Shown: one piece after another, positions 1 through 64,000 of the stretch
How positions within the stretch are numbered: the first letter of the stretch is position 1
How the letters are laid out: every line of letters begins with the position of its first letter
IMG/VR virus record: IMGVR_UViG_3300013125_000002
Source of the DNA: a virus
Strand: one strand, 5' to 3'
Length of the DNA: 64,000 bases
Program-made: the position numbers and the translations under genes
Notes under the pieces: model-generated
What the model was told of the DNA's origin: nothing
What the model saw: only the letters and a program-made list of their open reading frames with translations
Database searches by the model: none

Positions 1-330
1 AGTGCAGTCTTCACCTCAATCACAGCGTCCTTCAGAGCGTTGTGCATGGCCGTGTAGATCTTGCCATCGAACCGCTTTTTCATCTCCTCATAGACCCCAG
101 TGCAGTAGTCAGAGACGAGCTGCTCGAAGCTCACCCGCACCCGCTTCTGAATCTCCTCCGCAAGGTCCTGGCGAAGAGTAATCTTGGTGATTCGACCCCA
201 GCTGTCATGTGCTGTCTGACCGACTGTCTCCTCCACGTACTTCTTGACGGTCTCACCGATCTCCCTGGTGTAGTTCCTCACCTCGAACTTGATATCGTTC
301 TCAAAGTGGTCACGGACGAAGGCTTTGGCG
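1..330 (-). CDS. partial hypothetical protein running off the left edge; start unclear
   Basis: Open minus-strand frame (AKAFVRDHFENDIKFEVRNY...) with coding-like codon usage; absent from the ORF track because it is truncated. Confidence 0.5.
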
Positions 331-802
331 ACCGACCTCCTTTGTGAAGATCAGCTTCCGATCCAACGTTCCATCAGACGTTTCTTCCGTCCGACTTAAC
401 ACCCCTCGCGAGGCCTGCCATTCTCCCGTTCAAGCAAACATTCCGACAACTAATCAAGCCTCAATCCGTTCGGACTTCTCAACGTCCCAGCGGCCGTCCC
501 TTCCTTCACCACCTAGCTCCATTCGCACGTTCTCACCAACACACCACCGCGCCCTTATTCCTATCTAGTGATCTCGCAAACCTGCGCGCCGACAACCAAC
601 CTGTCCGCTACCTCTCGCCCGATCCTATCGCCCTTCGCTATTCCGAGCACTCAGACCGACCTACTGGCATTCTGTCCGTTGCTCGATCACAACCCCGCAC
701 TAGCGAACCTGCCACCATTCCGTCGAACTGGCCCTCCAACAAACCGGCCGACACAGCCTCCTACCTCCAATCGCCCAATCCCGGCCACGTACTCCATCAC
801 CC

Positions 803-834
803 TTATAATACGAATGGCCCCTCCCTCTCGGACA
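803..834 (-). promoter_or_regulatory. putative phage-sigma promoter, copy 1 (TGTCYG-N14-TTCGTATKATA)
   Basis: TGTCC-15 nt-TTCGTATTATAA on the minus strand; same spacing as the copies at 29279 and 61461. Confidence 0.7.
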
Positions 835-1019
835 CCGGACACTACTTCCCCCATCTTTCCTCATCCCCCTGAGAACATGGGTCCTAGCTCAGGCACTGGT
901 TCTAGAACTCAGCCTCGCATAGATGAACAGCATCATTCAGCCGGGATTATCCTGACCGATAGTCCGTCCTACTACACAGTCCCTCCGGGGACCCGCTGAG
1001 AAGGTTCCTTCCCCATTTT

Positions 1020-1290
1020 GATCCCCCCTCATTCATGGGTGGGGGTACCTCCGAGAGGCGACTCAACTTAGACGTGGCTTCCCCTCTCAAACTGGTTCTA
1101 GGTTTCACCAGCTGCTACCCACAATATATTTGACAATTTATCAACGATTTAATTGACCATTTAATCGCATATTGTGTTCTGGTTCTAGATTCGGTCTTAC
1201 GGGGGTCATACACCAAAAATCGCCTACGCCAAGGAAGTCGGTCTGCTAAGGGTGGGGTCTAGCCTCCAGTGTTTGTGCCATGGGGGTCAC
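1020..1290. other. candidate genome terminus / packaging (cos/pac) region
   Basis: Non-coding; G-runs (GGGGGTACC, GGGGGTC); AT-rich nested inverted repeats at 1120-1176; strand composition switches from C-rich to G/T-rich across it. Confidence 0.35.
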
Positions 1291-1904
1291 CACAACATGG
1301 CCTATATCGCTTCTCAGCTGCAATACACGCTACATTGTGGTTCATAGTCGCTAGGACTTAGGGGTAGCTGGGGAGCTGGTTCAACACTCTCACATGGGCA
1401 CTCGCACACGAGGAGGCTTTGGTTCGGGTCACTCATGGGCACATGGGATCTGGTTCGCTTTGAGGGAAGGAGAAGAGGAAGGAAGGAGCTTAGGGACTCC
1501 GGAGCTTCCCTTGTTGGTTGCTTGTGTCCTTTGAATCTTCCCCTGGGCATTACCTCTTGCCTTAGGTCTCTTCCTGCTTGCCTTTTGCGATCTCATTGCG
1601 ACCCTTTTAGGTAGGCTATTGCGAGATCTGAATTGCGTTGTATGTGCTTGATCTTATTGCGAGAATTGGGATGTATGTATGGTAAAGCGAGGGCAGGATC
1701 GGAGTATCGTAAAGCCCTTGAAATGATAGGTATATCGGAGACATTGATCCTCACGTATAGTATGGTGAGAAGCTGTGAGTGATCTGGCTGTGGTGCTTTG
1801 GTGATACAGGGGCTGTATGTAAGATATGTAGTTGGATCTTATTGAAAAGAGAGCGTATAGATGAGGATTCTAGAATCCATAGATCTAGAGCCTGCGTAGC
1901 TCCT

Positions 1905-2282
1905 TCATGGTGTTGTATGCGTGACCAGAACCATGTCATCTGGCTTGAGAGCTTTGAGACAGGTGCTGCATCTCCACTCATCCGGGAGCTTGTCACTGAC
2001 TCTCCCTGGGGCCTTGATTGCCCTGCCTCCATCCTCCTTGTGCCTTGGTATGGGGCTTTGGTGGACTGCTTGCTGCTCACACCTCCAGACCTGGGACCAA
2101 TACCTCAGAGACTTCTCATCCTGTATGCGTAGGGCCTCCTGGTAAGCTGTATAGGCTGCGTTCCCTGGTAAGTGATAGTTCGAGAGCCTCATCTCCTTCT
2201 GGATGGCTTGGAGGGCTTCATCGAGCCGTATGTGGGCTTGGAGAAACTCCGATAGATAGTCATTGTGCGCTGGCTCTGGCAT
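1905..2282 (-). CDS. hypothetical protein
   Basis: ORF with upstream AGAGGA SD. Confidence 0.6.
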   Translation of the reverse strand: MPEPAHNDYLSEFLQAHIRLDEALQAIQKEMRLSNYHLPGNAAYTAYQEALRIQDEKSLRYWSQVWRCEQQAVHQSPIPRHKEDGGRAIKAPGRVSDKLPDEWRCSTCLKALKPDDMVLVTHTTP

Positions 2283-2319
2283 GGGCTTTTCCTCTTTAGG
2301 TATGTAGGATGATGTGAGA

Positions 2320-2526
2320 CTACTTGGTATAGAGGCTGGCCAGGTCAGCTAGCAGCCTCTTGATCACGGGATCACTTGTATAGTGGTCGAGTGTCGGGAG
2401 CAGTGCCTGGGCTCGGCTGACCAAGTTGTCAATATCATTCAGAAGCGGCTCGAGCTGCTGCTGTATGGGTCTTGTGGCCTGTATAGCTGCTGAGGGCTTG
2501 GGCTTTCGGTAGATCTGCTTGCTCAT
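2320..2526 (-). CDS. hypothetical protein
   Basis: ORF coupled to the upstream gene by an ATGA overlap. Confidence 0.6.
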   Translation of the reverse strand: MSKQIYRKPKPSAAIQATRPIQQQLEPLLNDIDNLVSRAQALLPTLDHYTSDPVIKRLLADLASLYTK

Positions 2527-2741
2527 AGCACAGGCTGGAAGCTTGTTCGTATGCCCCAGTGGCTATTGCACCCAGGGCAAGCGTATAGGGACTCGAACTC
2601 GATCCTGTGGACAGTAGGAGTGTATAGGACAGCTCCGGCTGACAAGATCAGCAACTGGCAACAAGGGCACTTGGAGTAGTTGTGGCCTGCGGCCACGTTC
2701 CTGCGGAGTATAGGTCGCTTGGGATTGCCCAGGGTCTTCAT
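2523..2741 (-). CDS. zinc-ribbon hypothetical protein
   Basis: CPCC...CPGC. Confidence 0.6.
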   Translation of the reverse strand: MKTLGNPKRPILRRNVAAGHNYSKCPCCQLLILSAGAVLYTPTVHRIEFESLYACPGCNSHWGIRTSFQPVL

Positions 2742-2914
2742 GATGCTTTGCCTTTGCTCAAAGCCTGTATGGCTTCATCCGGGGACATGGTGGGATTGAT
2801 CTTGCCTTCACTCACGTATCGATCAATGTCCCTATATGTGAGATTGCCAGCTGCGTTCCACAGCTCGAGCCTCCAGATGCAGCTAACGCACTGCGTCTTC
2901 CACGTATGGTTTCT

Positions 2915-3181
2915 TCATGGCAGCTCCCAGTATGTATGGGCTCTTCTGATCTTCATTGCTGGTGTGGTGTGAAGCTTTCGCAGCACAGCGAGCGTTGCTA
3001 TGAAGTCCTCACGTGCAGTGGCGGTTGCCTCAGTCGTTGGAAGCGCTGAGGGATAGTCGATGATCAAAGTCCCAGCTGTTATGGCAGGTGGCGGTTTGAA
3101 GAAGTCCACTCGCGCTTTGAACTTCTCGCACTCAAAGAACAATTCATCATGCTTGATCCAACCAGCTGGCTGTATAGCCAT
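2915..3181 (-). CDS. hypothetical protein
   Basis: ORF in a tightly packed operon. Confidence 0.55.
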   Translation of the reverse strand: MAIQPAGWIKHDELFFECEKFKARVDFFKPPPAITAGTLIIDYPSALPTTEATATAREDFIATLAVLRKLHTTPAMKIRRAHTYWELP

Positions 3182-3184
3182 GAC

Positions 3185-3508
3185 TCATCTGGAGCTGAGG
3201 AGCTGAGAGACAGTGCTAAGGGCCTCTCTCAGCATGCGTAGCGTTCGCTCGGAGTTGGTCTCATCCCACAGCCCCTTGGGTATGGATTCTAGAACTAGTA
3301 TGGCTGTGGTGAGAGCGATCTCCTCGTCCTGGAGCTGCTGTATGTTGCCCTTGAGATCCTTGACGTATGTGGTGCCAAGGATGTGCTCGGACAAAGGATC
3401 ATCCACTTGCTTCTCGAAGTTGTCCAGTATGGCTTGGAGCTTGGGCTGACATTCCTCGATCCTCCGCTCCATGATCCTCAAGCACTCGATGACTCGTTCC
3501 TTTTTCAT
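3185..3508 (-). CDS. coiled-coil hypothetical protein
   Basis: ORF, GGAG SD, overlap with upstream stop. Confidence 0.65.
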   Translation of the reverse strand: MKKERVIECLRIMERRIEECQPKLQAILDNFEKQVDDPLSEHILGTTYVKDLKGNIQQLQDEEIALTTAILVLESIPKGLWDETNSERTLRMLREALSTVSQLLSSR

Positions 3509-3744
3509 AGCGCTAGCTCCGGGACCTCGTGCTCATGCTTCTTGTTCTCTTCGATATACAGCTCCATCAGCTTGCAGGTGAGCTTTGGGATCAGGTCTTT
3601 GGGCAAGCGCAGGCTGTGTGAGGTAGACCCCTGTATTGTCTTCCCTTTTGACCCCATGGTCACATCATCCCTGATGTATGTGATCTTCACCCTGTCTGGA
3701 TCGAATGGATCTTTCTCGACAGTAATGCGCTCACTCGTTGGCAT
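3505..3744 (-). CDS. hypothetical protein (start refined to MPTSER)
   Basis: Avoids a long overlap with 3731..4012. Confidence 0.55.
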   Translation of the reverse strand: MPTSERITVEKDPFDPDRVKITYIRDDVTMGSKGKTIQGSTSHSLRLPKDLIPKLTCKLMELYIEENKKHEHEVPELAL

Positions 3745-4012
3745 CCTGCTCCGCTCCTTGGGGTAGATGTATGTGGTTGAGTCGTGCCATGTCGACCACG
3801 AACTTATAGCCATCCGAGGCCTTGCGTAGGGACAGCACAGCTTCCTTGAAGGACTCGAAGGCAGGACCCTCGTTGGTCTTATTGCCGATGGCCTTTCGCA
3901 GCTCAGAGAGCCGGTAGTCGTGTTGGTCCCAGGCTTGCTGCAGGGCTCGATGTGCATCTCGGTAAGCGCGAGTGATGATGGACTCAGCGGCTGTGGCGGT
4001 TTCAGGTGGCAT
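3731..4012 (-). CDS. hypothetical protein
   Basis: ORF with AGGA SD. Confidence 0.6.
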   Translation of the reverse strand: MPPETATAAESIITRAYRDAHRALQQAWDQHDYRLSELRKAIGNKTNEGPAFESFKEAVLSLRKASDGYKFVVDMARLNHIHLPQGAEQDANE

Positions 4013-4296
4013 GTATGTGATCCTTAGAACATGGGCTGCTCATCCAGAGGGATCTCATTGTGTGACCACACAATACCCTGTTGGTCGACCATGAACAACA
4101 AGATCGTCAAGTCAATTCCCATGGCCTTGTATGGCTTAGCAAACGATCTGAGCTTACTCACGATCAGCATTTCCATTTCATTGGATGTATCGCCCAGCTC
4201 GCCTGTTGCGACCAACGCATCCCAATCGAACTCGAGCAGCAGCTCAAGATGGTGCTTTGCCGGCTGTATGAGGGAAGCTGGATTTGGTGGAAGTGC

Positions 4297-4749
4297 TTAT
4301 TTGAAGCCTTTTGTCTCACACACCTCAATGTGCGAGAGGTGTCTGTTGAAGATCGATTTCAGCTCAGGCTCAAGGTGTTGAGCAACCTTAGGATCTGTTC
4401 CGAACCTCTGTATTGCTGTCTCACACAGGATCATTTGGTTACCCCGAGGCCCAGCTGGGAAACTAACCAAGTATGCGTATGGTGGTACCCCGATCTTTAT
4501 GATCTTTCCCAACCAGCGCTGAGTTTCGGAAATGGTTGCTCGCACATACTCACCCACTTTGTACATGGGCTCAGAGTGGGCTGGTGCTGGTGGTTGGGTC
4601 GACCCCACCCAGAAAGCCCCCTCAGCTCGACGTTTTTGCACTTCCTTGAATGCGATCTTCTTTGCCATCACTCGTGCCATCGCAGAAGCTCTCAGCTTAG
4701 CGATCTCGATCCTCAACAGGAGATTACACTCGGCCACCGTAAAGATCAA
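4297..4749 (-). CDS. hypothetical protein with KOW/SH3-like domain
   Basis: YKVGEYVRA...WLGKIIKIG pattern. Confidence 0.55.
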   Translation of the reverse strand: MIFTVAECNLLLRIEIAKLRASAMARVMAKKIAFKEVQKRRAEGAFWVGSTQPPAPAHSEPMYKVGEYVRATISETQRWLGKIIKIGVPPYAYLVSFPAGPRGNQMILCETAIQRFGTDPKVAQHLEPELKSIFNRHLSHIEVCETKGFK

Positions 4750-4819
4750 CTTTCAAGTCACGTATGGAGCAGTATTCCCCAGCCTTCCTCCGTGCGACGT
4801 ATGCTCGCAGCAATCGCTG

Positions 4820-4993
4820 CTATTTTCCCAAAGTGATCTTAATACGCTGCTTATCTACAGGTCGAGGAAACCGTAGCTGCTCAACAGCAAGCTGGTAGAT
4901 CTGAGTCTCAGTCTTGACGTTGTGTATGTCCGCCCCAGCAACGGCCAGAGCTTCGAGGATGAGCCATGCATCCTCGGCACGAAGTTGCACCAT
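4820..4993 (-). CDS. small hypothetical protein (57 aa, MVQLRAEDAW...ITLGK)
   Basis: ATG preceded by GGAGG; below the ORF-track size cutoff. Confidence 0.55.
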   Translation of the reverse strand: MVQLRAEDAWLILEALAVAGADIHNVKTETQIYQLAVEQLRFPRPVDKQRIKITLGK

Positions 4994-5017
4994 GGGCCAC
5001 CCCCTCCAATCCCCAAC

Positions 5018-5578
5018 TCAAAGTTGCCAATAGGCATTGCGCTTCCTCGCTTCGACCTTCCGTACCCACACCTCATAGAAGTAGTGGATGGATGCTTCCT
5101 CTTCCTTAAGAACCTGCTCGGTTGGGTAGATAGTATTGATCCTACTCAAAGCCAACCCTGCCTTGAGCTTTGCGATCTCGTATTGCTGCTTTTTGGTAGG
5201 CCTTGGAGGTCCTTCCTCTTTGCCAGCGTAGTATATGGGGTCAACACCAAGAGCTACACCTTCCCACCCAGGAACTGGAACACTCGGTCTGTATGGTGAC
5301 CCCAGGATGCGTTGACGTAACTCATTGGCCGACTCTCCATGCCTGCGCGAGACAGGCATGGGTGATGTTGCAGGGGCTGGCTGTATGGGGCCCGCTTTCG
5401 GCTCACCCTTTCGGCTGAGGCGCGAGATGTCAATAGCACGAGCGCTAGGATAGCCATCAATCTGGATTCTGATCTTACCCCACCCAGATTGATAATCCTC
5501 AACCACAGTGGCCATGCACCCGAGGCACATGTTGCCCCCAGTGATCTGGACACGCTCGCCCTTGAGAAAGAGTGGCAT
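5018..5578 (-). CDS. hypothetical protein with N-terminal KOW/SH3-like domain
   Basis: FLKGERVQITGG...GCMATVVED. Confidence 0.65.
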   Translation of the reverse strand: MPLFLKGERVQITGGNMCLGCMATVVEDYQSGWGKIRIQIDGYPSARAIDISRLSRKGEPKAGPIQPAPATSPMPVSRRHGESANELRQRILGSPYRPSVPVPGWEGVALGVDPIYYAGKEEGPPRPTKKQQYEIAKLKAGLALSRINTIYPTEQVLKEEEASIHYFYEVWVRKVEARKRNAYWQL

Positions 5579-6414
5579 CAGCTCGTCTTGCCCTTCACAG
5601 CCCAGTATGCGTCCTGCCTCTCGATCTTTTGCTTTTCAAAACTCGAAGTCAGATCAGTAAGAGGGATCGATTGGGATGGGAACATAGGTAGCACAGCTTC
5701 GATCCCCTGGTCAGCTATTGCACTCAGAATGCGCTTCAGATCTGACTCGCGTATAAGGCACTCTCCTACTTGAGGTCGATCATCACAACTCTTCAGCGTA
5801 CAGAGACATCTTCCTGTCTCATCCCAACTATCTGTAACTTCCCAAACAGTCATCCGAGGGATCGGATAGTGAAACGAGTTTGTATGTGAAGTCGGCTCAC
5901 CAAATGAAAACTCCACTTGGGTTTCATCACCCACAAATCCTGCTCCACGAAGGTACCACCCCTCAGACGCCCACGTGCAACTAGGCAATTCTTGAGTTTC
6001 AAGAGTCATAATGATCAACTTCGCTAAATTAGAAAGATCAGGACAGGGAATATTGAACTGGGACTGGGTAGATCGAACGATCCTCTCAGCAAACCATCCT
6101 GCATCAGGATCACCAGGAAGCCATAATAGGCCAGGAGGCAACGAGTCACCCTTTAGACCACAGGCTACAAGCCACGATGTGAATGTGGAGCGCACAGCAG
6201 CATTAGTCACAACCTGAGAGAACACGGACGCATCAAATGCGATGTGCAGAGTGAGCATCTGGATTGGGCGGCCAAGCCCATCTCCATACAGCTCCCACTC
6301 TGCATTCGTTAGCGAGAAGCCACAGGGCTTCAACTCATCATGAAGCTTCCGATGAACTAGGCTCGTGTTCGCTGCTGGAATTAACACCCATGTCGGGTGT
6401 GACCCCCTGGGCAT
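5578..6414 (-). CDS. hypothetical protein
   Basis: 278 aa ORF, TGATG coupling to the next gene. Confidence 0.65.
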   Translation of the reverse strand: MPRGSHPTWVLIPAANTSLVHRKLHDELKPCGFSLTNAEWELYGDGLGRPIQMLTLHIAFDASVFSQVVTNAAVRSTFTSWLVACGLKGDSLPPGLLWLPGDPDAGWFAERIVRSTQSQFNIPCPDLSNLAKLIIMTLETQELPSCTWASEGWYLRGAGFVGDETQVEFSFGEPTSHTNSFHYPIPRMTVWEVTDSWDETGRCLCTLKSCDDRPQVGECLIRESDLKRILSAIADQGIEAVLPMFPSQSIPLTDLTSSFEKQKIERQDAYWAVKGKTS

Positions 6415-7036
6415 CGCACTCCTCCGCCGTTGTATCGATCACAAGTTCAGGCACAGGATCAGCGGGTGGAGAGAGCTTGGCCTTGAGGATAGCCATGGCC
6501 ACGAGCGCTTGAGCCTCTGGGCTCCAGTGTTCAATGGCATCAGTTCGCACTGTGACATCGACCTTGTGTGGCTCTTTGCTCACGAGCCCAATGTCAGTCA
6601 GCAGTTTGATCTGGTTGTTGCGAGCATTCTGGATCACATCCAAGAACTGCCGACGCTGCACAGAACCCTTGTCAGCATCGTGGTAGTCCTGCCAGGCTCG
6701 CAATTCGACCTCCTCGAATACCGAGAGGCTTTCTCCAATCATCTGGGCGTGCTCAAACCCAGATACCCGACGCTTGTTCTCTTCGCGAATTGCCTCAAGA
6801 TCACGTTTGATGGTCATGTGACCAACGTTGAGGATCTTCGCAATAGAACGGTAGCCCAAACCACGTAGACGTAAGCGGGCGACTTGTTTTCGACGGTCTT
6901 CGATCTCTTCCTTGGACGCTTTTGCAGGTGGCCTGAGCTTGGCGGGTCGGCGTCTTGGGATCAGCACAGGGGGCAAGGGTGTTGTGTTGGCCTGTTGAAC
7001 CATAGCTTTCATTGGAGTTCTGGCCATTTGGAGCAC
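6338..7036 (-). CDS. putative terminase small subunit (HTH protein)
   Basis: RRKQVARLRLRGLGYRSIAKILNVGHMTIKRDL HTH followed by helical oligomerisation region; near TerL. Confidence 0.6.
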   Translation of the reverse strand: MLQMARTPMKAMVQQANTTPLPPVLIPRRRPAKLRPPAKASKEEIEDRRKQVARLRLRGLGYRSIAKILNVGHMTIKRDLEAIREENKRRVSGFEHAQMIGESLSVFEEVELRAWQDYHDADKGSVQRRQFLDVIQNARNNQIKLLTDIGLVSKEPHKVDVTVRTDAIEHWSPEAQALVAMAILKAKLSPPADPVPELVIDTTAEECDAQGVTPDMGVNSSSEHEPSSSEAS

Positions 7037-7069
7037 TACCCTTGCGTTACAGGTGTACCATTAGTTCCA

Positions 7070-7099
7070 GCTATACACGAGTTGGACTTGGTACGTCAA
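7070..7099 (-). promoter_or_regulatory. sigma70-like promoter upstream of putative terS
   Basis: TTGACG-18 nt-TATAGC in an intergenic gap. Confidence 0.5.
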
Positions 7100-7102
7100 G
7101 CG

Positions 7103-7354
7103 TCATGTCGGAGGAAGTGTATGGAATCGACAGGCGATGCTCGATGCCAAACAGTGGATCTCGATCTCTGTGAGCACACTCACGTGGCGAGCACACCACT
7201 CCCCCCGGAAGAATGAACAAGTGCCACAGACCCGACCCTTTGCTTCCTTGATGATCCCTTCTGCTGCCTTTTGTAGAAGAGCCATGAACTTCTTGTGGGC
7301 ATCAGATGCAGGCCCTACGACAAAAGAGGTTTTGCGCGCCATACAGATCACCAC
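7103..7354 (-). CDS. Cys-rich hypothetical protein
   Basis: CGTC...WC...AC pattern. Confidence 0.55.
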   Translation of the reverse strand: MVICMARKTSFVVGPASDAHKKFMALLQKAAEGIIKEAKGRVCGTCSFFRGEWCARHVSVLTEIEIHCLASSIACRFHTLPPT

Positions 7355-7854
7355 GAGAGGTCGTCATCCCCGTGAATCTCGCATGCCTTGGCTTTGCGTA
7401 GTTCCTCCAGCTCAGCCTGAATAGCAGGATCTTCGTAGACACTGCGAGAGAGTGAATCCACTCCTGTGTTCTTCTCCCGTGGGATCCATTTGAATGTGAC
7501 CGACTTGCCGAACTTGCGTACTGCCTGCTTGACCAGACGATTCAGCTCCATGAGCTTCTCGTCATTGACGCTCCACACACCAGAGCACTGATTGACGATC
7601 AATTGCGAGTCCGATTGTACGATGACAGATCGCCTTTGATCTTCTGGCATCTTGAGCATCCACAAAAGCGCAGCGATGACTGCGTAGTACTCACCTTGGT
7701 TGTTGGTGTTGTCAGGATGTCCGTGATTGGCAATCCCAGCAGCTCGATGAATCTCACCCTTCTCTTTGCCGACGCTCTTCACGATGAATGCCCAGGAGAG
7801 AATGCCACCTGGGTTATGTGGCTCGATGGATGAGTCAGTATTGATGATATACAC
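7348..7854 (-). CDS. rnhA: ribonuclease HI
   Basis: NTDSS..NPG, TNNQGEY, SDSQLIVNQ, WIPREKN motifs. Confidence 0.9.
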   Translation of the reverse strand: MYIINTDSSIEPHNPGGILSWAFIVKSVGKEKGEIHRAAGIANHGHPDNTNNQGEYYAVIAALLWMLKMPEDQRRSVIVQSDSQLIVNQCSGVWSVNDEKLMELNRLVKQAVRKFGKSVTFKWIPREKNTGVDSLSRSVYEDPAIQAELEELRKAKACEIHGDDDLSW

Positions 7855-7857
7855 GGG

Positions 7858-8226
7858 CTACCTTGCCTTCCTGACTTCATCCAGAGCTGTTTCGAGGCAG
7901 AGGACCTCCGCTCGAGTCATGTGCTCCTTTGCCTTTGTGGTAATGAGCTTTCTGATTCTTCTCTTCTGCCAGAAAGACAAAGCTATCCTGATTCGGTTGA
8001 TAGTCATGTCAACCTGGTAAAGCTCACCGTGAGGAACGGCACCCAATACCACTGACTTGCAGCTGATCTCCCACTTACTACTGAGATTGCTGCGTATCCC
8101 CTCGTTGCCGGTTGCTTCGATGTCCTTTCCAGCCAGAGCAGTAATGAGATCGTCAATGATCTCTTTAGGAACCCGAGGCTTGTCCACGACCTCAATCTCC
8201 ACCACAGCAGATGTTCTGTAGGGCAT
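7858..8226 (-). CDS. hypothetical protein
   Basis: ORF in operon. Confidence 0.6.
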   Translation of the reverse strand: MPYRTSAVVEIEVVDKPRVPKEIIDDLITALAGKDIEATGNEGIRSNLSSKWEISCKSVVLGAVPHGELYQVDMTINRIRIALSFWQKRRIRKLITTKAKEHMTRAEVLCLETALDEVRKAR

Positions 8227-8229
8227 CGG

Positions 8230-8433
8230 TCACAACCCTCCCTTTGGGAGGTAGGACACACATGCGAGCCACTCCAGCCCGACCTTCTTCTTCCACTTCT
8301 CCAACTCGCACAGGAAGGCAGCGCTATCTCGGTTCCACTGGCATCGGGTGCAGCTGTCGCACGTTCCCTGCACAGGTTTGAGACCGAGCTGAGGTTTCAT
8401 CGTTATTTCGAGCATGGGAATCTCTGTCGGCAT
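8230..8433 (-). CDS. Cys-rich hypothetical protein
   Basis: CDSCTRC...C...C. Confidence 0.55.
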   Translation of the reverse strand: MPTEIPMLEITMKPQLGLKPVQGTCDSCTRCQWNRDSAAFLCELEKWKKKVGLEWLACVSYLPKGGL

Positions 8434-8618
8434 TCATCCACCTTCCATGTCCACTGCATCTTGATCTGAGCAGTACCAATTGCAATCGACCACGCATGTG
8501 GCCAGGTGTCATGCCCCTTGAGCCAGATCGAAACTGCGACACAGGGTATCATGAGATAGTGGCGTCTGCGCCACACCTTCACATACCAAGGTTGGAACTG
8601 GTAGCGTGGATCTCTCAT
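8403..8618 (-). CDS. hypothetical protein
   Basis: ORF with GGAGG SD. Confidence 0.55.
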   Translation of the reverse strand: MRDPRYQFQPWYVKVWRRRHYLMIPCVAVSIWLKGHDTWPHAWSIAIGTAQIKMQWTWKVDECRQRFPCSK

Positions 8619-8621
8619 GTC

Positions 8622-9029
8622 TTAACCCTCCTTGAGGGTCTTCTCTCCTGCTTCAATGATCTTCTTGGCCTGGGCCTCACTCACCACAGTAAGCTTGGGT
8701 GAGTGAATACGCTTGCCGCCACCTCTTTTCTTGAGACGAGCCAGCTTCTCCTTGTTATCAGCCTTCTGCTCTTCCTCATCGATCCCAGGGAAGCGAATTG
8801 GAAAACCACAGTGGCAGATGAAGCAATTGGCATTGATCACATCTTGCTTCTCGATGTTGTGCTCAGCGCAGAACTCGATGATCTTGCCAGAGAACGGAGT
8901 CAGAAAGCAAGGCTGTCCCTTGTGGTTGATGTAGAAAGGGTGCGTGGAATTGCACCTCTTGCAGATCATCGCAAAGAACTCGATCTTGAAGCACTCAGCT
9001 ACCGGAACATTACCGAAGTCGTAGGCCAT
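8622..9029 (-). CDS. zinc-binding hypothetical protein
   Basis: CKRC...CHCG. Confidence 0.65.
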   Translation of the reverse strand: MAYDFGNVPVAECFKIEFFAMICKRCNSTHPFYINHKGQPCFLTPFSGKIIEFCAEHNIEKQDVINANCFICHCGFPIRFPGIDEEEQKADNKEKLARLKKRGGGKRIHSPKLTVVSEAQAKKIIEAGEKTLKEG

Positions 9030-9041
9030 TGTGATCTCCTA

Positions 9042-9638
9042 TCACCACTTGTCAGAACCAATGCTTCCCTCTGGGGCAAAGGCTTCATCCCCAAGGACAA
9101 CGTTGAGAAGCTTGTACTCCAGATCGATGGAGAACTCATTGCCTCCACCCAGAAGTTGAGCTGCCTTCGCCACACGAGCTGATGGAAATGGGTAGACCAC
9201 CAACAACGAACGCTCGAATGTGGGCTCCACTCTTGCCAGGGGAACAATCATGGCCTCAGCCAGAACCCCGAAATCAAGAAGACCCTTATCAACAAGCATG
9301 TTGAACATTCGTGCCATCTCATCGAAGTACTGCTCCGGAATGCTTGTTCCTTCTTTGTGTTGCACCACCTTCGAGAAGAACACGCAAGGACGAATGTGGC
9401 GTTCACCATTCTCCTCGTACTCGATGATCGTATTCTTTTGTGGTGTTTGGTAGATCTTGCGTGCCTTCTCTGACAGTCGTTCTGCAAACTTCGGCACTTT
9501 CCGGATTCCCAACTGCTGTACTTTCTCCATCATCTGTTCCCTATTCAAGATGAGGATCAGAGGCAGTGTCTTGGGGTTCCCAGCAGCATCATCGTCCCTG
9601 ATCAAAGTCATCACTTTACCTGTGCTGTCAAAGTACAT
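9042..9638 (-). CDS. hypothetical protein
   Basis: 198 aa ORF coupled to MazG. Confidence 0.7.
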   Translation of the reverse strand: MYFDSTGKVMTLIRDDDAAGNPKTLPLILILNREQMMEKVQQLGIRKVPKFAERLSEKARKIYQTPQKNTIIEYEENGERHIRPCVFFSKVVQHKEGTSIPEQYFDEMARMFNMLVDKGLLDFGVLAEAMIVPLARVEPTFERSLLVVYPFPSARVAKAAQLLGGGNEFSIDLEYKLLNVVLGDEAFAPEGSIGSDKW

Positions 9639-9967
9639 CAGATCCTCTTCCCACCATGTCGGTATGGTCTGGTTCTGTTGTAGGACATCTTCTCGAGGAT
9701 CGCCTGTTCTAGGTCAATCCCATGATGAGCTGCTGTTCCCGCTATTCGGATCACAACATCAGCGAACTCAGCTGGAACACCCTCAGGCTTCCCATCCTCG
9801 CGGTAGTACATCTCTGTAGCAGCGTGCCCATTGTGAGACTCCTCTAGGGCCTCCGAAAGCTCGCTGTGCATCAGAGCAATGTCAACAGCGAGGTCCTTCT
9901 CCTGCTCTCGAAAACCATGAGCCACCGCAATCTCCTGAGACTCCTTCATCAGTGCCTTCAGATCCAC
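9638..9967 (-). CDS. MazG-like NTP pyrophosphohydrolase
   Basis: LMHSELSEALE...PAEFADVVIR...EKMSYNRTRPYRHGGK. Confidence 0.9.
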   Translation of the reverse strand: MDLKALMKESQEIAVAHGFREQEKDLAVDIALMHSELSEALEESHNGHAATEMYYREDGKPEGVPAEFADVVIRIAGTAAHHGIDLEQAILEKMSYNRTRPYRHGGKRI

Positions 9968-9977
9968 TTCTGATCTC

Positions 9978-11816
9978 CTATGCGAAAGTCATGATGGGTG
10001 TTCTTCTGAGTCGTTCCAGTGCAACGTTGCAGTAGTTGAGTGCATGCACGCTGTGTGGGTCAAGACCCAAATTGACCCACTCCATCTTGAAGCGACCGGT
10101 CTCCTCATCCTGGACCGTCTTCTGTCGCACGATGCTCTTCATGTGCAGGTAGAAGTGCGTCTCGAAGATGTGGAGTGGTTCGTAGCGACCTGACTTTGGG
10201 CTCCGGCACACTTGAACAAGTGCCCGAGGGTGTGGCCATTCGAAGTCACGATCAGCAATCGATTTCATCGCCATCTCGATGGTGAGGTAGCGACTGAGAA
10301 GCACCGAGTACTTGAACTTGATCTTGGGTCCACCCTTCTTGACCGTTTGCTTCCACTTGGCTCGATCACCCCACTGGGCTACTTCCCTTTGCTGCTCGAT
10401 GTACCAGGAGACAAAGACACGCTTTGGGTGATCTCGTGCGAACTCCATAGCCTCGTTGGCATTCGGCATCGCATCGATGATGCAGAGATCAACATCGTAT
10501 TCCTTCATCAGCTGGTAGAGGCGCTTGAAAGGGGACTGTGGTTTCCCAGCTTCCCAGTAGAGCTGGTTGTGGTCATCAATGATCTCGAAATGGACAATGC
10601 GCTTCTTGTTCCCAAAGCGCTGGGCAATGACCACGTAAATGACACCGCTCATCTGATCCACACCCATGGCAGTGTGGCTCTTGCCCCCACCCCACATCAA
10701 ATCAGTGTTCTCACACGCAATGAGATCATCATCAGTGACCGGAACATTCTCCTCGTCAACGTAGGGCTTGCCCAGTTTGGCGTTGAAAAACTCCTTGATG
10801 TTCTGGGTAGTCTGGTAGGCCTCCCAGATCTCAGCAGCAGTGATGAACTTCGAGAGCATCTGGTGGATGTGATAGCTGTGAACATTCGCTCCAGGATTGT
10901 GGGGGATGAACTGCCCATTCTGGGGATCGATGATCTTCATCTTGCAGCGTGGGCAGCGATAGTAGACCTCCCCTTTTTGAGTGAGAGCAATGCAATCTGG
11001 GAAGACCTCACTCAGGATCACTCCATCAGGGCAGTTACAGCGGGTATGCCAGAAGTTCTGAGTCCCTCGGAGGAACTGCTTGTGGATGTCGGCGTTAGGA
11101 TAGCCAGCAGTTGAGACCTGGAGAACGTACTTGTAGGAGCTATGACTGATGCGCTCACGCGCCTGATCGATGTCTGCTGGATTGAGCAGTCGCACCTCAT
11201 CGAATGCGATCATATCGAAGGGTGTGGAGTCCTTCGACGCAATGCCACCCAGGTGTCTGAGGTAGAGCGCACTCTCCTTGCCAACCTGCTTGTAACCCAG
11301 GGTGTCAGAGTCCTTGACGGCCTCCTTCAACTCAGCATTGGAGTCGATGAGGGGAGACATACGATCTTTGCTGAGGAGTGTGACACCATCTTGGGTCGGG
11401 AAGAAGAAGCAGGCCTTGACAGCATTGTACATGCAGAAATGCAGTAGCTTGGTCAGCTCGAAGATCGTTGCCCCCATCTGAGCTGACTTCATAAGGGTGA
11501 ACTCATGGGCTGTGTCGAGGTAGAGGGGGATCAAATAACGATGCTTGTCGAAGTCAAAAGGCCGGTGGTCAACTTTGAGACCGCTTGTAGCAACCCATAG
11601 CGCCAGGTTGACCTTGGTCAGAGCTCGTATCTGCTCTGGTGTGATGTTCTGCAGCCCCGAAGACTGTCCTAAGCTGCTCAAGTCAATCCCAGAGGGCGCC
11701 AGAGACGAGAAGAGGTCGTTAGCAGCCCCTGCACCTTTCGGCAGCTGTACAGGCGTCCTGGAGAGCTGCTGAATCGGTTTGGTGTAGGGTGTGCGTTTTG
11801 CGGTTGGGCTGCTCAT
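9978..11816 (-). CDS. terL: terminase large subunit, lambda GpA-like
   Basis: KSAQMGAT Walker A variant, IAFDE Walker B, RCPRC zinc motif, FFNAKLGKPY, GVD nuclease motif. Confidence 0.9.
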   Translation of the reverse strand: MSSPTAKRTPYTKPIQQLSRTPVQLPKGAGAANDLFSSLAPSGIDLSSLGQSSGLQNITPEQIRALTKVNLALWVATSGLKVDHRPFDFDKHRYLIPLYLDTAHEFTLMKSAQMGATIFELTKLLHFCMYNAVKACFFFPTQDGVTLLSKDRMSPLIDSNAELKEAVKDSDTLGYKQVGKESALYLRHLGGIASKDSTPFDMIAFDEVRLLNPADIDQARERISHSSYKYVLQVSTAGYPNADIHKQFLRGTQNFWHTRCNCPDGVILSEVFPDCIALTQKGEVYYRCPRCKMKIIDPQNGQFIPHNPGANVHSYHIHQMLSKFITAAEIWEAYQTTQNIKEFFNAKLGKPYVDEENVPVTDDDLIACENTDLMWGGGKSHTAMGVDQMSGVIYVVIAQRFGNKKRIVHFEIIDDHNQLYWEAGKPQSPFKRLYQLMKEYDVDLCIIDAMPNANEAMEFARDHPKRVFVSWYIEQQREVAQWGDRAKWKQTVKKGGPKIKFKYSVLLSRYLTIEMAMKSIADRDFEWPHPRALVQVCRSPKSGRYEPLHIFETHFYLHMKSIVRQKTVQDEETGRFKMEWVNLGLDPHSVHALNYCNVALERLRRTPIMTFA

Positions 11817-11822
11817 GGTCCG

Positions 11823-12665
11823 TTACACACCAGGTGGGGGTCCGACAGGTGACCTCAACTCACTGTCATCCTCTTCATTGGTACCACGCTCTTCGATCTC
11901 CTCAATCTCAGGCGGCCCTGAGATGAAGCTCATCGACTCCATTCCTGCATCAAGAAGCCCCGGAAGGACCACGTTGATGTCGAGTCCATCTTCCACACAC
12001 TTCTTGGAGATCTTCTCGATCAAGCGCTTCAACTTGTTGTTCATCTGGACCATGAGGTGCATCTTTGATCCAAAGGTGAAGAACATGAAGTTGAAGGGAA
12101 CGGTATCCCCGTAGTCTGTGAACAGTCGATTCAGGATGTAGGAGAGATTGTCGATCAGCTTGAGCTGAGCGTTGGCCTCATCTGCTACCTTTCGAACCTT
12201 CTTCTCTTTGGCCTTCCGCTCTTCCTTGTAGTACTCCATCATCTCGTCGAGATCTTTGAAGCCCATCATCTCCTGCAGGACTTCAGTATCAAGGCTCTCT
12301 TCGTTGATGATCTCGTTTGCAAAACGAGTGAACTTGGTCGGGTCCAGCTCGCCCTTGAGACGATTGCGACGAATGACCTTGATCTTAGCTGTCAGTTCGT
12401 CCCAGTTATCCTTGACGACTGCCGGTAGCTCCTCGTAGTCAAGGACACGAGCCGCTTTGTACCGATGGTTTCCCGAAACGATGCGGAACTCTTCAGGACC
12501 AAGATCAGGAGCGGGCACTACCTGGATGGGCTCATCAAAGCCATCCATCTCGATCTCTTGGACGAGATTGTTGAAGGTTTCGTTATCCTGCTCCTGTGGA
12601 TTGCCCTCGAACTCGTGGAGGTGATCCACATGGATGTACTTGATATCAATCTCAGCACGCTTCAC
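11823..12665 (-). CDS. ParB/Srx N-terminal domain protein
   Basis: NPQEQ...GFDEPIQV...IVSGNHRYKAA. Confidence 0.9.
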   Translation of the reverse strand: MKRAEIDIKYIHVDHLHEFEGNPQEQDNETFNNLVQEIEMDGFDEPIQVVPAPDLGPEEFRIVSGNHRYKAARVLDYEELPAVVKDNWDELTAKIKVIRRNRLKGELDPTKFTRFANEIINEESLDTEVLQEMMGFKDLDEMMEYYKEERKAKEKKVRKVADEANAQLKLIDNLSYILNRLFTDYGDTVPFNFMFFTFGSKMHLMVQMNNKLKRLIEKISKKCVEDGLDINVVLPGLLDAGMESMSFISGPPEIEEIEERGTNEEDDSELRSPVGPPPGV

Positions 12666-13387
12666 AGGTAACCTCCAATCAGGTGCCCACCAATGCGGTA
12701 CAGGGTTTTGAAGTGGGCAGCATAAGGCACTCCCAAACGACTTCCGATCTCCTGTGCTCGAAGCGTGAGCATCTCAGGATGCCAAGGGTGCTCAAACCTT
12801 GGGGGCACCTCGGGGGTGTAGGCCTCCATGGCTTGCCGCTGGGCTTTGACGTGGCGTTTCTCGAGCGGCACAAACGTATCCCACTCGAGAGGAGCAGCCT
12901 CGATGTTGGGAATCTCATAGGCAAGAACTTCCAACGAACGGAAGTGGTGAGCAAGAAGAGCATCCGAGAATGGACGAACAGCCACAAGTGTGGCCATGGC
13001 TGCAACACGATGATCCTGATGGAGGCACAAAGGATGATGAGTGTAGATCACAACATCATCTGCTTTGTATTTCAGAATCTCATCCATGATCACCGGAGCG
13101 ATGCATCCAATCTCTGTCGTGCCCAATTGGCTTGTGGGCTTGAAGTCATGAACCTTTCGATCATGAACACCCAATGCTGCGTCCACCTTTCGGTATGCCT
13201 CCGAAATCTGATATCTCATCTCGGACGTATATCGAGAGGTGTACGTTGTAGTGATCAGATGCACTACGACATGGGCTCCAGCCTCAGCATGAGCGGCCAG
13301 GGCTGCCCCCGGTCCAATCACTTCATCGTCAGCATGACAGCCAACTGCAATTACGAGCTTCATGCACCACTCCAGAGAAGGATGCAC
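12662..13387 (-). CDS. PIG-L/LmbE family deacetylase
   Basis: GCHADDEVIG and HQDH metal-binding motifs. Confidence 0.9.
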   Translation of the reverse strand: MHPSLEWCMKLVIAVGCHADDEVIGPGAALAAHAEAGAHVVVHLITTTYTSRYTSEMRYQISEAYRKVDAALGVHDRKVHDFKPTSQLGTTEIGCIAPVIMDEILKYKADDVVIYTHHPLCLHQDHRVAAMATLVAVRPFSDALLAHHFRSLEVLAYEIPNIEAAPLEWDTFVPLEKRHVKAQRQAMEAYTPEVPPRFEHPWHPEMLTLRAQEIGSRLGVPYAAHFKTLYRIGGHLIGGYL

Positions 13388-14130
13388 ACATCCTTTGTGA
13401 CGATGAATGGTTGCAACTGAGTGGCCATCATCATGAAGTCGTGCTTCAGATCACACATTTTGTAGAAGCTCGAACTGGTGAGATAGTTTCTGATCTCCTC
13501 ACCATCTGTCAACTCGATCTTGCTTCGGATGTCAAAACGACCGACCTTCCCTGGCCAGCTTCGGAGCAGTGGCTCTACTACATGTTCTTGGGATCCATAG
13601 AGCTTCTTGAGAACTGGAGGAACAGTTCCACAGGATTCTAGAATCCTCATCAATTCCTGGTTGCAGGTCTCAGCCGATGACGTGACACAAAGTAGACCAT
13701 TTCGCTTGAGACAGGACCTGGCTTCCTCCAATGCAGCTTTGAGATCATTCAGGTAGTAGAGCGAATAGGAGGCCACGACCACTTCCCAGTGGTGCTTGGG
13801 GACGGGCCACGGATACTGATTGAGATCGTGCTTAATGACGTGACAACCTTGATCTTTTGCTCTAGCGATGAGGTCAGCATCGTTATCCAAGCCAACAGCC
13901 TCAACACCAAACAATCCCTTAGCCCAGCCCAGAAATCTCCCCTCGCCACACCCAACATCGAGAAGAGAGGAAGGACGACGGTGCCAGTATGAAGATCGTG
14001 TGACATGCTCAAACACAACACGATCAACATCAAGCAATCGTCCACGATTGATCCTGTTCCAACAGTCCAATCCATCCCACGGCTTACTCATGAGCCAATC
14101 TCCCTGATGACTGGCCATTCCTCCTGGCAA
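13360..14130 (-). CDS. class I SAM-dependent methyltransferase
   Basis: LLDVGCGEG motif I; LKRNGLL motif. Confidence 0.9.
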   Translation of the reverse strand: MPGGMASHQGDWLMSKPWDGLDCWNRINRGRLLDVDRVVFEHVTRSSYWHRRPSSLLDVGCGEGRFLGWAKGLFGVEAVGLDNDADLIARAKDQGCHVIKHDLNQYPWPVPKHHWEVVVASYSLYYLNDLKAALEEARSCLKRNGLLCVTSSAETCNQELMRILESCGTVPPVLKKLYGSQEHVVEPLLRSWPGKVGRFDIRSKIELTDGEEIRNYLTSSSFYKMCDLKHDFMMMATQLQPFIVTKDVCILLWSGA

Positions 14131-15584
14131 TCATCGTAGAGCCCAATCTGATGGAGCCGAGACATCCATTCAGCACGGTTCACTTCGGTGGTGGGATAGC
14201 GCAGAGCGTGGCGATTGAAGTCCCAAGGAGACTCCATAACGTTCGTGATGCGCTGAGCGAAGTCAGCAAAGGAGATCGGGAACTTGGCGCCTTGCTTGGC
14301 AGCCTTGAGGATCTCCGTCCACTGAGTTTCCTTCACCCTCTTCTTACCAGCGAAGTACTTCTCTCTGATCCACTCCAAAGTGCGCTGGTTATTATCCGGA
14401 GAGTGGTAGTGGGCTCGGATGTACTTCTTCACATCCTTCAGTGCATCTTGGACTGAGTCATCCTTCCAGTGATCTTTCATCCACAAGATCATCTGAAGGA
14501 CTTCCTTATCAGAATCACACTTGTAGGGCCACGTGGGGAGCATCTGCTGGCTCCAAGGAGCCTTCCGCATGATCACCGGCACACCCATGTAGAGCAGCTC
14601 ACAGGTTGTGTGAGAACCCTCAGCGTACTGGGCGAGATTCAGGGACACGTGGCAAGAGGCTGCCCGTCTCACGTACTCGTCACGTGGACAAGGAGCTTTG
14701 ATATCGAAGTGCTTGTACTTGGAATCCCACTCCTCTTTGGTGATGCTACGGGGTCTGATTCTTCCACTGGGGGAATTGATCACAACACGGATCTTGTCTT
14801 TCGAGAGGACATAGGCTCGATTGATGATCTCCAGCCCATCCTCGAATCGGTACAGAGCGTAGGTTCGGAAAGACCAATTGATCGAGAACAAAGGGTCCTT
14901 CTCGATCTTCTTGGCATCCTCTTCTAGCTGGTCACAATTGAAACCAGAGTAGATGAAGGTACTTCGTTCCTGAAATTGACGAACCACATGTGGCTTGAAG
15001 AAGCTTCGCAAGACAGCTTCAGCTCGGTGTAGTTGATTCTCAGCGTCGAAGATATTGTAGCCGATCAACCAACCCACACACTGGGCATAAAGCAGCCAGG
15101 GAACGATGTCATTAGCCAGCATGTCTTGGTCGAAGACATAGCCATTGCGAGAGCAGAAGACAAAGGACGGTGAGAAACGACCCAAAGTCCACGGTGTGAT
15201 TGACGACAGCATCGTTGCTGCCATCGGAATGCGATTCGTCAAGAACACATCGAAGTGATACCCGGGCCGGAGGAAGTTGAAGTCGTTGTAGAGACTCAGA
15301 ACTCCAGGGTTCCTCATCTCCTCACGCTGTCGTACAGCTTCATCCCAGAACAGCAATTTGATCCTGGGGTGCTTCAATATCTCGAGGTCTTTGAGTGGAA
15401 GCTTCCAGTAATACTCGTACTTATGCCGAGGCCTCGGTACGCGATTGGGGGCCACCAAATACCAGAAGTCCTCAGGGTAGAGCCTCACCCCATCAGCAGC
15501 CATGTCTCGGTCAACACGCCAGATGTGATCACTGGACATGCTGTTGGAGTTACTCAATACGGAGTAGCACAGGAATCGCATCAT
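14088..15584 (-). CDS. GT-B fold glycosyltransferase
   Basis: C-terminal EGSHTTCELLYMGVPVI resembles the GT4-type nucleotide-sugar binding signature; size fits two Rossmann domains. Confidence 0.7.
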   Translation of the reverse strand: MMRFLCYSVLSNSNSMSSDHIWRVDRDMAADGVRLYPEDFWYLVAPNRVPRPRHKYEYYWKLPLKDLEILKHPRIKLLFWDEAVRQREEMRNPGVLSLYNDFNFLRPGYHFDVFLTNRIPMAATMLSSITPWTLGRFSPSFVFCSRNGYVFDQDMLANDIVPWLLYAQCVGWLIGYNIFDAENQLHRAEAVLRSFFKPHVVRQFQERSTFIYSGFNCDQLEEDAKKIEKDPLFSINWSFRTYALYRFEDGLEIINRAYVLSKDKIRVVINSPSGRIRPRSITKEEWDSKYKHFDIKAPCPRDEYVRRAASCHVSLNLAQYAEGSHTTCELLYMGVPVIMRKAPWSQQMLPTWPYKCDSDKEVLQMILWMKDHWKDDSVQDALKDVKKYIRAHYHSPDNNQRTLEWIREKYFAGKKRVKETQWTEILKAAKQGAKFPISFADFAQRITNVMESPWDFNRHALRYPTTEVNRAEWMSRLHQIGLYDDCQEEWPVIREIGS

Positions 15585-15592
15585 CCACCAGA

Positions 15593-16741
15593 TCAGATGA
15601 AGTTAGCGTGCAGGCGAAGACTGCTCTCCCTCACGTAGTTGAGAACCTCATTGAGATAATCGTATCGACACGCCGAACACCTACGAACAAAAGACGAGTC
15701 ACTTTCGATCTTCTCGATGATTGACTTCCTACGTTCTCCGAACCAGATCGACTTGAAATCTTGATCGTGGATATTGCCAAAGTAGAAATCATCCGAAGCG
15801 AAGCTAAGTGGACAGCAAAGGAACACAGCCCCATTTGATGAGATCGAAGCTACGAAATGGTGACTGAAGCAGTGCTGGAACTGGCGCAGGCGAATGTCGA
15901 AGTACTCCATGCGAGTGAAGAACACACGAAAGCGGTCGCTCTCGTTGTACTTCAATTGGATCTTATTGATCTGTTCAAAACCAAAGTGGTAGACGGCATG
16001 GAGTGGAGGCTTGATGGTGGTCCCTGTACCAGGACTCTCCATGTAAATGGGCTTGAACTGAATGTAGTCCAGCCCTATCTCCCTCACCTTTGACACCAGT
16101 TCATCAATTGCTATCAGATCGTTATTGATCTGAGAGATGATGTACGACACCCCCACAACAAGGGGTCGTTTCCCATTCTGACGGTCTCTGCCTGCTGCTC
16201 GGCGAGCCTGGACTAGCTGTCTCAGGTTGCCCCAGAGCCGCTCCCAATCTGTCTGCCTTCCTCGATGAGCCAACTGGTATTGCTCTGGCGTGGCTGCATC
16301 CAAGCTGATCCTTACGAACTCAGCATCAGCAACGATGCGCTTGAGAATGCCCTCTGAGAAAAGAATTCCATTGGTCAGGTAGGAGACATTGAGCCCAGCG
16401 TCCACCGCCAGATCATGGAACGAGCAGATGTTGGGGTGGAGAAGTGGCTCACCGCCACCTGTGAACAGCATTGCTCGAGTGCTGAGGGCCTTGGCATCCC
16501 GACAGAGCCCACGGAAGGCATCGAACTCAAGTCGGCTACGCCCGGGGCCACTATTGACTCCAGCGTAAGCACACCACGAGCAATGATGATTGCAGGCCCC
16601 TGTTGGTGAGACTTCGATCAAGATGGGGCTGCAGTCTCCTGTCTCTTCCCACTCTTGGATGGTTGCTCGGTTCTGCCGATCCCACAACTTCATTGCCGAT
16701 TCAATGACGGAGTACCGAGTTTCCATGATCCCTAGTCGCAC
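15593..16741 (-). CDS. radical SAM / SPASM domain protein
   Basis: CNHHCSWC, TGGGEP, SLDA; C-terminal C...CC...CSAC SPASM cysteines. Confidence 0.95.
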   Translation of the reverse strand: MRLGIMETRYSVIESAMKLWDRQNRATIQEWEETGDCSPILIEVSPTGACNHHCSWCAYAGVNSGPGRSRLEFDAFRGLCRDAKALSTRAMLFTGGGEPLLHPNICSFHDLAVDAGLNVSYLTNGILFSEGILKRIVADAEFVRISLDAATPEQYQLAHRGRQTDWERLWGNLRQLVQARRAAGRDRQNGKRPLVVGVSYIISQINNDLIAIDELVSKVREIGLDYIQFKPIYMESPGTGTTIKPPLHAVYHFGFEQINKIQLKYNESDRFRVFFTRMEYFDIRLRQFQHCFSHHFVASISSNGAVFLCCPLSFASDDFYFGNIHDQDFKSIWFGERRKSIIEKIESDSSFVRRCSACRYDYLNEVLNYVRESSLRLHANFI

Positions 16742-17349
16742 TTCTCGAGGTAAATGTCACCCTCAGAGAGAAAGAAGAGGTGGTTGGCGGCCGAGAAGAG
16801 ACACTGTGAAGCTGTGCGCTGGAAAGTGTAGACCTCCACTCGCCGTCCTCGTTCCTGCACAGTCTGGATCAGAGGCAGATAGTCACCATCACCACTGACG
16901 ATCACCAATGTATCGAAGGTGCCAAGCGCCTCCATGGTGTCGACAGCAATGCCTACATCCCAATCAGTGTGGAAGGGCTTGGTGATGCCCTTCTCGTAAC
17001 GCATCTGGCGGATCTTGACTTCGTAGCCAAAGCGCTGAAGGGATTCCTGGAACTTCTCAGGACGAGGAAGCGCTTCTTTGATCTTACCGCTAGAGGTTAC
17101 TTTGCGATGGGGAGCCAAAACTGTGTAGGCAACAGCTCGTATCTCACGACTCAGGCCTGGATAGACATCCTGTTTGATCCTATCCAGAAGGCCAGCATAG
17201 TTGACCCTGGCCGATTGACCAAAAGCCTCTCGGCAGGATCGCCACAAGTTGCTCACGTCTACTGCAACGTGAACACGCTCAGTGGCTACTTCTTGAGGTC
17301 GTTGTGGCTGCACTGGCACTGGGTCAGAGGTTTCTGGCAGGTTGCGCAC
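16732..17349 (-). CDS. NYN domain (LabA/DUF88-like) nuclease
   Basis: VDVSN, DWDVGIAVD, VSGDGDYLPL. Confidence 0.9.
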   Translation of the reverse strand: MRNLPETSDPVPVQPQRPQEVATERVHVAVDVSNLWRSCREAFGQSARVNYAGLLDRIKQDVYPGLSREIRAVAYTVLAPHRKVTSSGKIKEALPRPEKFQESLQRFGYEVKIRQMRYEKGITKPFHTDWDVGIAVDTMEALGTFDTLVIVSGDGDYLPLIQTVQERGRRVEVYTFQRTASQCLFSAANHLFFLSEGDIYLEKCD

Positions 17350-17417
17350 TTGGGGATCGAGACTGGTTCTGGCTTTGTTCCAGACGCTGGCTTAGGCTGC
17401 TGCTCTGCCACAATCAC
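17286..17417 (-). CDS. possible 43-aa Cys-rich microprotein overlapping the NYN start
   Basis: GTG overlapping the RuvC stop; encodes ...PKCATCQKPLTQCQCSHNDLKK. Confidence 0.35.
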   Translation of the reverse strand: MIVAEQQPKPASGTKPEPVSIPKCATCQKPLTQCQCSHNDLKK

Positions 17418-17977
17418 ACCGCCTTCTTGACTGGAGTTCGTTTGGGCTCACTGATCTTGTTGTCAATCACAAGCCCATAGTAGGCGAGAAGAGCTGCATC
17501 CGCACGACCATCCAACGATGCAACCTTGCCTTTGGGTTTGGTAAGAGGGAGTGCCGGAAACAGTCGCTGACACTTGGCAACTGATCTTGCTTTAGTGTCA
17601 TCACCACCTACTCCCGTCACTACACGTTTCATCCAGGTCTGTGCCGGCACAATCTCATAAGAGAGCTTGAGCCCTGCCAAGATCCCCTTCCAGAGACCAA
17701 AGCCCTCACCAGTCTTGAATGTCGAGGAAACCCCCTGCTTGGTCATGGGTCGTGCCTGCTCCAACATCACCATGACCGGCATTCCCAGCGCCGACTTCAC
17801 GACCTCCTCGAGCCTGGACACCATCTCCTGCTCGAGAAACGCATTCTTGGTCTTGCCCTTCGCCCCAAGATCAATGATAGGCGTATCGAAGTAGGCAAAG
17901 ACCTCTAGCGTGTTTGTGATTGCTACGACAGCCCCGTGGAGCCCGCCATCAATCCCGACTGATAGCCAACTGGCCAT
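17414..17977 (-). CDS. ruvC: RuvC-like Holliday junction resolvase
   Basis: VGIDGG, MLEQ, QGVSSTFKTGEGFG, DGRADAALLA. Confidence 0.9.
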   Translation of the reverse strand: MASWLSVGIDGGLHGAVVAITNTLEVFAYFDTPIIDLGAKGKTKNAFLEQEMVSRLEEVVKSALGMPVMVMLEQARPMTKQGVSSTFKTGEGFGLWKGILAGLKLSYEIVPAQTWMKRVVTGVGGDDTKARSVAKCQRLFPALPLTKPKGKVASLDGRADAALLAYYGLVIDNKISEPKRTPVKKAV

Positions 17978-18010
17978 GAAGATCTCCCAATGATTGATCT
18001 CATGGGCCTG

Positions 18011-18040
18011 ACTCTACACCCAGCTGGTTCTAGGAGTCAA
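18011..18040 (-). promoter_or_regulatory. sigma70-like promoter for the ruvC-modification-terL operon
   Basis: TTGACT-18 nt-TAGAGT. Confidence 0.5.
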
Positions 18041-18402
18041 TCACTAGATACTTCCTTGAGAAGACGGTCCACATAGCCTCGACGCTCGCCCACGCACCAC
18101 CAACGAAGGAAGGTATTCTCGTCCCGAAGAGCTTGTAGCTCTGAAGGATTAAGCTGTGGAGCAACCTCAGCAACCACGTTGGCGACCACTGCCGGAAGCG
18201 TGACTCCAGTGTCTTTCTCACGTTGCACCAGGGCTTTCTGGGCCTTCAACAGAAGATGTTCCGATTGAGAGACCTTCATCACCCAGTTTCGGGCACTCAC
18301 CCGGCTCACACTGAAGTGTCGTCCAATCTGAGCCAGATCGAAACCACGCTGCTTCATCACCCAAGACTTGATTGCCTTCGCATCTGTGTACTTCTTGCTC
18401 AC
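18037..18402 (-). CDS. HTH domain protein
   Basis: LAQIGRHFSVSRVSARNWV. Confidence 0.65.
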   Translation of the reverse strand: MSKKYTDAKAIKSWVMKQRGFDLAQIGRHFSVSRVSARNWVMKVSQSEHLLLKAQKALVQREKDTGVTLPAVVANVVAEVAPQLNPSELQALRDENTFLRWWCVGERRGYVDRLLKEVSSD

Positions 18403-18791
18403 GACTTCCTCCGTTTCTCTGCAAGAGCTGCAAGAACTCGACGTTGCTCAGCCCGCTCCAGACGAGCTTTGGCCTCTTCGATCTCCTCAGCTACTTGTTT
18501 CTGCAGTGAGCGATCCAACCTGAACTTGCGGAGGAAGTCATTGATCTGAATGTACAGGCTTATCTTGGTCCCTGGATCAACCGGTGTCAAAATGAGCACC
18601 GGCATCTGATAGAACATGGCGATGATCCTAAATGTGGTCTTCGCCAAGTTGCGGTAGATCACCGCTTGCCGATGCTTTAGGCCAAAACGCTTGGCCTCCC
18701 TTTCTAGAAATCGTTGATTCCAGGACACCCTCCGCAGATCTTGATCTGCCTCCAGTGCCACAAAATCGAGTGGTGCAGCTACATCTGACAT
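18399..18791 (-). CDS. hypothetical protein
   Basis: ORF with GAGG SD. Confidence 0.65.
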   Translation of the reverse strand: MSDVAAPLDFVALEADQDLRRVSWNQRFLEREAKRFGLKHRQAVIYRNLAKTTFRIIAMFYQMPVLILTPVDPGTKISLYIQINDFLRKFRLDRSLQKQVAEEIEEAKARLERAEQRRVLAALAEKRRKS

Positions 18792-18794
18792 TGA

Positions 18795-19175
18795 TCACCT
18801 CGTGACATGACATCCTCTTACTAAGACCTTCACGTCTGTTGTGTTAGTGTCCTCAATGGCCTCACGTAACTTCTTGAGTAGTTCTTCCCCCTCAATGTGG
18901 GTATCTGAAAAGTCGATCAGCACACTTCGCGGACGGTGAACCTGCAGCTTGACCGACTCAGGAGTCACTACAAATAAAGGCTTGTCATTCAGCTTGCTGT
19001 GCGTCTCACTTGCCCACTTTGCCAAACGTTTCACTCGTTCTTCACTATACGAGTCATCAGGCAGAGTGATTTGAATGAGAGCTTGATTGGGGCCAAGATC
19101 TACTTGATGTGCTTTAGCTTCCGGAATGACAACAACAGAATCAGGCATGCTCCAGAATGCAGAACGTGACGACAT
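18795..19175 (-). CDS. hypothetical protein
   Basis: ORF in operon. Confidence 0.6.
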   Translation of the reverse strand: MSSRSAFWSMPDSVVVIPEAKAHQVDLGPNQALIQITLPDDSYSEERVKRLAKWASETHSKLNDKPLFVVTPESVKLQVHRPRSVLIDFSDTHIEGEELLKKLREAIEDTNTTDVKVLVRGCHVTR

Positions 19176-19450
19176 CTATGACCCCAGGTTGTACCCTTCC
19201 GCCCAATAGCCTTTCGGGTCTGGACCGAAACCTGTATGTCCTCTTTCTCTGCCTTGATCTCAGCCACAATCTGCCGAAGCTGGAACACTTCCTTTGGGAC
19301 CGTGAGGTCCAACTGCAGAGAGAATGCTCCCTTGGGCGCCCGCTGCATGACCCTGACCGCCTTGAACCCCACGACCTCTCGACTCCCATAGCGGGAGTAA
19401 ACGGGTTCTAGAACAAGGTAGCACGTCGACTTCAGGTCTTCAGTCTTCAT
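19100..19450 (-). CDS. hypothetical protein
   Basis: ORF in operon. Confidence 0.6.
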   Translation of the reverse strand: MKTEDLKSTCYLVLEPVYSRYGSREVVGFKAVRVMQRAPKGAFSLQLDLTVPKEVFQLRQIVAEIKAEKEDIQVSVQTRKAIGRKGTTWGHRCRHVLHSGACLILLLSFRKLKHIK

Positions 19451-19584
19451 CGGCTTCCTTCCGGTAATGCATGATAGCCTGAACGATCTCTACCACAAGA
19501 TCAGAGATGATGAGCAACACCAGAATCGTCAAGACTGGATGCTCAGCAGCAAAGTCAAGGATCAACTTCTTGAAGTCCATTCTC

Positions 19585-19806
19585 TCAGGCATCCTCTTCC
19601 AGTACTGCTACATATCGACGCAGCTCTTCGATCAATACAGCATCCGTGTACTCTGTCTTGTGATCTTCGAGAACATTCATGATGCCCTGACGAAGGAAAA
19701 CAACACGTTCTTCAGCACGCTCCGCCCGACACAGATGCTTGAACCGTTCGAATCTCCGTTTTCGACCCCGCTCAGCCTTTCGTGCCATTGTCATGGTCAG
19801 TGTCAC
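19585..19806 (-). CDS. hypothetical protein
   Basis: ORF in operon. Confidence 0.55.
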   Translation of the reverse strand: MTLTMTMARKAERGRKRRFERFKHLCRAERAEERVVFLRQGIMNVLEDHKTEYTDAVLIEELRRYVAVLEEDA

Positions 19807-20143
19807 GTCCTTCCATGATGGCCAGGGCTACCTGCATCGCTTCCTGGCGACCCCGTTCAAACTCCGAAGCGTAAAAGTTGTAGGGGTGGCTGCGTAGCTC
19901 TGCCAGCCGCTTCTCCCAGCGATTGGCCTCTTCATTCCCACCGATGGACCGGTTGGCAGCCGCTACCTCAGCTACCATTACTTTCGACTTGGCTACGATA
20001 TCATCACACAATTCAGCCAGTAGCACCTGTGCAGTGGCCATGGCTTCAGCATGACCCTGTGCCCAACCATCATCTTTGCCGTCCTCAAGCCCTCGTTCGT
20101 AACTCTCACGAGCGTAGAAGCTCACATTATCGTCGAATGGCAT
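19772..20143 (-). CDS. hypothetical protein
   Basis: ORF with GGAG SD. Confidence 0.6.
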   Translation of the reverse strand: MPFDDNVSFYARESYERGLEDGKDDGWAQGHAEAMATAQVLLAELCDDIVAKSKVMVAEVAAANRSIGGNEEANRWEKRLAELRSHPYNFYASEFERGRQEAMQVALAIMEGRDTDHDNGTKG

Positions 20144-20311
20144 CTGATCTCCACTGCAGATGGCGTCTGAAACACCACCTAATGGTCTTCACTCCAGGTT
20201 GTGCTTCACGGTAGTCCAAGATGACCACCCGCTCTCCACGGTCCTTACTCACCCTGCGAGTGATCCTATACCAGAACCGCCGTGCCCGTAGCCGCTTCCT
20301 TCGACGAGGTG

Positions 20312-22135
20312 TCATTGAGCAGAACCAAAGACTTCGGGGCACTCAATGACCAGAAGGTCCCGAATGAGCCCTGCGACCTCACGCATCTGTGGATGAGCTT
20401 TCGGCGAAGTCCGCAACTTGATGAAGTGCAGCCACTCGCGGAAGTTGGCAGTGACCACGAACTCCGTCTTGAGGCAAGTCGGAAGCACAGAGCGAGCTAT
20501 CTCAGGCTTGCAGCCGTGTTCGATCATGTTCAGATAACAACGCTCGGCAGTCTCAACAGAGAGTCGCCACTGGTCTCGGTTGAATCCAGTGCCCATCTCA
20601 GCCAGACCTGGCGGTTCGATGACAGTGATCTCCCCACCAAACTTGGCTTTGGAGTAGTTGCAGTACCGCGAACTCTCCTGAGAGTAGCTTGCTAGCCGAT
20701 GTCGAACGAACTCGTGTGAATTACCAGACCAGCATGGCCGCCCATTCCTCCTCACATACAGCAGGTGATTTGGCACTGTCACACAGTATACGTTGCCGTG
20801 ATATTCCTCCCATCGTTCGTGCGGCTCTCCGTGGAACATCTTTTCGCCGTGATTGACTAGTGGAGTATTTCTACCTGTCACGTAGGAGATCACGTGACAA
20901 GGATGTCTATGAGTCAATCCAGACAAGCCACCAAGTTTCCCAACACGATCATCTATCCATGTCGTGGCGGATATCCCAGCATACAAGGCCGCCTCCTGAA
21001 GGTCGTCAGCCAACCCCGGCGAGATCGTGTACGCCTGCATGTGCCCAGTCTTGCTGTGTACTGAGCCATCACCCACAACATGACATAGAAGAAGTTGCAG
21101 AAGATCAGCCCCTGAGAAGTTTTGGAGAACTGACCTTGGAATACGCTTGTTTATTGCACCATGATATGGGAGCAAATAGTGGTAGAGAGCTACGTCACAG
21201 ATCGAAATCTGTTTGTTGATTTCGGATCCATTGTTGGCAATCGCTGGCTCGTAGCCCATTTCTCGCAAGACGACAAGCATATCTTGCAGGGCAGGTCCCA
21301 CATTTTGATACAGCTGGATCTGATAGGAGGAGCCCGCTGTGTGCTCTAGCCCTCCCTCAGCAAGCCAGTAGCCAAGAAACTTGGCAAACAGACCGGTGGG
21401 AAAGGTACGGCCGCGTCGTGTATGAGGACTAATCGTGCCATGCCTATTCCCCTGCTCAGTTATGAAGTCATCAATCGTGATCTGGTTCCAACCACCTGAC
21501 CTCCGCAAAGCATCACGTTTGTAGCTGACTCGTTTCCCTGCGATCTTCTCAGCAGACAGCAACTGCCAACCTTCCTCACCACGTCGAGCCGCTTGCGTAT
21601 CGTGCTTCTGGACGTACATGCTGTGCTCTGGCGTCACGAGCAAGTTGATCAGGCTAGTTCTGATATTGTACATCTCACCGTCGTACCGCTGCCTAATCAA
21701 TACAGACGCCGGTTGAAATTCTACTTGCCCGTGTGGCCCCAGTGTAGCAAACCGCTCATCACCACATACATCCGGCCAGGACCGCCACCCTTCAGACGTG
21801 AGGACATCAGTGTCATCAGAGTAGCAACAACCACGATCACAGATCACTCGGAAGCTGGCCACGGCATGCTCGACCACAGATTCGTGTCCGCGCTCGTGGA
21901 TCATCTTGACGAATGCCGTCGCACTGTCCTTTGTGATCTTGTCTTCACTCTTGTAGCAGGTTCTCCCTGCTCGCTCAAGAAACTGAGCAGCGTTGGGAGT
22001 GATGAACAGTAGCTCTACTGACTGCGGAACGATCTTCATTGTCGACTCCTCAGTACTTCCCACGTCGATAGTTGCCCAGCCGTAACCCAGACCAAAGACA
22101 ACTACCATGCAAAGGACAAAGGTTGTGCAAGTCAT
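20312..22135 (-). CDS. thyX: FAD-dependent thymidylate synthase containing an intein (alternative start at 22039, MKIVPQ)
   Basis: GRTCYKSE, GHESVVEH, SHEFVRHRLASYSQESSRY, PEIARSVLP, NFREWLHFIKLR. Confidence 0.95.
   Translation of the reverse strand: MTCTTFVLCMVVVFGLGYGWATIDVGSTEESTMKIVPQSVELLFITPNAAQFLERAGRTCYKSEDKITKDSATAFVKMIHERGHESVVEHAVASFRVICDRGCCYSDDTDVLTSEGWRSWPDVCGDERFATLGPHGQVEFQPASVLIRQRYDGEMYNIRTSLINLLVTPEHSMYVQKHDTQAARRGEEGWQLLSAEKIAGKRVSYKRDALRRSGGWNQITIDDFITEQGNRHGTISPHTRRGRTFPTGLFAKFLGYWLAEGGLEHTAGSSYQIQLYQNVGPALQDMLVVLREMGYEPAIANNGSEINKQISICDVALYHYLLPYHGAINKRIPRSVLQNFSGADLLQLLLCHVVGDGSVHSKTGHMQAYTISPGLADDLQEAALYAGISATTWIDDRVGKLGGLSGLTHRHPCHVISYVTGRNTPLVNHGEKMFHGEPHERWEEYHGNVYCVTVPNHLLYVRRNGRPCWSGNSHEFVRHRLASYSQESSRYCNYSKAKFGGEITVIEPPGLAEMGTGFNRDQWRLSVETAERCYLNMIEHGCKPEIARSVLPTCLKTEFVVTANFREWLHFIKLRTSPKAHPQMREVAGLIRDLLVIECPEVFGSAQ
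20720..21826 (-). mobile_element. 369-aa intein with LAGLIDADG endonuclease in thyX
   Basis: Begins CYSDDTDVLT; block B VTPEH; FLGYWLAEGG and HVVGDGS; ends WSGN followed by Ser; removal restores DRGC-SHEFVRHR. Confidence 0.95.
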
Positions 22136-22138
22136 GGC

Positions 22139-22336
22139 TCAGATCAATCCATTCGACTCAGCCCACCACTTCTTCACGGCCAGGAGACCTTGGCTGTTGT
22201 CTTCATCATCGTAGACTTCCGAGTCATCATGGATGACCGACTTTGGTACCCAGATGTCCTCCCCATCGATCTCACACAGGAGGGCCTTCTCGGTTGCCCG
22301 CTTTGCTACTACATCGTGAAACTCTGCCTTTGCCAT
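22139..22336 (-). CDS. small phage protein of unknown function
   Basis: TEKALLCEIDGEDIWVPKSVI; GAGGAG SD. Confidence 0.7.
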   Translation of the reverse strand: MAKAEFHDVVAKRATEKALLCEIDGEDIWVPKSVIHDDSEVYDDEDNSQGLLAVKKWWAESNGLI

Positions 22337-22343
22337 GGTCTCC

Positions 22344-24251
22344 TCAGAAGATGAACTTCGTCTGGCCGTTTTCCTTCACGACCTGGATGGTCTTGTTGAA
22401 GAATGACTTCAAATGGTCCTCGTGAGTGATGACAAAGATCGACCCACTTGTGGCCACCATACTGCTGAGAAGCTGCATCACACTTTCGACCCCAGGCTCA
22501 TCCAGCCCCTCGAATGGCTCATCAAACCATCGCTGAGGTAACGACTTCCGAGACCTGGCTGACACAAGATCAGATATGGTGAAGTTGATCGAAAGGTCTG
22601 CACGTCTTCTCTCCCCACCACTGTTGCCCGCGTAGTTCTCAGCTCCGGCTTTGTTCTGCACCGAAACGTTGAATTGCTCTCTTGTCTCACCGCTCTTCAG
22701 AGTCGTTTGGGTTTGGAACTTGATCTCAAGATCGCCTTCCGTCAGTGCTTCACTGTACTCCGCGACCTTTCGATTCATGTACGGGACCACGTTACCAAGA
22801 ACGAAGCTCTTGAGTCCACGGTTACTAAAGCCCGACACCCAGAACTCGAGGTACTGCTTCTCGAGACTGACAGCACGGATCTTGGGAACCAGTGGAATGA
22901 GTTTCGCCTGAGCCTGGTGGTGCTGTTCCTCAGCCTCTTCGATCAGCTCAAGGAACCCAGAGGTCTTGGCCTTCACTCGTTCGATGTCTTGTTCGAGGTC
23001 GTGACGGTCACTCTCGTAACCATCAATGACACTTTGCTGGCTCTTGGCTTGAGCCAACTCTGACTCAAGCTGGTGCTTTTGCTCCTGAGCCTGCTCCAGG
23101 AGCTTCCTGCCATCCTCCAGAGACTCCTCACGTGACTTCTCACCCTGTTCAGCAAGCTCTGTAGCCTCCCGAAGAGCTTCTGTAAGGCGGGGAAGCGCCA
23201 TACCCGTCTGATCAGCCTCAGCCTGTAGAGCGTCGATAACAGACGCCTGGCTTTCGGCTGTCACTTCCTGACCACAAGTAGGACAAGTTCCAATCCTCCC
23301 CAGAGCCTTCAGCCGTTCCTTATCCAGGCGTTCTAGCTCGCGTATGACTGCCATGCGATCAATAATCGCCTGATTCTTGTAAACCGAGAGCTTCCTCAGC
23401 TCAAGTTGACTTGTGGTTGTGTACTTCTGGTAGATATCCGTCATCCCCTCGAGCTTACTGCAAGCAGCTACGAGGTCTTTCTCAACCTGCTTCACGTCAC
23501 GCTGAGCTGCCTTGAGCTGACTGAGTTTCTGATCAAGCACTTGCAGTTTGGATTCTAGAACCCTTACTTCCTCTTGTTTCGCGGAATCAAACTGTTGATG
23601 CAGCTGGTTGTACCGAGATACTTCACCTTCGGCCCAAGCAATCTTCTGCTCCAGAGCCTCGCGAACCCCAAGCCAACCATTGAGTTCAAGAGTGAGCGCA
23701 GCGACCCGCTTCTTCACGTTGTCATGAGCTTTTGCGATGGTGGCAACCTGCACCGCTCGCTCAAGCACATTCTTGATCTCAGAGTCTGTCATCTCACTGA
23801 AGCGCTTGAAGCTCCCCTGTGGGAGCATCGGCCCCTGGATGAAAGTCTCGAAATCAATGCCAAGAATCTTGTGGATCTCAGCCTGCGTGTCAGCTGTAGT
23901 TGCCTTCGTGAGATCAGCAAGAGGAGTGCCAATATCATCTACCAAATGAAGCTCGAGCCGATTCTTGTACTGACTGTGCTTGCGATAGCGAGCCACACGA
24001 TAGTGGGCATTATTCTCCGAGACGTACCCCACAACGTGGCAGTTCTTGCCAACGGAGCGGTTCACTACCTCATCTGCTGTGTAGCCTCGGACAGTCTGCC
24101 CAAAGTAGCACCAGCAGATCGCTTCATAGATAGTGGACTTGCCATGACCATTCTCACCTGTGACCAGAACTAGGCCCTGGTTAGCAAGCGGAATGATCTG
24201 ACGATCACCAACTCGGAAGAAGTTCTCGATCTCTATCTGTTCGAAGATCAT
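22344..24251 (-). CDS. sbcC: SbcC/Rad50 (gp46-like) ATPase
   Basis: GENGHGKS Walker A, CPTCGQ zinc hook, SGGERRR signature, FDEPF, ITH. Confidence 0.95.
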   Translation of the reverse strand: MIFEQIEIENFFRVGDRQIIPLANQGLVLVTGENGHGKSTIYEAICWCYFGQTVRGYTADEVVNRSVGKNCHVVGYVSENNAHYRVARYRKHSQYKNRLELHLVDDIGTPLADLTKATTADTQAEIHKILGIDFETFIQGPMLPQGSFKRFSEMTDSEIKNVLERAVQVATIAKAHDNVKKRVAALTLELNGWLGVREALEQKIAWAEGEVSRYNQLHQQFDSAKQEEVRVLESKLQVLDQKLSQLKAAQRDVKQVEKDLVAACSKLEGMTDIYQKYTTTSQLELRKLSVYKNQAIIDRMAVIRELERLDKERLKALGRIGTCPTCGQEVTAESQASVIDALQAEADQTGMALPRLTEALREATELAEQGEKSREESLEDGRKLLEQAQEQKHQLESELAQAKSQQSVIDGYESDRHDLEQDIERVKAKTSGFLELIEEAEEQHHQAQAKLIPLVPKIRAVSLEKQYLEFWVSGFSNRGLKSFVLGNVVPYMNRKVAEYSEALTEGDLEIKFQTQTTLKSGETREQFNVSVQNKAGAENYAGNSGGERRRADLSINFTISDLVSARSRKSLPQRWFDEPFEGLDEPGVESVMQLLSSMVATSGSIFVITHEDHLKSFFNKTIQVVKENGQTKFIF

Positions 24252-24835
24252 GGCCGGCGCTGAGCAAAGGCAAGAAGGTCTTGAAGCTGTGTCTTGAGGT
24301 GCTCCATGGTACCGTTGTTGTCGAGAACGTAGTCCCAGTCCTTGTAGTCCTCGAGATCTACCTCTGACCGGTGAGTATCCATCACAGGGTCAAATGGAAG
24401 GTTGCGCTCGCACTTGACGACCAACCCACCAAGGTTGTGGATCGCCACTGCCTCGTTCTTGAAACGAAGGTCTGTCACCAACAGACTCACGTTCGACTCA
24501 GCCTGGTAGCGACGAGCCAGAGACTTGACCCAAACATCAGGATCAATGTGAGTCCGAAACAGCTCCGTTCCTACCTGCTGGAGAGCCCATCTCGGCGTGA
24601 AACCCCAGAACGCATCAGGAGTGCCCTTCAGGTCACCATTGACCTGCTCCTCGTTGAACCCGAACACGACCTTGCAGATCTCCTTGAGTGGAGCTGCAAA
24701 CGCATCGAGCCTCACTGGCAGACACTGGATCTGGAGAAAGTACTTCATCCACTCAGCAGCGGTATTCTTCCCCCGCATTCTCCGGTGACCAAACGCGATC
24801 AGGATCTTTTTCATCTCATCCCTCGAGAGCAACAA
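24248..24835 (-). CDS. deoxynucleoside monophosphate kinase
   Basis: GHRRMRGKNT, FAAPLKE, TPRWALQQVGTE, TDLRFKNE, HRSE. Confidence 0.9.
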   Translation of the reverse strand: MLLSRDEMKKILIAFGHRRMRGKNTAAEWMKYFLQIQCLPVRLDAFAAPLKEICKVVFGFNEEQVNGDLKGTPDAFWGFTPRWALQQVGTELFRTHIDPDVWVKSLARRYQAESNVSLLVTDLRFKNEAVAIHNLGGLVVKCERNLPFDPVMDTHRSEVDLEDYKDWDYVLDNNGTMEHLKTQLQDLLAFAQRRP

Positions 24836-25922
24836 CTTCGTTGTACCAGTGCATCCCCACTTCGATCAAGTACTCAGGATCAAGATCTTGAATGTCCTGA
24901 GTCTCGACAAATTCAGTGATCATGTTCTCCATGTCCATGCCTGCCTGGAAGACCCCACCAGACTGTGAAAGTTGTTGCACCCCTTCCTCGACAAACTCCA
25001 CAGCTCGGACACCCTGCTGGAGCATCTCTGTCTTGATTTGATCTTCATCAGAAGGTCTCTCACCCGCCGGCCAGACCACACGCACGAAGTGACCCTTCAA
25101 CCCTCCAGCCGTTAATGCAGCAGGCAGTCCAACAGAACCAATCTTGATGAACTGAGGGCTCGACAGGGGATGGAACTCAACTGTTCGCGAGTCCGTATCC
25201 CAGATAAAACATCCCCGGTCCTGCCCAGCATCCCCCCAGTTGTGTTGCATTGCAGCCCCCACATAGCGAACGTTGGGGGCAAGCTGCTGGGGCTCATGGT
25301 AGTGCCCCAAAAACACCTGGTCGAACTCCTCTGGGAAGAGATCAGATACCTCCAGCAGCTCCTTGTCCGTGAGAACAAAGTTGGACCCTGCGAGGGCTCC
25401 ACTTACTCCAATGTGGCCCAATAGAACCCGAGGTCCACGCTCTAGGGGTGCATTACCTTTCGACAGAGCTTTTTTGATCCCATCGACAAGAACATGCCGC
25501 TCAGCACGATAGGGTACCGCCAAGACCAACAAGTACCCATGCCCATTCTTCACTGGGAACCGGTACCAGCCAATCTCATCCATGACGGTTGTCATGGACT
25601 TAAACGTATGGATGCTGTGGATAGACCCGCCACGATCCACCTGGTCGTGATTGCCAACCAGAAGACCTAGCGGCTTTCCGATCTTGAGAGTTGCCATCAT
25701 CTCAAAGACCAAGTTGAAGGACTGGACGTTGATGATCCTTCGCACATGAAACAGGTCACCACCGAACAGGATTGCATCCACTCTCTCCTGTTCGGTGATG
25801 ACCTTGATCTCTTTCAGTACGTTAAGCGAGTCCATGAGCCTGGAGTTGACCCCAGACGGAAGCATTTCGGAGTAGTGCTTGAAGGTGTGTGCGTGAAGAT
25901 CAGAGAAGACCAGGACTCTCAC
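24816..25922 (-). CDS. sbcD: SbcD/Mre11 (gp47-like) nuclease
   Basis: SDLH, GGDLFH, GNHD, LGHYH. Confidence 0.95.
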   Translation of the reverse strand: MRVLVFSDLHAHTFKHYSEMLPSGVNSRLMDSLNVLKEIKVITEQERVDAILFGGDLFHVRRIINVQSFNLVFEMMATLKIGKPLGLLVGNHDQVDRGGSIHSIHTFKSMTTVMDEIGWYRFPVKNGHGYLLVLAVPYRAERHVLVDGIKKALSKGNAPLERGPRVLLGHIGVSGALAGSNFVLTDKELLEVSDLFPEEFDQVFLGHYHEPQQLAPNVRYVGAAMQHNWGDAGQDRGCFIWDTDSRTVEFHPLSSPQFIKIGSVGLPAALTAGGLKGHFVRVVWPAGERPSDEDQIKTEMLQQGVRAVEFVEEGVQQLSQSGGVFQAGMDMENMITEFVETQDIQDLDPEYLIEVGMHWYNEVVALEG

Positions 25923-25939
25923 AGGCTCGCTCCGTTCAG

Positions 25940-27094
25940 CTACTTGACCACCATCTTCGAGTAGTAGTTCTTGACCACCTCAGAAACCAACTCCGGGTAC
26001 TCTGGATGGGTCATCACCTTCTCTCTGAACCCTCGCCAGCCCTGGAACTTGATCTCCGTCTTTCCAGTCTTCCAGGTCTTCCAGGTCGTGCCCGCGATGA
26101 TCCCTTGCTTCTGCCCCTGCTCGAAGACTGAGTAATCCAAACTGAACCCAAAGCCACCGATGCACGGGACCTCTACCGTCCTCAAGATCGGAGCCATCTT
26201 GTTCTTGAGGATCTTCACCTTGATCTTATGGCCGATGGTGGTCTTCTCTTCGTCCGTACCTTCACTGATCGCTCCGATGCTCTGAAGACGAATACGAAGA
26301 GTGGCGAAGAACTTCATCTTCTCCCCACCATAGGTTTCCCACGGATCACCATACTTCACATCCATCTTGCGATAGAGATGGTTGGTGATCACAAAGGCGA
26401 TGCGCTGCTTGCTGATCTTGTTGACGACCCTCTGCAGGTTCTGCCCAACTACCTTGGCAGCTTCTGCATAGAACTTGTCATCTGCTGCAGCTGCCTCCTG
26501 AGCCTTGGTAGGAGTACCTCCGAGGGAATCCCAGCCAAGGCAGATGAGCCGCTCATCCCCAGCATCACGAATGACCTCAATCAGAGCCTCATCCTTCTCG
26601 AATACTTCCTCGATGGTAGCTGCCGGAACAATGATGAGACGTTCGAGATCGACTCCCAGCTGCTCCCAGTAGGCAAGGTCCAACGCCTGCTCGGTGTCTG
26701 AGACAGCCGCGATGCCGCCTGTTGCCTGAGTCTCAGCCACGATCATACCAAGCAATGTGGTCTTGCCGGTACTGTTGAGCCCACTGATCTCCGTCATCCT
26801 CCCGAAAGGAACAAGCGGACGGGGCATAGGCAAGCCACCAGCGATGGCAGAGTCGATCAGGAAGTTGCGGGTCGAGACCGAGTGCTCAACCTTGCAGAGG
26901 ATGGTTCCGGAATTGGGGATGAATGCGGACTCCTTGCCGAACTTCTTCTCCATCTTGTGGACGACATCGGCGATGAAGTCAGCATCTCTGGCACGCTCTG
27001 GATCAACCTGTGGTTCTTCCTGCTCGGCCACCTCTTCTACCTCGACCTCAGACTCTTCTTCCAAAGAAGCTCGCTTGACTGCCTGCCTTGCCAT
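25940..27094 (-). CDS. recA: RecA/UvsX recombinase
   Basis: GLNSTGKTT, DTEQALD, WDS, GGEKMKFFATLRI, KNK. Confidence 0.95.
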   Translation of the reverse strand: MARQAVKRASLEEESEVEVEEVAEQEEPQVDPERARDADFIADVVHKMEKKFGKESAFIPNSGTILCKVEHSVSTRNFLIDSAIAGGLPMPRPLVPFGRMTEISGLNSTGKTTLLGMIVAETQATGGIAAVSDTEQALDLAYWEQLGVDLERLIIVPAATIEEVFEKDEALIEVIRDAGDERLICLGWDSLGGTPTKAQEAAAADDKFYAEAAKVVGQNLQRVVNKISKQRIAFVITNHLYRKMDVKYGDPWETYGGEKMKFFATLRIRLQSIGAISEGTDEEKTTIGHKIKVKILKNKMAPILRTVEVPCIGGFGFSLDYSVFEQGQKQGIIAGTTWKTWKTGKTEIKFQGWRGFREKVMTHPEYPELVSEVVKNYYSKMVVK

Positions 27095-27107
27095 TCCGAT
27101 CTCCTAA

Positions 27108-27168
27108 ACAAAAAGGGTAGTCTAGCGAGTTGGCACTACAGCTAGCCACATCTCGCTAGACTACCCTC
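27108..27168 (-). terminator. intrinsic terminator between ssb and recA
   Basis: GGGTAGTCTAGCGAG...CTCGCTAGACTACCC stem followed by a T-tract on the minus strand. Confidence 0.75.
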
Positions 27169-27185
27169 GCGGTGCTGAAGGTGAA

Positions 27186-28364
27186 CTACTTCTGACCGAC
27201 GGCTGCCCTCATCTGGGCAACCAAATCTTCGGCTCCTCCGACTGCCTTCCCGGTAGCAGGAGACGCCTTGGCCGCAGGCTTCGCAGCGGGCTTTGCAGCT
27301 GCTGCCTGACGCTTGGGCTTGGGGGGCTCATCCTCGATGCCGCAGGCCTTCTTGCACTCCGCGAAGAGCTGGCAGTCGGCGTTGCAGACAGAGTCCTTGG
27401 GGTCACACTCCTTGCCGTAGCAAGGCGGGTACTCGAGCTGCTCTGCGCCCTCCAGCTCCGCCTCGAGCTGCTGCTCATCCTCCTGCTGCCCCTCCTCCTG
27501 ACCCTCACCAGCAGCCTCCTGTGGCTCCTCAGCGGCCTGCTCCTCTCCACCCTCCTGGGACTCCTCAGCCTGCTGCTCGGCCTCTTCCGTGCCTGCCTCG
27601 AGCTGCTTGGCCTCCTCCGGGTCCACACCCTCCATGAGAGCCCTCATCTCCGAGGGCTCCTTGAACGCCATCAGCTGGTCGAGATCGAAGAGGGTTGGCT
27701 CGGTCTTGACCGGGGCCTTGCTCTGCTTCGGGTTGAGGATGACACGGTAGTCCGTCTGGAGCCCAGTCCCCTCACGGGTGATGATCACATCGTAACCCGA
27801 CTCGAGGTCCGTGAAGTCGATCTCCTCGGTGTAGAAGTCGAGCAGCTGCTTCATGATCTTCGGACCGTAGCTGAAGACCTGAACCTTCGGGGCACCCACC
27901 TTCGGCAGGCTGTCCTTGTCAGCACCACCAGCCACCAGCTCCTCGATGTCCTCCTTCTTCCAGATCGGGTCATCGAGATCGATGATGTTCGAGTAGGCAC
28001 GCTGCTTGGCCCGCATCTGCTTGGCCAGCTCGACATCAGCTGGGTCACTCGACTTCTTGTGCTGCTCAGCCTCTTCACAGACCGGGCATGGGCCCTTGGG
28101 GCCATCCTGCGAGAGCTTGGGGCACGGCAAGTGAACCGTGTTCTCCTCATCGGGACCGACGTTCCAGTGGACATACAGCTCCCGCCAGAACTGGTAGCTG
28201 TTCGGCCCCTTGTCAGTCCAGGGGGGCATGATCCTGATGCGGTTCTTGCCCTGTTCCGGGGACCAGTACCGCCGCGACGGATTGCCGCGAGAGGCTGCCT
28301 TGGCAGCCTCAGCAGCTGCCTTCTTCTTCGCCTTACCCATATCTGTCTTGAAAGCCACGCTCAA
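27186..28364 (-). CDS. gp32-like single-stranded DNA-binding protein
   Basis: NRIRIMPP, CP..CPVC, VQVFSYGPKI, DFTDLESGYDVIITREG; acidic linker. Confidence 0.85.
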   Translation of the reverse strand: MSVAFKTDMGKAKKKAAAEAAKAASRGNPSRRYWSPEQGKNRIRIMPPWTDKGPNSYQFWRELYVHWNVGPDEENTVHLPCPKLSQDGPKGPCPVCEEAEQHKKSSDPADVELAKQMRAKQRAYSNIIDLDDPIWKKEDIEELVAGGADKDSLPKVGAPKVQVFSYGPKIMKQLLDFYTEEIDFTDLESGYDVIITREGTGLQTDYRVILNPKQSKAPVKTEPTLFDLDQLMAFKEPSEMRALMEGVDPEEAKQLEAGTEEAEQQAEESQEGGEEQAAEEPQEAAGEGQEEGQQEDEQQLEAELEGAEQLEYPPCYGKECDPKDSVCNADCQLFAECKKACGIEDEPPKPKRQAAAAKPAAKPAAKASPATGKAVGGAEDLVAQMRAAVGQK

Positions 28365-28936
28365 TCCTCCTGTGCAGCAGCCTTGACCGGCTGCCGTGTT
28401 GATGTAGCTGCCGTCCGCACTGGCTGTCTCGCGGGTGGCTGCTGCTTGTTCTCTGCTTTCGCCTTCGCTATCGCTGCCGCTTTCTGCTTTGCCATCTCCT
28501 GCAAGATCACTGGATCAGCGTTACCCTCAGCACGATAGTTCGCGCCAAGTGAGATCAGCATCTCCTTACGCTGAGTGAATGCTTCTCTACCGGCCTGAAG
28601 CACCCCATACTGCCGTTTGCTCTCCAGGTACTCCTTCATCTTGGCCTGGTACCGCTTGTCCGTGATCACCTCGTTCTCGACCATCTTCTCAGTGAGCTTG
28701 ACCTTGGCGACGAGTGCCTGACTTCGCTTTTCGTGGTCCAGCTGTGCGTAGAGGATGTCGAGATCGTACTTCTGCTTGGAGACCAAGTCCTTCGCCATCT
28801 CACTCAGGATTGCCCACCAAGCATACTTCCGAGACTGCTCCACGAACTCCGCATCAAGATCAGATGGATCGATCTTGATGTCGTCTTCCAGACTGGAAGA
28901 GTAGGAAATGCCATTGATCGTGACCTGAACATCCAA
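28361..28936 (-). CDS. UvsY-like recombination mediator
   Basis: Helical protein (KLTEKMVENEV...AFTQRKEMLISLGANYR) adjacent to SSB and RecA. Confidence 0.7.
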   Translation of the reverse strand: MDVQVTINGISYSSSLEDDIKIDPSDLDAEFVEQSRKYAWWAILSEMAKDLVSKQKYDLDILYAQLDHEKRSQALVAKVKLTEKMVENEVITDKRYQAKMKEYLESKRQYGVLQAGREAFTQRKEMLISLGANYRAEGNADPVILQEMAKQKAAAIAKAKAENKQQPPARQPVRTAATSTRQPVKAAAQED

Positions 28937-28949
28937 CCCTTAAAAGCTA

Positions 28950-29275
28950 TTCATGATCACTCCAAACCTGCCCGTCTCTCCGGGCCGTCACGCCGATTAG
29001 CGCCTGACGTTTGGCCACCCAGTTCGCATCCCGTTTATGGGGTCGGCTGAAACCAGGCTAAGGAGTCACTCCCCACAAGAGCCGGATGGGTCAAGGGACT
29101 CATCCGGCGGGCACTACAAGAGCTCTTCATCACAAAGTTTGATCATCTGGTGGCAAGAGCGTTTACAGCGCTCGAGTCCACCACAGGTAGGGTTTCTTTT
29201 TCAAGTTAGTTCACCTCTCAGCGTGTGGTGCTTCTTCAGGAACCGTCCGCCGGCCGGTCAGTACGGCCCCCAGCA
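28950..29275 (-). ncRNA. candidate structured leader/ncRNA
   Basis: No credible ORF; several hairpins; begins right after a phage promoter. Confidence 0.45.
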
Positions 29276-29278
29276 TCT

Positions 29279-29310
29279 CTATCATACGAACGAGCACCCC
29301 CGGCCAGACA
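29279..29310 (-). promoter_or_regulatory. putative phage-sigma promoter, copy 2
   Basis: TGTCT-15 nt-TTCGTATGATAG. Confidence 0.7.
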
Positions 29311-29312
29311 CC

Positions 29313-31415
29313 TCAGGCAGCCATCTTGAGCGGTTTCTTTTCAGCCCAGTTAGTCAGGGAGTAGGAGACCTCAGCCGTCATGGGAACCTTGAAGTGGAAG
29401 TCCTCCATTTGCTTGACGATTTCCGAAAGGAGGGAGATCTCCTCACGGTGCATGTAGAAGACCATCTCGTCGTGAATTGGCATCACAAGACGTGACCTAG
29501 CTTGCGCTTTTTTGAGCACCTCATTGACCCTGACCATGGCAATCTTGAAGAGATCAGCACATGATCCCTGGATCAGATAGTTGACTGCCTGACGCTCGCA
29601 ACGCTCGATCTTCCACTTGTTGACCCTCTCACTCCGCAACAAAGCCCTAAGTTCCGGGAACCTACGGTACCTTCCAAAGTAGTTCTGGACCTCCCCATTC
29701 TGCCGCAACCAGAGCTTGGTATTGGTGATCCACTTCTTCACACCTTTGAGCTTCTGGAAGTACTGATCAATGAAGACCTGGCACTGCTTCTCGGTGTATT
29801 GCTTCTTGGGGGTGCTGATTCTAGCAGCGAGTGTTCGAGCCTGACCGCCATAGATAATCAAGAAGTTGATCATCTTGGCAACCTTACGCATGAAGGACAG
29901 CTCTGCGTAGTCTGGGTGCTTCTCATCCTCCAGGATCTTCACTGCCTCATCGTAGTTGTACCCGAACATCTCGCACATAGTTCGGGTGTGAACGTCCTCA
30001 CCTGTGACATTGTAGACCTCGAGCAGAATGGGATCTTCACTGTAGTGGGCTGTCATGCGGACTTCCATCTGACTGTAGTCCGCAAAGATCATAATGAAGT
30101 CGTCTGTTGAAACGACGTGCCCCCCACAATGAGGACAGGTGCTGGGAATGACCAAAGCCTGACCAAGGTAGCCGCATGGCTTGTGATCAGCACTTCCTAT
30201 GCAGGCAAGAGCCTTGGGCGGAATGAATGCCCTACGGATCGCCTTGTCTTTGGCCGGGATGTTCTGAAGATTCGGCTGTTTTGACGACATGCGGCCTGTC
30301 GTCACATTCTGGTTGTATTCACAGTGGAGCTTGAGCTGCTCGGTGAGCTTCTCCAAGATCGAATCCACATAGGTGGACTTCTTCTTGGTGATTGACCGGT
30401 ACTCCAGAAGGTCTTCACAGACCTGGTACTTGGTTGCCAACATGGAGAGGACTTCGTGATCCAGAGATGGGCGCTGACTAGTTTTCGTTGTCTTGGTCAG
30501 CTTAACTCCGATCTTCTGGAGCGCAGGGATGAGAGAGATGTTGCTGTTGACGTTCACCTTTCCCAACTGGTCAATGATCTTCTGCTTCAGCTCCGCTGCT
30601 TCTTGGTCCAGCCCTGGCCCAGCTTTGCTCAGGTAGTCACGGTTGATGTAGACCCCCTCATGCTCGATCATGAGAAGCACCCGCATGAGCATGTTCTCGA
30701 CCAGGTACAGCTCCATCAGGTAGGGGTCCTCCATGATGAGCTTCAGCTTCTTCTTGTAAAGGACCCATTCATAGTGAGCATCACTGCCGGCGTAGGGGGT
30801 CATCATGTCCAGTGGGATCAGCCCATAGTGGACATCGTTCTTCTTCATCTTGTTCTTGCGTGCATACTCTGCACGCCAAAGATCGATTGCCTTCTCCCAC
30901 TTGTCAGCGTCGGGATGGATCTCGACCGTGGACAAGTACTTCAGCCCCGCTGGCCCATTCTCATTGATCAAGCTGTGCATAAGGCGGGTGTCGTGGACCA
31001 GCCCCCGAGGCATCAGGTTGATCTTAGAGAGATGGTGCCCATCGTGCTTGAAGTTGTGCCAAGCAGTAACCCGCTTCGGATTGAAGTAGAACTCTTCGAG
31101 GTCTGGTCTGATCTTCTCCAGCTCGAGCTGTTTCTCGTTGGTCGAGTGCCCTACTGGAACGTAGTAGCTCTCCTCAGGACCCCACGAAAAGCTGAACCCA
31201 ATGATGTGGCTGGTGACAAATGAAAGCCCATCAGACTCTGTGTCTGATCCTACTTCCATTTGTGCATTGAGGCGCGGAAAGAACTCGCGCCATAGAGCCA
31301 TCGTATTGATCAGGTGATACCGGCCACCCGCCACCCCCTCCCACGTCCTTGGTTTCTGGGGTAAGGCATGAAACGCTTGCCTCACCGTCTGTGCCTGCGA
31401 CGCAGGTCTTTGCAT
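29313..31415 (-). CDS. polA: family A DNA polymerase with 3'-5' exonuclease
   Basis: DTESDG, HNFKHD, YAGSD; TGRMSS..PNLQNIP, DYSQMEVR, KMINFLIIYG, HDE. Confidence 0.97.
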   Translation of the reverse strand: MQRPASQAQTVRQAFHALPQKPRTWEGVAGGRYHLINTMALWREFFPRLNAQMEVGSDTESDGLSFVTSHIIGFSFSWGPEESYYVPVGHSTNEKQLELEKIRPDLEEFYFNPKRVTAWHNFKHDGHHLSKINLMPRGLVHDTRLMHSLINENGPAGLKYLSTVEIHPDADKWEKAIDLWRAEYARKNKMKKNDVHYGLIPLDMMTPYAGSDAHYEWVLYKKKLKLIMEDPYLMELYLVENMLMRVLLMIEHEGVYINRDYLSKAGPGLDQEAAELKQKIIDQLGKVNVNSNISLIPALQKIGVKLTKTTKTSQRPSLDHEVLSMLATKYQVCEDLLEYRSITKKKSTYVDSILEKLTEQLKLHCEYNQNVTTGRMSSKQPNLQNIPAKDKAIRRAFIPPKALACIGSADHKPCGYLGQALVIPSTCPHCGGHVVSTDDFIMIFADYSQMEVRMTAHYSEDPILLEVYNVTGEDVHTRTMCEMFGYNYDEAVKILEDEKHPDYAELSFMRKVAKMINFLIIYGGQARTLAARISTPKKQYTEKQCQVFIDQYFQKLKGVKKWITNTKLWLRQNGEVQNYFGRYRRFPELRALLRSERVNKWKIERCERQAVNYLIQGSCADLFKIAMVRVNEVLKKAQARSRLVMPIHDEMVFYMHREEISLLSEIVKQMEDFHFKVPMTAEVSYSLTNWAEKKPLKMAA

Positions 31416-31436
31416 GTGAGGATCTCCTTGTCAGAG

Positions 31437-31739
31437 CTACTTGATCTTACCTTGGGCCTTCAACCTCTCGATAGCTTCCCCTCTGGTACGGTTGGAGTGG
31501 TCCACGCTCCGCTTCTTCAGAACCTCAGTTCTGACTCCAGGATCGTGGCATTTAGTAGGGAGACCACCCGGGATGGTTGAGACCAGCAGAGAACCACACT
31601 CTGGGCACCCTGACAAGTCCTTCTCGCTTTGCCCAGGCATGATGAGGTCTTCCCAGCAATGCTCACAAGTCTCACATCTGCGATCAATCAAGCGGTGTGG
31701 CATGAAGTAGCTCCTGGCTCGGCCTACAAAGGGTATCAA
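31437..31739 (-). CDS. FmdB-like zinc-ribbon protein
   Basis: CETCEH...CPECGS. Confidence 0.7.
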   Translation of the reverse strand: MIPFVGRARSYFMPHRLIDRRCETCEHCWEDLIMPGQSEKDLSGCPECGSLLVSTIPGGLPTKCHDPGVRTEVLKKRSVDHSNRTRGEAIERLKAQGKIK

Positions 31740-31757
31740 ATCGCTGGAACAGCATAG

Positions 31758-31799
31758 AAAAAGGGCGCACCTGGGATCAAGCCCAGGATGCGCCCTTTG
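31758..31799 (-). terminator. intrinsic terminator
   Basis: AAAGGGCGCA..TGCGCCCTTT stem flanked by A/T tracts. Confidence 0.75.
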
Positions 31800-31815
31800 A
31801 TAGCGGTGTGAATTC

Positions 31816-32388
31816 TCACGCCTTCTTGACTGGCGTGCGGACTACTGGTGTGCGCCGGATTGGTTGTGGCTGCGGAGATACCGGAGCCTGTGCTGCTGCC
31901 CGAGTCATGGGTGTGCGTTTGACTGGCGTCTTGCGCACCGCTGTCCGTTCCACCTTCGGCTGTTCCAGCTTCTCCTTGATCTTCTCGATCTGCTTCGCCT
32001 GTTCCTCCTTCAGAAGACTGGCTTCCTCTGCGAGTAGTGTGTCGATGAAGACCTCGGGGGCCTGGCGAGCTGCCTTGGCAGTGCTACCCTCGAGCACCTC
32101 GCACTGCTTGACCGACCATACCTGGTCCTTGATCGTAGGCAGCTTGATCTTCGGATACCGCTTCAGAAGAGCAGTGTAGATGACCTCCACTGCTACTGAA
32201 TGCCCGTAGATGTCAAAGCCATCCTTGGTCTTGCGCTCTGGCCGAGTGATTCCCAGTGACTCACCACAGCGAAGTAGTGTGCCAGCTCTCAGAGGTGATG
32301 GGTTGTCACCACTCACGATCTTGTCCTCACTGCGTCGCGTACACCTCCCGAGAACCGGGAAGTCGAAGATGACTGCCTCGTACATCAC
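31816..32388 (-). CDS. hypothetical protein with multi-RTP C-terminal tail
   Basis: Tail RKTPVKRTPM...RRTPVVRTPVKKA. Confidence 0.75.
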   Translation of the reverse strand: MMYEAVIFDFPVLGRCTRRSEDKIVSGDNPSPLRAGTLLRCGESLGITRPERKTKDGFDIYGHSVAVEVIYTALLKRYPKIKLPTIKDQVWSVKQCEVLEGSTAKAARQAPEVFIDTLLAEEASLLKEEQAKQIEKIKEKLEQPKVERTAVRKTPVKRTPMTRAAAQAPVSPQPQPIRRTPVVRTPVKKA

Positions 32389-33050
32389 TCAGCAGTGTGG
32401 TTCTCGGTGTTGTTCTCCGCAGAGGCCTGAGCCGCACGACGGGCAGCCTCAGCAGCCTTCTCCTGAGCCGCCTTCTTGCCAGCTCGCTGAGCCGCCTCCT
32501 TGGCCTTCTCCTTGGCCGCCGCCTTGCCATCCCCATTCGAGCCGTTCGCCGGCTTGGCCTCCTTGGGCGCCTTGGCAGCCTTCTTCACCGGCTCCTTCTT
32601 GGCAGCCTTGGCGACCTTCTTGACCTTCTCCTTGGGAGCCTTGGCAGCCTTCTTGGTGGTCTTGGGGGCCTTCTTCGCAGCCGCCTCCTTCTTGGCCTTG
32701 GGCTGACGCTTGGGCTTGTCCTCACTGGCCGAAGCCGTCACGTCCACCTTCTGGGCCGTCCACTCCTTGCCCTTTCTCGAGAGCTGGTAGGTGCCACGAC
32801 CGAGGCTGGCCTTGGTGTGCGGGCCGTCCACCCAACCGTCCCTGCAGAGCCGACGGACGGAGTTGCGGACGAAGCTCTGCGCCTGGGCATCGACCTCCTT
32901 GTCACCCCAGCCCTTCTCGTAGGTCACGGCGCAGCGAGCCTTGGCATCCTTCACGAAGAGCTTCTTCAGCTCACGGATGTCGTGCTGCTCCCCGTCCTTG
33001 AGAACGTCGTACAGCTTCTGCTCTTTGTCGTTGAACCCCTTGATCTTCAT
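32385..33050 (-). CDS. winged-helix protein with histone H1-like Lys/Ala tail
   Basis: FVRNSVRRL...RGTYQLS followed by KKAAKAPK repeats. Confidence 0.7.
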   Translation of the reverse strand: MKIKGFNDKEQKLYDVLKDGEQHDIRELKKLFVKDAKARCAVTYEKGWGDKEVDAQAQSFVRNSVRRLCRDGWVDGPHTKASLGRGTYQLSRKGKEWTAQKVDVTASASEDKPKRQPKAKKEAAAKKAPKTTKKAAKAPKEKVKKVAKAAKKEPVKKAAKAPKEAKPANGSNGDGKAAAKEKAKEAAQRAGKKAAQEKAAEAARRAAQASAENNTENHTAE

Positions 33051-33781
33051 CTCCCACTCCTCTGGTGTGCAGCGAACGTCGCTGCCATGTTTCTTGCTTG
33101 TTGGAGATCAGTTTCGTTCCATCTCTCTTCCCACCCATCCCACGGCTTCGGCTCTGTCACACTGATCTCCTTTTGTGAAGACCGAAGGAACTCTTGGAAC
33201 TTCTTGTCCAGCCAGGGTGGAGTCCAGCACCCTGACCTGCAAACGTGAATCGTGTCGATCTTTGGCTTGCACCCAAGTGCCTCTCGCAACTTCTCCAACC
33301 TCGTAACAGTGATCTGTTCTCGTATCTTCTTTGGCACTCCTTTCAGTGTGAGGTTCTTTTGCCACTTGGGCTTCACCCAGAACATATGAAGCGGATTGCG
33401 CTTGTATCTCCCCATTCGTAGCCACACACGAACCCAATTTGCACAGTCGATCCTGTGTGGGTTCTCATCCCAAGGCAAACAATCGTGATGTGCGTCTACG
33501 AGGATGAGTCGATCATGTCTATCCACCAGGTGAAAGCAACTCGAGTGAGAGTCTGATACATCGATCTTGGTGCATTTGTCAAGATCGACGATCTCTCTCA
33601 TCCTCTCCCAAAACGAATCCTCCTGTCCAGAGGTTTTCCACACCTCCATAAGTGTGGCACGAGTGAACCACACGAACTTCAGAAAGAGAGTGGACTCTCG
33701 GTGACCAGCATCCCAGATTGGATCCTCGGGCACGAACCAATCCCAGTCGACACTGAGGATCCACCTATCATTTATCCCCAT
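33047..33781 (-). CDS. arginase/deacetylase-fold (UPF0489-like) metallohydrolase
   Basis: SVDWDWF, DSH, VDAHHD, CANW, CRSGCWTPP. Confidence 0.65.
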   Translation of the reverse strand: MGINDRWILSVDWDWFVPEDPIWDAGHRESTLFLKFVWFTRATLMEVWKTSGQEDSFWERMREIVDLDKCTKIDVSDSHSSCFHLVDRHDRLILVDAHHDCLPWDENPHRIDCANWVRVWLRMGRYKRNPLHMFWVKPKWQKNLTLKGVPKKIREQITVTRLEKLREALGCKPKIDTIHVCRSGCWTPPWLDKKFQEFLRSSQKEISVTEPKPWDGWEERWNETDLQQARNMAATFAAHQRSGR

Positions 33782-34311
33782 TCGACTCCATCCAGGGAAC
33801 CCGCTACTTGTGGTCTCCAGTCCTGTTCTTCCTTCTTCTCACCATCCTCGCTGGCAGAACTTCTGATCTCATCAGCGACTGAATCAAAAGAATCAAAAGC
33901 TGCCTCTGCTTGGTCCACGTACTCCTGCAGGGTGTCAACCACTGGACTGCCATTGGGGAATGCATCCTGAACATTCGAGAGCTTGTCTTCGGTCTCACTC
34001 TTGAGACTCTCGAGTTCCTCCTTGATGCAATCCAACTCATCAGCCACATCCTCAGCTGATTCATAGTTGGCTAGATCAGTGGCAAGATCGGAGAACCTCT
34101 CCTGCAGCTCATAGAACTGTGACAGAAACTCACTCTGAGTGAGCTGACTGGGTCTCGGTCGGGTCTTCGAGAACCTCTTGACACTACTTCGACCGACACG
34201 AAACTGCCACCACCAGTAGCTGTCCCCTTTCTTGATATCGTGATCAGGATTATCCTTACGGGCAGATTTCACAAAATGGGCACGAGCCATGAGCAGAAAC
34301 TCCTTACTCAT
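33772..34311 (-). CDS. hypothetical protein
   Basis: KSARKD...IKKGDSYWWW followed by an acidic coiled coil. Confidence 0.75.
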   Translation of the reverse strand: MSKEFLLMARAHFVKSARKDNPDHDIKKGDSYWWWQFRVGRSSVKRFSKTRPRPSQLTQSEFLSQFYELQERFSDLATDLANYESAEDVADELDCIKEELESLKSETEDKLSNVQDAFPNGSPVVDTLQEYVDQAEAAFDSFDSVADEIRSSASEDGEKKEEQDWRPQVAGSLDGVEWG

Positions 34312-34888
34312 ATGTCCGAACTACTCGATCCTCTCTCAGCCTCTGACTGAACCACTGCTTGCAGAAAGGCAGTAGCGTATTCCTCAAGAAAAGCGTCTGC
34401 CCATCGGGGGCACAGACCAGATACTCGTACAGAGGATCGAACTCCTTCGACAAGAACTCAGGAGCATCCCGTACAAATGTCTCTGGTCCTGAATCCCAAT
34501 CACACTGATCGAGTTCCTCCTTCACCAGCTCTAAGTAGTCAGACTTGTCCACCTCTGACGAATGGATGCACCCCTGATCCAACCTCTGCTGAGCATGCTC
34601 CAAGATGAGCTTCCGAGTGTCTTCAGGGCTCCACGGATCCCGCTTCCCCATAGTCAACTTCCCAGTGAGATAGTGATTGTCTGCACTAAGAAGAAAGTGC
34701 TTCAGGCTTGGCTCGTCATGACTCCGAGGCAGCCAGTAGTATGACCACCTGCCCCAGTCGGACTCGATGCTGAACAACCCCATCGACTCGTCGATCACAA
34801 TCACAGCCCAGCCACTTGGCTGAAACCAGAACTTGTAGACCTCCGCCTCACCCCTCTCTTCCTTCCTGAGGATCAACTCTTGGTTCAC
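34304..34888 (-). CDS. hypothetical protein
   Basis: ORF with GGAGG SD. Confidence 0.7.
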   Translation of the reverse strand: MNQELILRKEERGEAEVYKFWFQPSGWAVIVIDESMGLFSIESDWGRWSYYWLPRSHDEPSLKHFLLSADNHYLTGKLTMGKRDPWSPEDTRKLILEHAQQRLDQGCIHSSEVDKSDYLELVKEELDQCDWDSGPETFVRDAPEFLSKEFDPLYEYLVCAPDGQTLFLRNTLLPFCKQWFSQRLREDRVVRTYE

Positions 34889-35277
34889 GTATCCTCCTCC
34901 CTAGCCTTCAAGTACTCCTCAAGAAGGCCACGCTGGCATGCCTCTCGTTGCTGATTGAAAAGAGAGGATGAGCACCCAGCCCCAATGGCCATCCCTTCCT
35001 TGAGTCTCTCGACTGTAGGTGCTGGCTCTTCCAGAACCGCTTGGCACCAAAAGCGGCCCTCCTTCTGATCCCAAACCAAACCCTTGCACGGCTCGGGGTG
35101 TCTGTCCCAGCCCCTGAGGAAGGCTACCCGACAGGGCACCTTGCAGCAGCAGTAGCCACAGCCCACACAAGGCTCATAGTAGGGATCAATGCCGAACTTG
35201 ATCCAATCAATCTCTTTTTGGTTCACCCCACTTCTCCCTACTTGATCACCTGCTCGAAGTCCTCGACCGCCAGCCAT
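34885..35277 (-). CDS. YkgJ-like CxxCxxCC metal-cluster protein
   Basis: CVGCGYCCCKVPC; true start probably near 35226. Confidence 0.65.
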   Translation of the reverse strand: MAGGRGLRAGDQVGRSGVNQKEIDWIKFGIDPYYEPCVGCGYCCCKVPCRVAFLRGWDRHPEPCKGLVWDQKEGRFWCQAVLEEPAPTVERLKEGMAIGAGCSSSLFNQQREACQRGLLEEYLKAREEDT

Positions 35278-36137
35278 TCCTTCAGCTTCGGTTTGATCTC
35301 CTCGACAGTTTGCAGGAACTTTTGGTTCTCCTCAGTTCCCTCCGTTGTCGACGCACGCAGAAAAGAGAAGACCTCACCAGCTGGTGCCTCTCTGTCGAAC
35401 TTGAGATAGGACAGCAGCTCCAGAGAAGTTGTCCGACAGCGATACTCGAAGTCCGGAACGTGCTTCACCAGAAGCTTAGGGCTATCCCACTCGAAGTCCA
35501 TCAGATGGAAGTCGAAGACAGTCCTCGCATAGCCAGCCAAGGCTGGGACCCCCAGCTTCCCTAAGGCTCGCTCCCAGATGCGACCTCGCTCCTTCCACTT
35601 CTGGTAACCCTTGCCGTCGGTCATCCCCTCAGGAGGATCGGTATTATTCCAATACCCAAAGGGCACAACTCCTGGCATCGAGTTCCAGATCTTCTCGAAC
35701 TCCTTCTGCTGTGTGTAGAGCAGTGCCAGAATCCGCTGCCCCTGAGCCGGAACCAACACCACCTCACATGCGAAGTCCAGATCACTTCGACCTGAGTTCC
35801 TCCCTGCCTCAAGAACACCTTGGAACAGCTGGCTCTTCACCATGAGCCAAACAACTGCCCCACTCTGAGTTCGCATGTGTTCTGGAACCGGCACATTCAC
35901 AGCTGTGAAGTCGATGAGAGCAGTGCAGGAGGCTGCCACCTGCTTACGGAACATCCTGTCAGCCACCGGCTTCAGCTTGTCCCTGAACTTCGTCAGCAGC
36001 CGATGAACCGAAGGCCAGCTCTTTGATGTACAGCAATATCCGTTGTAGATCTTTGTGCTCATGGTCAAACCTTGGGCTCGATAGTAGTGAGCCAGAGATC
36101 CTCCTTGAAGACCTTCTCTCGACCAGTCAGACGCCAC
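35238..36137 (-). CDS. hypothetical protein (likely start MSTKIY near 36062)
   Basis: Long ORF, YWNNTDPPE motif. Confidence 0.7.
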   Translation of the reverse strand: MASDWSREGLQGGSLAHYYRAQGLTMSTKIYNGYCCTSKSWPSVHRLLTKFRDKLKPVADRMFRKQVAASCTALIDFTAVNVPVPEHMRTQSGAVVWLMVKSQLFQGVLEAGRNSGRSDLDFACEVVLVPAQGQRILALLYTQQKEFEKIWNSMPGVVPFGYWNNTDPPEGMTDGKGYQKWKERGRIWERALGKLGVPALAGYARTVFDFHLMDFEWDSPKLLVKHVPDFEYRCRTTSLELLSYLKFDREAPAGEVFSFLRASTTEGTEENQKFLQTVEEIKPKLKEWLAVEDFEQVIK

Positions 36138-36442
36138 TTCCGCTCAGCTCGGAGATGTGCTTCTGCTAGCTTCTTGTTGTCGTAGATACCCCGGAAGCCA
36201 CCAGGCTCGACATGAAGACATGCTGTCTTGAGAGCCTTCACCAGAGCATCCGGAGCTTTGCTGAACGGCAGGTAACCAATGGTCAAGATCTCCTCGTACT
36301 GCCAAGTGACAATGTAGAGCTTGTTGGGCTTCTTCATGGCCACTGACCCCTCCAAACTAATCCAGTGGGTCTCCCACATGGCGGACGTGAGGGTTACGCG
36401 ATCTATTCGGATCTTCGGGGTGGTTCCACTTACTCGCGACAC
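36065..36442 (-). CDS. hypothetical protein (likely start MKKPNK)
   Basis: GGAGG SD before an internal start. Confidence 0.55.
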   Translation of the reverse strand: MSRVSGTTPKIRIDRVTLTSAMWETHWISLEGSVAMKKPNKLYIVTWQYEEILTIGYLPFSKAPDALVKALKTACLHVEPGGFRGIYDNKKLAEAHLRAERKWRLTGREKVFKEDLWLTTIEPKV

Positions 36443-36544
36443 CCCTACTCCTTCTACCCCACCTGGCCTCGCCAGTTTGTCGTGGTCTTGGACACCGCAA
36501 CGCCCTGGCTGTGTGGTGCAAACGACCCACTGGACTAGACTGAT

Positions 36545-36901
36545 CTACTTCTTGCTCTTGGCCTTCTTTGGCTCTGCCAGCTTGATCAGATCCTTGAGGT
36601 CAAGATCGACCGTGGCCTCGACCCACCAGTGATGATGGCCTTCTTCAGGCACCTCCGGAGCGCTGTGCTCCATGCCCTGTTGGCGATTGGTTCTGATCTC
36701 CTCATTCGAGATGATGCCACTCTCCTCCGCCGCGATGAAGTCCAGCCCCACCACCTGATCGAAGATGTCTTTCGCTGAATCCAGCCCGAACTTCCTGTCG
36801 TTGTAGACGAGGAACACCTTGAGGATGTCATCGCCCTTCTGCTTTGCGAGCTGTTGCAACCACTGCTCGTCTGCTTCACCCAGAAGATCACTGACTCTCA
36901 T
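36545..36901 (-). CDS. hypothetical protein
   Basis: GAGGAGG SD. Confidence 0.7.
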   Translation of the reverse strand: MRVSDLLGEADEQWLQQLAKQKGDDILKVFLVYNDRKFGLDSAKDIFDQVVGLDFIAAEESGIISNEEIRTNRQQGMEHSAPEVPEEGHHHWWVEATVDLDLKDLIKLAEPKKAKSKK

Positions 36902-36913
36902 GGCATCCTCCTC

Positions 36914-38023
36914 TTACTGAACGATCATCTTGTTAGCGGTCTTCTTCAGCGCATCGAGCACATCATCGATCTGAGTCTGTGTCAGCAGCTTCATGCGCTG
37001 CGGGAAGAACTCATAGGTGTGCTTGATGCTCTTCTTGGGCGTGGGCTCGAGCGAGTGACCACGCTTTCTCATCTCCTCTGCGAGGAACGGGTTCATGTCG
37101 AGCCAGCCACCACCAGCCGCATTCACCCAGAGCCTCATCACATGCATGCCGTTGTAGAAGTAGATGTGGTAGCTCGCACGCTGGGAAAACTGGTATCCCT
37201 TCCCGTACTTGTCCACGAACCACTTCTGACCGTACTCCCGCTGCTCCTTGGTGCCGACGCTCCAGTAGATCCAATTGTCAGGCAGCGTCTTGGGCTCGAT
37301 CTTCTCCTGGAGCTGTCTCGCCAGATCATCAATCGGACGGTTCTGGTCGACGTAGGGGCGCCGCACCTTCTTCTTGGTCGGGTCGGTCTCCTTCTTCGCC
37401 TTGGCAGCCTTCTTCTTGGCCTTCTTGTTGAGCTTTCGGTTCTTGGTGTTCTTGGCGAAGTCGTCCTGGACCTTCTTGCCAGTACCCCCATGAACGAGCT
37501 TCATGAGCTTGGCACCGTCCTCCTGGTCCAGCTCTGCCAGCTCCTCCTTCGCCGCGACATCCTCCTCGACCGATCCGATGGCCTGCGTGTGGACCGCCTC
37601 ACAGAGCGTCCGCAACCCACACTCGACCTCTGGGCAGTAGTTCTTCTCATCTGGTGAGTACCAGAGCTTGCCAAAGCACTCCGTCCCCTGGATGGCATCC
37701 CTGACCGAAGGACTCTGTGACTTGAGAATCCTCTTGATCACCGGCTCGAAGGGGTCCTCCTCCTTGGCCTGCTCCTCCGACTCATCCGGAAGATCATCAG
37801 GCAGGTCCTCCCCATCCTCCGTCTCATCGTCCTCGATCAGCTGCCGAACCTGCTTCTTGCCACTCACGATACTATCCCCGAGAGCCTCCGACGAAGCCGG
37901 AACACTCAGAATCGGGGCTGGATCGAACTCGTCTTGCTTCAAGGCGCTACTCCCAACACGGGTCATGTTGTTCTCCAATGTCCTCGATGACTGCTTTGAC
38001 GACTTCTCTGATTTTCGAGACAA
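36914..38023 (-). CDS. hypothetical protein with CFG-type Cys4 domain
   Basis: ECFGKLWYSPDEKNYCPEVECGLRTLC. Confidence 0.75.
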   Translation of the reverse strand: MSRKSEKSSKQSSRTLENNMTRVGSSALKQDEFDPAPILSVPASSEALGDSIVSGKKQVRQLIEDDETEDGEDLPDDLPDESEEQAKEEDPFEPVIKRILKSQSPSVRDAIQGTECFGKLWYSPDEKNYCPEVECGLRTLCEAVHTQAIGSVEEDVAAKEELAELDQEDGAKLMKLVHGGTGKKVQDDFAKNTKNRKLNKKAKKKAAKAKKETDPTKKKVRRPYVDQNRPIDDLARQLQEKIEPKTLPDNWIYWSVGTKEQREYGQKWFVDKYGKGYQFSQRASYHIYFYNGMHVMRLWVNAAGGGWLDMNPFLAEEMRKRGHSLEPTPKKSIKHTYEFFPQRMKLLTQTQIDDVLDALKKTANKMIVQ

Positions 38024-38477
38024 CGCGGCTCACCTTTCTTGGGTGCATCTGGAGAAGCTTGGCATAGCACAGCTGCTCACCGCACGTTGCCGTCTTGACC
38101 TTGGACACGAATTCCGGTGATGTGTTGAGCATCAACCGAAAGACTTCGATCTCTTCCACCCTGAGGTAACGCTCCGCCTCCTGGCAAAGAGTATCAAAGC
38201 CACGCTCGACGGGGGGCATGGTCTCTTCGACAGTAGCAAGGAGGTGCATCGGGAACCTCACCCGGTACACTCTCGCTTTCTGCATGTCTTTTCGATACCA
38301 CGTCAACCTTCGGTGGAGGTAGCTAGAGAACTTCCCCGATCCCGCCTTCCACCGTCTCTCTGTCTCAACCGCTAGCAACCACAGGTCTCCGCGAATGTCA
38401 TCCGGATCTAGGTCAGGGCAATCTCGTGCGATGAGATGAGTGAACTTGTGGATCATCTTCGCGCACGAGAGCAGCAT
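37947..38477 (-). CDS. phage sigma70/ECF-like sigma factor
   Basis: Region 2-like DPDDIRGDLWLLAVE...KFSSYLHRRL; region 4-like HTH AKLLQMHPRKVSRVVSKIR. Confidence 0.65.
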   Translation of the reverse strand: MLLSCAKMIHKFTHLIARDCPDLDPDDIRGDLWLLAVETERRWKAGSGKFSSYLHRRLTWYRKDMQKARVYRVRFPMHLLATVEETMPPVERGFDTLCQEAERYLRVEEIEVFRLMLNTSPEFVSKVKTATCGEQLCYAKLLQMHPRKVSRVVSKIREVVKAVIEDIGEQHDPCWE

Positions 38478-38479
38478 TT

Positions 38480-40348
38480 TCACCCTGCCTTCTTGATGAG
38501 GTTCGTTCCCTTCCGCAACATCTGATCCAACTGCTGCAACATGACCTGTGGCAGCTCCTCGAGACTGCTGATCGTCACTGCATTCGAGTAGTACTGCTTG
38601 ACGCTGCTGCTCTGAATGCCGATGGCGAACAGCTCGACGAGCTTCTCGACCTCCTTGGCGATCTCCTTCAGGTAGCGCCTGTGCTGCTCGATGTGTCCAG
38701 GCAGATGTCCCAGGTTCGGACAAGGCTCCCCATCGTTGAAGACGAAGAGGATGCGCCGATCTTCCTTCCGCTGAAGGAGCCTGGCCGCTGCCATCCGCAC
38801 CGACTCACCATCGTAGGTGTTGAACTTCTGATTGCGAGCCATGTTCGCACAGTGGTGCTTCACCATGCGCCAGTCGTCGCTGAAGCTCTTGTAGACACCC
38901 ACCCAGAGATTCCCGAAGCGGCTGAAGATCTTCCTCTCGTCCTTGGTGGCCTTGTCGTGGCGTTGGACACCCGTGTTGTAGTCGACCGTCGAGTAGCCAC
39001 AGACCTCGAACGGAATCCCCAGCTCGTCGAGGACCTCTCCAAAGAGAATGGCTGCCTTCTCAGCCATCTCCAGCTTGTAGCCCTCCATGCTCCCCGAATG
39101 ATCGATCCAGAGTGAGCAGACCGTGTTGAAGCTCGGAGCCGTCACCTTCTGACGGAAGACTCTCTTGCTGGTCCCAAGGGGGACACGGAAGATCGCCTTG
39201 GGGTTGACGTGACCCCTCCGCTTGTCCGCCACCCACTTCGACCTCGCAATGGAGAGCAGGTTCATTCTCATCTTCTTGAGGAGCACGTTGACCATACCCC
39301 TCGCCTCGAGCAGGAACTGATGAACCTGCACCCTATCCCCATCACTGATCTTCTCGACCTGGTCACCTTCGGTGGTGTAGATGAGGTATCGATCCTCATC
39401 AGTCATCTCTTGCTTCGCGGCGTTCCGAAGCATGTTGTGGCGAGAAGTCAGCTGCTCGTCCTTCTCCAGCTCCTGGTCCGAGACGTTGAGCGGGTCCCCG
39501 TCCCCCTCACCATCCTCCTCGTCGCTCTCAGGACCCGATTCCTGGTCACTGTCTTCGTCTTCCTCCTCGCCTCCACCACCAGACCCAGACGCCCCTCCCT
39601 CCTCTTCATCCTCCTCGTCTCCCTCGGACTCCTCCTCGTCCAGCTCATCATCGTCAGGATCACCCATGTCGCCAGATGCGGGAGCAGGAATCGGTTCCTC
39701 CTCGCTCTCCTCCTCCGGCTCTTCCTCCTCAGCCAAGGACTTCATGATATCCCCGGCGTGCTGGAGGACAGCCTTCGTATCTGGCAGTTCCTTGGTCTCG
39801 ATGATCATCTGCTCGATCTTCTGCAGACGAGGCATGAGGTCAGCCTCTTTCTTGAGCACCTCCTCGACAAACCAGTGGTTCATCCCCTCCAGCCCGATGA
39901 TGCCGATCCCCTGACAGAGCTTGCCGAAATTACTCAGCTCCTCCCAGTGGTCCTTGAGCTGCTTGAGAGACCACTCGTTGCACCGCTTCAGGTTGACACC
40001 AGCCCCACGCCAAAGATTGCGCATGGCTGTCTCGATCCTGATGTCCTCGAGCGACTGGAAGATGTTCCACTTCTTGCGATCCCTACGCTTGAGGTTCTTC
40101 ATGACCGAAAGCTCGGTGAAGATGATGTGAGCCACCTCGTGATCCAGGAAGCCCTGCACCGCACCCAGGAACTCATCCGAAGCGTTGTCTGGGATCACAG
40201 GGAGGTAGATCGTCTTGCCGTCGGTCATGCAGGTGTCGTGACGGAAGATGACCTTGATCTTGTACTTCTCGGCGAGGATGCGCCCCAACTTCTCCATCGC
40301 CGACTCGAAGACACGAACCTTCGACCGACTGATCATCTGCGGAGTCAT
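38480..40348 (-). CDS. CobT-like metallopeptidase-vWA protein
   Basis: DHEVAH, LEDIRIE, acidic linker, MIDAS DHSGSM, NDGEP. Confidence 0.9.
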   Translation of the reverse strand: MTPQMISRSKVRVFESAMEKLGRILAEKYKIKVIFRHDTCMTDGKTIYLPVIPDNASDEFLGAVQGFLDHEVAHIIFTELSVMKNLKRRDRKKWNIFQSLEDIRIETAMRNLWRGAGVNLKRCNEWSLKQLKDHWEELSNFGKLCQGIGIIGLEGMNHWFVEEVLKKEADLMPRLQKIEQMIIETKELPDTKAVLQHAGDIMKSLAEEEEPEEESEEEPIPAPASGDMGDPDDDELDEEESEGDEEDEEEGGASGSGGGGEEEDEDSDQESGPESDEEDGEGDGDPLNVSDQELEKDEQLTSRHNMLRNAAKQEMTDEDRYLIYTTEGDQVEKISDGDRVQVHQFLLEARGMVNVLLKKMRMNLLSIARSKWVADKRRGHVNPKAIFRVPLGTSKRVFRQKVTAPSFNTVCSLWIDHSGSMEGYKLEMAEKAAILFGEVLDELGIPFEVCGYSTVDYNTGVQRHDKATKDERKIFSRFGNLWVGVYKSFSDDWRMVKHHCANMARNQKFNTYDGESVRMAAARLLQRKEDRRILFVFNDGEPCPNLGHLPGHIEQHRRYLKEIAKEVEKLVELFAIGIQSSSVKQYYSNAVTISSLEELPQVMLQQLDQMLRKGTNLIKKAG

Positions 40349-40536
40349 TTGCTGAATCTCTCCCTCAGCTCTTTGATCTTCTGGCGGTTGCGTTCTGCTT
40401 GTTCGTAGTTTCGCGAACCGTAGGCGCCACCCTCCCACAGCTTGGCGCAGTACTCGAGGTACTCGAGATGTGCCTCGAGTGAACGGTACTGATTGTCGGA
40501 ACCCAGGAACTTCATACTGCTAGTGACCGTCTGCAT
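40345..40536 (-). CDS. hypothetical protein
   Basis: Small ORF in operon. Confidence 0.5.
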   Translation of the reverse strand: MQTVTSSMKFLGSDNQYRSLEAHLEYLEYCAKLWEGGAYGSRNYEQAERNRQKIKELRERFSK

Positions 40537-40819
40537 CTAGCGGCTCCAGCTCATAGAAGTCCTCGAAGTAGTCGTAGTCATCGTAAGTGTCATCATCCGT
40601 AAAGCACTGCTGGTCACGGACATGAGCCTCTCCGACCACGGTTTGTCGGAGCTGACTATCACGCTCCAACTCATGTTCTATCGCCATGAGGTCTTCGATC
40701 ATCTGCCGCTGCTCGGCTGCATACTGCTCCCGTGTCATGCCGTGCGTTTCGCAGTAGATCTCCTCTTCGATGTCCTTCAGCTCCAGTTCTTCAGGTTCCA
40801 GCTTGCGTGGCCCTTTCAC
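40520..40819 (-). CDS. acidic hypothetical protein
   Basis: ORF in operon. Confidence 0.6.
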   Translation of the reverse strand: MKGPRKLEPEELELKDIEEEIYCETHGMTREQYAAEQRQMIEDLMAIEHELERDSQLRQTVVGEAHVRDQQCFTDDDTYDDYDYFEDFYELEPLDADGH

Positions 40820-40822
40820 GAA

Positions 40823-41614
40823 TCACTCCTCGGACTCATCCTTCTTGGTGGCCTTCTGGATCTTGTCAGCCGTCGCAGCGTACATGTGCCCCTTGCTGGT
40901 GGCCTTGTCCGGAACGTGAACAGGCTCCCAGTCAGCGAAGGGAGACCCCTCCTCGTCGCTGTACTTCGGCCGATTCACCTTGTCCCCCACGAATTGGGCA
41001 TAGTGATTCGGCCCCTGAACGTTCTCGATCTTCCCAGACTCCGTGAAGAAGAAGTCGTAGTCCGTTCTGCCCTTCTGCTTGCCACGGAAGGTGTGGTTGT
41101 CGAGAGCGTAGTCAGGCATCGGTAGCAGATTGCCCAGGGCTCGCTCGTTGATCATGAACATCAGATAGTCGTCCACCTCCCGGTTCTTGGGACAACGAGC
41201 GAGATAGAGCACCGCCTGGGCCAGGCACTCGATAGCTGACGAGGGAGGCTTCTTGAAGCCATCCGTCAGCCTCTCGTAGCCGTGGTAGAGCGAGTCCACC
41301 AGGATTGCCGCCAGCGGATTGACCAGACCGATATCCTCGCTGGCGATGACCGTCAGCCTCTTCCAGAGATAGCGAGCATACCCACAGGGATTGTTCTCCC
41401 CGAGGGGCTCCTGCATCTCCATCGCCCAGAAGAGAGCTGCCTTCTCGTTGCACCTGCGGATCGACTTCTGCAGTGCAGAGACGACCTCCATCAGGTCGTA
41501 GCCGTTCTTGGTCCTGCTACTGAACTTACCCCGCTTGAGATGCGGAGCCTGATTCAACGGGTCGGACACCGTTGCCGGAGCTGGTGTCCGTTTCACCACG
41601 GGCTGCTTGGGCAT
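40823..41614 (-). CDS. stand-alone RarA/MgsA C-terminal-like domain protein
   Basis: SALQKSIRR...WKRLTVIASEDIG...QAVLYLARCPKNR...PDYALDNHT; no Walker A. Confidence 0.8.
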   Translation of the reverse strand: MPKQPVVKRTPAPATVSDPLNQAPHLKRGKFSSRTKNGYDLMEVVSALQKSIRRCNEKAALFWAMEMQEPLGENNPCGYARYLWKRLTVIASEDIGLVNPLAAILVDSLYHGYERLTDGFKKPPSSAIECLAQAVLYLARCPKNREVDDYLMFMINERALGNLLPMPDYALDNHTFRGKQKGRTDYDFFFTESGKIENVQGPNHYAQFVGDKVNRPKYSDEEGSPFADWEPVHVPDKATSKGHMYAATADKIQKATKKDESEE

Positions 41615-41616
41615 GG

Positions 41617-42906
41617 TCAGACCGCATCCTCGAAGGCGCGCTGGATGATGCCGCTCGTGACCTGGCTGTCCTCGCTCGTCATGCGATTGAGGAAGCAGTA
41701 GGTCGCCGCACGCATCGGGTCACCCATCTTCAGATACTTGTCGATCCAGTTGATGAGGTCACGGGGGCTGAGCGGAACGCTGATCTGACCGTTGGCGTGC
41801 CCATCGCGCACCTTGTTAACCGCGACCACGAACGCATCGGCCTCCGCCTTGTCGAGATCAGGGAACATGTTCATGATCATCTGCTTCTCCTGGTCGGGCG
41901 GGAGGTACTTCATCTTGATGGTCAGACCGAAGCGGTTGATCTGGGAGTAGTTCTGGATGCGAGTGCCCTGGCTGTAGAGACCGGACTCATCTCCCTGGCC
42001 AGCCGTGTTTGCCGTCGCCGCGATGAGGTTGTCCTCGTGGAGGGGCACCAACTCGCCACCCGTCTCCATGAGCAGCAGCTTGCCGTCGTCCTTCTGAAGC
42101 GGGCGCTGGATGACGAAGCTCGTCTCCTCCGAGATCGTGTCCCACTCATCCAGAACGATGAGGCATCCCGGCATGCGGAACGCGAGGGGGAGGACACCGT
42201 ACTGAAACACCATCTCACGGCCCTTGACGACCCACTCACCGATGAGATCGTTGCGGGTCACCGAACCGTCGAAGCTGATCTTGACCACGCTGTAGTTGAG
42301 CCTTGCCGCCACCTGCTCGAGGAGCGAGGTCTTGCCGGTCCCGGTGTCACCCCACACCAGGATGCGATCCTTGCACGCGAACCCCATGAGCAGCACCAGC
42401 GTCTCCTCAGCCGGAAACACGTACTCCGGCTTGAGGGTGGGGGTGAACTCCGTCGGCTCCTCGAACCCCTGCACCTGGCGGTCCTTCAGCTTGGGCTTGC
42501 CGGTCGCCGGGTCGATGACCGGCTTCCCAGCATCGTCCGTCTCGACGCCCAGATCGATCTTGAAGGTCTCGCGCACGGAGAAGAGCTTCTTCTTCCGGTG
42601 CGGGGTCTTCACGCGCTGACCGCCAACCTGGGCGAACCTCTTCTCATACTCGGCCTTGCCCTTCTCGGAGAAGATCGGGGCGCCCGGATAGATCTTCAGG
42701 TAGTTCTCCAGATCGATCCCGTGCTCGTCCTTGATGTGCTTCACCAGGATGTGGCCCTCGTACTTGCAGCCCGGCACCTGGCAGGCGACCTTGTTGCTTC
42801 CCGTCCCGACCGGCAGGTGAACCTGCTCGGTCTGCTGGTTGGCGTCCGTCTCGTTCTCGTTGGCCTGAGCGTTCTTCGCCGTGCGAACCACGTTCGTCTT
42901 GGTCAC
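41617..42906 (-). CDS. CobS/MoxR-like AAA+ ATPase with N-terminal C2H2 zinc finger
   Basis: GDTGTGKT, VLDEWD, ATANTAGQGD, SPRDLINW; CQVPGC...HIKDEH. Confidence 0.9.
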   Translation of the reverse strand: MTKTNVVRTAKNAQANENETDANQQTEQVHLPVGTGSNKVACQVPGCKYEGHILVKHIKDEHGIDLENYLKIYPGAPIFSEKGKAEYEKRFAQVGGQRVKTPHRKKKLFSVRETFKIDLGVETDDAGKPVIDPATGKPKLKDRQVQGFEEPTEFTPTLKPEYVFPAEETLVLLMGFACKDRILVWGDTGTGKTSLLEQVAARLNYSVVKISFDGSVTRNDLIGEWVVKGREMVFQYGVLPLAFRMPGCLIVLDEWDTISEETSFVIQRPLQKDDGKLLLMETGGELVPLHEDNLIAATANTAGQGDESGLYSQGTRIQNYSQINRFGLTIKMKYLPPDQEKQMIMNMFPDLDKAEADAFVVAVNKVRDGHANGQISVPLSPRDLINWIDKYLKMGDPMRAATYCFLNRMTSEDSQVTSGIIQRAFEDAV

Positions 42907-42998
42907 GATTGATCTCCTGATTGTGGATAATTCTTGCGAGAAATCCAGGAGTTACCCCCTATCGCCTTGGTTCATTCCAAGGATCGATTGGAGTAACA

Positions 42999-43028
42999 CT
43001 TGTACCACAGGTCGATTCTAGAAAGCAA
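42999..43028 (-). promoter_or_regulatory. sigma70-like promoter upstream of the cobS-like gene, overlapping a TTCTAGAA palindrome
   Basis: TTGCTT-18 nt-TACAAG with extended TG. Confidence 0.5.
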
Positions 43029-43044
43029 GAGGGAAACAGCAGAA

Positions 43045-43596
43045 CTACCAGAAAGACTTCCGACCTCGTTCCTTCTGCAAGTCGTTGAAGTCCTTTGGTT
43101 TTTCGAGTTCGATCTCGGCCTTCTCTACTTCATTCCAAGATCGAATCCACACGATATGATCTGCGTTGATGAGGTACTGGTCCATGTTCAAGTAGGTGAT
43201 TTCCCGTGGATTTCTCACGAACTTGATCTGGGCACCAGCCTCGATCATACGCCTCTTGAGATCATCTGTGGTCTGCAGAACCGACTCACAGACCATGACC
43301 TCGATGTTTGGTAGCCCAGGAGCAGACACCTCCTGGAGGAACTGACTCAGAAGCTGCTGCTGACTCTTCTCCTTGGTGTAGGACCTTGGCTCCAAGATCA
43401 GAATCTGGTTCCATTTCTGACTTGCAGCCCGAAGCATCTCCAGGCTCCACTCTGGGGTGGGGTTCCCCTTCTTGTCTCGAACTGCAAAGAGTTTCGGAGC
43501 GAGCACAACGAGTATACGACCTCGCTCCTTCTTACCTGGTCGCAGTCTCTGACCAGGTGGACCACCTAGCCACTGATCCCTACTGGTCATCACCAT
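43045..43596 (-). CDS. hypothetical protein
   Basis: ORF in operon. Confidence 0.65.
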   Translation of the reverse strand: MVMTSRDQWLGGPPGQRLRPGKKERGRILVVLAPKLFAVRDKKGNPTPEWSLEMLRAASQKWNQILILEPRSYTKEKSQQQLLSQFLQEVSAPGLPNIEVMVCESVLQTTDDLKRRMIEAGAQIKFVRNPREITYLNMDQYLINADHIVWIRSWNEVEKAEIELEKPKDFNDLQKERGRKSFW

Positions 43597-43958
43597 GTCC
43601 CCTTTCGCTTGCAGAACGACTTGAATGGAGGCAGTGGCTCTCGAGGCTTGTCCTCAGGCTGAATCCTCCGCGTCAGCCTATCCTTCCGATAGTCGTAGTG
43701 CTTCAGGTCATCCTCGATCCTCTGAGCCATCTTGGTCAGCACTTCGATCTTCTTGTCTTGAGGAATGGACTGCTCGATCTGTGCAACTCCCTTCTTCAAC
43801 CTCTCCAATCGTTTTTCCGAAGAGAGGGTTGCGAAGTGTGCTCCTAGTGGTGCGAATGCCGCATGCGGTACGATGGTGCTAAGATCAATCTCTTTGTCGA
43901 TCACCTGAGATAGTAGACTGATGATCTTCTCTTTCAACTGCTCAACTTCTTCCATCAC
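43590..43958 (-). CDS. hypothetical protein
   Basis: ORF in operon. Confidence 0.65.
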   Translation of the reverse strand: MMEEVEQLKEKIISLLSQVIDKEIDLSTIVPHAAFAPLGAHFATLSSEKRLERLKKGVAQIEQSIPQDKKIEVLTKMAQRIEDDLKHYDYRKDRLTRRIQPEDKPREPLPPFKSFCKRKGTW

Positions 43959-44734
43959 CAGTCTCCCTTTCGAGTCTTGAGTTTCGGCTTCTCCTCTTTC
44001 GAACTACCCTTGGCAGGCTGCCGATTCTCCTCGTTCGTGAGCCGTCTGACCTCCTTGCGGATCAGGTCCTGTTTGGTGATGCTGTCCTTCTTTCCACCCG
44101 TCCTCTCGTCATCCTCGCTATCCTCAGGGGCTTCCCGATAGCTGAAGCTGCCCAATCCTGACGGTCGGTACGAAGGGAACCCGTAATACCCACCTCCATC
44201 CCCACAGCCCTCAACCCCACCAGTATTGATGTCGAAGACACGACCAAAGCCCCTGCCACGCTCCTTGTTCCTCTTGTAGCGGGTCTCCCAGGACTCCCAG
44301 CTGTCGGGCTTCTTCGCTGGCTCTACCTCAGCCTCGTGAATCTGCCCAGTACAGTGAGCACCATCGTAGAAGTACTCGATGGTGAGCCACTTACGATCAA
44401 CTTTGGTGATCCTGAAGACTCGACCACTCCCCTCCTTGCGTCGACCGAAGTCCCCCACATGGAACTTGGACTTGTCCTTCTTGGAGTTCACCTCTGGAAC
44501 AGTGATCGTATCCTCACTGAGCCACTGCACCTCACAGGGTGCAACCCCCGTGACGGTGCCGTTGGTATTCCAAAGGTGCATGAAGTCCCCCAAGAGTGAC
44601 TTCACCTTGTACACCTTCCCGTTAAAGAGCACAAGATCTCCTTCTTTGATCTCGTACCCCTCTGGGTCTCTCATGATCATCCTCACCCCAACTATCTTTG
44701 ACACATTGACTCCAATCCGATCTGAGCAGCCCAC
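43955..44734 (-). CDS. protein with two SH3/KOW-like repeats
   Basis: IKEGDLVLFNGKVYKV and FHVGDFGRRK...VFRITKV. Confidence 0.6.
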   Translation of the reverse strand: MGCSDRIGVNVSKIVGVRMIMRDPEGYEIKEGDLVLFNGKVYKVKSLLGDFMHLWNTNGTVTGVAPCEVQWLSEDTITVPEVNSKKDKSKFHVGDFGRRKEGSGRVFRITKVDRKWLTIEYFYDGAHCTGQIHEAEVEPAKKPDSWESWETRYKRNKERGRGFGRVFDINTGGVEGCGDGGGYYGFPSYRPSGLGSFSYREAPEDSEDDERTGGKKDSITKQDLIRKEVRRLTNEENRQPAKGSSKEEKPKLKTRKGDW

Positions 44735-45810
44735 CCAAGATAAGCATCCGACTCAACCGTGATCCTGGATGCCATCTCAGATAGGAACACACGAACCAAC
44801 TGCTCCTGCTCCAGCATGTCTCCGAAGTCGGCTTTGGACCAGACCTCCTTGAACTGAAATGGGAAGACACTGACCAACTCGAACCGACCTTGAAGCTGCT
44901 TGACCAGCTTCACCATCTTTGCTCGAGCATCGTAATCCCAAGCCAGTGTCACTTCTCTTGGCTTGATCTTCTGGAGAACCTCCACCTGACGCTGGCTGAG
45001 CTTCTTCCCAAACGTGCAAAGGGAATCGTAGCCACTCAGCAAAACCCCCAGAGCATCGAAGACACCCTCCACTACCACCACGTGCTCTGGGCTAAGGTCT
45101 CTCATGGTGAAGACCCTCTGTCCCTCATGCCACGCCAGCGGCCAGAGCAGGGACTGAATATCCGTCCCTGGCCAGACCTCCCAAGCCCTGGATTTGGGCT
45201 TACGCCCAGTCACGTCCCGTCCGCTGGCTGTCTTGATCACTCCTTCCAGATCCCTGACTGGGAAGATCAATCTACCCAGCCACCGCTTCTGCCGTATGTC
45301 CTGGCAGTAGCGCACATCATACTTCTTGAGTAGCTCCCTTGTGAGACCACGCTTGGCGGCGTAGTCCCCCGCCTTGCTCCCCGCCTTCACCGGCCCAAAC
45401 GACCCAGGTATCTCAATCCCACCTGGCGCAGCAACGATCTCTCGAGACCTAAACGAAGCCTCAAGTAGGTCCCCAAGCTCCTCCGCTGGCGTTGGCTCCA
45501 CATGACCTAGCAGCCGCCGCCTCACTTCAGAGATCGAGACCCCCTCCGCATCAGCTATGAAGCGAGGCAGCCACGATGTTCCCTCCTGCTGCTTGTGATC
45601 TCCATAGCCGCACTTGTAGCAGATCCATCTCTTCTTGACGTGATTGATCCACAGGTGCTGCTTGTCGTCCGACCCACTGCACCCCTTGGGGGCGAAGCAG
45701 TTGACTCGCAGCTCATCCCCCGATCTTCGAACTGGAGAGAAGTTCTGCTCTACGTAGCTCTCCAGATCGAAGAGGTTGATGGCCCTGAGGAGTCGAACTT
45801 TGTCATCCAC
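44692..45810 (-). CDS. DNA primase (Zn-binding + TOPRIM)
   Basis: C...CYKCG zinc domain, RLIFPV, VVEGVFDAL, AWDYD, DFGD. Confidence 0.92.
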   Translation of the reverse strand: MDDKVRLLRAINLFDLESYVEQNFSPVRRSGDELRVNCFAPKGCSGSDDKQHLWINHVKKRWICYKCGYGDHKQQEGTSWLPRFIADAEGVSISEVRRRLLGHVEPTPAEELGDLLEASFRSREIVAAPGGIEIPGSFGPVKAGSKAGDYAAKRGLTRELLKKYDVRYCQDIRQKRWLGRLIFPVRDLEGVIKTASGRDVTGRKPKSRAWEVWPGTDIQSLLWPLAWHEGQRVFTMRDLSPEHVVVVEGVFDALGVLLSGYDSLCTFGKKLSQRQVEVLQKIKPREVTLAWDYDARAKMVKLVKQLQGRFELVSVFPFQFKEVWSKADFGDMLEQEQLVRVFLSEMASRITVESDAYLGWAAQIGLESMCQR

Positions 45811-45835
45811 CAGCGTACTCCTGCTGCAGAGAGTA

Positions 45836-47155
45836 TCACGACCAGTAGCCCGTCCGCTTCCTCTTCGGCTTGGAAACCGGAGCAGGAGTGGGCGGAGGGG
45901 GTGCTGCCTGCTGCTGAGCCTGGGCCGCTGCAACCGCCTTCGGAGCCTGCACCGGAACTGACACAGGTGGCGGAGGTGGCTGCTGAGTGACCTGACCAGG
46001 GTTCAGTGCCTGAAGCTGGCGATTGTACTCCTGGACCTTCACGCTCCCACGGCACTGTGGGTATCGAACACAACCATAGAAGTCGTAGCGCTTCCCACCG
46101 TAGCGCCCTCGCCGATTGCTGAAGCCCTGCTTGCGCTGAAGCTGAGACCCACAGATAGGACAGGTCGGAAGATTTGCTCCTCCGCCGGCCGGCTGGTTCT
46201 GGACCACCACCTGCTGCCCAAGCTTCCCCTGCCATGGCACCGTCCACGTCCTTGCTCGCTGGGCCAACTCCTCGACCTTTCTCAGCGTCCCTGGGTATGG
46301 GGAACCCATGTCGATGTAGATCATCCCATCCCCAAGAATACGATCATCCCGATAGCTGAGTGGGCCATTGGGGTTATTTGGCCCTGTGGTTGAGAGTGCC
46401 CACTCGATGAACTCCACGTGGTCAGGATACTTCGCCCGATTGCCCTGTGCCTTCTGAGCAGCCGCCTGCTTGGCAGCCTGAGCCTTGTCATCCTCCCACT
46501 TATTGATTGTATCCATCACTCCCCGAGAGGAAGAGCAGCGAACGCCATCGATCTCCACCACCCCACCCGCCAACCTCGCAACAGGAATACCCAACGACTG
46601 AGCGTAGTCAACCTCACGCTCGAAGGCCTTCCGCTCCTTGTGGATCTTGATCGCCTCGACGATCTCATCGACCGTCATGCTGGTGATGTTGATCCCCAGC
46701 TGCTTGGCCTCACGCTCCGCCTTCCGGTAGATGCGGAGCATGTTGAGCCACTCCTGGTGAGCGATCTGCTCCAGCCTCTCCTCCACCTCCGCTGCTGGCA
46801 CACCCGCAGCCAGCAACTGCTGGCGAATCTCATCCCGCCGCTCTTTGAGCCAGGCATTCATCACTGCCAACGGTCCACACGCTGCTCCGCATGGACCAAT
46901 CAGCTTGCCGGTCTCATCCTGGAGCCACCACTGAAGGTCCAGTGGCGTTCCATTCGTTTGCTCAGGATCGTTCATCCGCTCCTTGAGCGTCGGATTCTCC
47001 TTGAGATGCACCCTGCGGTTGTGCGGATCCACAATAGCCGTAGCACAGATCACGCACCGACCGCTCTGTCTCATCACACGGTAGATGCGAAGCTTCCCGC
47101 CCTCGGCGAGACGCTTATGCAGCTTCCGTTTGTCACTGACCTTCTTGACGAACAT
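45836..47155 (-). CDS. hypothetical protein with topoisomerase-type C4 zinc ribbon
   Basis: CPICGSQL...FYGCVRYPQC. Confidence 0.75.
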   Translation of the reverse strand: MFVKKVSDKRKLHKRLAEGGKLRIYRVMRQSGRCVICATAIVDPHNRRVHLKENPTLKERMNDPEQTNGTPLDLQWWLQDETGKLIGPCGAACGPLAVMNAWLKERRDEIRQQLLAAGVPAAEVEERLEQIAHQEWLNMLRIYRKAEREAKQLGINITSMTVDEIVEAIKIHKERKAFEREVDYAQSLGIPVARLAGGVVEIDGVRCSSSRGVMDTINKWEDDKAQAAKQAAAQKAQGNRAKYPDHVEFIEWALSTTGPNNPNGPLSYRDDRILGDGMIYIDMGSPYPGTLRKVEELAQRARTWTVPWQGKLGQQVVVQNQPAGGGANLPTCPICGSQLQRKQGFSNRRGRYGGKRYDFYGCVRYPQCRGSVKVQEYNRQLQALNPGQVTQQPPPPPVSVPVQAPKAVAAAQAQQQAAPPPPTPAPVSKPKRKRTGYWS

Positions 47156-47159
47156 CTGT

Positions 47160-47546
47160 CTACTCCTTCATCGGGGTGCAGCCGACCCACCCCTCCACCT
47201 TACCCGCCCTGATCTTGAACCACACCCAGCGGACATGCTCGAGGACCACGTAGCTCTTTCTCGGAGCTGTCTTTCCCAGAATCTTTCCCCTCAGCCCACG
47301 ACCACTCCGGATGATGCAAGTCGTAGAGAAACTCACCCTCTTCTCGACCGAAGTCTCTGGACTAGCTTGCCCCACCGGTTTCTCCGCAGACGGAATGACG
47401 GACGGAGCATGTGATCTGTTCTCACTCAGATTGCAGAGGAGACAGCTTCCCACACCCAGCATTGTCACACAGCCCCCAAGCCCAAGCAGCCACTTGAAAA
47501 GCAGCAGTCCGAACCCGATCTTGATGCCATCCTTGATGGTTGCCAT
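47160..47546 (-). CDS. membrane-anchored SH3b domain protein
   Basis: N-terminal hydrophobic helix; IRSGRG...WFKIRAGKVEGWV. Confidence 0.7.
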   Translation of the reverse strand: MATIKDGIKIGFGLLLFKWLLGLGGCVTMLGVGSCLLCNLSENRSHAPSVIPSAEKPVGQASPETSVEKRVSFSTTCIIRSGRGLRGKILGKTAPRKSYVVLEHVRWVWFKIRAGKVEGWVGCTPMKE

Positions 47547-47549
47547 GTT

Positions 47550-48029
47550 CTACTCCTCCCAGTTCGTACCGTCGCTGATGGACGCCCTCGGATCGAAATC
47601 CTCACCAGCTGCCTTGAGCACATCCTCCCACTGTAGATCGCAGGTTTCCATCACCCTGTTCTGACCATCCCACTCGACCCGAAGTCTCCACTTCCACTCG
47701 TGCTGCGTCATGATCAGCACAGAATGAGCAACTGCGAACTCGGTGGTACCGACTGCTGGCAGGTCTGGGATTCTCACCACACTGCCCTCTGCCAGTGCCC
47801 GCTCCGCTGCATACTGGAAATCCTCTCCCCTCAACCCCGAGGCCACCTTGAGGCTACGCTCCTCGAACTCCATCTTGAAGAACTTCGTATAGAGCGATCC
47901 TGCCAGCTCCATCAGAAGCTTCTTGGCAAGCAGCATCCTTGCCAGCTTCTGATTCAGCCGCACCACCCCAAACACATCCCCCATCGGTTGGTCCGTCTCA
48001 GTGTCCCATAGCGGGATCAGAAGCTTCAT
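47550..48029 (-). CDS. hypothetical protein (start MKLLIP)
   Basis: ATGA overlap with the upstream gene. Confidence 0.6.
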   Translation of the reverse strand: MKLLIPLWDTETDQPMGDVFGVVRLNQKLARMLLAKKLLMELAGSLYTKFFKMEFEERSLKVASGLRGEDFQYAAERALAEGSVVRIPDLPAVGTTEFAVAHSVLIMTQHEWKWRLRVEWDGQNRVMETCDLQWEDVLKAAGEDFDPRASISDGTNWEE

Positions 48030-48382
48030 GACTTCTTCCCTCCGAGCTTCTCCAGAACCTTCGCTGCCTTCTGCAGCTCCGCAGCGAGGGTGGTCGCCTG
48101 GGTCAGGTTCAGCGGACACAGCTCCTTCACCTGCCACGGGTTGCCGGTCTTCTTACTGATCCCCACCCGGTAGATACCGATGCGAGTCTCACCACCGTTG
48201 TAGTTGTAGACCTGCACGGAGATCACGCCGTTTCGACCCACATCGATGGGGTCTCCCTCGTGGTACATCGTGAGCAACTTGGGATCGTAGGACCGACCCG
48301 GTTGCTGGCTCTGGACTGCCGCTGCCGCGAGGGCCTTGCTGGGGACCGATACTGCCTGGTGTTGCTTCGCTCTTGATGCCAC
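48026..48382 (-). CDS. PC4-like ssDNA-binding / transcription coactivator-like protein
   Basis: VQVYNYNGGETRIGIYR...W...L..AELQ pattern; GGAGG SD. Confidence 0.55.
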   Translation of the reverse strand: MASRAKQHQAVSVPSKALAAAAVQSQQPGRSYDPKLLTMYHEGDPIDVGRNGVISVQVYNYNGGETRIGIYRVGISKKTGNPWQVKELCPLNLTQATTLAAELQKAAKVLEKLGGKKS

Positions 48383-48505
48383 CGCATCCTCCTTGGTTTG
48401 GGACTCGTTGTTTCTCAGCGTCCCGCCGAGACGCGGCTTTCAGATCTTCCCACGAGTCGTGCCGCCGGGCCTGCCTGCAGAGAGTATCAGGCGGCCCACA
48501 GACCT

Positions 48506-48868
48506 CTACTTACTGTCCTCGATCTTCCAGAAGGCATGAGGTCTGGAAATCATCTCCCCGACCTCTTCCTCCTTCGGCTCCTCCACGACCTGCTGTTTGG
48601 AGTTCAGCTCCTTGGACTCATCTCGGTCGACCGTTAGCTCCATCCGCTGCCGAACATGGCCAGCCTCAACCAGCTCCACCTCGAGCACATTGGAGCCATT
48701 CACACAACGACCGCCAATGCGGCTCGAACTGTCACTGATGTCGCCGTGCTCTCGCACGTAGATGTTGAGCGAGAATCCACCGCCTGGCTTCCGAGGACCT
48801 GTGCCAATGTCCTTCTTGGCCCCATCGACACTGCCCTCGATCCAGAAGTTCCTAACGACCCGAGGCAT
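48506..48868 (-). CDS. hypothetical protein
   Basis: RNFWIEGSVDG...GP..GGF. Confidence 0.7.
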   Translation of the reverse strand: MPRVVRNFWIEGSVDGAKKDIGTGPRKPGGGFSLNIYVREHGDISDSSSRIGGRCVNGSNVLEVELVEAGHVRQRMELTVDRDESKELNSKQQVVEEPKEEEVGEMISRPHAFWKIEDSK

Positions 48869-49220
48869 GCAACGCCTCCAGCTTCACCTTCATTGCTTCG
48901 ACTGCGGTGCCCAAGTTGTCCTGCATGTCCCTCAGCCAGGCGATGTTGTCTCGGAGCTGTACGGAAGTGTTGTAGACCATGATCTTCACCTCGGTCGGGT
49001 CGCTCTCCTTCCGCTGCTTGAAGAGCTTGCTCCACTCCGCCTCCAGCTTGTCGATCTGCTTCTTGATGTCGATCAGCATGTCCTGGTAGCAGATGTACTG
49101 ATCCTCCAGGAAGTGCTGAATCTCACGAGCCCGCTGCTGCGCTGACTTCTTCTGGTTGGGGTGGTAAAACACATCCCCCAGGGTGACAACCTTCGCGACC
49201 GCTCCAGCTCTCTTCCTCAT
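48852..49220 (-). CDS. coiled-coil hypothetical protein
   Basis: ORF in operon. Confidence 0.65.
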   Translation of the reverse strand: MRKRAGAVAKVVTLGDVFYHPNQKKSAQQRAREIQHFLEDQYICYQDMLIDIKKQIDKLEAEWSKLFKQRKESDPTEVKIMVYNTSVQLRDNIAWLRDMQDNLGTAVEAMKVKLEALHASGR

Positions 49221-49510
49221 GCCACCACCTCGAACCGGTTCTTCCAGTCATGCCACTCGGCGGCGCAGAACGCATCCTGCTTCTGGCAGAGTTTCTGCCA
49301 GACCTTCAGCTCCCCACCGACCTCGAGCCCCTCCTCACCGTGAGCCTGCCTACACCAGTTCCACGCCCGAAGGACCTCGTCCGTGTAGCTCTTGCCCTTC
49401 CCCCTGACCTCACTCCCGAGATTGGTCGCAGCCAGGAACTTCGCCGCCAGCTCGATCTCATTCTCGGGAATCGGATGCAGAGCCTTCTGCTTTCTGATCT
49501 TCGTTGCCAT
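49217..49510 (-). CDS. hypothetical protein
   Basis: GAGGAG SD. Confidence 0.65.
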   Translation of the reverse strand: MATKIRKQKALHPIPENEIELAAKFLAATNLGSEVRGKGKSYTDEVLRAWNWCRQAHGEEGLEVGGELKVWQKLCQKQDAFCAAEWHDWKNRFEVVA

Positions 49511-49511
49511 G

Positions 49512-50021
49512 CTAGTTCTCCTCCCCCTTCTTGAGCATCACGATCTCCTTCTTGATCTCCTTGATCTCCCGCGCCAGCCGGTTGGCCTTGCGGAACTGGT
49601 TCGTCCGCAGGCAGCCCTCGCTCTTGGGCATCCGCACAGCGACCTTCAGGACCTCATCCCGCTCCCGGATCTTGGCCTTCAGCTCGCTCACCAACTGGTC
49701 GAGCTTCAGCTCCAGCTGCCAGGCGGCCTTCTGCTCCTTCGACTCCCACCCCTCGCGCTCGAGCTGCCGCGTCTCACGCACCATCACGGCGACCAGCGAC
49801 CGGCTGGTGTCGAGGTTATCGGCCAACTGGCCGCGACCGTTCACGAACATGTTGTTGAGGCAAACGAACGGGTTGTGCGTCAACTTCTTCTTGTCGTTCA
49901 CGACTTCCTCCTTGGTTGATCCTGGAGTTCCCACCGACTCCGGTAGGTGCGGCTTACAGGTCTTCCTCCAGGATGTGCCGCCGGCCGCTGCAAAGGGTAT
50001 CAGCGGCCACAGACCCATCAC
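49512..50021 (-). CDS. coiled-coil hypothetical protein (true start probably near 49902)
   Basis: AAGGAGG before an internal GTG. Confidence 0.6.
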   Translation of the reverse strand: MMGLWPLIPFAAAGGTSWRKTCKPHLPESVGTPGSTKEEVVNDKKKLTHNPFVCLNNMFVNGRGQLADNLDTSRSLVAVMVRETRQLEREGWESKEQKAAWQLELKLDQLVSELKAKIRERDEVLKVAVRMPKSEGCLRTNQFRKANRLAREIKEIKKEIVMLKKGEEN

Positions 50022-50041
50022 TGACTCGGATTCTAGAACTG

Positions 50042-50431
50042 CTAGTTGCGCTGCCGGCTGAAGTTGCAGCCGCCGCAGTCATCATCCGTTCCATCGCAGA
50101 AGTTCGGAGCGGTGCAGATGTACTGGCCCCTCGCCAGCCGTCCCATGTGCTCGTGGTCGTCCTTGCACGACTTCGAGCAGAAGTTCCCCGGTCCCGTGAC
50201 TGGCATGTGGCAGACGATGCAGGTCGCCCACGCAACCCTGGCATCGGTACGGTAGTAGGCGATCTCCTTATCGCTGTTCCACCCGCTCTTTCCGAAGAGC
50301 GTTCCCTCGAAGTTCACCATCTCCGGCAGCTGCTTGAATGCCTCGTGGCTGTTGCACTGGCTGACCAGAACCTTCACTCCGTTCGGAAGCTTCTCGATGG
50401 CGAGTAGACGAATCCCTCTGGGCATTCCCAT
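50042..50431 (-). CDS. Cys-rich hypothetical protein
   Basis: CIVC...FCSKSC; AGGAG SD. Confidence 0.65.
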   Translation of the reverse strand: MGMPRGIRLLAIEKLPNGVKVLVSQCNSHEAFKQLPEMVNFEGTLFGKSGWNSDKEIAYYRTDARVAWATCIVCHMPVTGPGNFCSKSCKDDHEHMGRLARGQYICTAPNFCDGTDDDCGGCNFSRQRN

Positions 50432-50460
50432 CGTTTGATCTCCTATGCTGTTGGCTGAAA

Positions 50461-50496
50461 ATCAAAACCCCCAGCCTGGGGCTCAGACTGGGGGCT
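50461..50496 (-). terminator. intrinsic terminator/attenuator hairpin
   Basis: CCCCCAG...CTGGGGG stem with T-tract on the minus strand. Confidence 0.55.
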
Positions 50497-50524
50497 CGGA
50501 CGTATGTCCGTCGTTCACGTTAGG

Positions 50525-50554
50525 ATTGTACCTATGACAAGATCTCAACATGAA
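50525..50554 (-). promoter_or_regulatory. sigma70-like promoter
   Basis: TTCATG-18 nt-TACAAT in an intergenic region. Confidence 0.4.
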
Positions 50555-50585
50555 GAGATCACTTCATGCTGGCACGTGAGAAGGA

Positions 50586-50957
50586 TTAATAGCGGCGATC
50601 TTCTACAATTCGGTAGTGCCACCCCTTCCAGCCTGGGGAATCAACAAGAACCTCTCCAGCAATGGCTGCTCGCTCCCAAGCATCTTCCCCCTCAAACCAC
50701 TGTTCTTTACCAACCTGTCCATTGCCTGGGGGTGGGTACGTGATCAACCAGCAACCACTTCGCGGAGGAAAGATAAGACGACCAACACCAATCCCTAACA
50801 CTACAATCCCAAAACAGATCCCCAACCACAGCAACAATCCCGACCCATCAGACATGGTCAGCCCCCAACTTACAGACTGTACTTGGCAGAAGACGGACTC
50901 TCCGTCACACGGTGAAGAACCGTCATTGCATTGGGTCCATCTTGCTCGGCGCCGCAA
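50586..50957 (-). CDS. small membrane protein (likely start MSDGSG)
   Basis: Hydrophobic helix LLLWLGICFGIVVLGIGV. Confidence 0.5.
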   Translation of the reverse strand: MRRRARWTQCNDGSSPCDGESVFCQVQSVSWGLTMSDGSGLLLWLGICFGIVVLGIGVGRLIFPPRSGCWLITYPPPGNGQVGKEQWFEGEDAWERAAIAGEVLVDSPGWKGWHYRIVEDRRY

Positions 50958-51271
50958 GCCACACAGCGCACACGTGGGTTGTCATCGAGCATCGACCACG
51001 AAGGGATGAGCTTACCCCTCACCTGGTCGTAGCAAACTAGCTCTGTCACCGAGAACGTAGTGCCTTTGCAGTTGTGGCACTTGACGGTTCCCTTGAGGAC
51101 TTGCTCTGGTTCGGCCGCTGCTCGTTCTGCTTTCTTGAGACACTTCAAGCAAATCTTGACATTGCCACGTGACAGGCACACCCCCTCCTGGCCACAGAAG
51201 GAGCATGTGCTCTTGTCTTCCTTCGTGATCTCAGGCTTCTGATTCATTTCCACATCCTCCATGCCGATCAT
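50870..51271 (-). CDS. double zinc-finger protein (ClpX-type C4 plus zinc ribbon)
   Basis: CSFCG...ICLKC; CHNC...CVAC. Confidence 0.7.
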   Translation of the reverse strand: MIGMEDVEMNQKPEITKEDKSTCSFCGQEGVCLSRGNVKICLKCLKKAERAAAEPEQVLKGTVKCHNCKGTTFSVTELVCYDQVRGKLIPSWSMLDDNPRVRCVACGAEQDGPNAMTVLHRVTESPSSAKYSL

Positions 51272-51303
51272 GTAATACCTAGATCAAAAAAGGCAAGGAG
51301 AAT

Positions 51304-52689
51304 CTACGTCTGCTTGAAAGGCTGTCTCCTGGGCTTAGCAGCTATCGCCACAGGTGTTGAACCAAGAAGTGGAGTTGGGGGATTGGCTTGCACATTGATC
51401 ACAGGTTCGAAGAAGCACATCCTCTCGAGTGCCATCTTGATCGTAATCGTCTGATACTTAGGACCATTACGATTCTTAGCAAGGAACAAACGCATGATCT
51501 TCTGATGAACCTCTTCTTTGGTCTGGTTCATCGTAATCAGAATATCTGCGTTATTGATCTTGCCAATATCCTCCGCAACGTTCTCTTCAGTGTGGGTCTC
51601 CATCGAGATAGCCGCTCGCTGAGACTGTGTAGCCGTCCAGATGGGGAGCTTCAGCTCGAGAGCCAGACCCTTCAGAGCCTCAGTCGTAGCTGTCAGCTCG
51701 TCCCGCTTCTCCTTGTAGTGTTGCGGAGGCTTGAGTAGATCGAGGTAGTCTACAAGGATCAGCTCGGGTTCAAATCCAAGACCACAACAGTGCAGGATGT
51801 GGCTACGAAGTGTCTGCACTGAGGCTGTCTTGGTAGGGTAGTTCTTGATGATCAGAGTATTGCCAAACCGGCGCCCTATCCGTTCGAGCTTCTCAGCCAA
51901 GACGTTCTGGTAGTCATCGTCCAAAAGATCCCGCATGTTGATCTTTGTAAACGATGCATCGTAACGACTTGCCACCTCATCCTGGGGCATCTCAAACGAG
52001 TAGTGAATGGTCTTCTTCTTGACGATAACTGCACGCTTACCACAGTGGCCAAGGGCAGCGCTCTTGCCACGGTTGGTAGGGGCCATCCAGATGCCCACCT
52101 GGCCTCCCCAGATGCCTCCATTCAAATGGATGTCCAGCTCGGTGATACCGGTAGGCACAATGATCTTGGCCTTCTGCTCGACTCGCCTCCGTAGCCGTTC
52201 CGGCCAATTCACAAAATACAACTCACCTATGTCCGAAACATCCGCTCCTGTCCGCACGGCAGCAACCATGCTCTCCTCAATCTCCTCGAACTTCCCCTCC
52301 TCAAGAAGCTGAGGACAGCGCAGAACGGCTGCCTTGATCGCCTGGTGCTTGCAGAATTTGAGGACCTCGTCTTTGATGTACTGCTTGTCCTGCACATCCG
52401 TGTGGAGAACAGTGAATAGATCAACATAGGCCTGAACATCAGCATCCTTGATCTTCTTCCGACTAGCATCCTTCAGCAACTCATTCCGAAGGGCGTCGGA
52501 ACCAATCCGCATCTGGTAGTCCTGGTAGTAGTCTCTGATCTTGCAGAAGAACCACACCAGTATGTCATCGCTAAAGTGCTCAGGGACCACCAAATCCTGA
52601 CACATGATCAGGAAATCGAAGTCCTGGAACATCAGCGCAAGGATTTTGATCTGGAACTGCCGGTCAAACACAAATGTGGCTGCAGTCAT
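51304..52689 (-). CDS. dnaB: DnaB-like replicative helicase
   Basis: PTGITELD, APTNRGKS, SFEM, VDYLDLL, TATQSQR, KNRNG. Confidence 0.95.
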   Translation of the reverse strand: MTAATFVFDRQFQIKILALMFQDFDFLIMCQDLVVPEHFSDDILVWFFCKIRDYYQDYQMRIGSDALRNELLKDASRKKIKDADVQAYVDLFTVLHTDVQDKQYIKDEVLKFCKHQAIKAAVLRCPQLLEEGKFEEIEESMVAAVRTGADVSDIGELYFVNWPERLRRRVEQKAKIIVPTGITELDIHLNGGIWGGQVGIWMAPTNRGKSAALGHCGKRAVIVKKKTIHYSFEMPQDEVASRYDASFTKINMRDLLDDDYQNVLAEKLERIGRRFGNTLIIKNYPTKTASVQTLRSHILHCCGLGFEPELILVDYLDLLKPPQHYKEKRDELTATTEALKGLALELKLPIWTATQSQRAAISMETHTEENVAEDIGKINNADILITMNQTKEEVHQKIMRLFLAKNRNGPKYQTITIKMALERMCFFEPVINVQANPPTPLLGSTPVAIAAKPRRQPFKQT

Positions 52690-53189
52690 TTACGCAGCCT
52701 CCCATTGGCTACACCGGCTGCATACACAGGATGAATGCCAAAAAGTTCGGCCAGATCATATCGCGTTGCACCACTAAGAAATAGACTTCTAATGTTCTCA
52801 ACTTCCGCATCTGAAAGCTTTCGCCTCACAAGATGCTTAAACCTACCAGCATGATACGCTCGACGCTGATTCTCCTGATGAGTGACATACTCCAAGTTGG
52901 TAACACAATTATCAAAATGATCTCCGTTCTTATGATCAATCTCATACCCACTAGGGCATGCACCTAGAAAAGCCTGTGCCACAAGAGCATGTACTCTAAA
53001 TCCAGTGACTACTCCACAACGACTTAAAGTCACTGATAGGTACTGTGAACTGGGTGGCTTACCACTCAAACTTAACTTACGAATCTGACCAGCCGTAGCT
53101 CCATGTGATCTTCTAATTCGTCCCATATTGCTAACTTCATATGGGTAGCCGATCACCGGCTTCCATTCTTCAAAGTTGAACGCCATCAT
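52686..53189 (-). CDS. NUMOD4-HNH homing endonuclease
   Basis: EEWKPV..YEVSNMGRIR; VHALVA..IDHKNG..DN...NLEYVTHQEN; AT-richer than its neighbours. Confidence 0.92.
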   Translation of the reverse strand: MMAFNFEEWKPVIGYPYEVSNMGRIRRSHGATAGQIRKLSLSGKPPSSQYLSVTLSRCGVVTGFRVHALVAQAFLGACPSGYEIDHKNGDHFDNCVTNLEYVTHQENQRRAYHAGRFKHLVRRKLSDAEVENIRSLFLSGATRYDLAELFGIHPVYAAGVANGRLRK

Positions 53190-53258
53190 CCACCCAAGAT
53201 CAGACTGTACAGTTCGAGTTTCAGATCAAACTTTGATGAAGCTGCGCTACAAAGGGTA

Positions 53259-53681
53259 TCAACTACCGTAGCGGCTGGATGCCCATCCGATGATGCGTCT
53301 CTGTGTTGCTCTGTCGAAAGACTGGAGTGTACAGGCTATCATCTTGAGAGCTTCGATCTCTCGATCTACTTCCTTCACCTTGTCCTGCACGTCTTGCGGT
53401 GCTGAACCCGTTCCTCCTCCACCGACTCTATAGGGATTGGAGTGAATCTCCACATAAGGACTGGACTGGGCATTATGTTCATCGTGTCCATGCCCAACCA
53501 AAGTGGAGTCCAGCACCCTGACCTCAGTCCCCCCACAGCCCCCGCTAGAGGCCTGAGCTGACCCATCAGTTCCCTGCCCTTGCGGAGGAAGACACTCAGA
53601 CGGATGTGGCCCCCAGGGCTCGCTACGCTTCTCCAGGATAGACTTCTCTGCGGTGCTTAGCTCTTTCTTGCTTCCGGACAT
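53259..53681 (-). CDS. hypothetical protein
   Basis: ORF with GAGGAG SD. Confidence 0.55.
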   Translation of the reverse strand: MSGSKKELSTAEKSILEKRSEPWGPHPSECLPPQGQGTDGSAQASSGGCGGTEVRVLDSTLVGHGHDEHNAQSSPYVEIHSNPYRVGGGGTGSAPQDVQDKVKEVDREIEALKMIACTLQSFDRATQRRIIGWASSRYGS

Positions 53682-54168
53682 GCTCTCTCCTCAGCGACTC
53701 GTAGAAGAACCTGAACATCCTGTATGTACTGAGCACACGTCGTGCGTAGCCGGTATCCACAGGTCGTCGATCTCTCAGGTCGCATCGTCTCACCCCACGC
53801 GGACATCGCCCATAACCCTGGTTGAAGTTGAGCAGCCAATGGTGCTGCATCCCAGTCTTCTCGACCCAGCCCCTCCAGAGAGTCATGATCTCAACGCCTC
53901 TCTTGATGTTCATTGCAGGCTGGTAGAGCCCTTCCTCCTTAGCCACCTCCATGGTCCTCTCGCAGGACCTGGGCTGTAATTGGATCTGCATCAGTCCATG
54001 AGCACCCTGATGACAAATCCCATTCCGAAACTTCGACTCCTGCTTGACGACCGCTGCCACCAACAGTGGGTTGAATCCGTGCTTGGTGCTGGTCTTGATG
54101 ATCGCGTGTGAGTACGGCCCAGCAATCGGGGCCAGTAGTTTCAAGACCAGCACCATCTCCAGCATCAC
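53623..54168 (-). CDS. lytic transglycosylase (SLT domain)
   Basis: AVVKQES, GAHGLMQI, NIKRG, FNQG, YARRV. Confidence 0.9.
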   Translation of the reverse strand: MMLEMVLVLKLLAPIAGPYSHAIIKTSTKHGFNPLLVAAVVKQESKFRNGICHQGAHGLMQIQLQPRSCERTMEVAKEEGLYQPAMNIKRGVEIMTLWRGWVEKTGMQHHWLLNFNQGYGRCPRGVRRCDLRDRRPVDTGYARRVLSTYRMFRFFYESLRREHVRKQERAKHRREVYPGEA

Positions 54169-54644
54169 GGACTCCTGTTCTGTTCGATGATCTTGGTAAT
54201 CTTCTCTTCGATCTCGTCTGCTGTCAAGGATCGACCAAACTTCTCCGCAAGTGCATCCAGAAGATGGTCTTCCCTAAGATCAATCAAGTCCACCGGCAGC
54301 TTCCGGAAAGGAGGTTCTAGCATAGCCAGACCCTGAGCCACCAGGAAAAAGGCTGGGATCGTCTCACTCACCACATCAATCGGAACAACACGCCTAGCCA
54401 TGATCTTGTTGTTGCGCTTGAGAAGACAGGATACATATCCGATCTTCTCGCCATCGTATGGCTCAGTGCTGACGCTCCAGCTGTTCACCGTCCAGCTCCT
54501 TGGGTCCGGATCGAAAGTAATTGCTTCGCCAACTTCAAAACCTGCTCTCGCTGTCGAAGAACCTGAAGCAAACCCAATCTCGCTCGGCAGCGTGGGCATT
54601 CGATCCACATCATGTGCGTGAAGAGCGTTGCTTCGAAACCGCAC
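54165..54644 (-). CDS. hypothetical protein
   Basis: ORF in operon. Confidence 0.6.
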   Translation of the reverse strand: MRFRSNALHAHDVDRMPTLPSEIGFASGSSTARAGFEVGEAITFDPDPRSWTVNSWSVSTEPYDGEKIGYVSCLLKRNNKIMARRVVPIDVVSETIPAFFLVAQGLAMLEPPFRKLPVDLIDLREDHLLDALAEKFGRSLTADEIEEKITKIIEQNRSP

Positions 54645-54669
54645 TCACACTGGACCGGATACACACCCA

Positions 54670-55716
54670 TTAGAGCCTGCCTTCCTTTCGCAGACGCAAC
54701 CACGTCCGGTTCTTCTTCAGCCACGCATGATCAAAGTAGGCCACTCCAGGTCTCGCAAACTTCAAAAGAATCTGCTCTTCCGAAGAGTGCCAAGCAGACA
54801 TCAACTGCTGGAGCTTTTGATCATTGGCCTTCATCAGCTCCTTCTCGTCGATCTTCACTCGCTTGGAGATGTGACGAATGACTTCGCGAACTTGACCCGC
54901 GTTGAGGAGCTTCATGTACTCACGAACTCTCTCTGGCGCCGGGAACTTCGTCTTCAGGCCAGAAAGCTCGTAAGGCTTCGGGGCTCGTTTGAACCACTGA
55001 TCAAACCAATAAAACTGGGCTTTGACGTAGACTTCGTAGCCACATCCCAGTTGATCTGCGATCAATGCAGCCCGCTTGAACTGCTCAAAAGACTTGTATT
55101 CCGTGGAGATGGCACCTTTGACGAAACGCAAAGTCGGCCGATGAAGATACTCACCGAGAGCTGTTTCGTAGGTATAGGCCATCTCGCGGACCTTCACCAG
55201 AAGGTCTTGATCTTCGATGACTGCCTTGCGCTTCTCCTGACCCAACGCGATTCTCCGAGCCTTTTCGACCAGCTCGTTGTGGCGAGTCTTTCTGGTCTCG
55301 AGAGCTTTCTGATCCTGAGGATTTGATCCTGGTTCTTTCTTGCTTCCCGTACTACGGGGATCGCGCGCGGGCGTAAGAGTATTATTATTAATATTAATAC
55401 TAGATCTTAGATCTGATCTAGTATGTGTATCTGTACTAGTAATGCTCACTTCGTTCGCATTAACTAGTACAGATACAACAGGCCGCAGCGCGGCCTGGGT
55501 TCCAGTTACACCCCTAGCATTCCGGAGTCTGGAATGAACCTCGGCTAACTTCTTGGAAGATTGATCTTGGTTATCGTTGGAAGAGTATTGATCCTGGGGA
55601 TCGGTGTCTGCTTTGAGCTTGTATGGCGTGCGTGTGATGCCCACAGGATCAACTCCGAAAAGACAAAAGAACCCCCAGGTCCTGACCGACCTGACTATCG
55701 GAGTTGTCTCTGGCAA
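54670..55716 (-). CDS. putative replication initiator / helicase-loader-like protein (start uncertain)
   Basis: Low-complexity linker encoded by an AT-rich palindromic island, as in lambda O-type initiators; upstream of dnaB. Confidence 0.45.
   Translation of the reverse strand: MPETTPIVRSVRTWGFFCLFGVDPVGITRTPYKLKADTDPQDQYSSNDNQDQSSKKLAEVHSRLRNARGVTGTQAALRPVVSVLVNANEVSITSTDTHTRSDLRSSININNNTLTPARDPRSTGSKKEPGSNPQDQKALETRKTRHNELVEKARRIALGQEKRKAVIEDQDLLVKVREMAYTYETALGEYLHRPTLRFVKGAISTEYKSFEQFKRAALIADQLGCGYEVYVKAQFYWFDQWFKRAPKPYELSGLKTKFPAPERVREYMKLLNAGQVREVIRHISKRVKIDEKELMKANDQKLQQLMSAWHSSEEQILLKFARPGVAYFDHAWLKKNRTWLRLRKEGRL
55346..55477. repeat. AT-rich nested inverted repeats; candidate replication origin
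   Basis: TATTAATATTAATA palindrome; ATACTAGATC..GATCTAGTAT; TGTATCTGTACTAGT..ACTAGTACAGATACA. Confidence 0.55.
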
Positions 55717-55923
55717 GAGATTTCAGCGAAAGCTAGTTGGTCAGGAACCTGAAGGGTCCCTGGGCCGCGCCAGGACTGGGGGTATTTGTGTTATTTCGCT
55801 ACGATAGTTATCTTAGCCTTCGCTTTCTTGCCAGAAAACTTCTTGATGGTATCGGCCAACCTCCTACCATTTCCCTTGACTGTCAAGGAAAATGTGCTAG
55901 CGAGCGTACATCTTCGGGACGAC

Positions 55924-56502
55924 TTAGGTTTTTGGAGTCTGTCGTTCGTGGATCTGGCGGAGGGTCTCGTAGGCGGCACTAAGTCTCTGGAACTGTTCCT
56001 TAGTGCCACCAGGACGGTCTGGGTGCTGCAGTAATGCCAAGGCTTTGTACGCCGCTTGTATGACCTCCCAGGGGGCCTCAGGAAGCACGAAGAGGACTTC
56101 ATGGGGGTCCTGGGGCTCCTCGACCAGAGAAACGGCTCCTGGGCGATTGTGCTTCTCCAGGAAGCGCACCAGAGCGATTTGCAGACCCTCCGGGAGGCTG
56201 CTCCAGTCAACCTGATCGAAGTACTTCTTGCCCATCGAAACGGCAACGAAGAGCCGGTTCCGGTGAATCTCCCAGCAGCGCCCGTTCCAACGCCGATAGG
56301 CAGTTGGTCTGATCCCGTACCGCACAAAGTGATTGAACCGTTCGTTACGTGGAAACTGCAGCTCTATGAAAGAGCTGTCAGGATCATACTTCAGCTGCAG
56401 GATCTGTGGGGGCATTGGATGACCAGCGAAGCTCTGTGAATTCGACCGCAGTCCCATTGGGACTGACAACCAAGAGTACAGGTCTCTCAGCTCGCTCGGC
56501 AA
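55924..56502 (-). CDS. J-domain (DnaJ-like) protein with N-terminal HARP-like domain (likely start MPPQIL)
   Basis: DPHEVLFV...IQAAYKALALLQHPDRPGG..FQRLSAAYETL. Confidence 0.85.
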   Translation of the reverse strand: MPSELRDLYSWLSVPMGLRSNSQSFAGHPMPPQILQLKYDPDSSFIELQFPRNERFNHFVRYGIRPTAYRRWNGRCWEIHRNRLFVAVSMGKKYFDQVDWSSLPEGLQIALVRFLEKHNRPGAVSLVEEPQDPHEVLFVLPEAPWEVIQAAYKALALLQHPDRPGGTKEQFQRLSAAYETLRQIHERQTPKT

Positions 56503-56818
56503 GCTTCAAGGTATGGGCTGTACCTGGGGATGAGCCATCCCAAAAAACGATCAGAGCTTCACAGTCATTGATGATCTTGAGGTTGCGGAGCATCCCAGCC
56601 TTCTTGCCATGCAACCGCCAATCTGCTCGGTGGATTGCTGGTTCCGGATAGCCAAGTCGCTTCGCCTCTTTCTCAGCTGCCGTGTCGACTCCTCGAGCCC
56701 CACCACTGACGATCACAGATGGACCCAGATTCTGCACAGCAGCTTCTACAAGATCAAGTCGCTTGAAGTCACGAGATCCAACGACAGCAACTCGCTTGTA
56801 TTGGACGGGTGTTTTCAT
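56384..56818 (-). CDS. SLOG family (YspA/DUF2493-like) protein
   Basis: VVGSRDF, VSGGARGVD, AGMLRN, FWDGSSPGT. Confidence 0.88.
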   Translation of the reverse strand: MKTPVQYKRVAVVGSRDFKRLDLVEAAVQNLGPSVIVSGGARGVDTAAEKEAKRLGYPEPAIHRADWRLHGKKAGMLRNLKIINDCEALIVFWDGSSPGTAHTLKLAERAERPVLLVVSPNGTAVEFTELRWSSNAPTDPAAEV

Positions 56819-57042
56819 GATCTCCTGAAAGGGGTACGCACTAAGCGTTTGACGGTTGTACGGGTTGGTCGGTCTCGATTGAGGCTCTTTGGGCAGATGT
56901 AGCAGTGCTCATACTGATCCATAGGTTTGATCCCAGGACCATGACCTGTAGGACAAGCCTCAACTGTCTCGAACTCTTGCCCTTTCGCTACAACCCGAAG
57001 ATAGTGATGACAGTGGACCCACATCCGCTGTATGTCACTCAT
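56815..57042 (-). CDS. small Cys/His protein
   Basis: HCHH...CP...CYIC. Confidence 0.6.
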   Translation of the reverse strand: MSDIQRMWVHCHHYLRVVAKGQEFETVEACPTGHGPGIKPMDQYEHCYICPKSLNRDRPTRTTVKRLVRTPFRRS

Positions 57043-57388
57043 TGATCTTCAACCACTCATGGAGCTGGGACACCGTACTGAACATCGGAAGCTTGAGTCG
57101 CTTAGCTTCCTCCCACTCCTCCATTGCACCTTTTGACCGATCCCACCCAGGCAACAAGAGGACAGCATCACAACGTCGCATCAGCTGCAAGGTTGCTTCG
57201 TACCAAAACTCTGGAGTGAGCAATCCGTGGAAGTTGTCAGTCATCTTGTGGGGGCAGACTGGCATGGCTCCTAGTTTAGCGATCTCCAAGGAGTACTTCT
57301 CTGCAGCATCGACATTCTGTTTGATCAGCCAGTGTGTTGCAGCCGTGAACGGTCCACAGGTGTAGACCAACTTGATCTTCTCTGTCAT
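57035..57388 (-). CDS. nucleoside 2-deoxyribosyltransferase-like (DUF4406-like) protein
   Basis: YTCGPF, CPH, RCDAVLLLPGWDRSKGAMEE. Confidence 0.85.
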   Translation of the reverse strand: MTEKIKLVYTCGPFTAATHWLIKQNVDAAEKYSLEIAKLGAMPVCPHKMTDNFHGLLTPEFWYEATLQLMRRCDAVLLLPGWDRSKGAMEEWEEAKRLKLPMFSTVSQLHEWLKINE

Positions 57389-58248
57389 TGGAGTCTCCGA
57401 ATCGCCTCGGTTGGATCGATATCACCGAGGATAAACCTACGACCTGTGGTTCGACAAGCTTGACCTGTGCTCCCACTGCCACAGAACGGGTCAAGTACAA
57501 CAGCGCCCTTGTTGGACGATTCTTTGATCAAGATCTCGAGCAGCTCGCGTGGTTTCTCCGTCGGATAGAATCCTTTGCCCTTGAGGCGTTTCACCGGGAT
57601 CACATCACCATATAGGTTGGTATTGAGCCGGCGATGCTTCCCCTTTCGGATCACCTTCTCAAGAAGAACGATCTTCTCAGACTGAGCTGGGTAGTGATAG
57701 CCCATTCCCTTGACTGTCTTGTCCCAAGTGATGTCCTTCCAGTACTTCAAGCCGGCCACAGCAATAGGGGCAAAGCCCTTGTGGTAGAGCTGTGGTTGAG
57801 TAATGAACTTCTCAACTGTTGGAGAGTATCCACAGCAAACAAGATCGCGTGTCTCTTGATCCAGGAACACATACACGTGTGTACCTGGTCTCAAAACTCG
57901 GTAGATCTCGTTGAACAGATCGAAGTACCTATGATTTGGGAAGGTCTCGAACCACTTGTTGGAAGACCCATTGGACACCTTGAGTCTGGTTGTTGATCCT
58001 ACTGCTCGCCACTTTTCCAAACTTTCGTAGGCAGGGTCTGTGATCACCAGATCGATGCAGCTATCAGGAAGCGCCCTCAGCAGCTCTACAGCATCAGCCT
58101 TGTAGATGTCCCCATCGGGGCAAATCCACTCGGGGATGAGCTTCTCTGCACAAGGTATGTCCCTAGTGGGTTCTAGAACCGAAGATGGTGCCTGGGCTGC
58201 ACTAGGAAGCTCATGGAAGGCGTTTCGACGGAAGGGTGTCCTCATCAC
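57385..58248 (-). CDS. N4-cytosine/N6-adenine DNA methyltransferase (beta class)
   Basis: ITDPAY catalytic motif before PTEKP and VLDPFCGSGST. Confidence 0.92.
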   Translation of the reverse strand: MMRTPFRRNAFHELPSAAQAPSSVLEPTRDIPCAEKLIPEWICPDGDIYKADAVELLRALPDSCIDLVITDPAYESLEKWRAVGSTTRLKVSNGSSNKWFETFPNHRYFDLFNEIYRVLRPGTHVYVFLDQETRDLVCCGYSPTVEKFITQPQLYHKGFAPIAVAGLKYWKDITWDKTVKGMGYHYPAQSEKIVLLEKVIRKGKHRRLNTNLYGDVIPVKRLKGKGFYPTEKPRELLEILIKESSNKGAVVLDPFCGSGSTGQACRTTGRRFILGDIDPTEAIRRLQ

Positions 58249-58565
58249 ACTTTCCAGTACCCGGGCGGTCTCTTGGGCTCTGGAGGCCCCTCAAATGGTT
58301 CCTTCGACGGCTCGTTACTGATTGGTTTTGGCAAGTGGTACTGCTCGAGGTGCTTCTGGTGTGCAATGTCAAGGTCTGTCTGTGACATCTGAAGAGCACA
58401 CTGCACTTGTGTCTCGATCTTCTCCAGTTGGGCTGCAATAGCTTCAACCACAAACCGTAAGGTAGTTCCTGGACTGAGATCTGCCTGAGGTATGTTCATC
58501 CTCAGGTTGTCAGAGATCTCGTTAGCTATCTGCCACGCACCCCGCTGTGGATAGAAGAACATCAA
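58245..58565 (-). CDS. small protein resembling a baseplate-J N-terminal segment
   Basis: QIANEISDNLR...DLSPGTTLRFVVEAIA. Confidence 0.5.
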   Translation of the reverse strand: MMFFYPQRGAWQIANEISDNLRMNIPQADLSPGTTLRFVVEAIAAQLEKIETQVQCALQMSQTDLDIAHQKHLEQYHLPKPISNEPSKEPFEGPPEPKRPPGYWKV

Positions 58566-59344
58566 GCAGCCTCCAAGATCATGTTTGCCCAGTCGTAGAG
58601 CCCAGCATGGAAACCAGCGGCCTGAAGAGCATCTCGGGTAGCTGGTCCTGGGATGCCGTCCTCAGGCACACCTAGTTTGCGCTGCAAGTTCTTCCAGGTC
58701 TTCACATCCTCTTTAAGTTCGAAGTTGAAGATCTTGAAGCCTGCCTTCTGTAGAGCTTCGAAGACGTGATTGCTAGGATCGTATTGCTTCTGGTTGTATT
58801 GGTGGCAGTGCCCAAAGACGCCAATAGTGTCTGTGCCTCCCTTGGCAACTCGAGAGATGACATGGTTGTAGTAAGGATCAGGCATCTGCTTCTGGATGCC
58901 GAACCGCTCGCAGAGCCATGTTGTCAACAGTACTGCTGTCTGCATCTGGGATTCGAAGATCAGACCATGTTCATCTTCGAACATCTCGATCCCAACGCTG
59001 ACCTCATTGACCGTGGAGGCATGGTAAGTGGCGTCGAAGAGTAAGTCAGCATGGCAGGTCACTGAGCCATCCCAATCAACCACCAGGTGGGCTCCTGCAT
59101 GTGCAGGAGAGGTTGACCAGAACTTCGCAACTTTCTCGCCAATGTCCTTGTATGGACCCCTGGCGAGCTTCAGCTGAGTGGGAATGTTCTTGGTGTTGTG
59201 CCAGACGATTGATCTCACCCAGCGGGTGACTCGCTCCCGCATGTCGTCTCCGGCACGTAGTTTCAGCACCGGCTGGTCTTTGTAGTTGGTGATGTTGAGG
59301 CCAGGGACGGGAACTTGTTTTCCTCCGATGATCAAGCCAGGCAT
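58562..59344 (-). CDS. N-acetylmuramoyl-L-alanine amidase endolysin with PG-binding domain
   Basis: IVWHNT, GAHLVVD, SVGIE, GHC..DP; LQRKLG..DGIPGPATRDAL. Confidence 0.9.
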   Translation of the reverse strand: MPGLIIGGKQVPVPGLNITNYKDQPVLKLRAGDDMRERVTRWVRSIVWHNTKNIPTQLKLARGPYKDIGEKVAKFWSTSPAHAGAHLVVDWDGSVTCHADLLFDATYHASTVNEVSVGIEMFEDEHGLIFESQMQTAVLLTTWLCERFGIQKQMPDPYYNHVISRVAKGGTDTIGVFGHCHQYNQKQYDPSNHVFEALQKAGFKIFNFELKEDVKTWKNLQRKLGVPEDGIPGPATRDALQAAGFHAGLYDWANMILEAA

Positions 59345-60873
59345 CGCTTCTTTTTCCTCTCTTCGACAAGATCGAGAACTTCGATGATGAAGCAGTCCTG
59401 TGACCGCATCTCGTTGATCCTCTGAAGGCTATGCTTCAGAAGATGCTTGTTCTGGAAGTCAGCTGTCTCGATGATGTGCAGGTACTCCGACTTACCACCC
59501 TTCCGAAGCCCTCGACCTATTCTTTGGAGCAAGCTGATCTTGGACTTGCCTCCTGCAGCCAATCCCAACACATCGATGTTGGGCAAGTCAACACCTTCGC
59601 TCAAGATGTTGGTTGTGATCAGGATTCTGGTGTCGCCCTTGCGGAAGTCCTCGAGCGCTTGCGTGCGAACGTCCATGGGCTCCTCCCCCGTGATGAACTG
59701 GTGCGGGTAGAAGGAACCCTTACGAAATGACCAGAACTTCTTGTCGAGAAGCTCACCGTGTGTGATCTCATCCACGATCACAAGCGCACTGAGTCCTTGA
59801 TCTACGAAGAGTGTCACTGCCTCGCACATGTCTGTGTTACGATAGACATTCTCAACAATACCCAACCGGTGGGCATCCTTGTATGGGAGGGTTGCTGGGA
59901 GAAGAGGCTTTGTGATCTTGAGTATGTGAACGAATGGCTGAAGACTGATGTCTCGTTCGATCAGCTCCTTATTGGTGACTCGGTAGATGAGAGGTCCTGT
60001 CACCCCGACCAACCGAAGGTCGGCTCCGTCAGAGCGGTCCAGGGGCGTTCCACTGAGACCAAATCGGTAGAAGGCACCACACGCACGTGAGACCAAATAC
60101 CAGGTGTCTGATCCTTGGTGGTGACACTCATCGACAATGAGCAGCTGGATGCTCTTCAGAAAGTCGCGACAAACTGGCTGTGCCAGTCTAGCGCTGAGCG
60201 TGTCTGCTGTAGCGACAGTGACCCAAGGTTTAGGCTCCCAGTGATTGTCTCCAATGATCCCAATCAGCGAGAGTGGCACTCCAAACCGCTTCGCCAGAGC
60301 TTTCTGCGTCTGGTAGAGCAGAAGACGATTCGGAACCATGAAGAGCGTAGGTACTTTCAGGGCCATGATCACCAGAGCAGCAATGGTGGTCTTGCCGCCA
60401 TTCGTGGCCACACCCACAACACCTCGCTGCTTCTTGATCATCTCCGCTGCACAGGCCGGTTGATAGTCGTATGGGTAGTCGAAGATTGCATCGACCAATG
60501 AGATTTTGGTCACATCCTGGTGACTCGCTGTCGGGCAGTAACGCTTGTCATCGACAGAGACACGTACTTTCTGATCTTTCAGTGCATCATAGACGACTTG
60601 AACCAACCCAGCCGGGAAGGTGCGTTTGACTCGGTGGAACAGCTTGACTCGCCCGTCCCAGATGCCGGCTCGGAACTTCTTGGTGAACCTGTAGCCGGGC
60701 TGAAAGTAGGAGGTAGCATCCACGACTGTTGAGAGGGGGTAGGTGCCCTCCAGACGTGCATCAGTGCCTTCGATCACAATGGTGCAGTTGTATTGCCTAC
60801 CAATGGCCTCAGTCGCCTTGAGCTTGCTCTTATGCAGCAGTTCGGCGTATTTAACTGATCTTTTCACTACCAA
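59332..60873 (-). CDS. UvsW-like SF2 helicase
   Basis: WDGRVKLF, ATNGGKT, VDECHH, GLSGTP, EGVDLP, QRIGRGLR. Confidence 0.93.
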   Translation of the reverse strand: MVVKRSVKYAELLHKSKLKATEAIGRQYNCTIVIEGTDARLEGTYPLSTVVDATSYFQPGYRFTKKFRAGIWDGRVKLFHRVKRTFPAGLVQVVYDALKDQKVRVSVDDKRYCPTASHQDVTKISLVDAIFDYPYDYQPACAAEMIKKQRGVVGVATNGGKTTIAALVIMALKVPTLFMVPNRLLLYQTQKALAKRFGVPLSLIGIIGDNHWEPKPWVTVATADTLSARLAQPVCRDFLKSIQLLIVDECHHQGSDTWYLVSRACGAFYRFGLSGTPLDRSDGADLRLVGVTGPLIYRVTNKELIERDISLQPFVHILKITKPLLPATLPYKDAHRLGIVENVYRNTDMCEAVTLFVDQGLSALVIVDEITHGELLDKKFWSFRKGSFYPHQFITGEEPMDVRTQALEDFRKGDTRILITTNILSEGVDLPNIDVLGLAAGGKSKISLLQRIGRGLRKGGKSEYLHIIETADFQNKHLLKHSLQRINEMRSQDCFIIEVLDLVEERKKKRCLA

Positions 60874-61442
60874 CGCGCCTTTCGTTGCCTGCGCTCGAGC
60901 GCTTTCTTGAAGGGGCTCTTAGGTGGCTCCTTGGGGTCCTGTTTCTCAGAGACCACCTGGGCAGGTTTTGCTCCTGGTGCCCCCAGCAGCTCCACGTCAC
61001 CATCAGTCATGAACACAATCTCACGAGAGTACTTGTGTGCCCAAGACATTGCAGCTTTGTGGAGGCAGTATCGAACCTGGCTTGCATCCAGTGGATCTTT
61101 GTAGGCGTGTTCAAGGTGATGCTCGACATTGACGATCTGATAGTCTCGTTCGACCCGCTGATCCACTACACGAGATAGGTTCTCGATCAGAAAGTCAGCA
61201 TTGCAGGATGGGCCAAGCTCGGTGAAGATTCGATCTGATACCCGTTGCCCTTGGCGCATGAAATCCCAGGCCCTAGCCACAGCCCAGTACTGAAGAGGTT
61301 TGTGAGGTGTACTGACTTCCTGGCACCAAAGCTCAACCCAATACATGGGGAGCTTGGAGAACGACTTCTTCAAGCCTACGCCGACGATCTTCAATGCTTT
61401 GATAGGATCAAACTTCGCCATGGTACACGTCCAGCCATGCAC
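60867..61442 (-). CDS. hypothetical protein (likely start MAKFDP)
   Basis: First gene after promoter copy 3. Confidence 0.65.
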   Translation of the reverse strand: MHGWTCTMAKFDPIKALKIVGVGLKKSFSKLPMYWVELWCQEVSTPHKPLQYWAVARAWDFMRQGQRVSDRIFTELGPSCNADFLIENLSRVVDQRVERDYQIVNVEHHLEHAYKDPLDASQVRYCLHKAAMSWAHKYSREIVFMTDGDVELLGAPGAKPAQVVSEKQDPKEPPKSPFKKALERRQRKARW

Positions 61443-61460
61443 ACCTGTGCGGTCCCTATC

Positions 61461-61492
61461 TTATAATACGAACGAGGGTACCTACTCGGACA
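61461..61492 (-). promoter_or_regulatory. putative phage-sigma promoter, copy 3
   Basis: TGTCC-15 nt-TTCGTATTATAA. Confidence 0.7.
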
Positions 61493-61963
61493 TCAAGGCA
61501 GAATTAACTTGCTCTGGGCTGGTTCCTGAGTCGGTTCAGGGGCTCGACCTGACAGGAAAAACGACTCCCCTGGGGTGAACCGAAGGACTTCCCCCCGCAA
61601 CTTGACTCGGTTCCATCCTCCCAGGTTCATGTTGATGACTCGAGGGGTTCTGAAGTCCTTCCAGAACACCCCCGCCCCCATCCCAGGTAGGTTGCGCTTT
61701 CTGAAGTAGAGCAGAACAAGATCAACATACCTGGGTAGCACCTGCTCGAAGAGAGCATGGAGCCGCTTGGCCACTGTCTCCATGCAGTTCTGCCCCACGT
61801 GGCAGGAGTGATCTTCACGAAGACAAATGAGCGGCTCGATCCGCTCGTACTTCTCTCGGTATAGAAAGCACTCAGGTAGGAGATCTTCCAGCTTCCAGAA
61901 CGCTGTCTTGCTAGAGAGAAGTAGGAAGTACATCAACTCCTTGGGCTTGATCACCTGTTCCAC
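61493..61963 (-). CDS. hypothetical protein
   Basis: GAGGAG SD. Confidence 0.65.
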   Translation of the reverse strand: MEQVIKPKELMYFLLLSSKTAFWKLEDLLPECFLYREKYERIEPLICLREDHSCHVGQNCMETVAKRLHALFEQVLPRYVDLVLLYFRKRNLPGMGAGVFWKDFRTPRVINMNLGGWNRVKLRGEVLRFTPGESFFLSGRAPEPTQEPAQSKLILP

Positions 61964-61976
61964 CAGTAAGCTCTCC

Positions 61977-62426
61977 TCAGTTCTTGTACTTCACCACCAA
62001 AACCACTCCCAGCACAAGAGCCACAAGTGTTGCTGCCCCAGCAGCTCCCCAAGACAACCAACTGCCAAAGCTAGGCTTCTCCTCGCACTCGTGTCGAAGA
62101 CGGTTCTCTTCGGTCCACTTTGCTGAAAGTCGCACTCGATCCTGCTGAAGCAGGGTAATCTGGTTGTCCTTTGACTTCAGCTCTTCTTCTCGAGCCTTCA
62201 TGATCTGCTTGTAGCTGTCGATCTCCAACTTGAGTTTGGGGAAAGCTTGATCATAGAACTCGAGATCTACATCCATCTTGAGGAGAACCTTCACCTCCTC
62301 AAGGGTGTAGCCTTGATAGGTTTTGTCCTGGACCTGAATCCGGGTGCCTTTGGGGGCCTTGTATAGAGGTCTCCCGACAGCTGGGGTTACTAGAGACAAG
62401 ATCAGAAGAATTGAAAGTGCTCGCAT
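61977..62426 (-). CDS. secreted coiled-coil protein with C-terminal TM helix (spanin-like)
   Basis: Signal peptide, coiled coil, C-terminal hydrophobic helix. Confidence 0.5.
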   Translation of the reverse strand: MRALSILLILSLVTPAVGRPLYKAPKGTRIQVQDKTYQGYTLEEVKVLLKMDVDLEFYDQAFPKLKLEIDSYKQIMKAREEELKSKDNQITLLQQDRVRLSAKWTEENRLRHECEEKPSFGSWLSWGAAGAATLVALVLGVVLVVKYKN

Positions 62427-62429
62427 GGG

Positions 62430-62867
62430 TCACCTGATGATCTCGTCAAGATCCTCCCAACTCGTGATCTTGTCAATCTTCTGATTCTCAGCCCTTCGCT
62501 TGTCCTCAAGTACTACGATCTCTTTGGTCAGAGTATCGATCTTCTTCTGATGCTCAACTACCTGGGCCTGAAAAGCACGTTGTTGTTCTTGTTCGGCAGT
62601 GACTTTGGCGTCGATCTCTGCCTGCAGTCGGGCCTCAGCTTCCTTGTCCAGCTGGTGTTTGAGCTGTGCGATCTCACGCCCTTTCTTCCACGCCTCATAG
62701 GCAGCAAAAGCCAAGGTAACGAACACGATCACGGCAGCGATAACAGCCATGACCCAACCCCAGGGCTGGCCTTGTTGCTGGCTCTCTTCCTTCTTCTGCT
62801 GCACCCAAGCCAGAAGACCCTTCAGGGTCTCTTGATCAACCTTTTCTTCCTTCTTGTCCTCAGCCAT
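62430..62867 (-). CDS. membrane-anchored coiled-coil protein (i-spanin-like)
   Basis: Single TM helix followed by a long coiled coil. Confidence 0.5.
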   Translation of the reverse strand: MAEDKKEEKVDQETLKGLLAWVQQKKEESQQQGQPWGWVMAVIAAVIVFVTLAFAAYEAWKKGREIAQLKHQLDKEAEARLQAEIDAKVTAEQEQQRAFQAQVVEHQKKIDTLTKEIVVLEDKRRAENQKIDKITSWEDLDEIIR

Positions 62868-63307
62868 CAGAGATCTCCACCGATCTTCTCATCGTTCACA
62901 ACAATTGCTTCAAGCAATGCCCGAAGCACAGCCCCAGTGCTAGTGTTGTAGCAAGCAGGAAGACTGTTGAGAACTGTATCGATCTTGGTCCGGTGCATGG
63001 TCCAAGTAGTCTCAAGTGCATCGAGAGGATCGCCAACAACATCGTAGCGACGATCAGCCAGCAACTGGAACTTGTAGCGCTGACCGTGGGTCAGACCTTT
63101 GACCTCCAAGATCAAGAACTCGCTGGTGCGCGAAACAGATGGGCGAACCGCATGAACAACACCATTCGTACCCCCCGAGAGGCAGGTCACCAGGTAGCTT
63201 GAGAGCGTGTCAGCTCGGTAAGACACGAGCTTGCCTGTGAACTCGATGAGCAGACAATCTCGAGCCACTACAAGCAAGCTTTTGATCTTTACTGAGCTGT
63301 AGGCCAT
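62867..63307 (-). CDS. probable virion/baseplate-associated protein
   Basis: Ig-like beta strands; C-terminal LNSLP..Y...VLRALLEAI resembles baseplate wedge proteins. Confidence 0.45.
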   Translation of the reverse strand: MAYSSVKIKSLLVVARDCLLIEFTGKLVSYRADTLSSYLVTCLSGGTNGVVHAVRPSVSRTSEFLILEVKGLTHGQRYKFQLLADRRYDVVGDPLDALETTWTMHRTKIDTVLNSLPACYNTSTGAVLRALLEAIVVNDEKIGGDL

Positions 63308-63318
63308 GTGCCTCTACC

Positions 63319-64000
63319 TTAGAAGGTCTGTGCAAAGAGCAGGTGTGCAGTGTTGGTTCGTGTTCTGCGGTAACTGTGCCCCCCACCCTGCCCCCCAAGG
63401 ACACCTGAGTTACTAGGGACAGTGGGTGTGCCATCTGTCTTCTTCTTGTATGTACCGGTTGCACCTGCTCCACCGCTGCTCCCTGCGCTACCGGCAGACC
63501 CAGGTGCGGTTGCGCTTCCTCCTGCTCCGCCACCTCCTGCGCCACCTCCGGTGAGCACGCGGGTCGGTTCTGTGCCCAACGCACCGGCAGATTCGCCGTA
63601 GAGCAGTTTGATGCGTCCGCCGCTGCCACCACCGCCTCCGTCTCCACCCTTCCCACCGTTCGCGTTAGGGTTGTCATCTCCTGCACCACCCAACCCGCCA
63701 GGCCCTCCGGCTCCGCCTGTCCCACCACTACCACCATCGGCATTGATCGTACTTCCGTTAGCTTCGATCCGTGGAGCCTTCAGCTCTACACAACCTCCTG
63801 CGCCGCCACCGGCACCATTACCTCCACCGCCACCCCCACCGCCTCCGTCTTGGAGGGCAGTTCCGCCTTGCCCTCCGGTTCGACCAGCGCCACCAGTGCT
63901 GCCGTTGCTTCCACTAACCGAGATGATCCCACTGAAGATGATGAGTCGTGTTGCATCAAGCAAAACACGACCACCACCGTTACCCCCATTACCTCCAGTA
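63319..64000 (-). CDS. glycine-rich tail fibre/virion protein, C-terminal part (truncated by the window)
   Basis: GGGGSGGRIKL-type glycine-rich repeats. Confidence 0.7.
   Translation of the reverse strand, partial: TGGNGGNGGGRVLLDATRLIIFSGIISVSGSNGSTGGAGRTGGQGGTALQDGGGGGGGGGNGAGGGAGGCVELKAPRIEANGSTINADGGSGGTGGAGGPGGLGGAGDDNPNANGGKGGDGGGGGSGGRIKLLYGESAGALGTEPTRVLTGGGAGGGGAGGSATAPGSAGSAGSSGGAGATGTYKKKTDGTPTVPSNSGVLGGQGGGHSYRRTRTNTAHLLFAQTF

What the first reader, a model, noticed from the sequence alone, without database searches (positions are those of the whole stretch)
6338..58248. Shared terminal peptide motif R-[TQ]-P-[VFMY] on many unrelated replication, packaging and modification proteins
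Seen in apparently disordered N- or C-terminal tails: TerS (MARTPMK), TerL (KRTPY, SRTPV), RuvC (KRTPVKKAV*), UvsY (RQPVR, RQPVK), 31816..32388 (RKTPVKRTPM...RRTPVVRTPVKKA*), MgsA-C (VKRTPAP), DnaB (RRQPFKQT*), 56815..57042 (VRTPFRRS*), DNA MTase (MRTPFRR) and SLOG (MKTPV). Variants occur in RecA (MARQAVKR), PolA (VRQAFHALP, compare MTase RNAFHELP) and ParB (RSPV). These tails lie outside the conserved folds. Inference: a genome-wide address tag. It could dock on a common hub or condensate (replication/packaging factory, with multivalent 31816..32388 as a scaffold), act as a proline-directed Ser/Thr phosphorylation switch (TPxK resembles CDK/histone H1 sites), or bind the DNA minor groove. I know of no such shared tag described for a phage proteome.
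Basis: partly seen in the sequence, partly recalled or inferred. Interest (0 to 1): 0.78.

Follow-up and report, generated by a model that had tools for sequence, protein, structure and literature searches.

The report
Shared end-tag on phage DNA enzymes
About a dozen otherwise unrelated DNA-handling proteins of this uncultured phage carry the same tiny peptide (basic - Thr/Gln - Pro - hydrophobic - basic) at one end, and in a related phage the peptide changes in the same way on all of them, so it most likely works as a common address tag whose reader is still unknown.

Summary
In 88 minus-strand proteins, R-[TQ]-P-[VFMY] occurs 13 times in 10 proteins against 0.93 in shuffles. All 13 lie within about 30 residues of an end, and codons differ between copies. 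An unbiased scan makes RTP the most enriched terminal tripeptide.

Carriers are TerS, TerL, RuvC, UvsY, DnaB, a DNA methylase, MgsA-C-like, SLOG/DprA-like and three unknowns. That is 8 of 20 annotated DNA-transaction proteins against 0 of 13 other annotated proteins.

The tags persist on orthologues in a sister phage and in many RuvC, DnaB and UvsY relatives. More distant homologues lack them.

In a third lineage (G006), nine orthologous carriers bear basic-P-P-(P)-x-basic instead. This concerted switch favours one common reader over generic DNA binding, although DNA binding is not excluded. Conserved Thr/Gln swaps argue against a phospho-switch.

This scan has noted comparable shared tails on other phages' DNA. 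This basic proline type, in a PolA phage with no recognisable clamp, appeared in none of my literature searches.

The parts
7010..7021 (-). Tag RTPM at the N-terminus of TerS (gene 6338-7036; MARTPMK)
   Evidence: HTH hits. Sister orthologue has MSRTPVK; G006 has KKKPPPVPP.
11784..11795 (-). Tag RTPY, first of two at the N-terminus of TerL (gene 9978-11816)
   Evidence: TerL by Pfam GpA_ATPase and tblastn. Conserved in 7 related loci.
11748..11759 (-). Tag RTPV, second N-terminal tag of TerL
9993..10004 (-). RTPI in the TerL C-terminus (RLRRTPIMTFA*). Ambiguous: it may be part of the TerL fold or its portal-binding end.
   Evidence: Conserved as R[RK][TQIV]P[ILM] in 8 related TerLs, but not in two distant TerLs.
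17429..17440 (-). Tag RTPV in the C-terminal tail of RuvC (gene 17414-17977; KRTPVKKAV*)
   Evidence: PHROG 1770. Tail is coil after helix 156-171. Orthologue tails.
28385..28429 (-). Two RQPV tags in the C-terminal tail of the UvsY-like protein (gene 28361-28936)
   Evidence: PHROG 1069/2058. Orthologue tails.
31828..31932 (-). Array of four tags (KTPV, RTPM, RTPV, RTPV; plus RTAV upstream) at the C-terminus of the unknown protein 31816-32388
   Evidence: Sister orthologue also has an array. Its fold could not be modelled.
41579..41608 (-). KQPV and RTPA at the N-terminus of the MgsA_C-domain protein (gene 40823-41614; MPKQPVVKRTPAP)
   Evidence: No orthologue found in the sister, G005 or G006.
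51316..51327 (-). Tag RQPF in the C-terminal tail of the DnaB-type helicase (gene 51304-52689; RRQPFKQT*)
   Evidence: Sister has KRQPYKLT*. Tails of 120 homologues.
55621..55632 (-). Tag RTPY near the N-terminus of the unknown protein 54670-55716
   Evidence: Sister has ARVAFKY at the same place. True start codon uncertain.
56804..56815 (-). Tag KTPV at the N-terminus of the SLOG/DprA-like protein (gene 56384-56818; MKTPVQYKR)
   Evidence: GGAG ribosome-binding site 4 nt upstream. Sister has MKQPYVF.
56827..56838 (-). Tag RTPF at the C-terminus of the 75-aa Cys/His-rich protein 56815-57042 (VRTPFRRS*)
   Evidence: Its last codons double as the ribosome-binding site and start of the SLOG gene.
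58231..58242 (-). Tag RTPF at the N-terminus of the N6/N4 DNA methylase (gene 57385-58248; MRTPFRRNAF)
   Evidence: Sister has MKTPFRKDAF; G006 has MIKQPPPVRPPVK.
27077..27088 (-). Variant RQAV at the N-terminus of RecA (gene 25940-27094; MARQAVKR)
   Evidence: Identical MARQAV in the sister; G006 has MPKTPPGKKPPVRQP.
60909..60920 (-). Variant KSPF in the C-terminal tail of the unknown protein 60867-61442, which also ends in basic residues plus Trp
   Evidence: G006 orthologue has KPPAKK at the same place.
31371..31382 (-). Variant RQAF near the PolA N-terminus (gene 29313-31415). Probably not part of the system.
   Evidence: Not conserved in the sister, G005 or G006.

Best explanation
The peptide [RK]-[TQ]-P-hydrophobic-[KR] is a short linear docking motif. 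It is added to a free end of proteins that replicate, recombine, methylate, resolve and package the phage DNA. It works like sliding-clamp-binding or SSB-tip motifs, but with a basic proline-containing peptide and in a PolA-type phage with no recognisable clamp. The protein 31816-32388, with four to five copies, would then be a multivalent scaffold or competitor.

Shown here: the motif is real, terminal, acts at the peptide level, is conserved, is restricted to DNA-transaction proteins, and changes flavour in step across carriers between lineages.

Inferred: that it binds a protein, and that there is only one reader. It could be phage- or host-encoded. Candidates conserved in all lineages examined are the small acidic SH3-like protein 22139-22336, the J-domain protein 55924-56502, the gp32-type SSB, and CobS/CobT.
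For: 1. Enrichment and terminal position, with differing codons.
2. The tags are very short. SLOG has MKTPVQY directly before its first strand, and the methylase has MRTPFRR. Their flanks are not always basic: 54670 continues KLKADTDPQDQ, and UvsY ends KAAAQED*. Meanwhile Pro is invariant by definition of the pattern, and the next residue is V14/F7/Y6/M3/I2 of 32. This profile fits a pocket-binding motif better than a charge-driven tail.
3. Orthologues keep the motif through class-preserving changes: R/K, T/Q and V/F/Y.
4. Carriers are 8 of 20 annotated DNA-transaction proteins against 0 of 13 other annotated proteins, Fisher P 0.009 on my own classification. The sister phage's structural block of 57 proteins has one strict hit.
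5. Concerted flavour switch. In G006 (core proteins 43-64% identical), TerS, TerL, RuvC, RecA, UvsY, DnaB, the methylase, CobS and the 60867-like protein all carry basic-PP(P)-x-basic.
   - Window: flavour A 17 terminal (1.4 expected), flavour B 2 (0.8).
   - Sister: A 15 (1.9), B 2 (0.8).
   - G006: A 1 (2.0), B 9 (1.3, max 5 in 300 shuffles).
   - PPP is the top terminal tripeptide in G006.
RuvC tail against TerL N-terminus within 8 genomes gives permutation P 0.025.
7. In more distant DnaB relatives the same position carries acidic-hydrophobic tails that cannot bind DNA. From recall, this resembles the T7 gp4 tail that docks on the polymerase.
Against:
- All annotated carriers act on DNA, which direct DNA binding explains equally well.
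- The motif resembles H1/SPKK-type S/T-P-x-K units.
- Tails in other lineages (KKPVGKK, RRRPKK, PPPRR) share mainly 'basic plus proline', a nucleic-acid-binding composition.
- AT-hook-like GRP units sit in equivalent tails: L005 RRGRPSK and G006 TerS MGRPRK.
- The flavour switch rests on essentially one evolutionary split (A-type against PP-type lineages), so it is one event seen on many proteins, not many events.
- Pattern B was written after looking at G006.
- The permutation tests are weak. With close relatives removed, P is 0.09.
- Pairing by equal contig length is indirect.
- G005, a related lineage, has few tags (CobS KRTPVK, UvsY KKRPVRRD*), yet keeps every candidate reader I listed.
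Confidence: 0.5

Rival explanations
1. The tags bind nucleic acid directly. Each would be a small SPKK/H1-like or AT-hook-like unit: the basic residue goes in the minor groove and the Pro makes a turn. This raises the DNA affinity of enzymes that work on DNA, and the multi-copy protein 31816-32388 would be an H1-like DNA condenser.
For: - Carriers are DNA enzymes.
- T-P-x-K resembles the S/T-P-x-K units of linker histones. The string TPVKKA in histone H1.0 is recalled from memory, not taken from a call.
- The tags occur in arrays on one protein.
- Related lineages carry other basic proline tails.
- GRP-type units sit in equivalent tails.
- The SSB of this clade itself has a PAAK-rich linker.
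Against: - DNA is the same reader in all lineages, so a concerted T/Q to P change on nine carriers is unexpected, unless the DNA differs, for example by modification.
- The residue after Pro is hydrophobic, not basic as in SPKK.
- Gln, Ser, Cys and Arg replace Thr.
- Several tags have net charge of only +2 to +3, with acidic flanks.
- CobS, an AAA+ protein with no known DNA role, carries the tag in G005 and G006.
Confidence: 0.25
2. The tags are handles for a chaperone or unfoldase that remodels or removes the carriers. Host ClpX(P) would act as it does on MuA and lambda O. Alternatively host DnaK would be brought in by the phage J-domain protein, as in lambda P/DnaB release.
For: - Short signals at either the N- or the C-terminus of many unrelated proteins are what ClpX recognition signals look like. 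VKKAV* and VKKA* resemble the MuA end RRKKAI. Both points are recalled from Flynn et al. 2003 and were not checked in a call.
- A J-domain protein (55924-56502, Pfam DnaJ) is conserved in the sister, G005 and G006.
- The PP-flavour tails look like proline-rich peptides known to bind DnaK (recalled).
Against: - Only 2 of 13 strict tags end like MuA.
- There is no evident reason to degrade the terminase, the helicase and the recombinase together.
- Nothing here was tested.
Confidence: 0.12
3. The tag is a proline-directed Ser/Thr phosphorylation site (T-P-x-K) that switches the carriers on or off.
For: T-P-x-[KR] matches the CDK-type consensus (recalled). Thr occupies the position in 23 of 32 instances.
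Against: - Gln occupies the position in 9 of 32 instances.
- Thr and Gln swap in orthologues.
- Ser, Cys and Arg occur in relatives, and Pro in the G006 lineage.
- No kinase family was found among the 88 proteins.
Confidence: 0.03
4. There is no function: the pattern is a by-product of composition, of overlapping ribosome-binding sites, or of a DNA repeat at gene boundaries.
For: The last codons of 56815-57042 (RRS*) are the ribosome-binding site and start of the next gene. The motif was defined after looking at the data.
Against: - Block shuffles that keep local composition give 0.95 against 13 observed.
- Codons differ between copies.
- Most C-terminal tags lie 33-77 nt from the next start. 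I worked these distances out from the ORF coordinates.
- The tags are conserved in orthologues at 45-78% identity.
Confidence: 0.02

Closest known systems
Sliding-clamp-binding motifs: bacterial beta-clamp QL[SD]LF type, T4/RB69 gp45-binding C-termini of gp43, gp33 and gp55, and the PIP-box of PCNA clients
   Same: A 5-8-residue motif sits at the extreme N- or C-terminus of many unrelated DNA enzymes (polymerases, nucleases, methylases, helicase partners) and tethers them to one hub. Multi-client logic and terminal placement are the same. For the beta-clamp review PMC11139829 I saw only the listing and the start of the abstract; the motif sequences are recalled.
   Different: The consensus is unrelated: basic-T/Q-P-hydrophobic-basic here, against Gln-plus-hydrophobic or acidic-hydrophobic there. 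No clamp or clamp-loader family was detected in the window. The polymerase is family A. Terminase subunits and RuvC are among the carriers.
SSB-centred recruitment: the E. coli SSB C-terminal tip (DDDIPF) and the T4 gp32 A-domain helix 248-270
   Same: One hub gathers helicase, mediator, recombinase and nuclease. The carrier list here overlaps the known SSB and gp32 interactomes (UvsY, UvsX/RecA, helicase, MgsA/RarA, DprA, RNase H). The T4 list comes from passages of PMC11551737; the E. coli list is recalled.
   Different: The polarity is reversed. There the peptide is on the SSB and the pockets are on the clients. Here the peptide is on the clients. This phage's SSB keeps its own conserved C-terminal helix (DDLEAxMRAA), which resembles the T4 partner-binding helix, so the basic tag is something additional.
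SPKK / S-T-P-x-K units of linker histones and sperm H2B, and the AT-hook (R-G-R-P)
   Same: These are short basic proline-containing units, often in arrays in disordered tails, that act on DNA. For the SPKK literature I saw only the listing; the motif definitions are recalled.
   Different: After the Pro comes a hydrophobic residue, not a basic one. Thr is replaceable by Gln, Ser, Cys, Arg or Pro. Single copies of 6-8 residues occur on enzymes. The flavour changes in step between lineages.
Acidic C-terminal tails of T7 gp4 helicase and gp2.5 that dock on the gp5 polymerase (recalled, not checked in a call)
   Same: The helicase C-terminal tail serves as a docking peptide. Distant DnaB relatives of this phage carry acidic-hydrophobic tails at the same place.
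   Different: The charge is opposite, and the tag is shared with packaging, methylation and resolution enzymes.
Shared docking tails noted earlier by this scan in other phages (e1-5756822, e1-5985799, e1-6067123, e1-5376568, e1-5347349)
   Same: Many DNA-handling proteins of one phage end in one short peptide. In two of those notes the tag is said to change in step in a sister phage.
   Different: Those are other genomes with other, mostly acidic-hydrophobic or clamp-type, motifs. They are unchecked AI notes, and I tested none of them.

Membership tests
Clamp-binding motif / PIP-box system | A short motif at the ends of several DNA enzymes of one genome | tested here: met
   13 strict hits in 10 proteins, all terminal. 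The carriers are DNA enzymes.
Clamp-binding motif / PIP-box system | Consensus QL[SD]LF, QxxLxxFF, or the acidic-hydrophobic gp45-binding tail | tested here: not met
   The position profile is [RK]-[TQ]-P-[VFYMI]-[KR], with no Gln-Leu or Phe-Phe pattern.
Clamp-binding motif / PIP-box system | A sliding clamp encoded by the phage or used from the host | tested here: inconclusive
   There were no clamp or clamp-loader hits in Pfam or PHROGs for the window's proteins, even at E 0.5. However, the window is 64 kb of a contig of about 152 kb, and the host is unknown.
SPKK / S-T-P-K-K minor-groove motif | Ser or Thr directly before Pro | tested here: not met
   Thr in 23 and Gln in 9 of 32 instances. 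Ser, Cys and Arg occur in relatives, and Pro in G006.
SPKK / S-T-P-K-K minor-groove motif | Two basic residues directly after Pro | tested here: not met
   The first residue after Pro is V/F/Y/M/I in 32 of 32 instances, which the search pattern forces. The next residue is K or R in 18 of 32.
SPKK / S-T-P-K-K minor-groove motif | Binds the DNA minor groove | not testable with these tools
   No protein-DNA prediction or assay was available.
AT-hook | Core R-G-R-P flanked by basic residues | tested here: not met
   None of the 32 tag instances has Gly-Arg-Pro. GRP units occur only in two relatives' tails.
SSB C-terminal-tip type recruitment | An acidic-hydrophobic peptide on the SSB that binds pockets on clients | tested here: not met
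   The tag is basic and sits on the clients. The SSB here has its own conserved C-terminal helix.
Proline-directed phosphorylation site | An obligatory Ser/Thr before Pro, and a kinase to write it | tested here: not met
   Thr and Gln swap in orthologues. No kinase family was found among the 88 proteins.
ClpX recognition signals (N-motif 1, C-motif 2) | A MuA-like basic C-terminal end, or polar-T/hydrophobic-hydrophobic-basic-hydrophobic at the N-terminus; recognition by ClpX | not tested
   The resemblance is recalled only. 2 of 13 strict tags end in VKKA(V)*. No ClpX of the unknown host was available.

The most novel reading that the evidence does not exclude
A clade of clamp-less, PolA-type uncultured phages has built its own hub-and-tag system. 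A basic Pro-hydrophobic end-tag on terminase, resolvase, helicase, recombinase, mediator and methylase is read by one phage-encoded reader that co-evolves with it (T/Q-P in one lineage, P-P-P in another). The five-tag protein 31816-32388 would be a multivalent scaffold that gathers replication, recombination and packaging into one factory. The second terminal motif (basic residues ending in Trp), which is fused to the first in some RuvC tails, would then be a second address in the same system.
Probability: 0.25. Interest if true: 0.85.

Novelty: new variant of a known kind. Interest (0 to 1): 0.68.

Why it matters
If one reader gathers terminase, Holliday-junction resolvase, helicase, recombinase, mediator and methylase through a 5-residue tag, it shows how a phage without a sliding clamp couples replication, recombination, DNA modification and packaging in space.

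The tag would also help annotation. Unknown proteins that carry it (31816-32388, 54670-55716, 56815-57042) can be assigned to the DNA-transaction machinery.

If the tag binds DNA instead, it is a compact, transplantable DNA-affinity unit distinct from the AT-hook and SPKK.

Tried and rejected
- **Complex prediction.** The queue was full and then the tool was declared unavailable. No complex was folded, so no candidate reader was tested.
- **AlphaFold2 of 31816-32388.** With a two-sequence alignment the mean pLDDT was 46, which is unusable. No fold search was run on it.
- **ESM Atlas.** There was no usable hit for 31816-32388 residues 1-140. For 22139-22336 it returned only unnamed viral clusters.
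- **Search for a clamp or other named hub.** Pfam at E 0.5 on 38 unknown proteins gave nothing credible.
- **Whole genome of the window.** Not held.
- **Looking for relatives.** A single-protein scan with RuvC found none in viral contigs. The metagenome scan and the GTDB genome scan returned mostly short contigs or distant, tail-less relatives. A scan with P0162 found nothing.
- **DNA-level repeat or promoter at gene boundaries.** Rejected, because codons differ.
By eye, only the two VKK|A ends would fit; DnaB, the methylase and TerS do not. Rejected as a general reading.
It remains possible, but its conserved C-terminal helix looks like the classical client-binding helix of T4 gp32. Recruitment by the SSB therefore needs no tag on the client.
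- **Comparative loss.** G005 has few tags but retains every candidate reader, so presence and absence did not narrow the list.
- **Literature.** Four searches found no description of this motif. The motif-string hits were unrelated acronyms.

Full report
**What the window is.** Nearly all genes lie on the minus strand. Earlier notes of this scan call the genome a large uncultured lake phage. The window's own RuvC and DnaB are recorded on a contig of 152,486 bases.
- packaging and resolution: TerS (HTH), TerL, ParB-N, RNase H-like, NYN, RuvC-type resolvase;
- recombination and repair: SbcC/SbcD, RecA, gp32-type SSB, a UvsY-like mediator;
- replication: family A polymerase, primase, DnaB helicase, UvsW, an MgsA_C protein;
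- other: CobS-like AAA+ and CobT, HNH, an N6/N4 DNA methylase, a SLOG/DprA-like protein, a J-domain protein, and lysis enzymes.

No whole genome is held for the window.

- R-[TQ]-P-[VFMY] occurs 13 times in 10 of them. Two thousand whole-protein shuffles give 0.93 (max 5), and shuffles within 20-residue blocks, which keep the make-up of disordered tails, give 0.95.
- The other 23 orderings of the same four residue classes give 0-4 hits.
- All 13 hits lie within about 30 residues of a protein end.
RTP comes first (10 against 0.97, P 8e-8, only 2 in 14,318 inner residues), and RTPV is the top tetrapeptide.
- The three frames of the opposite strand give 5 strict hits, none in a called gene.
- The copies use different Arg, Thr, Pro and Val/Phe codons, so selection acts on the peptide and not on a DNA word.
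- Good ribosome-binding sites stand before the RecA, PolA, SLOG and CobS starts, which places the N-terminal tags right after the initiator Met.

**Are the tags outside the folds?**
- For RuvC, the AlphaFold2 model (41-sequence alignment, mean pLDDT 92) ends its last helix at residue 171. Residues 172-187, which hold KRTPVKKAV, are coil with falling confidence.
- Remote RuvC homologues stop 9-29 residues after the catalytic DGRADA, with no tail.
- DnaB homologues without a tail stop right after ...RMCFYEP.
- Many UvsY homologues stop before the tail.
- Distant TerLs align only from residue 58-107 onwards.

**Who carries the tag?** The carriers are TerS, TerL (two N-terminal copies), RuvC, UvsY (two), DnaB, the DNA methylase, the MgsA_C protein, the SLOG/DprA-like protein, and three proteins without a family: 31816-32388 (four to five copies), 54670-55716, and the 75-residue 56815-57042.
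- By my own classification, 8 of 20 annotated DNA-transaction proteins are tagged, against 0 of 13 other annotated proteins (sugar and methyl transferases, radical SAM, ThyX, kinase, pyrophosphatase, lysis enzymes, J-protein, CobS/CobT). One-sided Fisher P is 0.009.
- SbcCD, UvsW, primase, SSB and RNase H are not tagged.

**Conservation.** A sister phage, IMG/VR contigs G001 (46.8 kb) and G002 (77.6 kb), has proteins 26-82% identical to 48 of the 88 window proteins.
- It has 11 strict hits against about 1.5 expected, 8 of them within 30 residues of an end, two at 50-53 and one internal at 95.
- The tags sit on the orthologues of TerS (MSRTPVK), TerL (KRTPY, SRTPV), RuvC (KRTPFKMK*), RecA (MARQAV), UvsY (ARTPAKTGKQPVK), the 31816-like protein (an array), DnaB (KRQPYKLT*), SLOG (MKQPYVF), the methylase (MKTPFRK) and the 54670-like protein (ARVAFKY).
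- The changes stay within class: R/K, T/Q and V/F/Y. The PolA variant is not conserved.
- The sister's structural block, which includes portal, head protease, major head protein and baseplate and counts 57 proteins of at least 80 residues, has one strict hit.

**Wider relatives.**
- RuvC: of the 63 closest homologues, 19 carry [RK][TQ]P[VFMY] in the tail, 6 a looser form, 13 a PPP[KR] form, 8 another long tail (several PP-like) and 17 no tail. None of the 56 more distant homologues carries the motif.
- TerL N-termini and RuvC tails in seven further loci all carry related motifs.
- DnaB and UvsY relatives show the same range of flavours. The most distant DnaBs have acidic-hydrophobic tails instead.

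**The concerted switch.** Through a DnaB relative I reached a 109.6-kb IMG/VR contig, G006, whose core proteins are 43-64% identical to the window's. There the orthologous carriers bear a different peptide at the same ends:
- TerS KKKPPPVPP
- TerL KKNPPPKR (followed by RTAVKIK and RQAVKIK)
- RuvC KRPPPRRA*
- RecA MPKTPPGKKPPVRQP
- UvsY TTPPARKPPMKRPQ*
- DnaB KKPPPLKK
- methylase MIKQPPPVRPPVK
- CobS KKTPPPLGPRK
- 60867-like protein KPPAKK, where the window has KSPF

Counts within 40 residues of an end, with the block-shuffle mean in brackets:

| Genome | Flavour A [RK][TQ]P[VFMYIL] | Flavour B [KRQTNS]PP(P)x[KR] |
|---|---|---|
| window | 17 (1.4) | 2 (0.8) |
| sister | 15 (1.9) | 2 (0.8) |
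| G006 | 1 (2.0) | 9 (1.3, max 5 of 300) |

- PPP is the most enriched terminal tripeptide in G006 (10 against 1.9, uncorrected P 3.5e-5).
- I wrote pattern B after seeing G006, so its count is descriptive. The orthology table is the real evidence.
- Two weaker tests agree. RuvC and DnaB homologues whose 'longest contig' values are identical, and so very probably come from one contig, match in flavour: 5 pairs, 4 of 120 permutations reach the observed score. Within 8 genomes the RuvC tail resembles that genome's TerL N-terminus more than other genomes' (P 0.025; 0.09 without close relatives).
- A fourth lineage, G005, has few tags: CobS KRTPVKAK and UvsY KKRPVRRD*. Its DnaB and methylase are untagged.
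- All of this amounts to essentially one A-to-PP split seen on many proteins. It is not many independent events.

**What it most likely is.** A 5-residue core that is held at free protein ends tolerates only class-preserving changes, always keeps a hydrophobic residue after the Pro, and sometimes sits in a non-basic context (54670: KLKADTDPQDQ; UvsY: KAAAQED*). It also changes in the same direction on nine carriers at once. This behaves like a docking motif read by one partner.
- The closest working analogy is the clamp-binding or PIP-box logic.
- In terms of the client list, the closest analogy is the SSB/gp32 interactome. T4 gp32 recruits gp59, UvsX, UvsY and Dda through a helix at residues 248-270 (PMC11551737, passages read).
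- This phage's SSB keeps a conserved C-terminal helix of similar character (DDLEAxMRAA), behind an acidic linker, a conserved Cys-containing mini-domain and a PAAK-rich linker. The SSB therefore probably recruits clients in the classical direction, and the basic tag is an additional address.
Proteins conserved in all lineages examined include the small acidic SH3-like 22139-22336, the J-domain protein, the SSB, CobS/CobT, 61493-61963, 36914-38023 and 32385-33050. The one complex-prediction job could not be run.

**Rivals.**
- Direct DNA binding remains serious. All annotated carriers work on DNA, the unit recalls S/T-P-x-K of linker histones, other lineages carry assorted basic proline tails, and GRP units occur in equivalent tails. 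Against it stand the concerted flavour switch, the hydrophobic position and the low charge of several tags.
- A chaperone or unfoldase handle (ClpX, or DnaK with the phage J-protein) is a special case of a protein reader with a different outcome. The resemblance to ClpX signals is from memory only.
- The phospho-switch is disfavoured by the Thr/Gln/Pro replacements and the absence of a kinase.
- Chance, composition, ribosome-binding-site overlap and a DNA repeat are excluded as general explanations.

**Novelty.**
- Hub-and-tag recruitment is well known, and this scan has recorded shared tails in other phages (unchecked notes).
- I found no description of this basic T/Q-P-hydrophobic tag, of its PP variant, or of a tag shared by terminase, resolvase, helicase, recombinase and methylase in a clamp-less PolA phage. 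This rests on searches, in which I saw only listings and abstract starts, except for passages of PMC11551737.
- I file it as a new variant of a known kind.

Noticed in passing
window 43045-43596, 43590-43958, 43955-44734, 45836-47155, 58245-58565, 60867-61442, 5018-5578, 48506-48868 (C-termini): There is a second terminal motif: basic residues followed by Trp at or near the very C-terminus (RGRKSFW*, KRKGTW*, TRKGDW*, KRTGYWS*, PPGYWKV*, RQRKARW*, RNAYWQL*). Six of 88 proteins end in Trp (P 0.006). The tails are conserved in the sister phage and partly in G005 and G006. Some RuvC relatives carry both motifs in one tail (KKTPVKRKGSW*, KRTPVKKKDTW*), so the two may belong to one system.
   Followed up: partly
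window 7348-7854 (RNase H-like), C-terminus: It ends in DDDLSW*. Relatives end in DDDLSW*, GDDITF*, DDDLPF*, WDDLQF* and WDNILW*. This acidic tip with a terminal aromatic residue resembles the bacterial SSB C-terminal tip (recalled: DDDIPF), here on a nuclease.
   Followed up: partly
window 27186-28364 (gp32-type SSB): It has an unusual architecture conserved in 17 relatives: a basic N-terminus, an OB core with Cys/His, a long acidic linker, a conserved Cys mini-domain (YPxCFGxExDxxDxxC...CxLFxxC), a PAAK-rich linker and a conserved C-terminal helix DDLEAxMRAA.
   Followed up: partly
window 20312-22135 (ThyX); sister TerL at G002 28378-31278; L003 1487-3757: ThyX is 607 aa with a LAGLIDADG domain, against 221 aa in the sister, which suggests an intein. 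TerL is 966 aa in the sister and 756 aa in L003, against 612 aa here, and the BLAST match is split, which suggests inteins there. One DnaB relative also carries intein/Hint domains.
   Followed up: no
window 11823-17349: This block holds ParB-N, a PIG-L deacetylase, a class I methyltransferase, a 498-aa glycosyltransferase-like protein, a radical SAM/SPASM enzyme and NYN. Everything except NYN is absent from the sister, G005 and G006. It could be a lineage-specific DNA or protein modification cassette.
   Followed up: no
window 56804-56842: The last codons of 56815-57042 (F-R-R-S-stop) are at the same time the GGAG ribosome-binding site and, through an ATGA overlap, the start of the SLOG gene. 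That gene itself begins with a tag (MKTPV), so two tags lie 8 codons apart in two frames.
   Followed up: partly
DnaB homologues P0236-P0238, P0246, P0199, P0200, P0208, P0225, P0227: More distant DnaB relatives end in other lineage-specific tails: acidic-hydrophobic (DGVLILQ*, GDVFIL*, DDVLVLI*) or a [VI]-x-F-P-[VILM] motif. Another group ends in [YF]SPxTGGxIxT*. The helicase C-terminus appears to be a general docking site with many dialects.
   Followed up: no
window 55924-56502: This is a phage J-domain protein with a 125-residue N-terminal domain of unknown function. It is conserved in the sister (44%), G005 (35%) and G006 (44%).
   Followed up: partly
window 40520-40819: This is a 99-residue, very acidic protein (net charge -22) ending in an Asp/Tyr/Phe-rich stretch, between CobT and the MgsA_C gene. 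No orthologue was found in the three relatives.
   Followed up: no
L005 6351-6644; G006 TerS N-terminus: AT-hook-like units occur in tails of relatives...KPKRRGRPSKHRDTF* on a 97-aa protein, and MGRPRKIKKKPPP at TerS.
   Followed up: no

Follow-up and report, generated by a model that had tools for sequence, protein, structure and literature searches.

A conserved glycosyltransferase–ParB pair beside phage terminase genes, with a candidate role in DNA amino-glycosylation

A glycosyltransferase (GT) of a phage family of about 480 aa, here called GT-480, and its cognate ParB-fold partner formed the invariant core of a gene module that stands in front of the DNA-packaging genes. The GT–ParB module, which is widespread and strongly conserved, was analysed in a stretch of 64,000 nucleotides (the window) of the IMG/VR virus record IMGVR_UViG_3300013125_000002. 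Since the GT–ParB pair is also carried by cultured phages with restriction-resistant DNA, an amino-sugar is probably put on phage DNA. We give a probability of about one half to the reading that the cassette is a ParB-assisted DNA amino-glycosylation pathway.

Gene content and layout of the cassette

The cassette was a tightly coupled chain of minus-strand genes, identified from ORF calls and from profile searches with Pfam, PHROGs and NCBIfam. It began with a radical SAM (rSAM)/SPASM enzyme (15593..16741; 382 aa from a GTG start, with an ATG at residue 6), followed by GT-480 (14088..15584), recognised as a GT-B, GT4-like enzyme with AlphaFold and Foldseek. Next came a class I SAM methyltransferase (MTase) of the small-molecule type (13360..14130, likely start 14091) that matched Methyltransf_23, 11, 25, 12 and 31, a PIG-L/LmbE-family de-N-acetylase (12662..13387, alternative start 13363; PF02585) and a ParB-N protein of the ParB/Srx fold (11823..12665; PF02195, phrog_26387). 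The chain ended with a GpA-type TerL (9978..11816; PF05876, GpA_ATPase, 45 bits; phrog_675, E 2e-90) and a MazG-like nucleoside-triphosphate pyrophosphatase (9638..9967; phrog_3301, E 4e-33). The original prediction had described five enzyme genes directly upstream of terL and mazG, and all seven genes were found in place on the minus strand. The MazG-like protein had no Pfam match and was not kept with the GT–ParB module elsewhere.

In the JGI gene calls for the same phage, the GT/MTase, MTase/PIG-L and PIG-L/ParB junctions were overlaps of 4 nt each, and the remaining cassette junctions were gaps of 6-10 nt. The MTase start at 14091 gives the 4-nt overlap with the GT stop. Both the placement of the cassette between resolvase and terminase genes and the 4-nt overlaps that run into ParB count in favour of a DNA target.

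An NYN-domain (PIN-like RNase) protein was encoded directly upstream of the rSAM gene (16732..17349, minus strand; PF01936, E 7e-24). Its membership of the cassette is doubtful because NYN genes were absent beside GT-480 in other loci. The resolvase, a RuvC-like Holliday-junction enzyme (17414..17977, minus strand; phrog_1770, E 1e-19), lay further upstream. RuvC-type genes were also located upstream of the module in locus L004 and in Vibrio phage PG28. A scan for promoters and terminators returned nothing beyond chance level.

The GT-480 family and the tailoring enzymes

GT-480 is the conserved core enzyme of the module. The window protein had no match in Pfam or NCBIfam, whereas a family member from contig P0135 matched PF00534 (Glycos_transf_1). 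Its AlphaFold model (pLDDT 89.5, pTM 0.91) had the two Rossmann-like domains and inter-domain cleft of the GT-B fold. Foldseek matched it to MshA, BshA, PglA, PimB', SdgB and LmbT, with probability 1.0 to MshA, PglA, BshA and PimB' and a target-based TM score that reached 0.77. The best 50 structural matches did not include T4 beta-GT. GTs of Arthrobacter phages were full-length structural matches (TM 0.8-0.9). A set of 163 representatives shared about 20-26% identity. When the EX7E region was checked for the donor-binding acidic residue of the C-terminal domain, E329 and H312 were nearly invariant in the family. Scanning IMG/VR with the window GT gave no matches, and the alignment of homologues held no stretch conserved enough for scanning. 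The pI of GT-480 proteins ranged between 5.4 and 9.4 and was uninformative.

The product of the rSAM gene belonged to the radical SAM/SPASM group, matching Radical_SAM (PF04055, 53 bits) and SPASM (PF13186, 41.8 bits) in Pfam and carrying the CxxxCxxC cluster motif as CNHHCSWC. No NCBIfam equivalog was reached at its cut-off, all scores being far under the curated cut-offs. By sequence, its closest relatives of solved structure were DesII (2e-8) and BlsE (3e-6), both sugar-acting. Homologues with about 27-30% identity were placed in sugar clusters among epimerase, GT and MTase genes, and one adjoined GT-480 in locus L004. From these sequence relationships, the enzyme is probably a sugar-remodelling one.

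The MTase matched no DNA-MTase family. MTases of the same Pfam type were found beside GT-480 in phage DLP5 (according to the record annotation), in the P0135 contig and in locus L066. The PIG-L protein scored 40.1 bits against PF02585 (cut-off 28.2) and had both metal-binding motifs of the PIG-L/LmbE family, CHADDE (H-x-D-D) and HQDH (H-x-x-H); its top NCBIfam match was BshB1. PIG-L homologues were present in 8 of 19 module-bearing lineages, as part of a variable tailoring set that also included epimerase, DegT, WbqC, rSAM, MTase, ATP-grasp and UGDH genes. The sugar logic proposed originally is supported by the pairing of a GT4-like GT with PIG-L, by the DesII/BlsE affinity of the rSAM enzyme and by the sugar genes around its homologues.

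The ParB protein

The window ParB scored 40.2 bits against PF02195 (cut-off 26.3) and matched phrog_26387 at E 7e-52. Its model (pLDDT 81) comprised a nucleotide-binding domain as well as a long helix and a small domain at the C-terminus, and Foldseek aligned it with Noc, ParB and KorB (E 1e-8 to 1e-10), as for a ParB/Srx fold. It fell short of a canonical partition ParB, with 42.5 bits against TIGR00180 (cut-off 58.45). The model suggests that only helices follow the nucleotide-binding domain (residues 109-185), with no clear HTH. The CTP motif was G-N-H-R in place of the canonical GERR, and Pfam detected no ParA among the window ORFs scanned.

A role as small terminase subunit is unlikely, as most relatives encode a separate protein of ~210 aa between the ParB and TerL genes. 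Related ParBs also preceded terminase in the absence of GT-480, in about half of the IMG/VR loci. ParB may thus serve packaging in its own right, which counts against a DNA target. We also considered that the L004 cassette had arrived by transfer with its own ParB, and rejected this because both L004 ParBs clustered in one clade with ParBs from neighbourhoods lacking the GT. Complex prediction for GT-480 and ParB gave a score of 0.00, which carries no weight for or against binding.

Pairing of GT-480 and ParB across phages

A ParB_N gene was found at most two genes downstream of GT-480 in every one of eight homologues, window included, that were sampled independently and found without reference to ParB. 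GT-480 was likewise carried by all 22 INPHARED cultured-phage records with a relative of the window ParB (E<=1e-8), just upstream of ParB wherever its position was seen. Homologous ParBs flanked GT-480 in every lineage compared, and the two were the only genes common to all 19 lineages, with no third gene conserved. The pairing was seen with TerL proteins of three types and in phages whose hosts range from Actinomycetota to Vibrio. Since it recurs in many unrelated phages, the arrangement is not due to chance.

The original prediction named grouping of homologues with host LPS/EPS loci as a refutation; GT homologues were instead kept beside ParB and terL (8/8 and 22/22), so that this check did not refute it. 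The view that this combination is absent from cultured phages is wrong: DLP5 and DLP3, RcTiptonus, Kitkat, DanielleIgnace, Vibrio PG28 and Rhizobium TM16 all carry the module. The full set of rSAM, MTase, PIG-L, GT, ParB and TerL was also found in one metagenomic phage. INPHARED contained no near-identical phage.

Relatives with restriction-refractory DNA

The Stenotrophomonas phages DLP5 and DLP3 (Delepquintavirus) are temperate siphophages of ~96 kb. As in the window, PIG-L, MTase, GT-480, ParB and TerL followed each other in the same order. Unlike the window phage, they had WcaG and WecE in place of rSAM, giving in DLP5 the series PIG-L, WcaG, WecE, MTase, GT-480 (detected by HMM, E 3e-48), ParB and TerL. 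Identity of the GT to that of the window was low. Of 36 restriction enzymes only 4 cut DLP5 DNA (PMC5834331), and none of 15 cut DLP3 DNA (PMC7326821). These are crude data on distant relatives, whose ParB is about 31% identical to that of the window. The DLP5 genome contained no TET/JBP, ThyA or TGT gene to account for the resistance. Published descriptions of the Vibrio and Rhodobacter phages hold no restriction or modification data. As the module occurs in culturable phages, two of them with heavily restriction-resistant DNA, both the nature of the DLP3/DLP5 modification and the existence of ParB-assisted DNA glycosylation are directly testable.

Proposed pathway and possible targets

We propose that GT-480 would glycosylate phage DNA after replication, using a nucleotide sugar as donor of a HexNAc-type residue, with ParB as its DNA-loading or activating partner, in the way that ParB serves phage thymine dioxygenases. 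PIG-L would then strip the N-acetyl group and expose an amine, and the sugar would be tailored by the class I MTase and by the rSAM/SPASM enzyme. The resulting amino-sugar on the DNA would be bulky and probably cationic, and would block restriction enzymes. For the DNA target, as originally predicted, the support is indirect, coming from the GT–ParB coupling, from the ParB-dependent thymine dioxygenases (PMC13229309) and from the restriction resistance of DLP5 and DLP3. More tentatively, GT-480 and ParB might represent a new class, a ParB-dependent DNA glycosyltransferase that acts on a canonical base or a new acceptor without a hydroxymethyl-pyrimidine precursor; its variable tailoring sets would then yield a series of DNA modifications by cationic amino-sugars in phages of at least six host genera. 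ParB-assisted glycosylation of DNA, if confirmed, would bring a new DNA chemistry as well as new enzymes useful for labelling DNA.

The main rival, which we consider rather unlikely, is glycosylation of virion proteins. GT-480 would attach an unusual amino-sugar, made by the cassette, to late proteins such as those of capsid or tail, and its proximity to ParB and terminase would reflect late co-expression only. The cassette does lie directly upstream of packaging and structural genes, and its multi-GT and amino-sugar forms (extra GT4-like genes, DegT, WbqC, epimerase, UGDH) resemble protein or O-antigen glycan pathways; they also fit protein or polysaccharide glycans, which counts against the DNA reading. 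Homologues of the rSAM enzyme also occurred in a flagellin-glycosylation-like island and beside phage structural genes, including a phage adaptor gene. SdgB, among the structural matches of GT-480, is a protein O-GlcNAc transferase, and a precedent in actinophages is among the work cited in PMC12619734. However, virion glycosylation leaves unexplained both the constant cognate ParB, kept across varied terminase types and gene orders, and the restriction-refractory DNA of DLP5 and DLP3, in which other known modification genes are lacking. DanielleIgnace, moreover, has a separate GT (gp21) within its structural module. Were the virion the target, the module would be a widespread protein-glycosylation system outside actinophages.

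Search for acceptor-generating enzymes

Tet_JBP (PF12851) was not detected by Pfam in the window ORFs, in 11 cultured genomes or in 27 IMG/VR module records, five of which were at least 90% complete. The same was true of ThyA (PF00303), the dCMP/dUMP hydroxymethylase family, in the window and in the module-bearing cultured and IMG/VR genomes. In complete module-bearing genomes neither family appeared even at E<=0.1-1. TGT (PF01702), for the DpdA/TGT 7-deazaguanine route, was absent from the window, DLP5, RcTiptonus, Kitkat and DanielleIgnace. Judged by such profiles, the module is conserved without a known hydroxymethyl-pyrimidine or deazaguanine enzyme, and the lack of an acceptor-forming enzyme in these searches counts against DNA glycosylation.

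DNA glycosylation by the classical route is improbable. The acceptor would be 5-hydroxymethyl-uracil or -cytosine; the enzyme that makes it would lie beyond the window or escape Pfam through its divergence, and the cassette would be a new member of 5hmU/5hmC glycosylation. To our knowledge, all DNA glycosylations described so far act on a hydroxymethyl-pyrimidine. Those of phages in the literature cited here are all built on 5hmC or 5hmU (Pyle et al.), and thousands of contigs have 5mYOX-like genes without Pfam annotation (O'Toole et al., PMC13229309). About 80 kb of the phage genome lies beyond the window. The window itself also encodes ThyX, a dNMP kinase (DNMK) and MazG, and in DLP5 terL is directly followed by a gene with weak similarity to ThyX. 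Against this route stand the empty searches at lenient thresholds and the lack of a third gene conserved with GT–ParB. ThyX was rejected as a universal precursor enzyme, since just 2 of 17 module-bearing records contained it.

Least probable is a target that is neither DNA nor virion, whereby GT4 and PIG-L would conjugate GlcN to a small molecule (bacillithiol/mycothiol-like) or to a host envelope polymer (a receptor-masking glycan) and ParB would be an unrelated packaging or partition protein: MshA/BshA and BshB1 are the best structural and family matches, the authors on DLP5 and DLP3 regarded these genes as morons acting on host membrane or LPS (PMC5834331, PMC7326821) and DLP5 replicates as a phagemid (PMC5834331), making a partition role possible, but no mycothiol/bacillithiol cysteine ligase (MshC/BshC) or membrane-anchored GT was found among the cassette proteins (Pfam, NCBIfam), large phages that look strictly lytic, the window phage among them, carry the module, the modelled ParB lacks a clear HTH, ParA is absent from the Pfam-scanned ORFs and the GT–ParB coupling is left unexplained.

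Comparison with known systems

Among the known systems closest to the cassette are the ParB-dependent 5mYOX thymine-hypermodification pathways of phages (O'Toole et al., PNAS 2026, PMC13229309), in which a ParB-fold protein with no obvious DNA-binding domain also lies beside a DNA-modifying enzyme. Activation of such an enzyme by a ParB fold was shown only recently: phage ParBs with nucleotide-binding and C-terminal domains and no obvious DNA-binding domain activate 5mYOX on dsDNA (PMC13229309). The model of the window ParB has this architecture. The commonest neighbours of phage 5mYOX are GT, ParB and terminase (PMC13229309), and the pathways share GT, O-MT, epimerase and terminase neighbours with the cassette, as well as a proposed post-replicative action. 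They differ in that 5mYOX, searched for here with PF12851, was absent from the window and the module-bearing genomes tested, and in that the constant ParB partner of the module is a glycosyltransferase and not a dioxygenase.

The GT-B fold is common to GT-480 and the 5hmC DNA glycosyltransferases (GT94/GT53/GT66; Pyle et al., Cell Rep 2024; bioRxiv 10.1101/2023.12.21.572611). MshA and BshA are also structural neighbours of these proven DNA GT-B enzymes (Pyle et al., bioRxiv 10.1101/2023.12.21.572611), which, like the cassette, have accessory sugar enzymes and ParB or terminase as neighbours. They depend on a C5-MTase with 5mYOX or on ThyA-type synthases, whereas GT-480 has no such partner, is about 100 aa longer and has a C-terminal helical extension.

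MshA/MshB, BshA/BshB and PIG-A/PIG-L follow the same logic, with HexNAc/GlcNAc transfer by a GT4 enzyme and subsequent de-N-acetylation by a PIG-L protein. In a parallel with MshC/MshD, the ATP-grasp ligase, N-acyltransferase or WbqC of some relatives would act on the freed amine. The acceptors of these systems are inositol-phosphate, malate or PI, which is not the case here, and identity is about 10%. Unlike them, the cassette enzymes are encoded by a phage and linked to ParB and terminase genes. DesII and BlsE, the nearest solved relatives of the window rSAM enzyme, share with it a neighbourhood of nucleotide-sugar enzymes, and resemble it in the rSAM core alone (E 1e-6 to 1e-8).

Organisation of the cassette

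The window is a portion of a metagenomic phage of ~145-152 kb; JGI contig Ga0172371_10000051 and a contig of 152 kb carry the same genes. Nearly all of its genes lie on the minus strand, including the cassette, in which every gene named in the original prediction was confirmed. The cassette runs from a radical SAM (rSAM)/SPASM gene with the motif CNHHCSWC (16741-15593), through a 498-aa glycosyltransferase (15584-14088), a class I methyltransferase (14091-13360), a PIG-L deacetylase whose motifs read HADDE and HQDH (13363-12662) and a ParB_N protein (12665-11823), to a GpA-type TerL (11816-9978) and a MazG-like pyrophosphatase (9967-9638). Overlaps of 4 nt were present in the JGI gene calls at the glycosyltransferase/methyltransferase, methyltransferase/PIG-L and PIG-L/ParB junctions. 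Immediately upstream are two further genes, for an NYN-domain protein and a RuvC-like resolvase. The public JGI call of the rSAM gene begins at an internal codon, yielding a 292-aa product that lacks the CxxxCxxC motif.

The palindrome RTTCTAGAAY occurred eight times in the window (at 899, 1867, 3286, 13635, 19405, 23552, 50030 and 58170) against an expectation of 0.08, with one copy inside the cassette methyltransferase gene. This palindrome may serve as an operator, as a target of methylation or as a ParB site.

The GT-480 glycosyltransferase

The 498-aa protein had no Pfam or NCBIfam matches. Scanning 1.8 billion representatives in full with HMMER recovered 163 relatives of ~480 aa with 20-26% identity, a family which we refer to as GT-480. 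A confident AlphaFold model (pLDDT 89.5, pTM 0.91), for which 50 of these relatives were used, shows a GT-B fold, and its nearest structures are the GT4 enzymes MshA, BshA, PglA, PimB', SdgB and LmbT. Arthrobacter phage glycosyltransferases were full-length structural matches (TM 0.8-0.9). The JGI call is 471 aa long, starting at residue 28 and losing the conserved first strand. This N-terminal strand (R3) is conserved family-wide, which marks the longer ORF as genuine.

A conserved GT-480 and ParB pair

Genomic contexts of GT-480 relatives were selected without regard to ParB (L004, L006, L010, L065, L066, the P0135 contig and the Arthrobacter phage DanielleIgnace). In all eight, counting the window, ParB_N lay downstream of GT-480 at a distance of zero to two genes, and these ParBs were mutual homologues with 26-40% identity. 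In the other direction, a tblastn search of 50,697 cultured-phage records with the window ParB gave 22 matching records at E<=1e-8, from Arthrobacter AT-cluster phages and DanielleIgnace, Rhodobacter RcF phages and RcZahn, Stenotrophomonas DLP5, DLP3 and Summit, Agrobacterium JP1, Rhizobium TM16 and Y1_11, and four Vibrio phages. GT-480 was present in all 22, directly upstream of ParB wherever its position was seen. Among IMG/VR loci seeded with ParB alone, GT-480 was upstream in 13 of ~24 full-length ParB relatives. The GT-associated label was clustered on the ParB tree, requiring six changes, a count reached in 5 of 500 shuffles, against a shuffled mean of 10.3. In an all-against-all comparison GT-480 and ParB were the only genes universal across 19 lineages.

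ParB is usually followed by a ~210-aa protein, then TerL and then portal. The TerL slot is filled by three unrelated TerL families, and the pair therefore heads the packaging module regardless of terminase type. The packaging-linked placement originally observed stands. In the papers searched, the GT-480/ParB pair without 5mYOX (the phage thymine dioxygenases) is not described as a unit. Two loci carried two ParB paralogues each. Those of L004 (5498-6301 and 13307-14080) flank the glyco-cassette, and those of L066 (7879-9496) stand one behind the other, following a tandem pair of GT-480 genes.

Tailoring genes and sugar chemistry

The accompanying tailoring genes differ between lineages and are all sugar enzymes. 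PIG-L and NAD-epimerase/dehydratase genes were each found in 8 of the 19 lineages and DegT aminotransferase and WbqC-like genes in four each; extra GT4-like genes, UDP-glucose dehydrogenase, rSAM, class I methyltransferase, ATP-grasp ligase and N-acyltransferase were restricted to single or few loci. The metagenomic phage contig P0135 has the order epimerase, PIG-L, rSAM, methyltransferase, ATP-grasp, GT-480, ParB, TerL. It thus holds the full enzyme set of the window, whose combination is not unique. Nor does it hold that the combination is absent from cultured phages.

The pairing of a GT4 enzyme with a subsequent PIG-L step is also that of MshA/MshB, BshA/BshB and PIG-A/PIG-L. BshB1 was the top NCBIfam match of the window PIG-L, and the nearest solved relatives of the rSAM by sequence, DesII and BlsE, both act on sugars. 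Homologues of the rSAM (~27-30% identity) are surrounded by epimerase, methyltransferase and GT genes; one locus is a flagellin-glycosylation-like island of a proteobacterial MAG and another adjoins a phage adaptor gene. HexNAc transfer, then de-N-acetylation and further tailoring, is consequently well supported, and the sugar logic first proposed holds. The identity of the sugar and the sequence of the steps are our inference.

Other genes around the module

The window encodes a 607-aa ThyX (20312-22135, minus strand) with two Thy1 stretches parted by a LAGLIDADG_3 domain; it is a probable flavin-dependent thymidylate synthase containing an intein. Between SbcC-like and SbcD-like genes lies a T4 gp1-type deoxynucleotide monophosphate kinase (24248-24835, minus). 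A CobT-like VWA protein is paired with a CobS-like AAA_5 ATPase (38480-40438 and 41617-42906, minus), and an MgsA_C protein separates the two. The window further codes for a small SLOG/DprA-like protein (56384-56818, minus) and for an N6/N4 DNA methyltransferase (57385-58248, minus); DprA-like genes also occur just upstream of GT-480 in RcTiptonus.

In DLP5 the gene directly after terL (L057 13278-14171; record 73334-74227) weakly matches ThyX (E 3e-6) and is a candidate divergent pyrimidine-modifying enzyme. Module-bearing siphophages of 80-100 kb (L018, L024, L027, L030, L058, L059) have a PPDK-like "kinase" of ~700 aa (phrog_18609) after terL, and Vibrio PG28 and Rhizobium TM16 have tyrosine phosphatases in addition. 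In L065 the PIG-L, WbqC, GT-480, ParB module (7300-11527) adjoins an S24 repressor-like gene, with a CBASS-like set (SMODS, Cap17-like, PLD nuclease) on the opposite strand.

The acceptor

We favour, at a probability of roughly 0.5, the reading that the module attaches amino-sugars to DNA with the help of ParB. DLP5 DNA is cut by only 4 of 36 restriction enzymes (PMC5834331) and DLP3 DNA, which has been sequenced on PacBio, by none of 15 (PMC7326821), so both module-bearing phages with probed DNA are restriction-refractory. This resistance is what speaks most tellingly for a DNA target; TET/JBP, ThyA and TGT genes that could otherwise explain it were not found in the DLP5 genome. Counting against DNA, ParB relatives also stand before terminase without GT-480. 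The cassette content would suit protein glycans equally well, and glycosylation of virion proteins is the main, though clearly less probable, alternative.

TET/JBP, ThyA-type and TGT enzymes were absent from the window, 11 cultured module-bearing genomes and 27 IMG/VR records (among cultured genomes, TGT (PF01702) was sought in DLP5, RcTiptonus, Kitkat and DanielleIgnace), and ThyX was present in just 2 of 17 module-bearing records. If DNA is the target, either the acceptor must therefore be a new one or an enzyme must have escaped recognition. We consider a classical 5hmU/5hmC route, its hydroxymethylase being hidden, unlikely. A small-molecule or envelope target seems slightly less likely still.

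Other observations also speak for DNA. Thymine dioxygenases of phages are activated on dsDNA by cognate ParBs that keep the nucleotide-binding and C-terminal domains and have no evident domain for DNA binding, and the commonest neighbours of phage 5mYOX are GT, ParB and terminase (O'Toole et al., PMC13229309). The window ParB model matched Noc, KorB and ParB in structure comparison, and shares the architecture of these dioxygenase-activating ParBs. BshA and MshA are structural neighbours common to GT-480 and the proven DNA GT-B enzymes (Pyle et al.).
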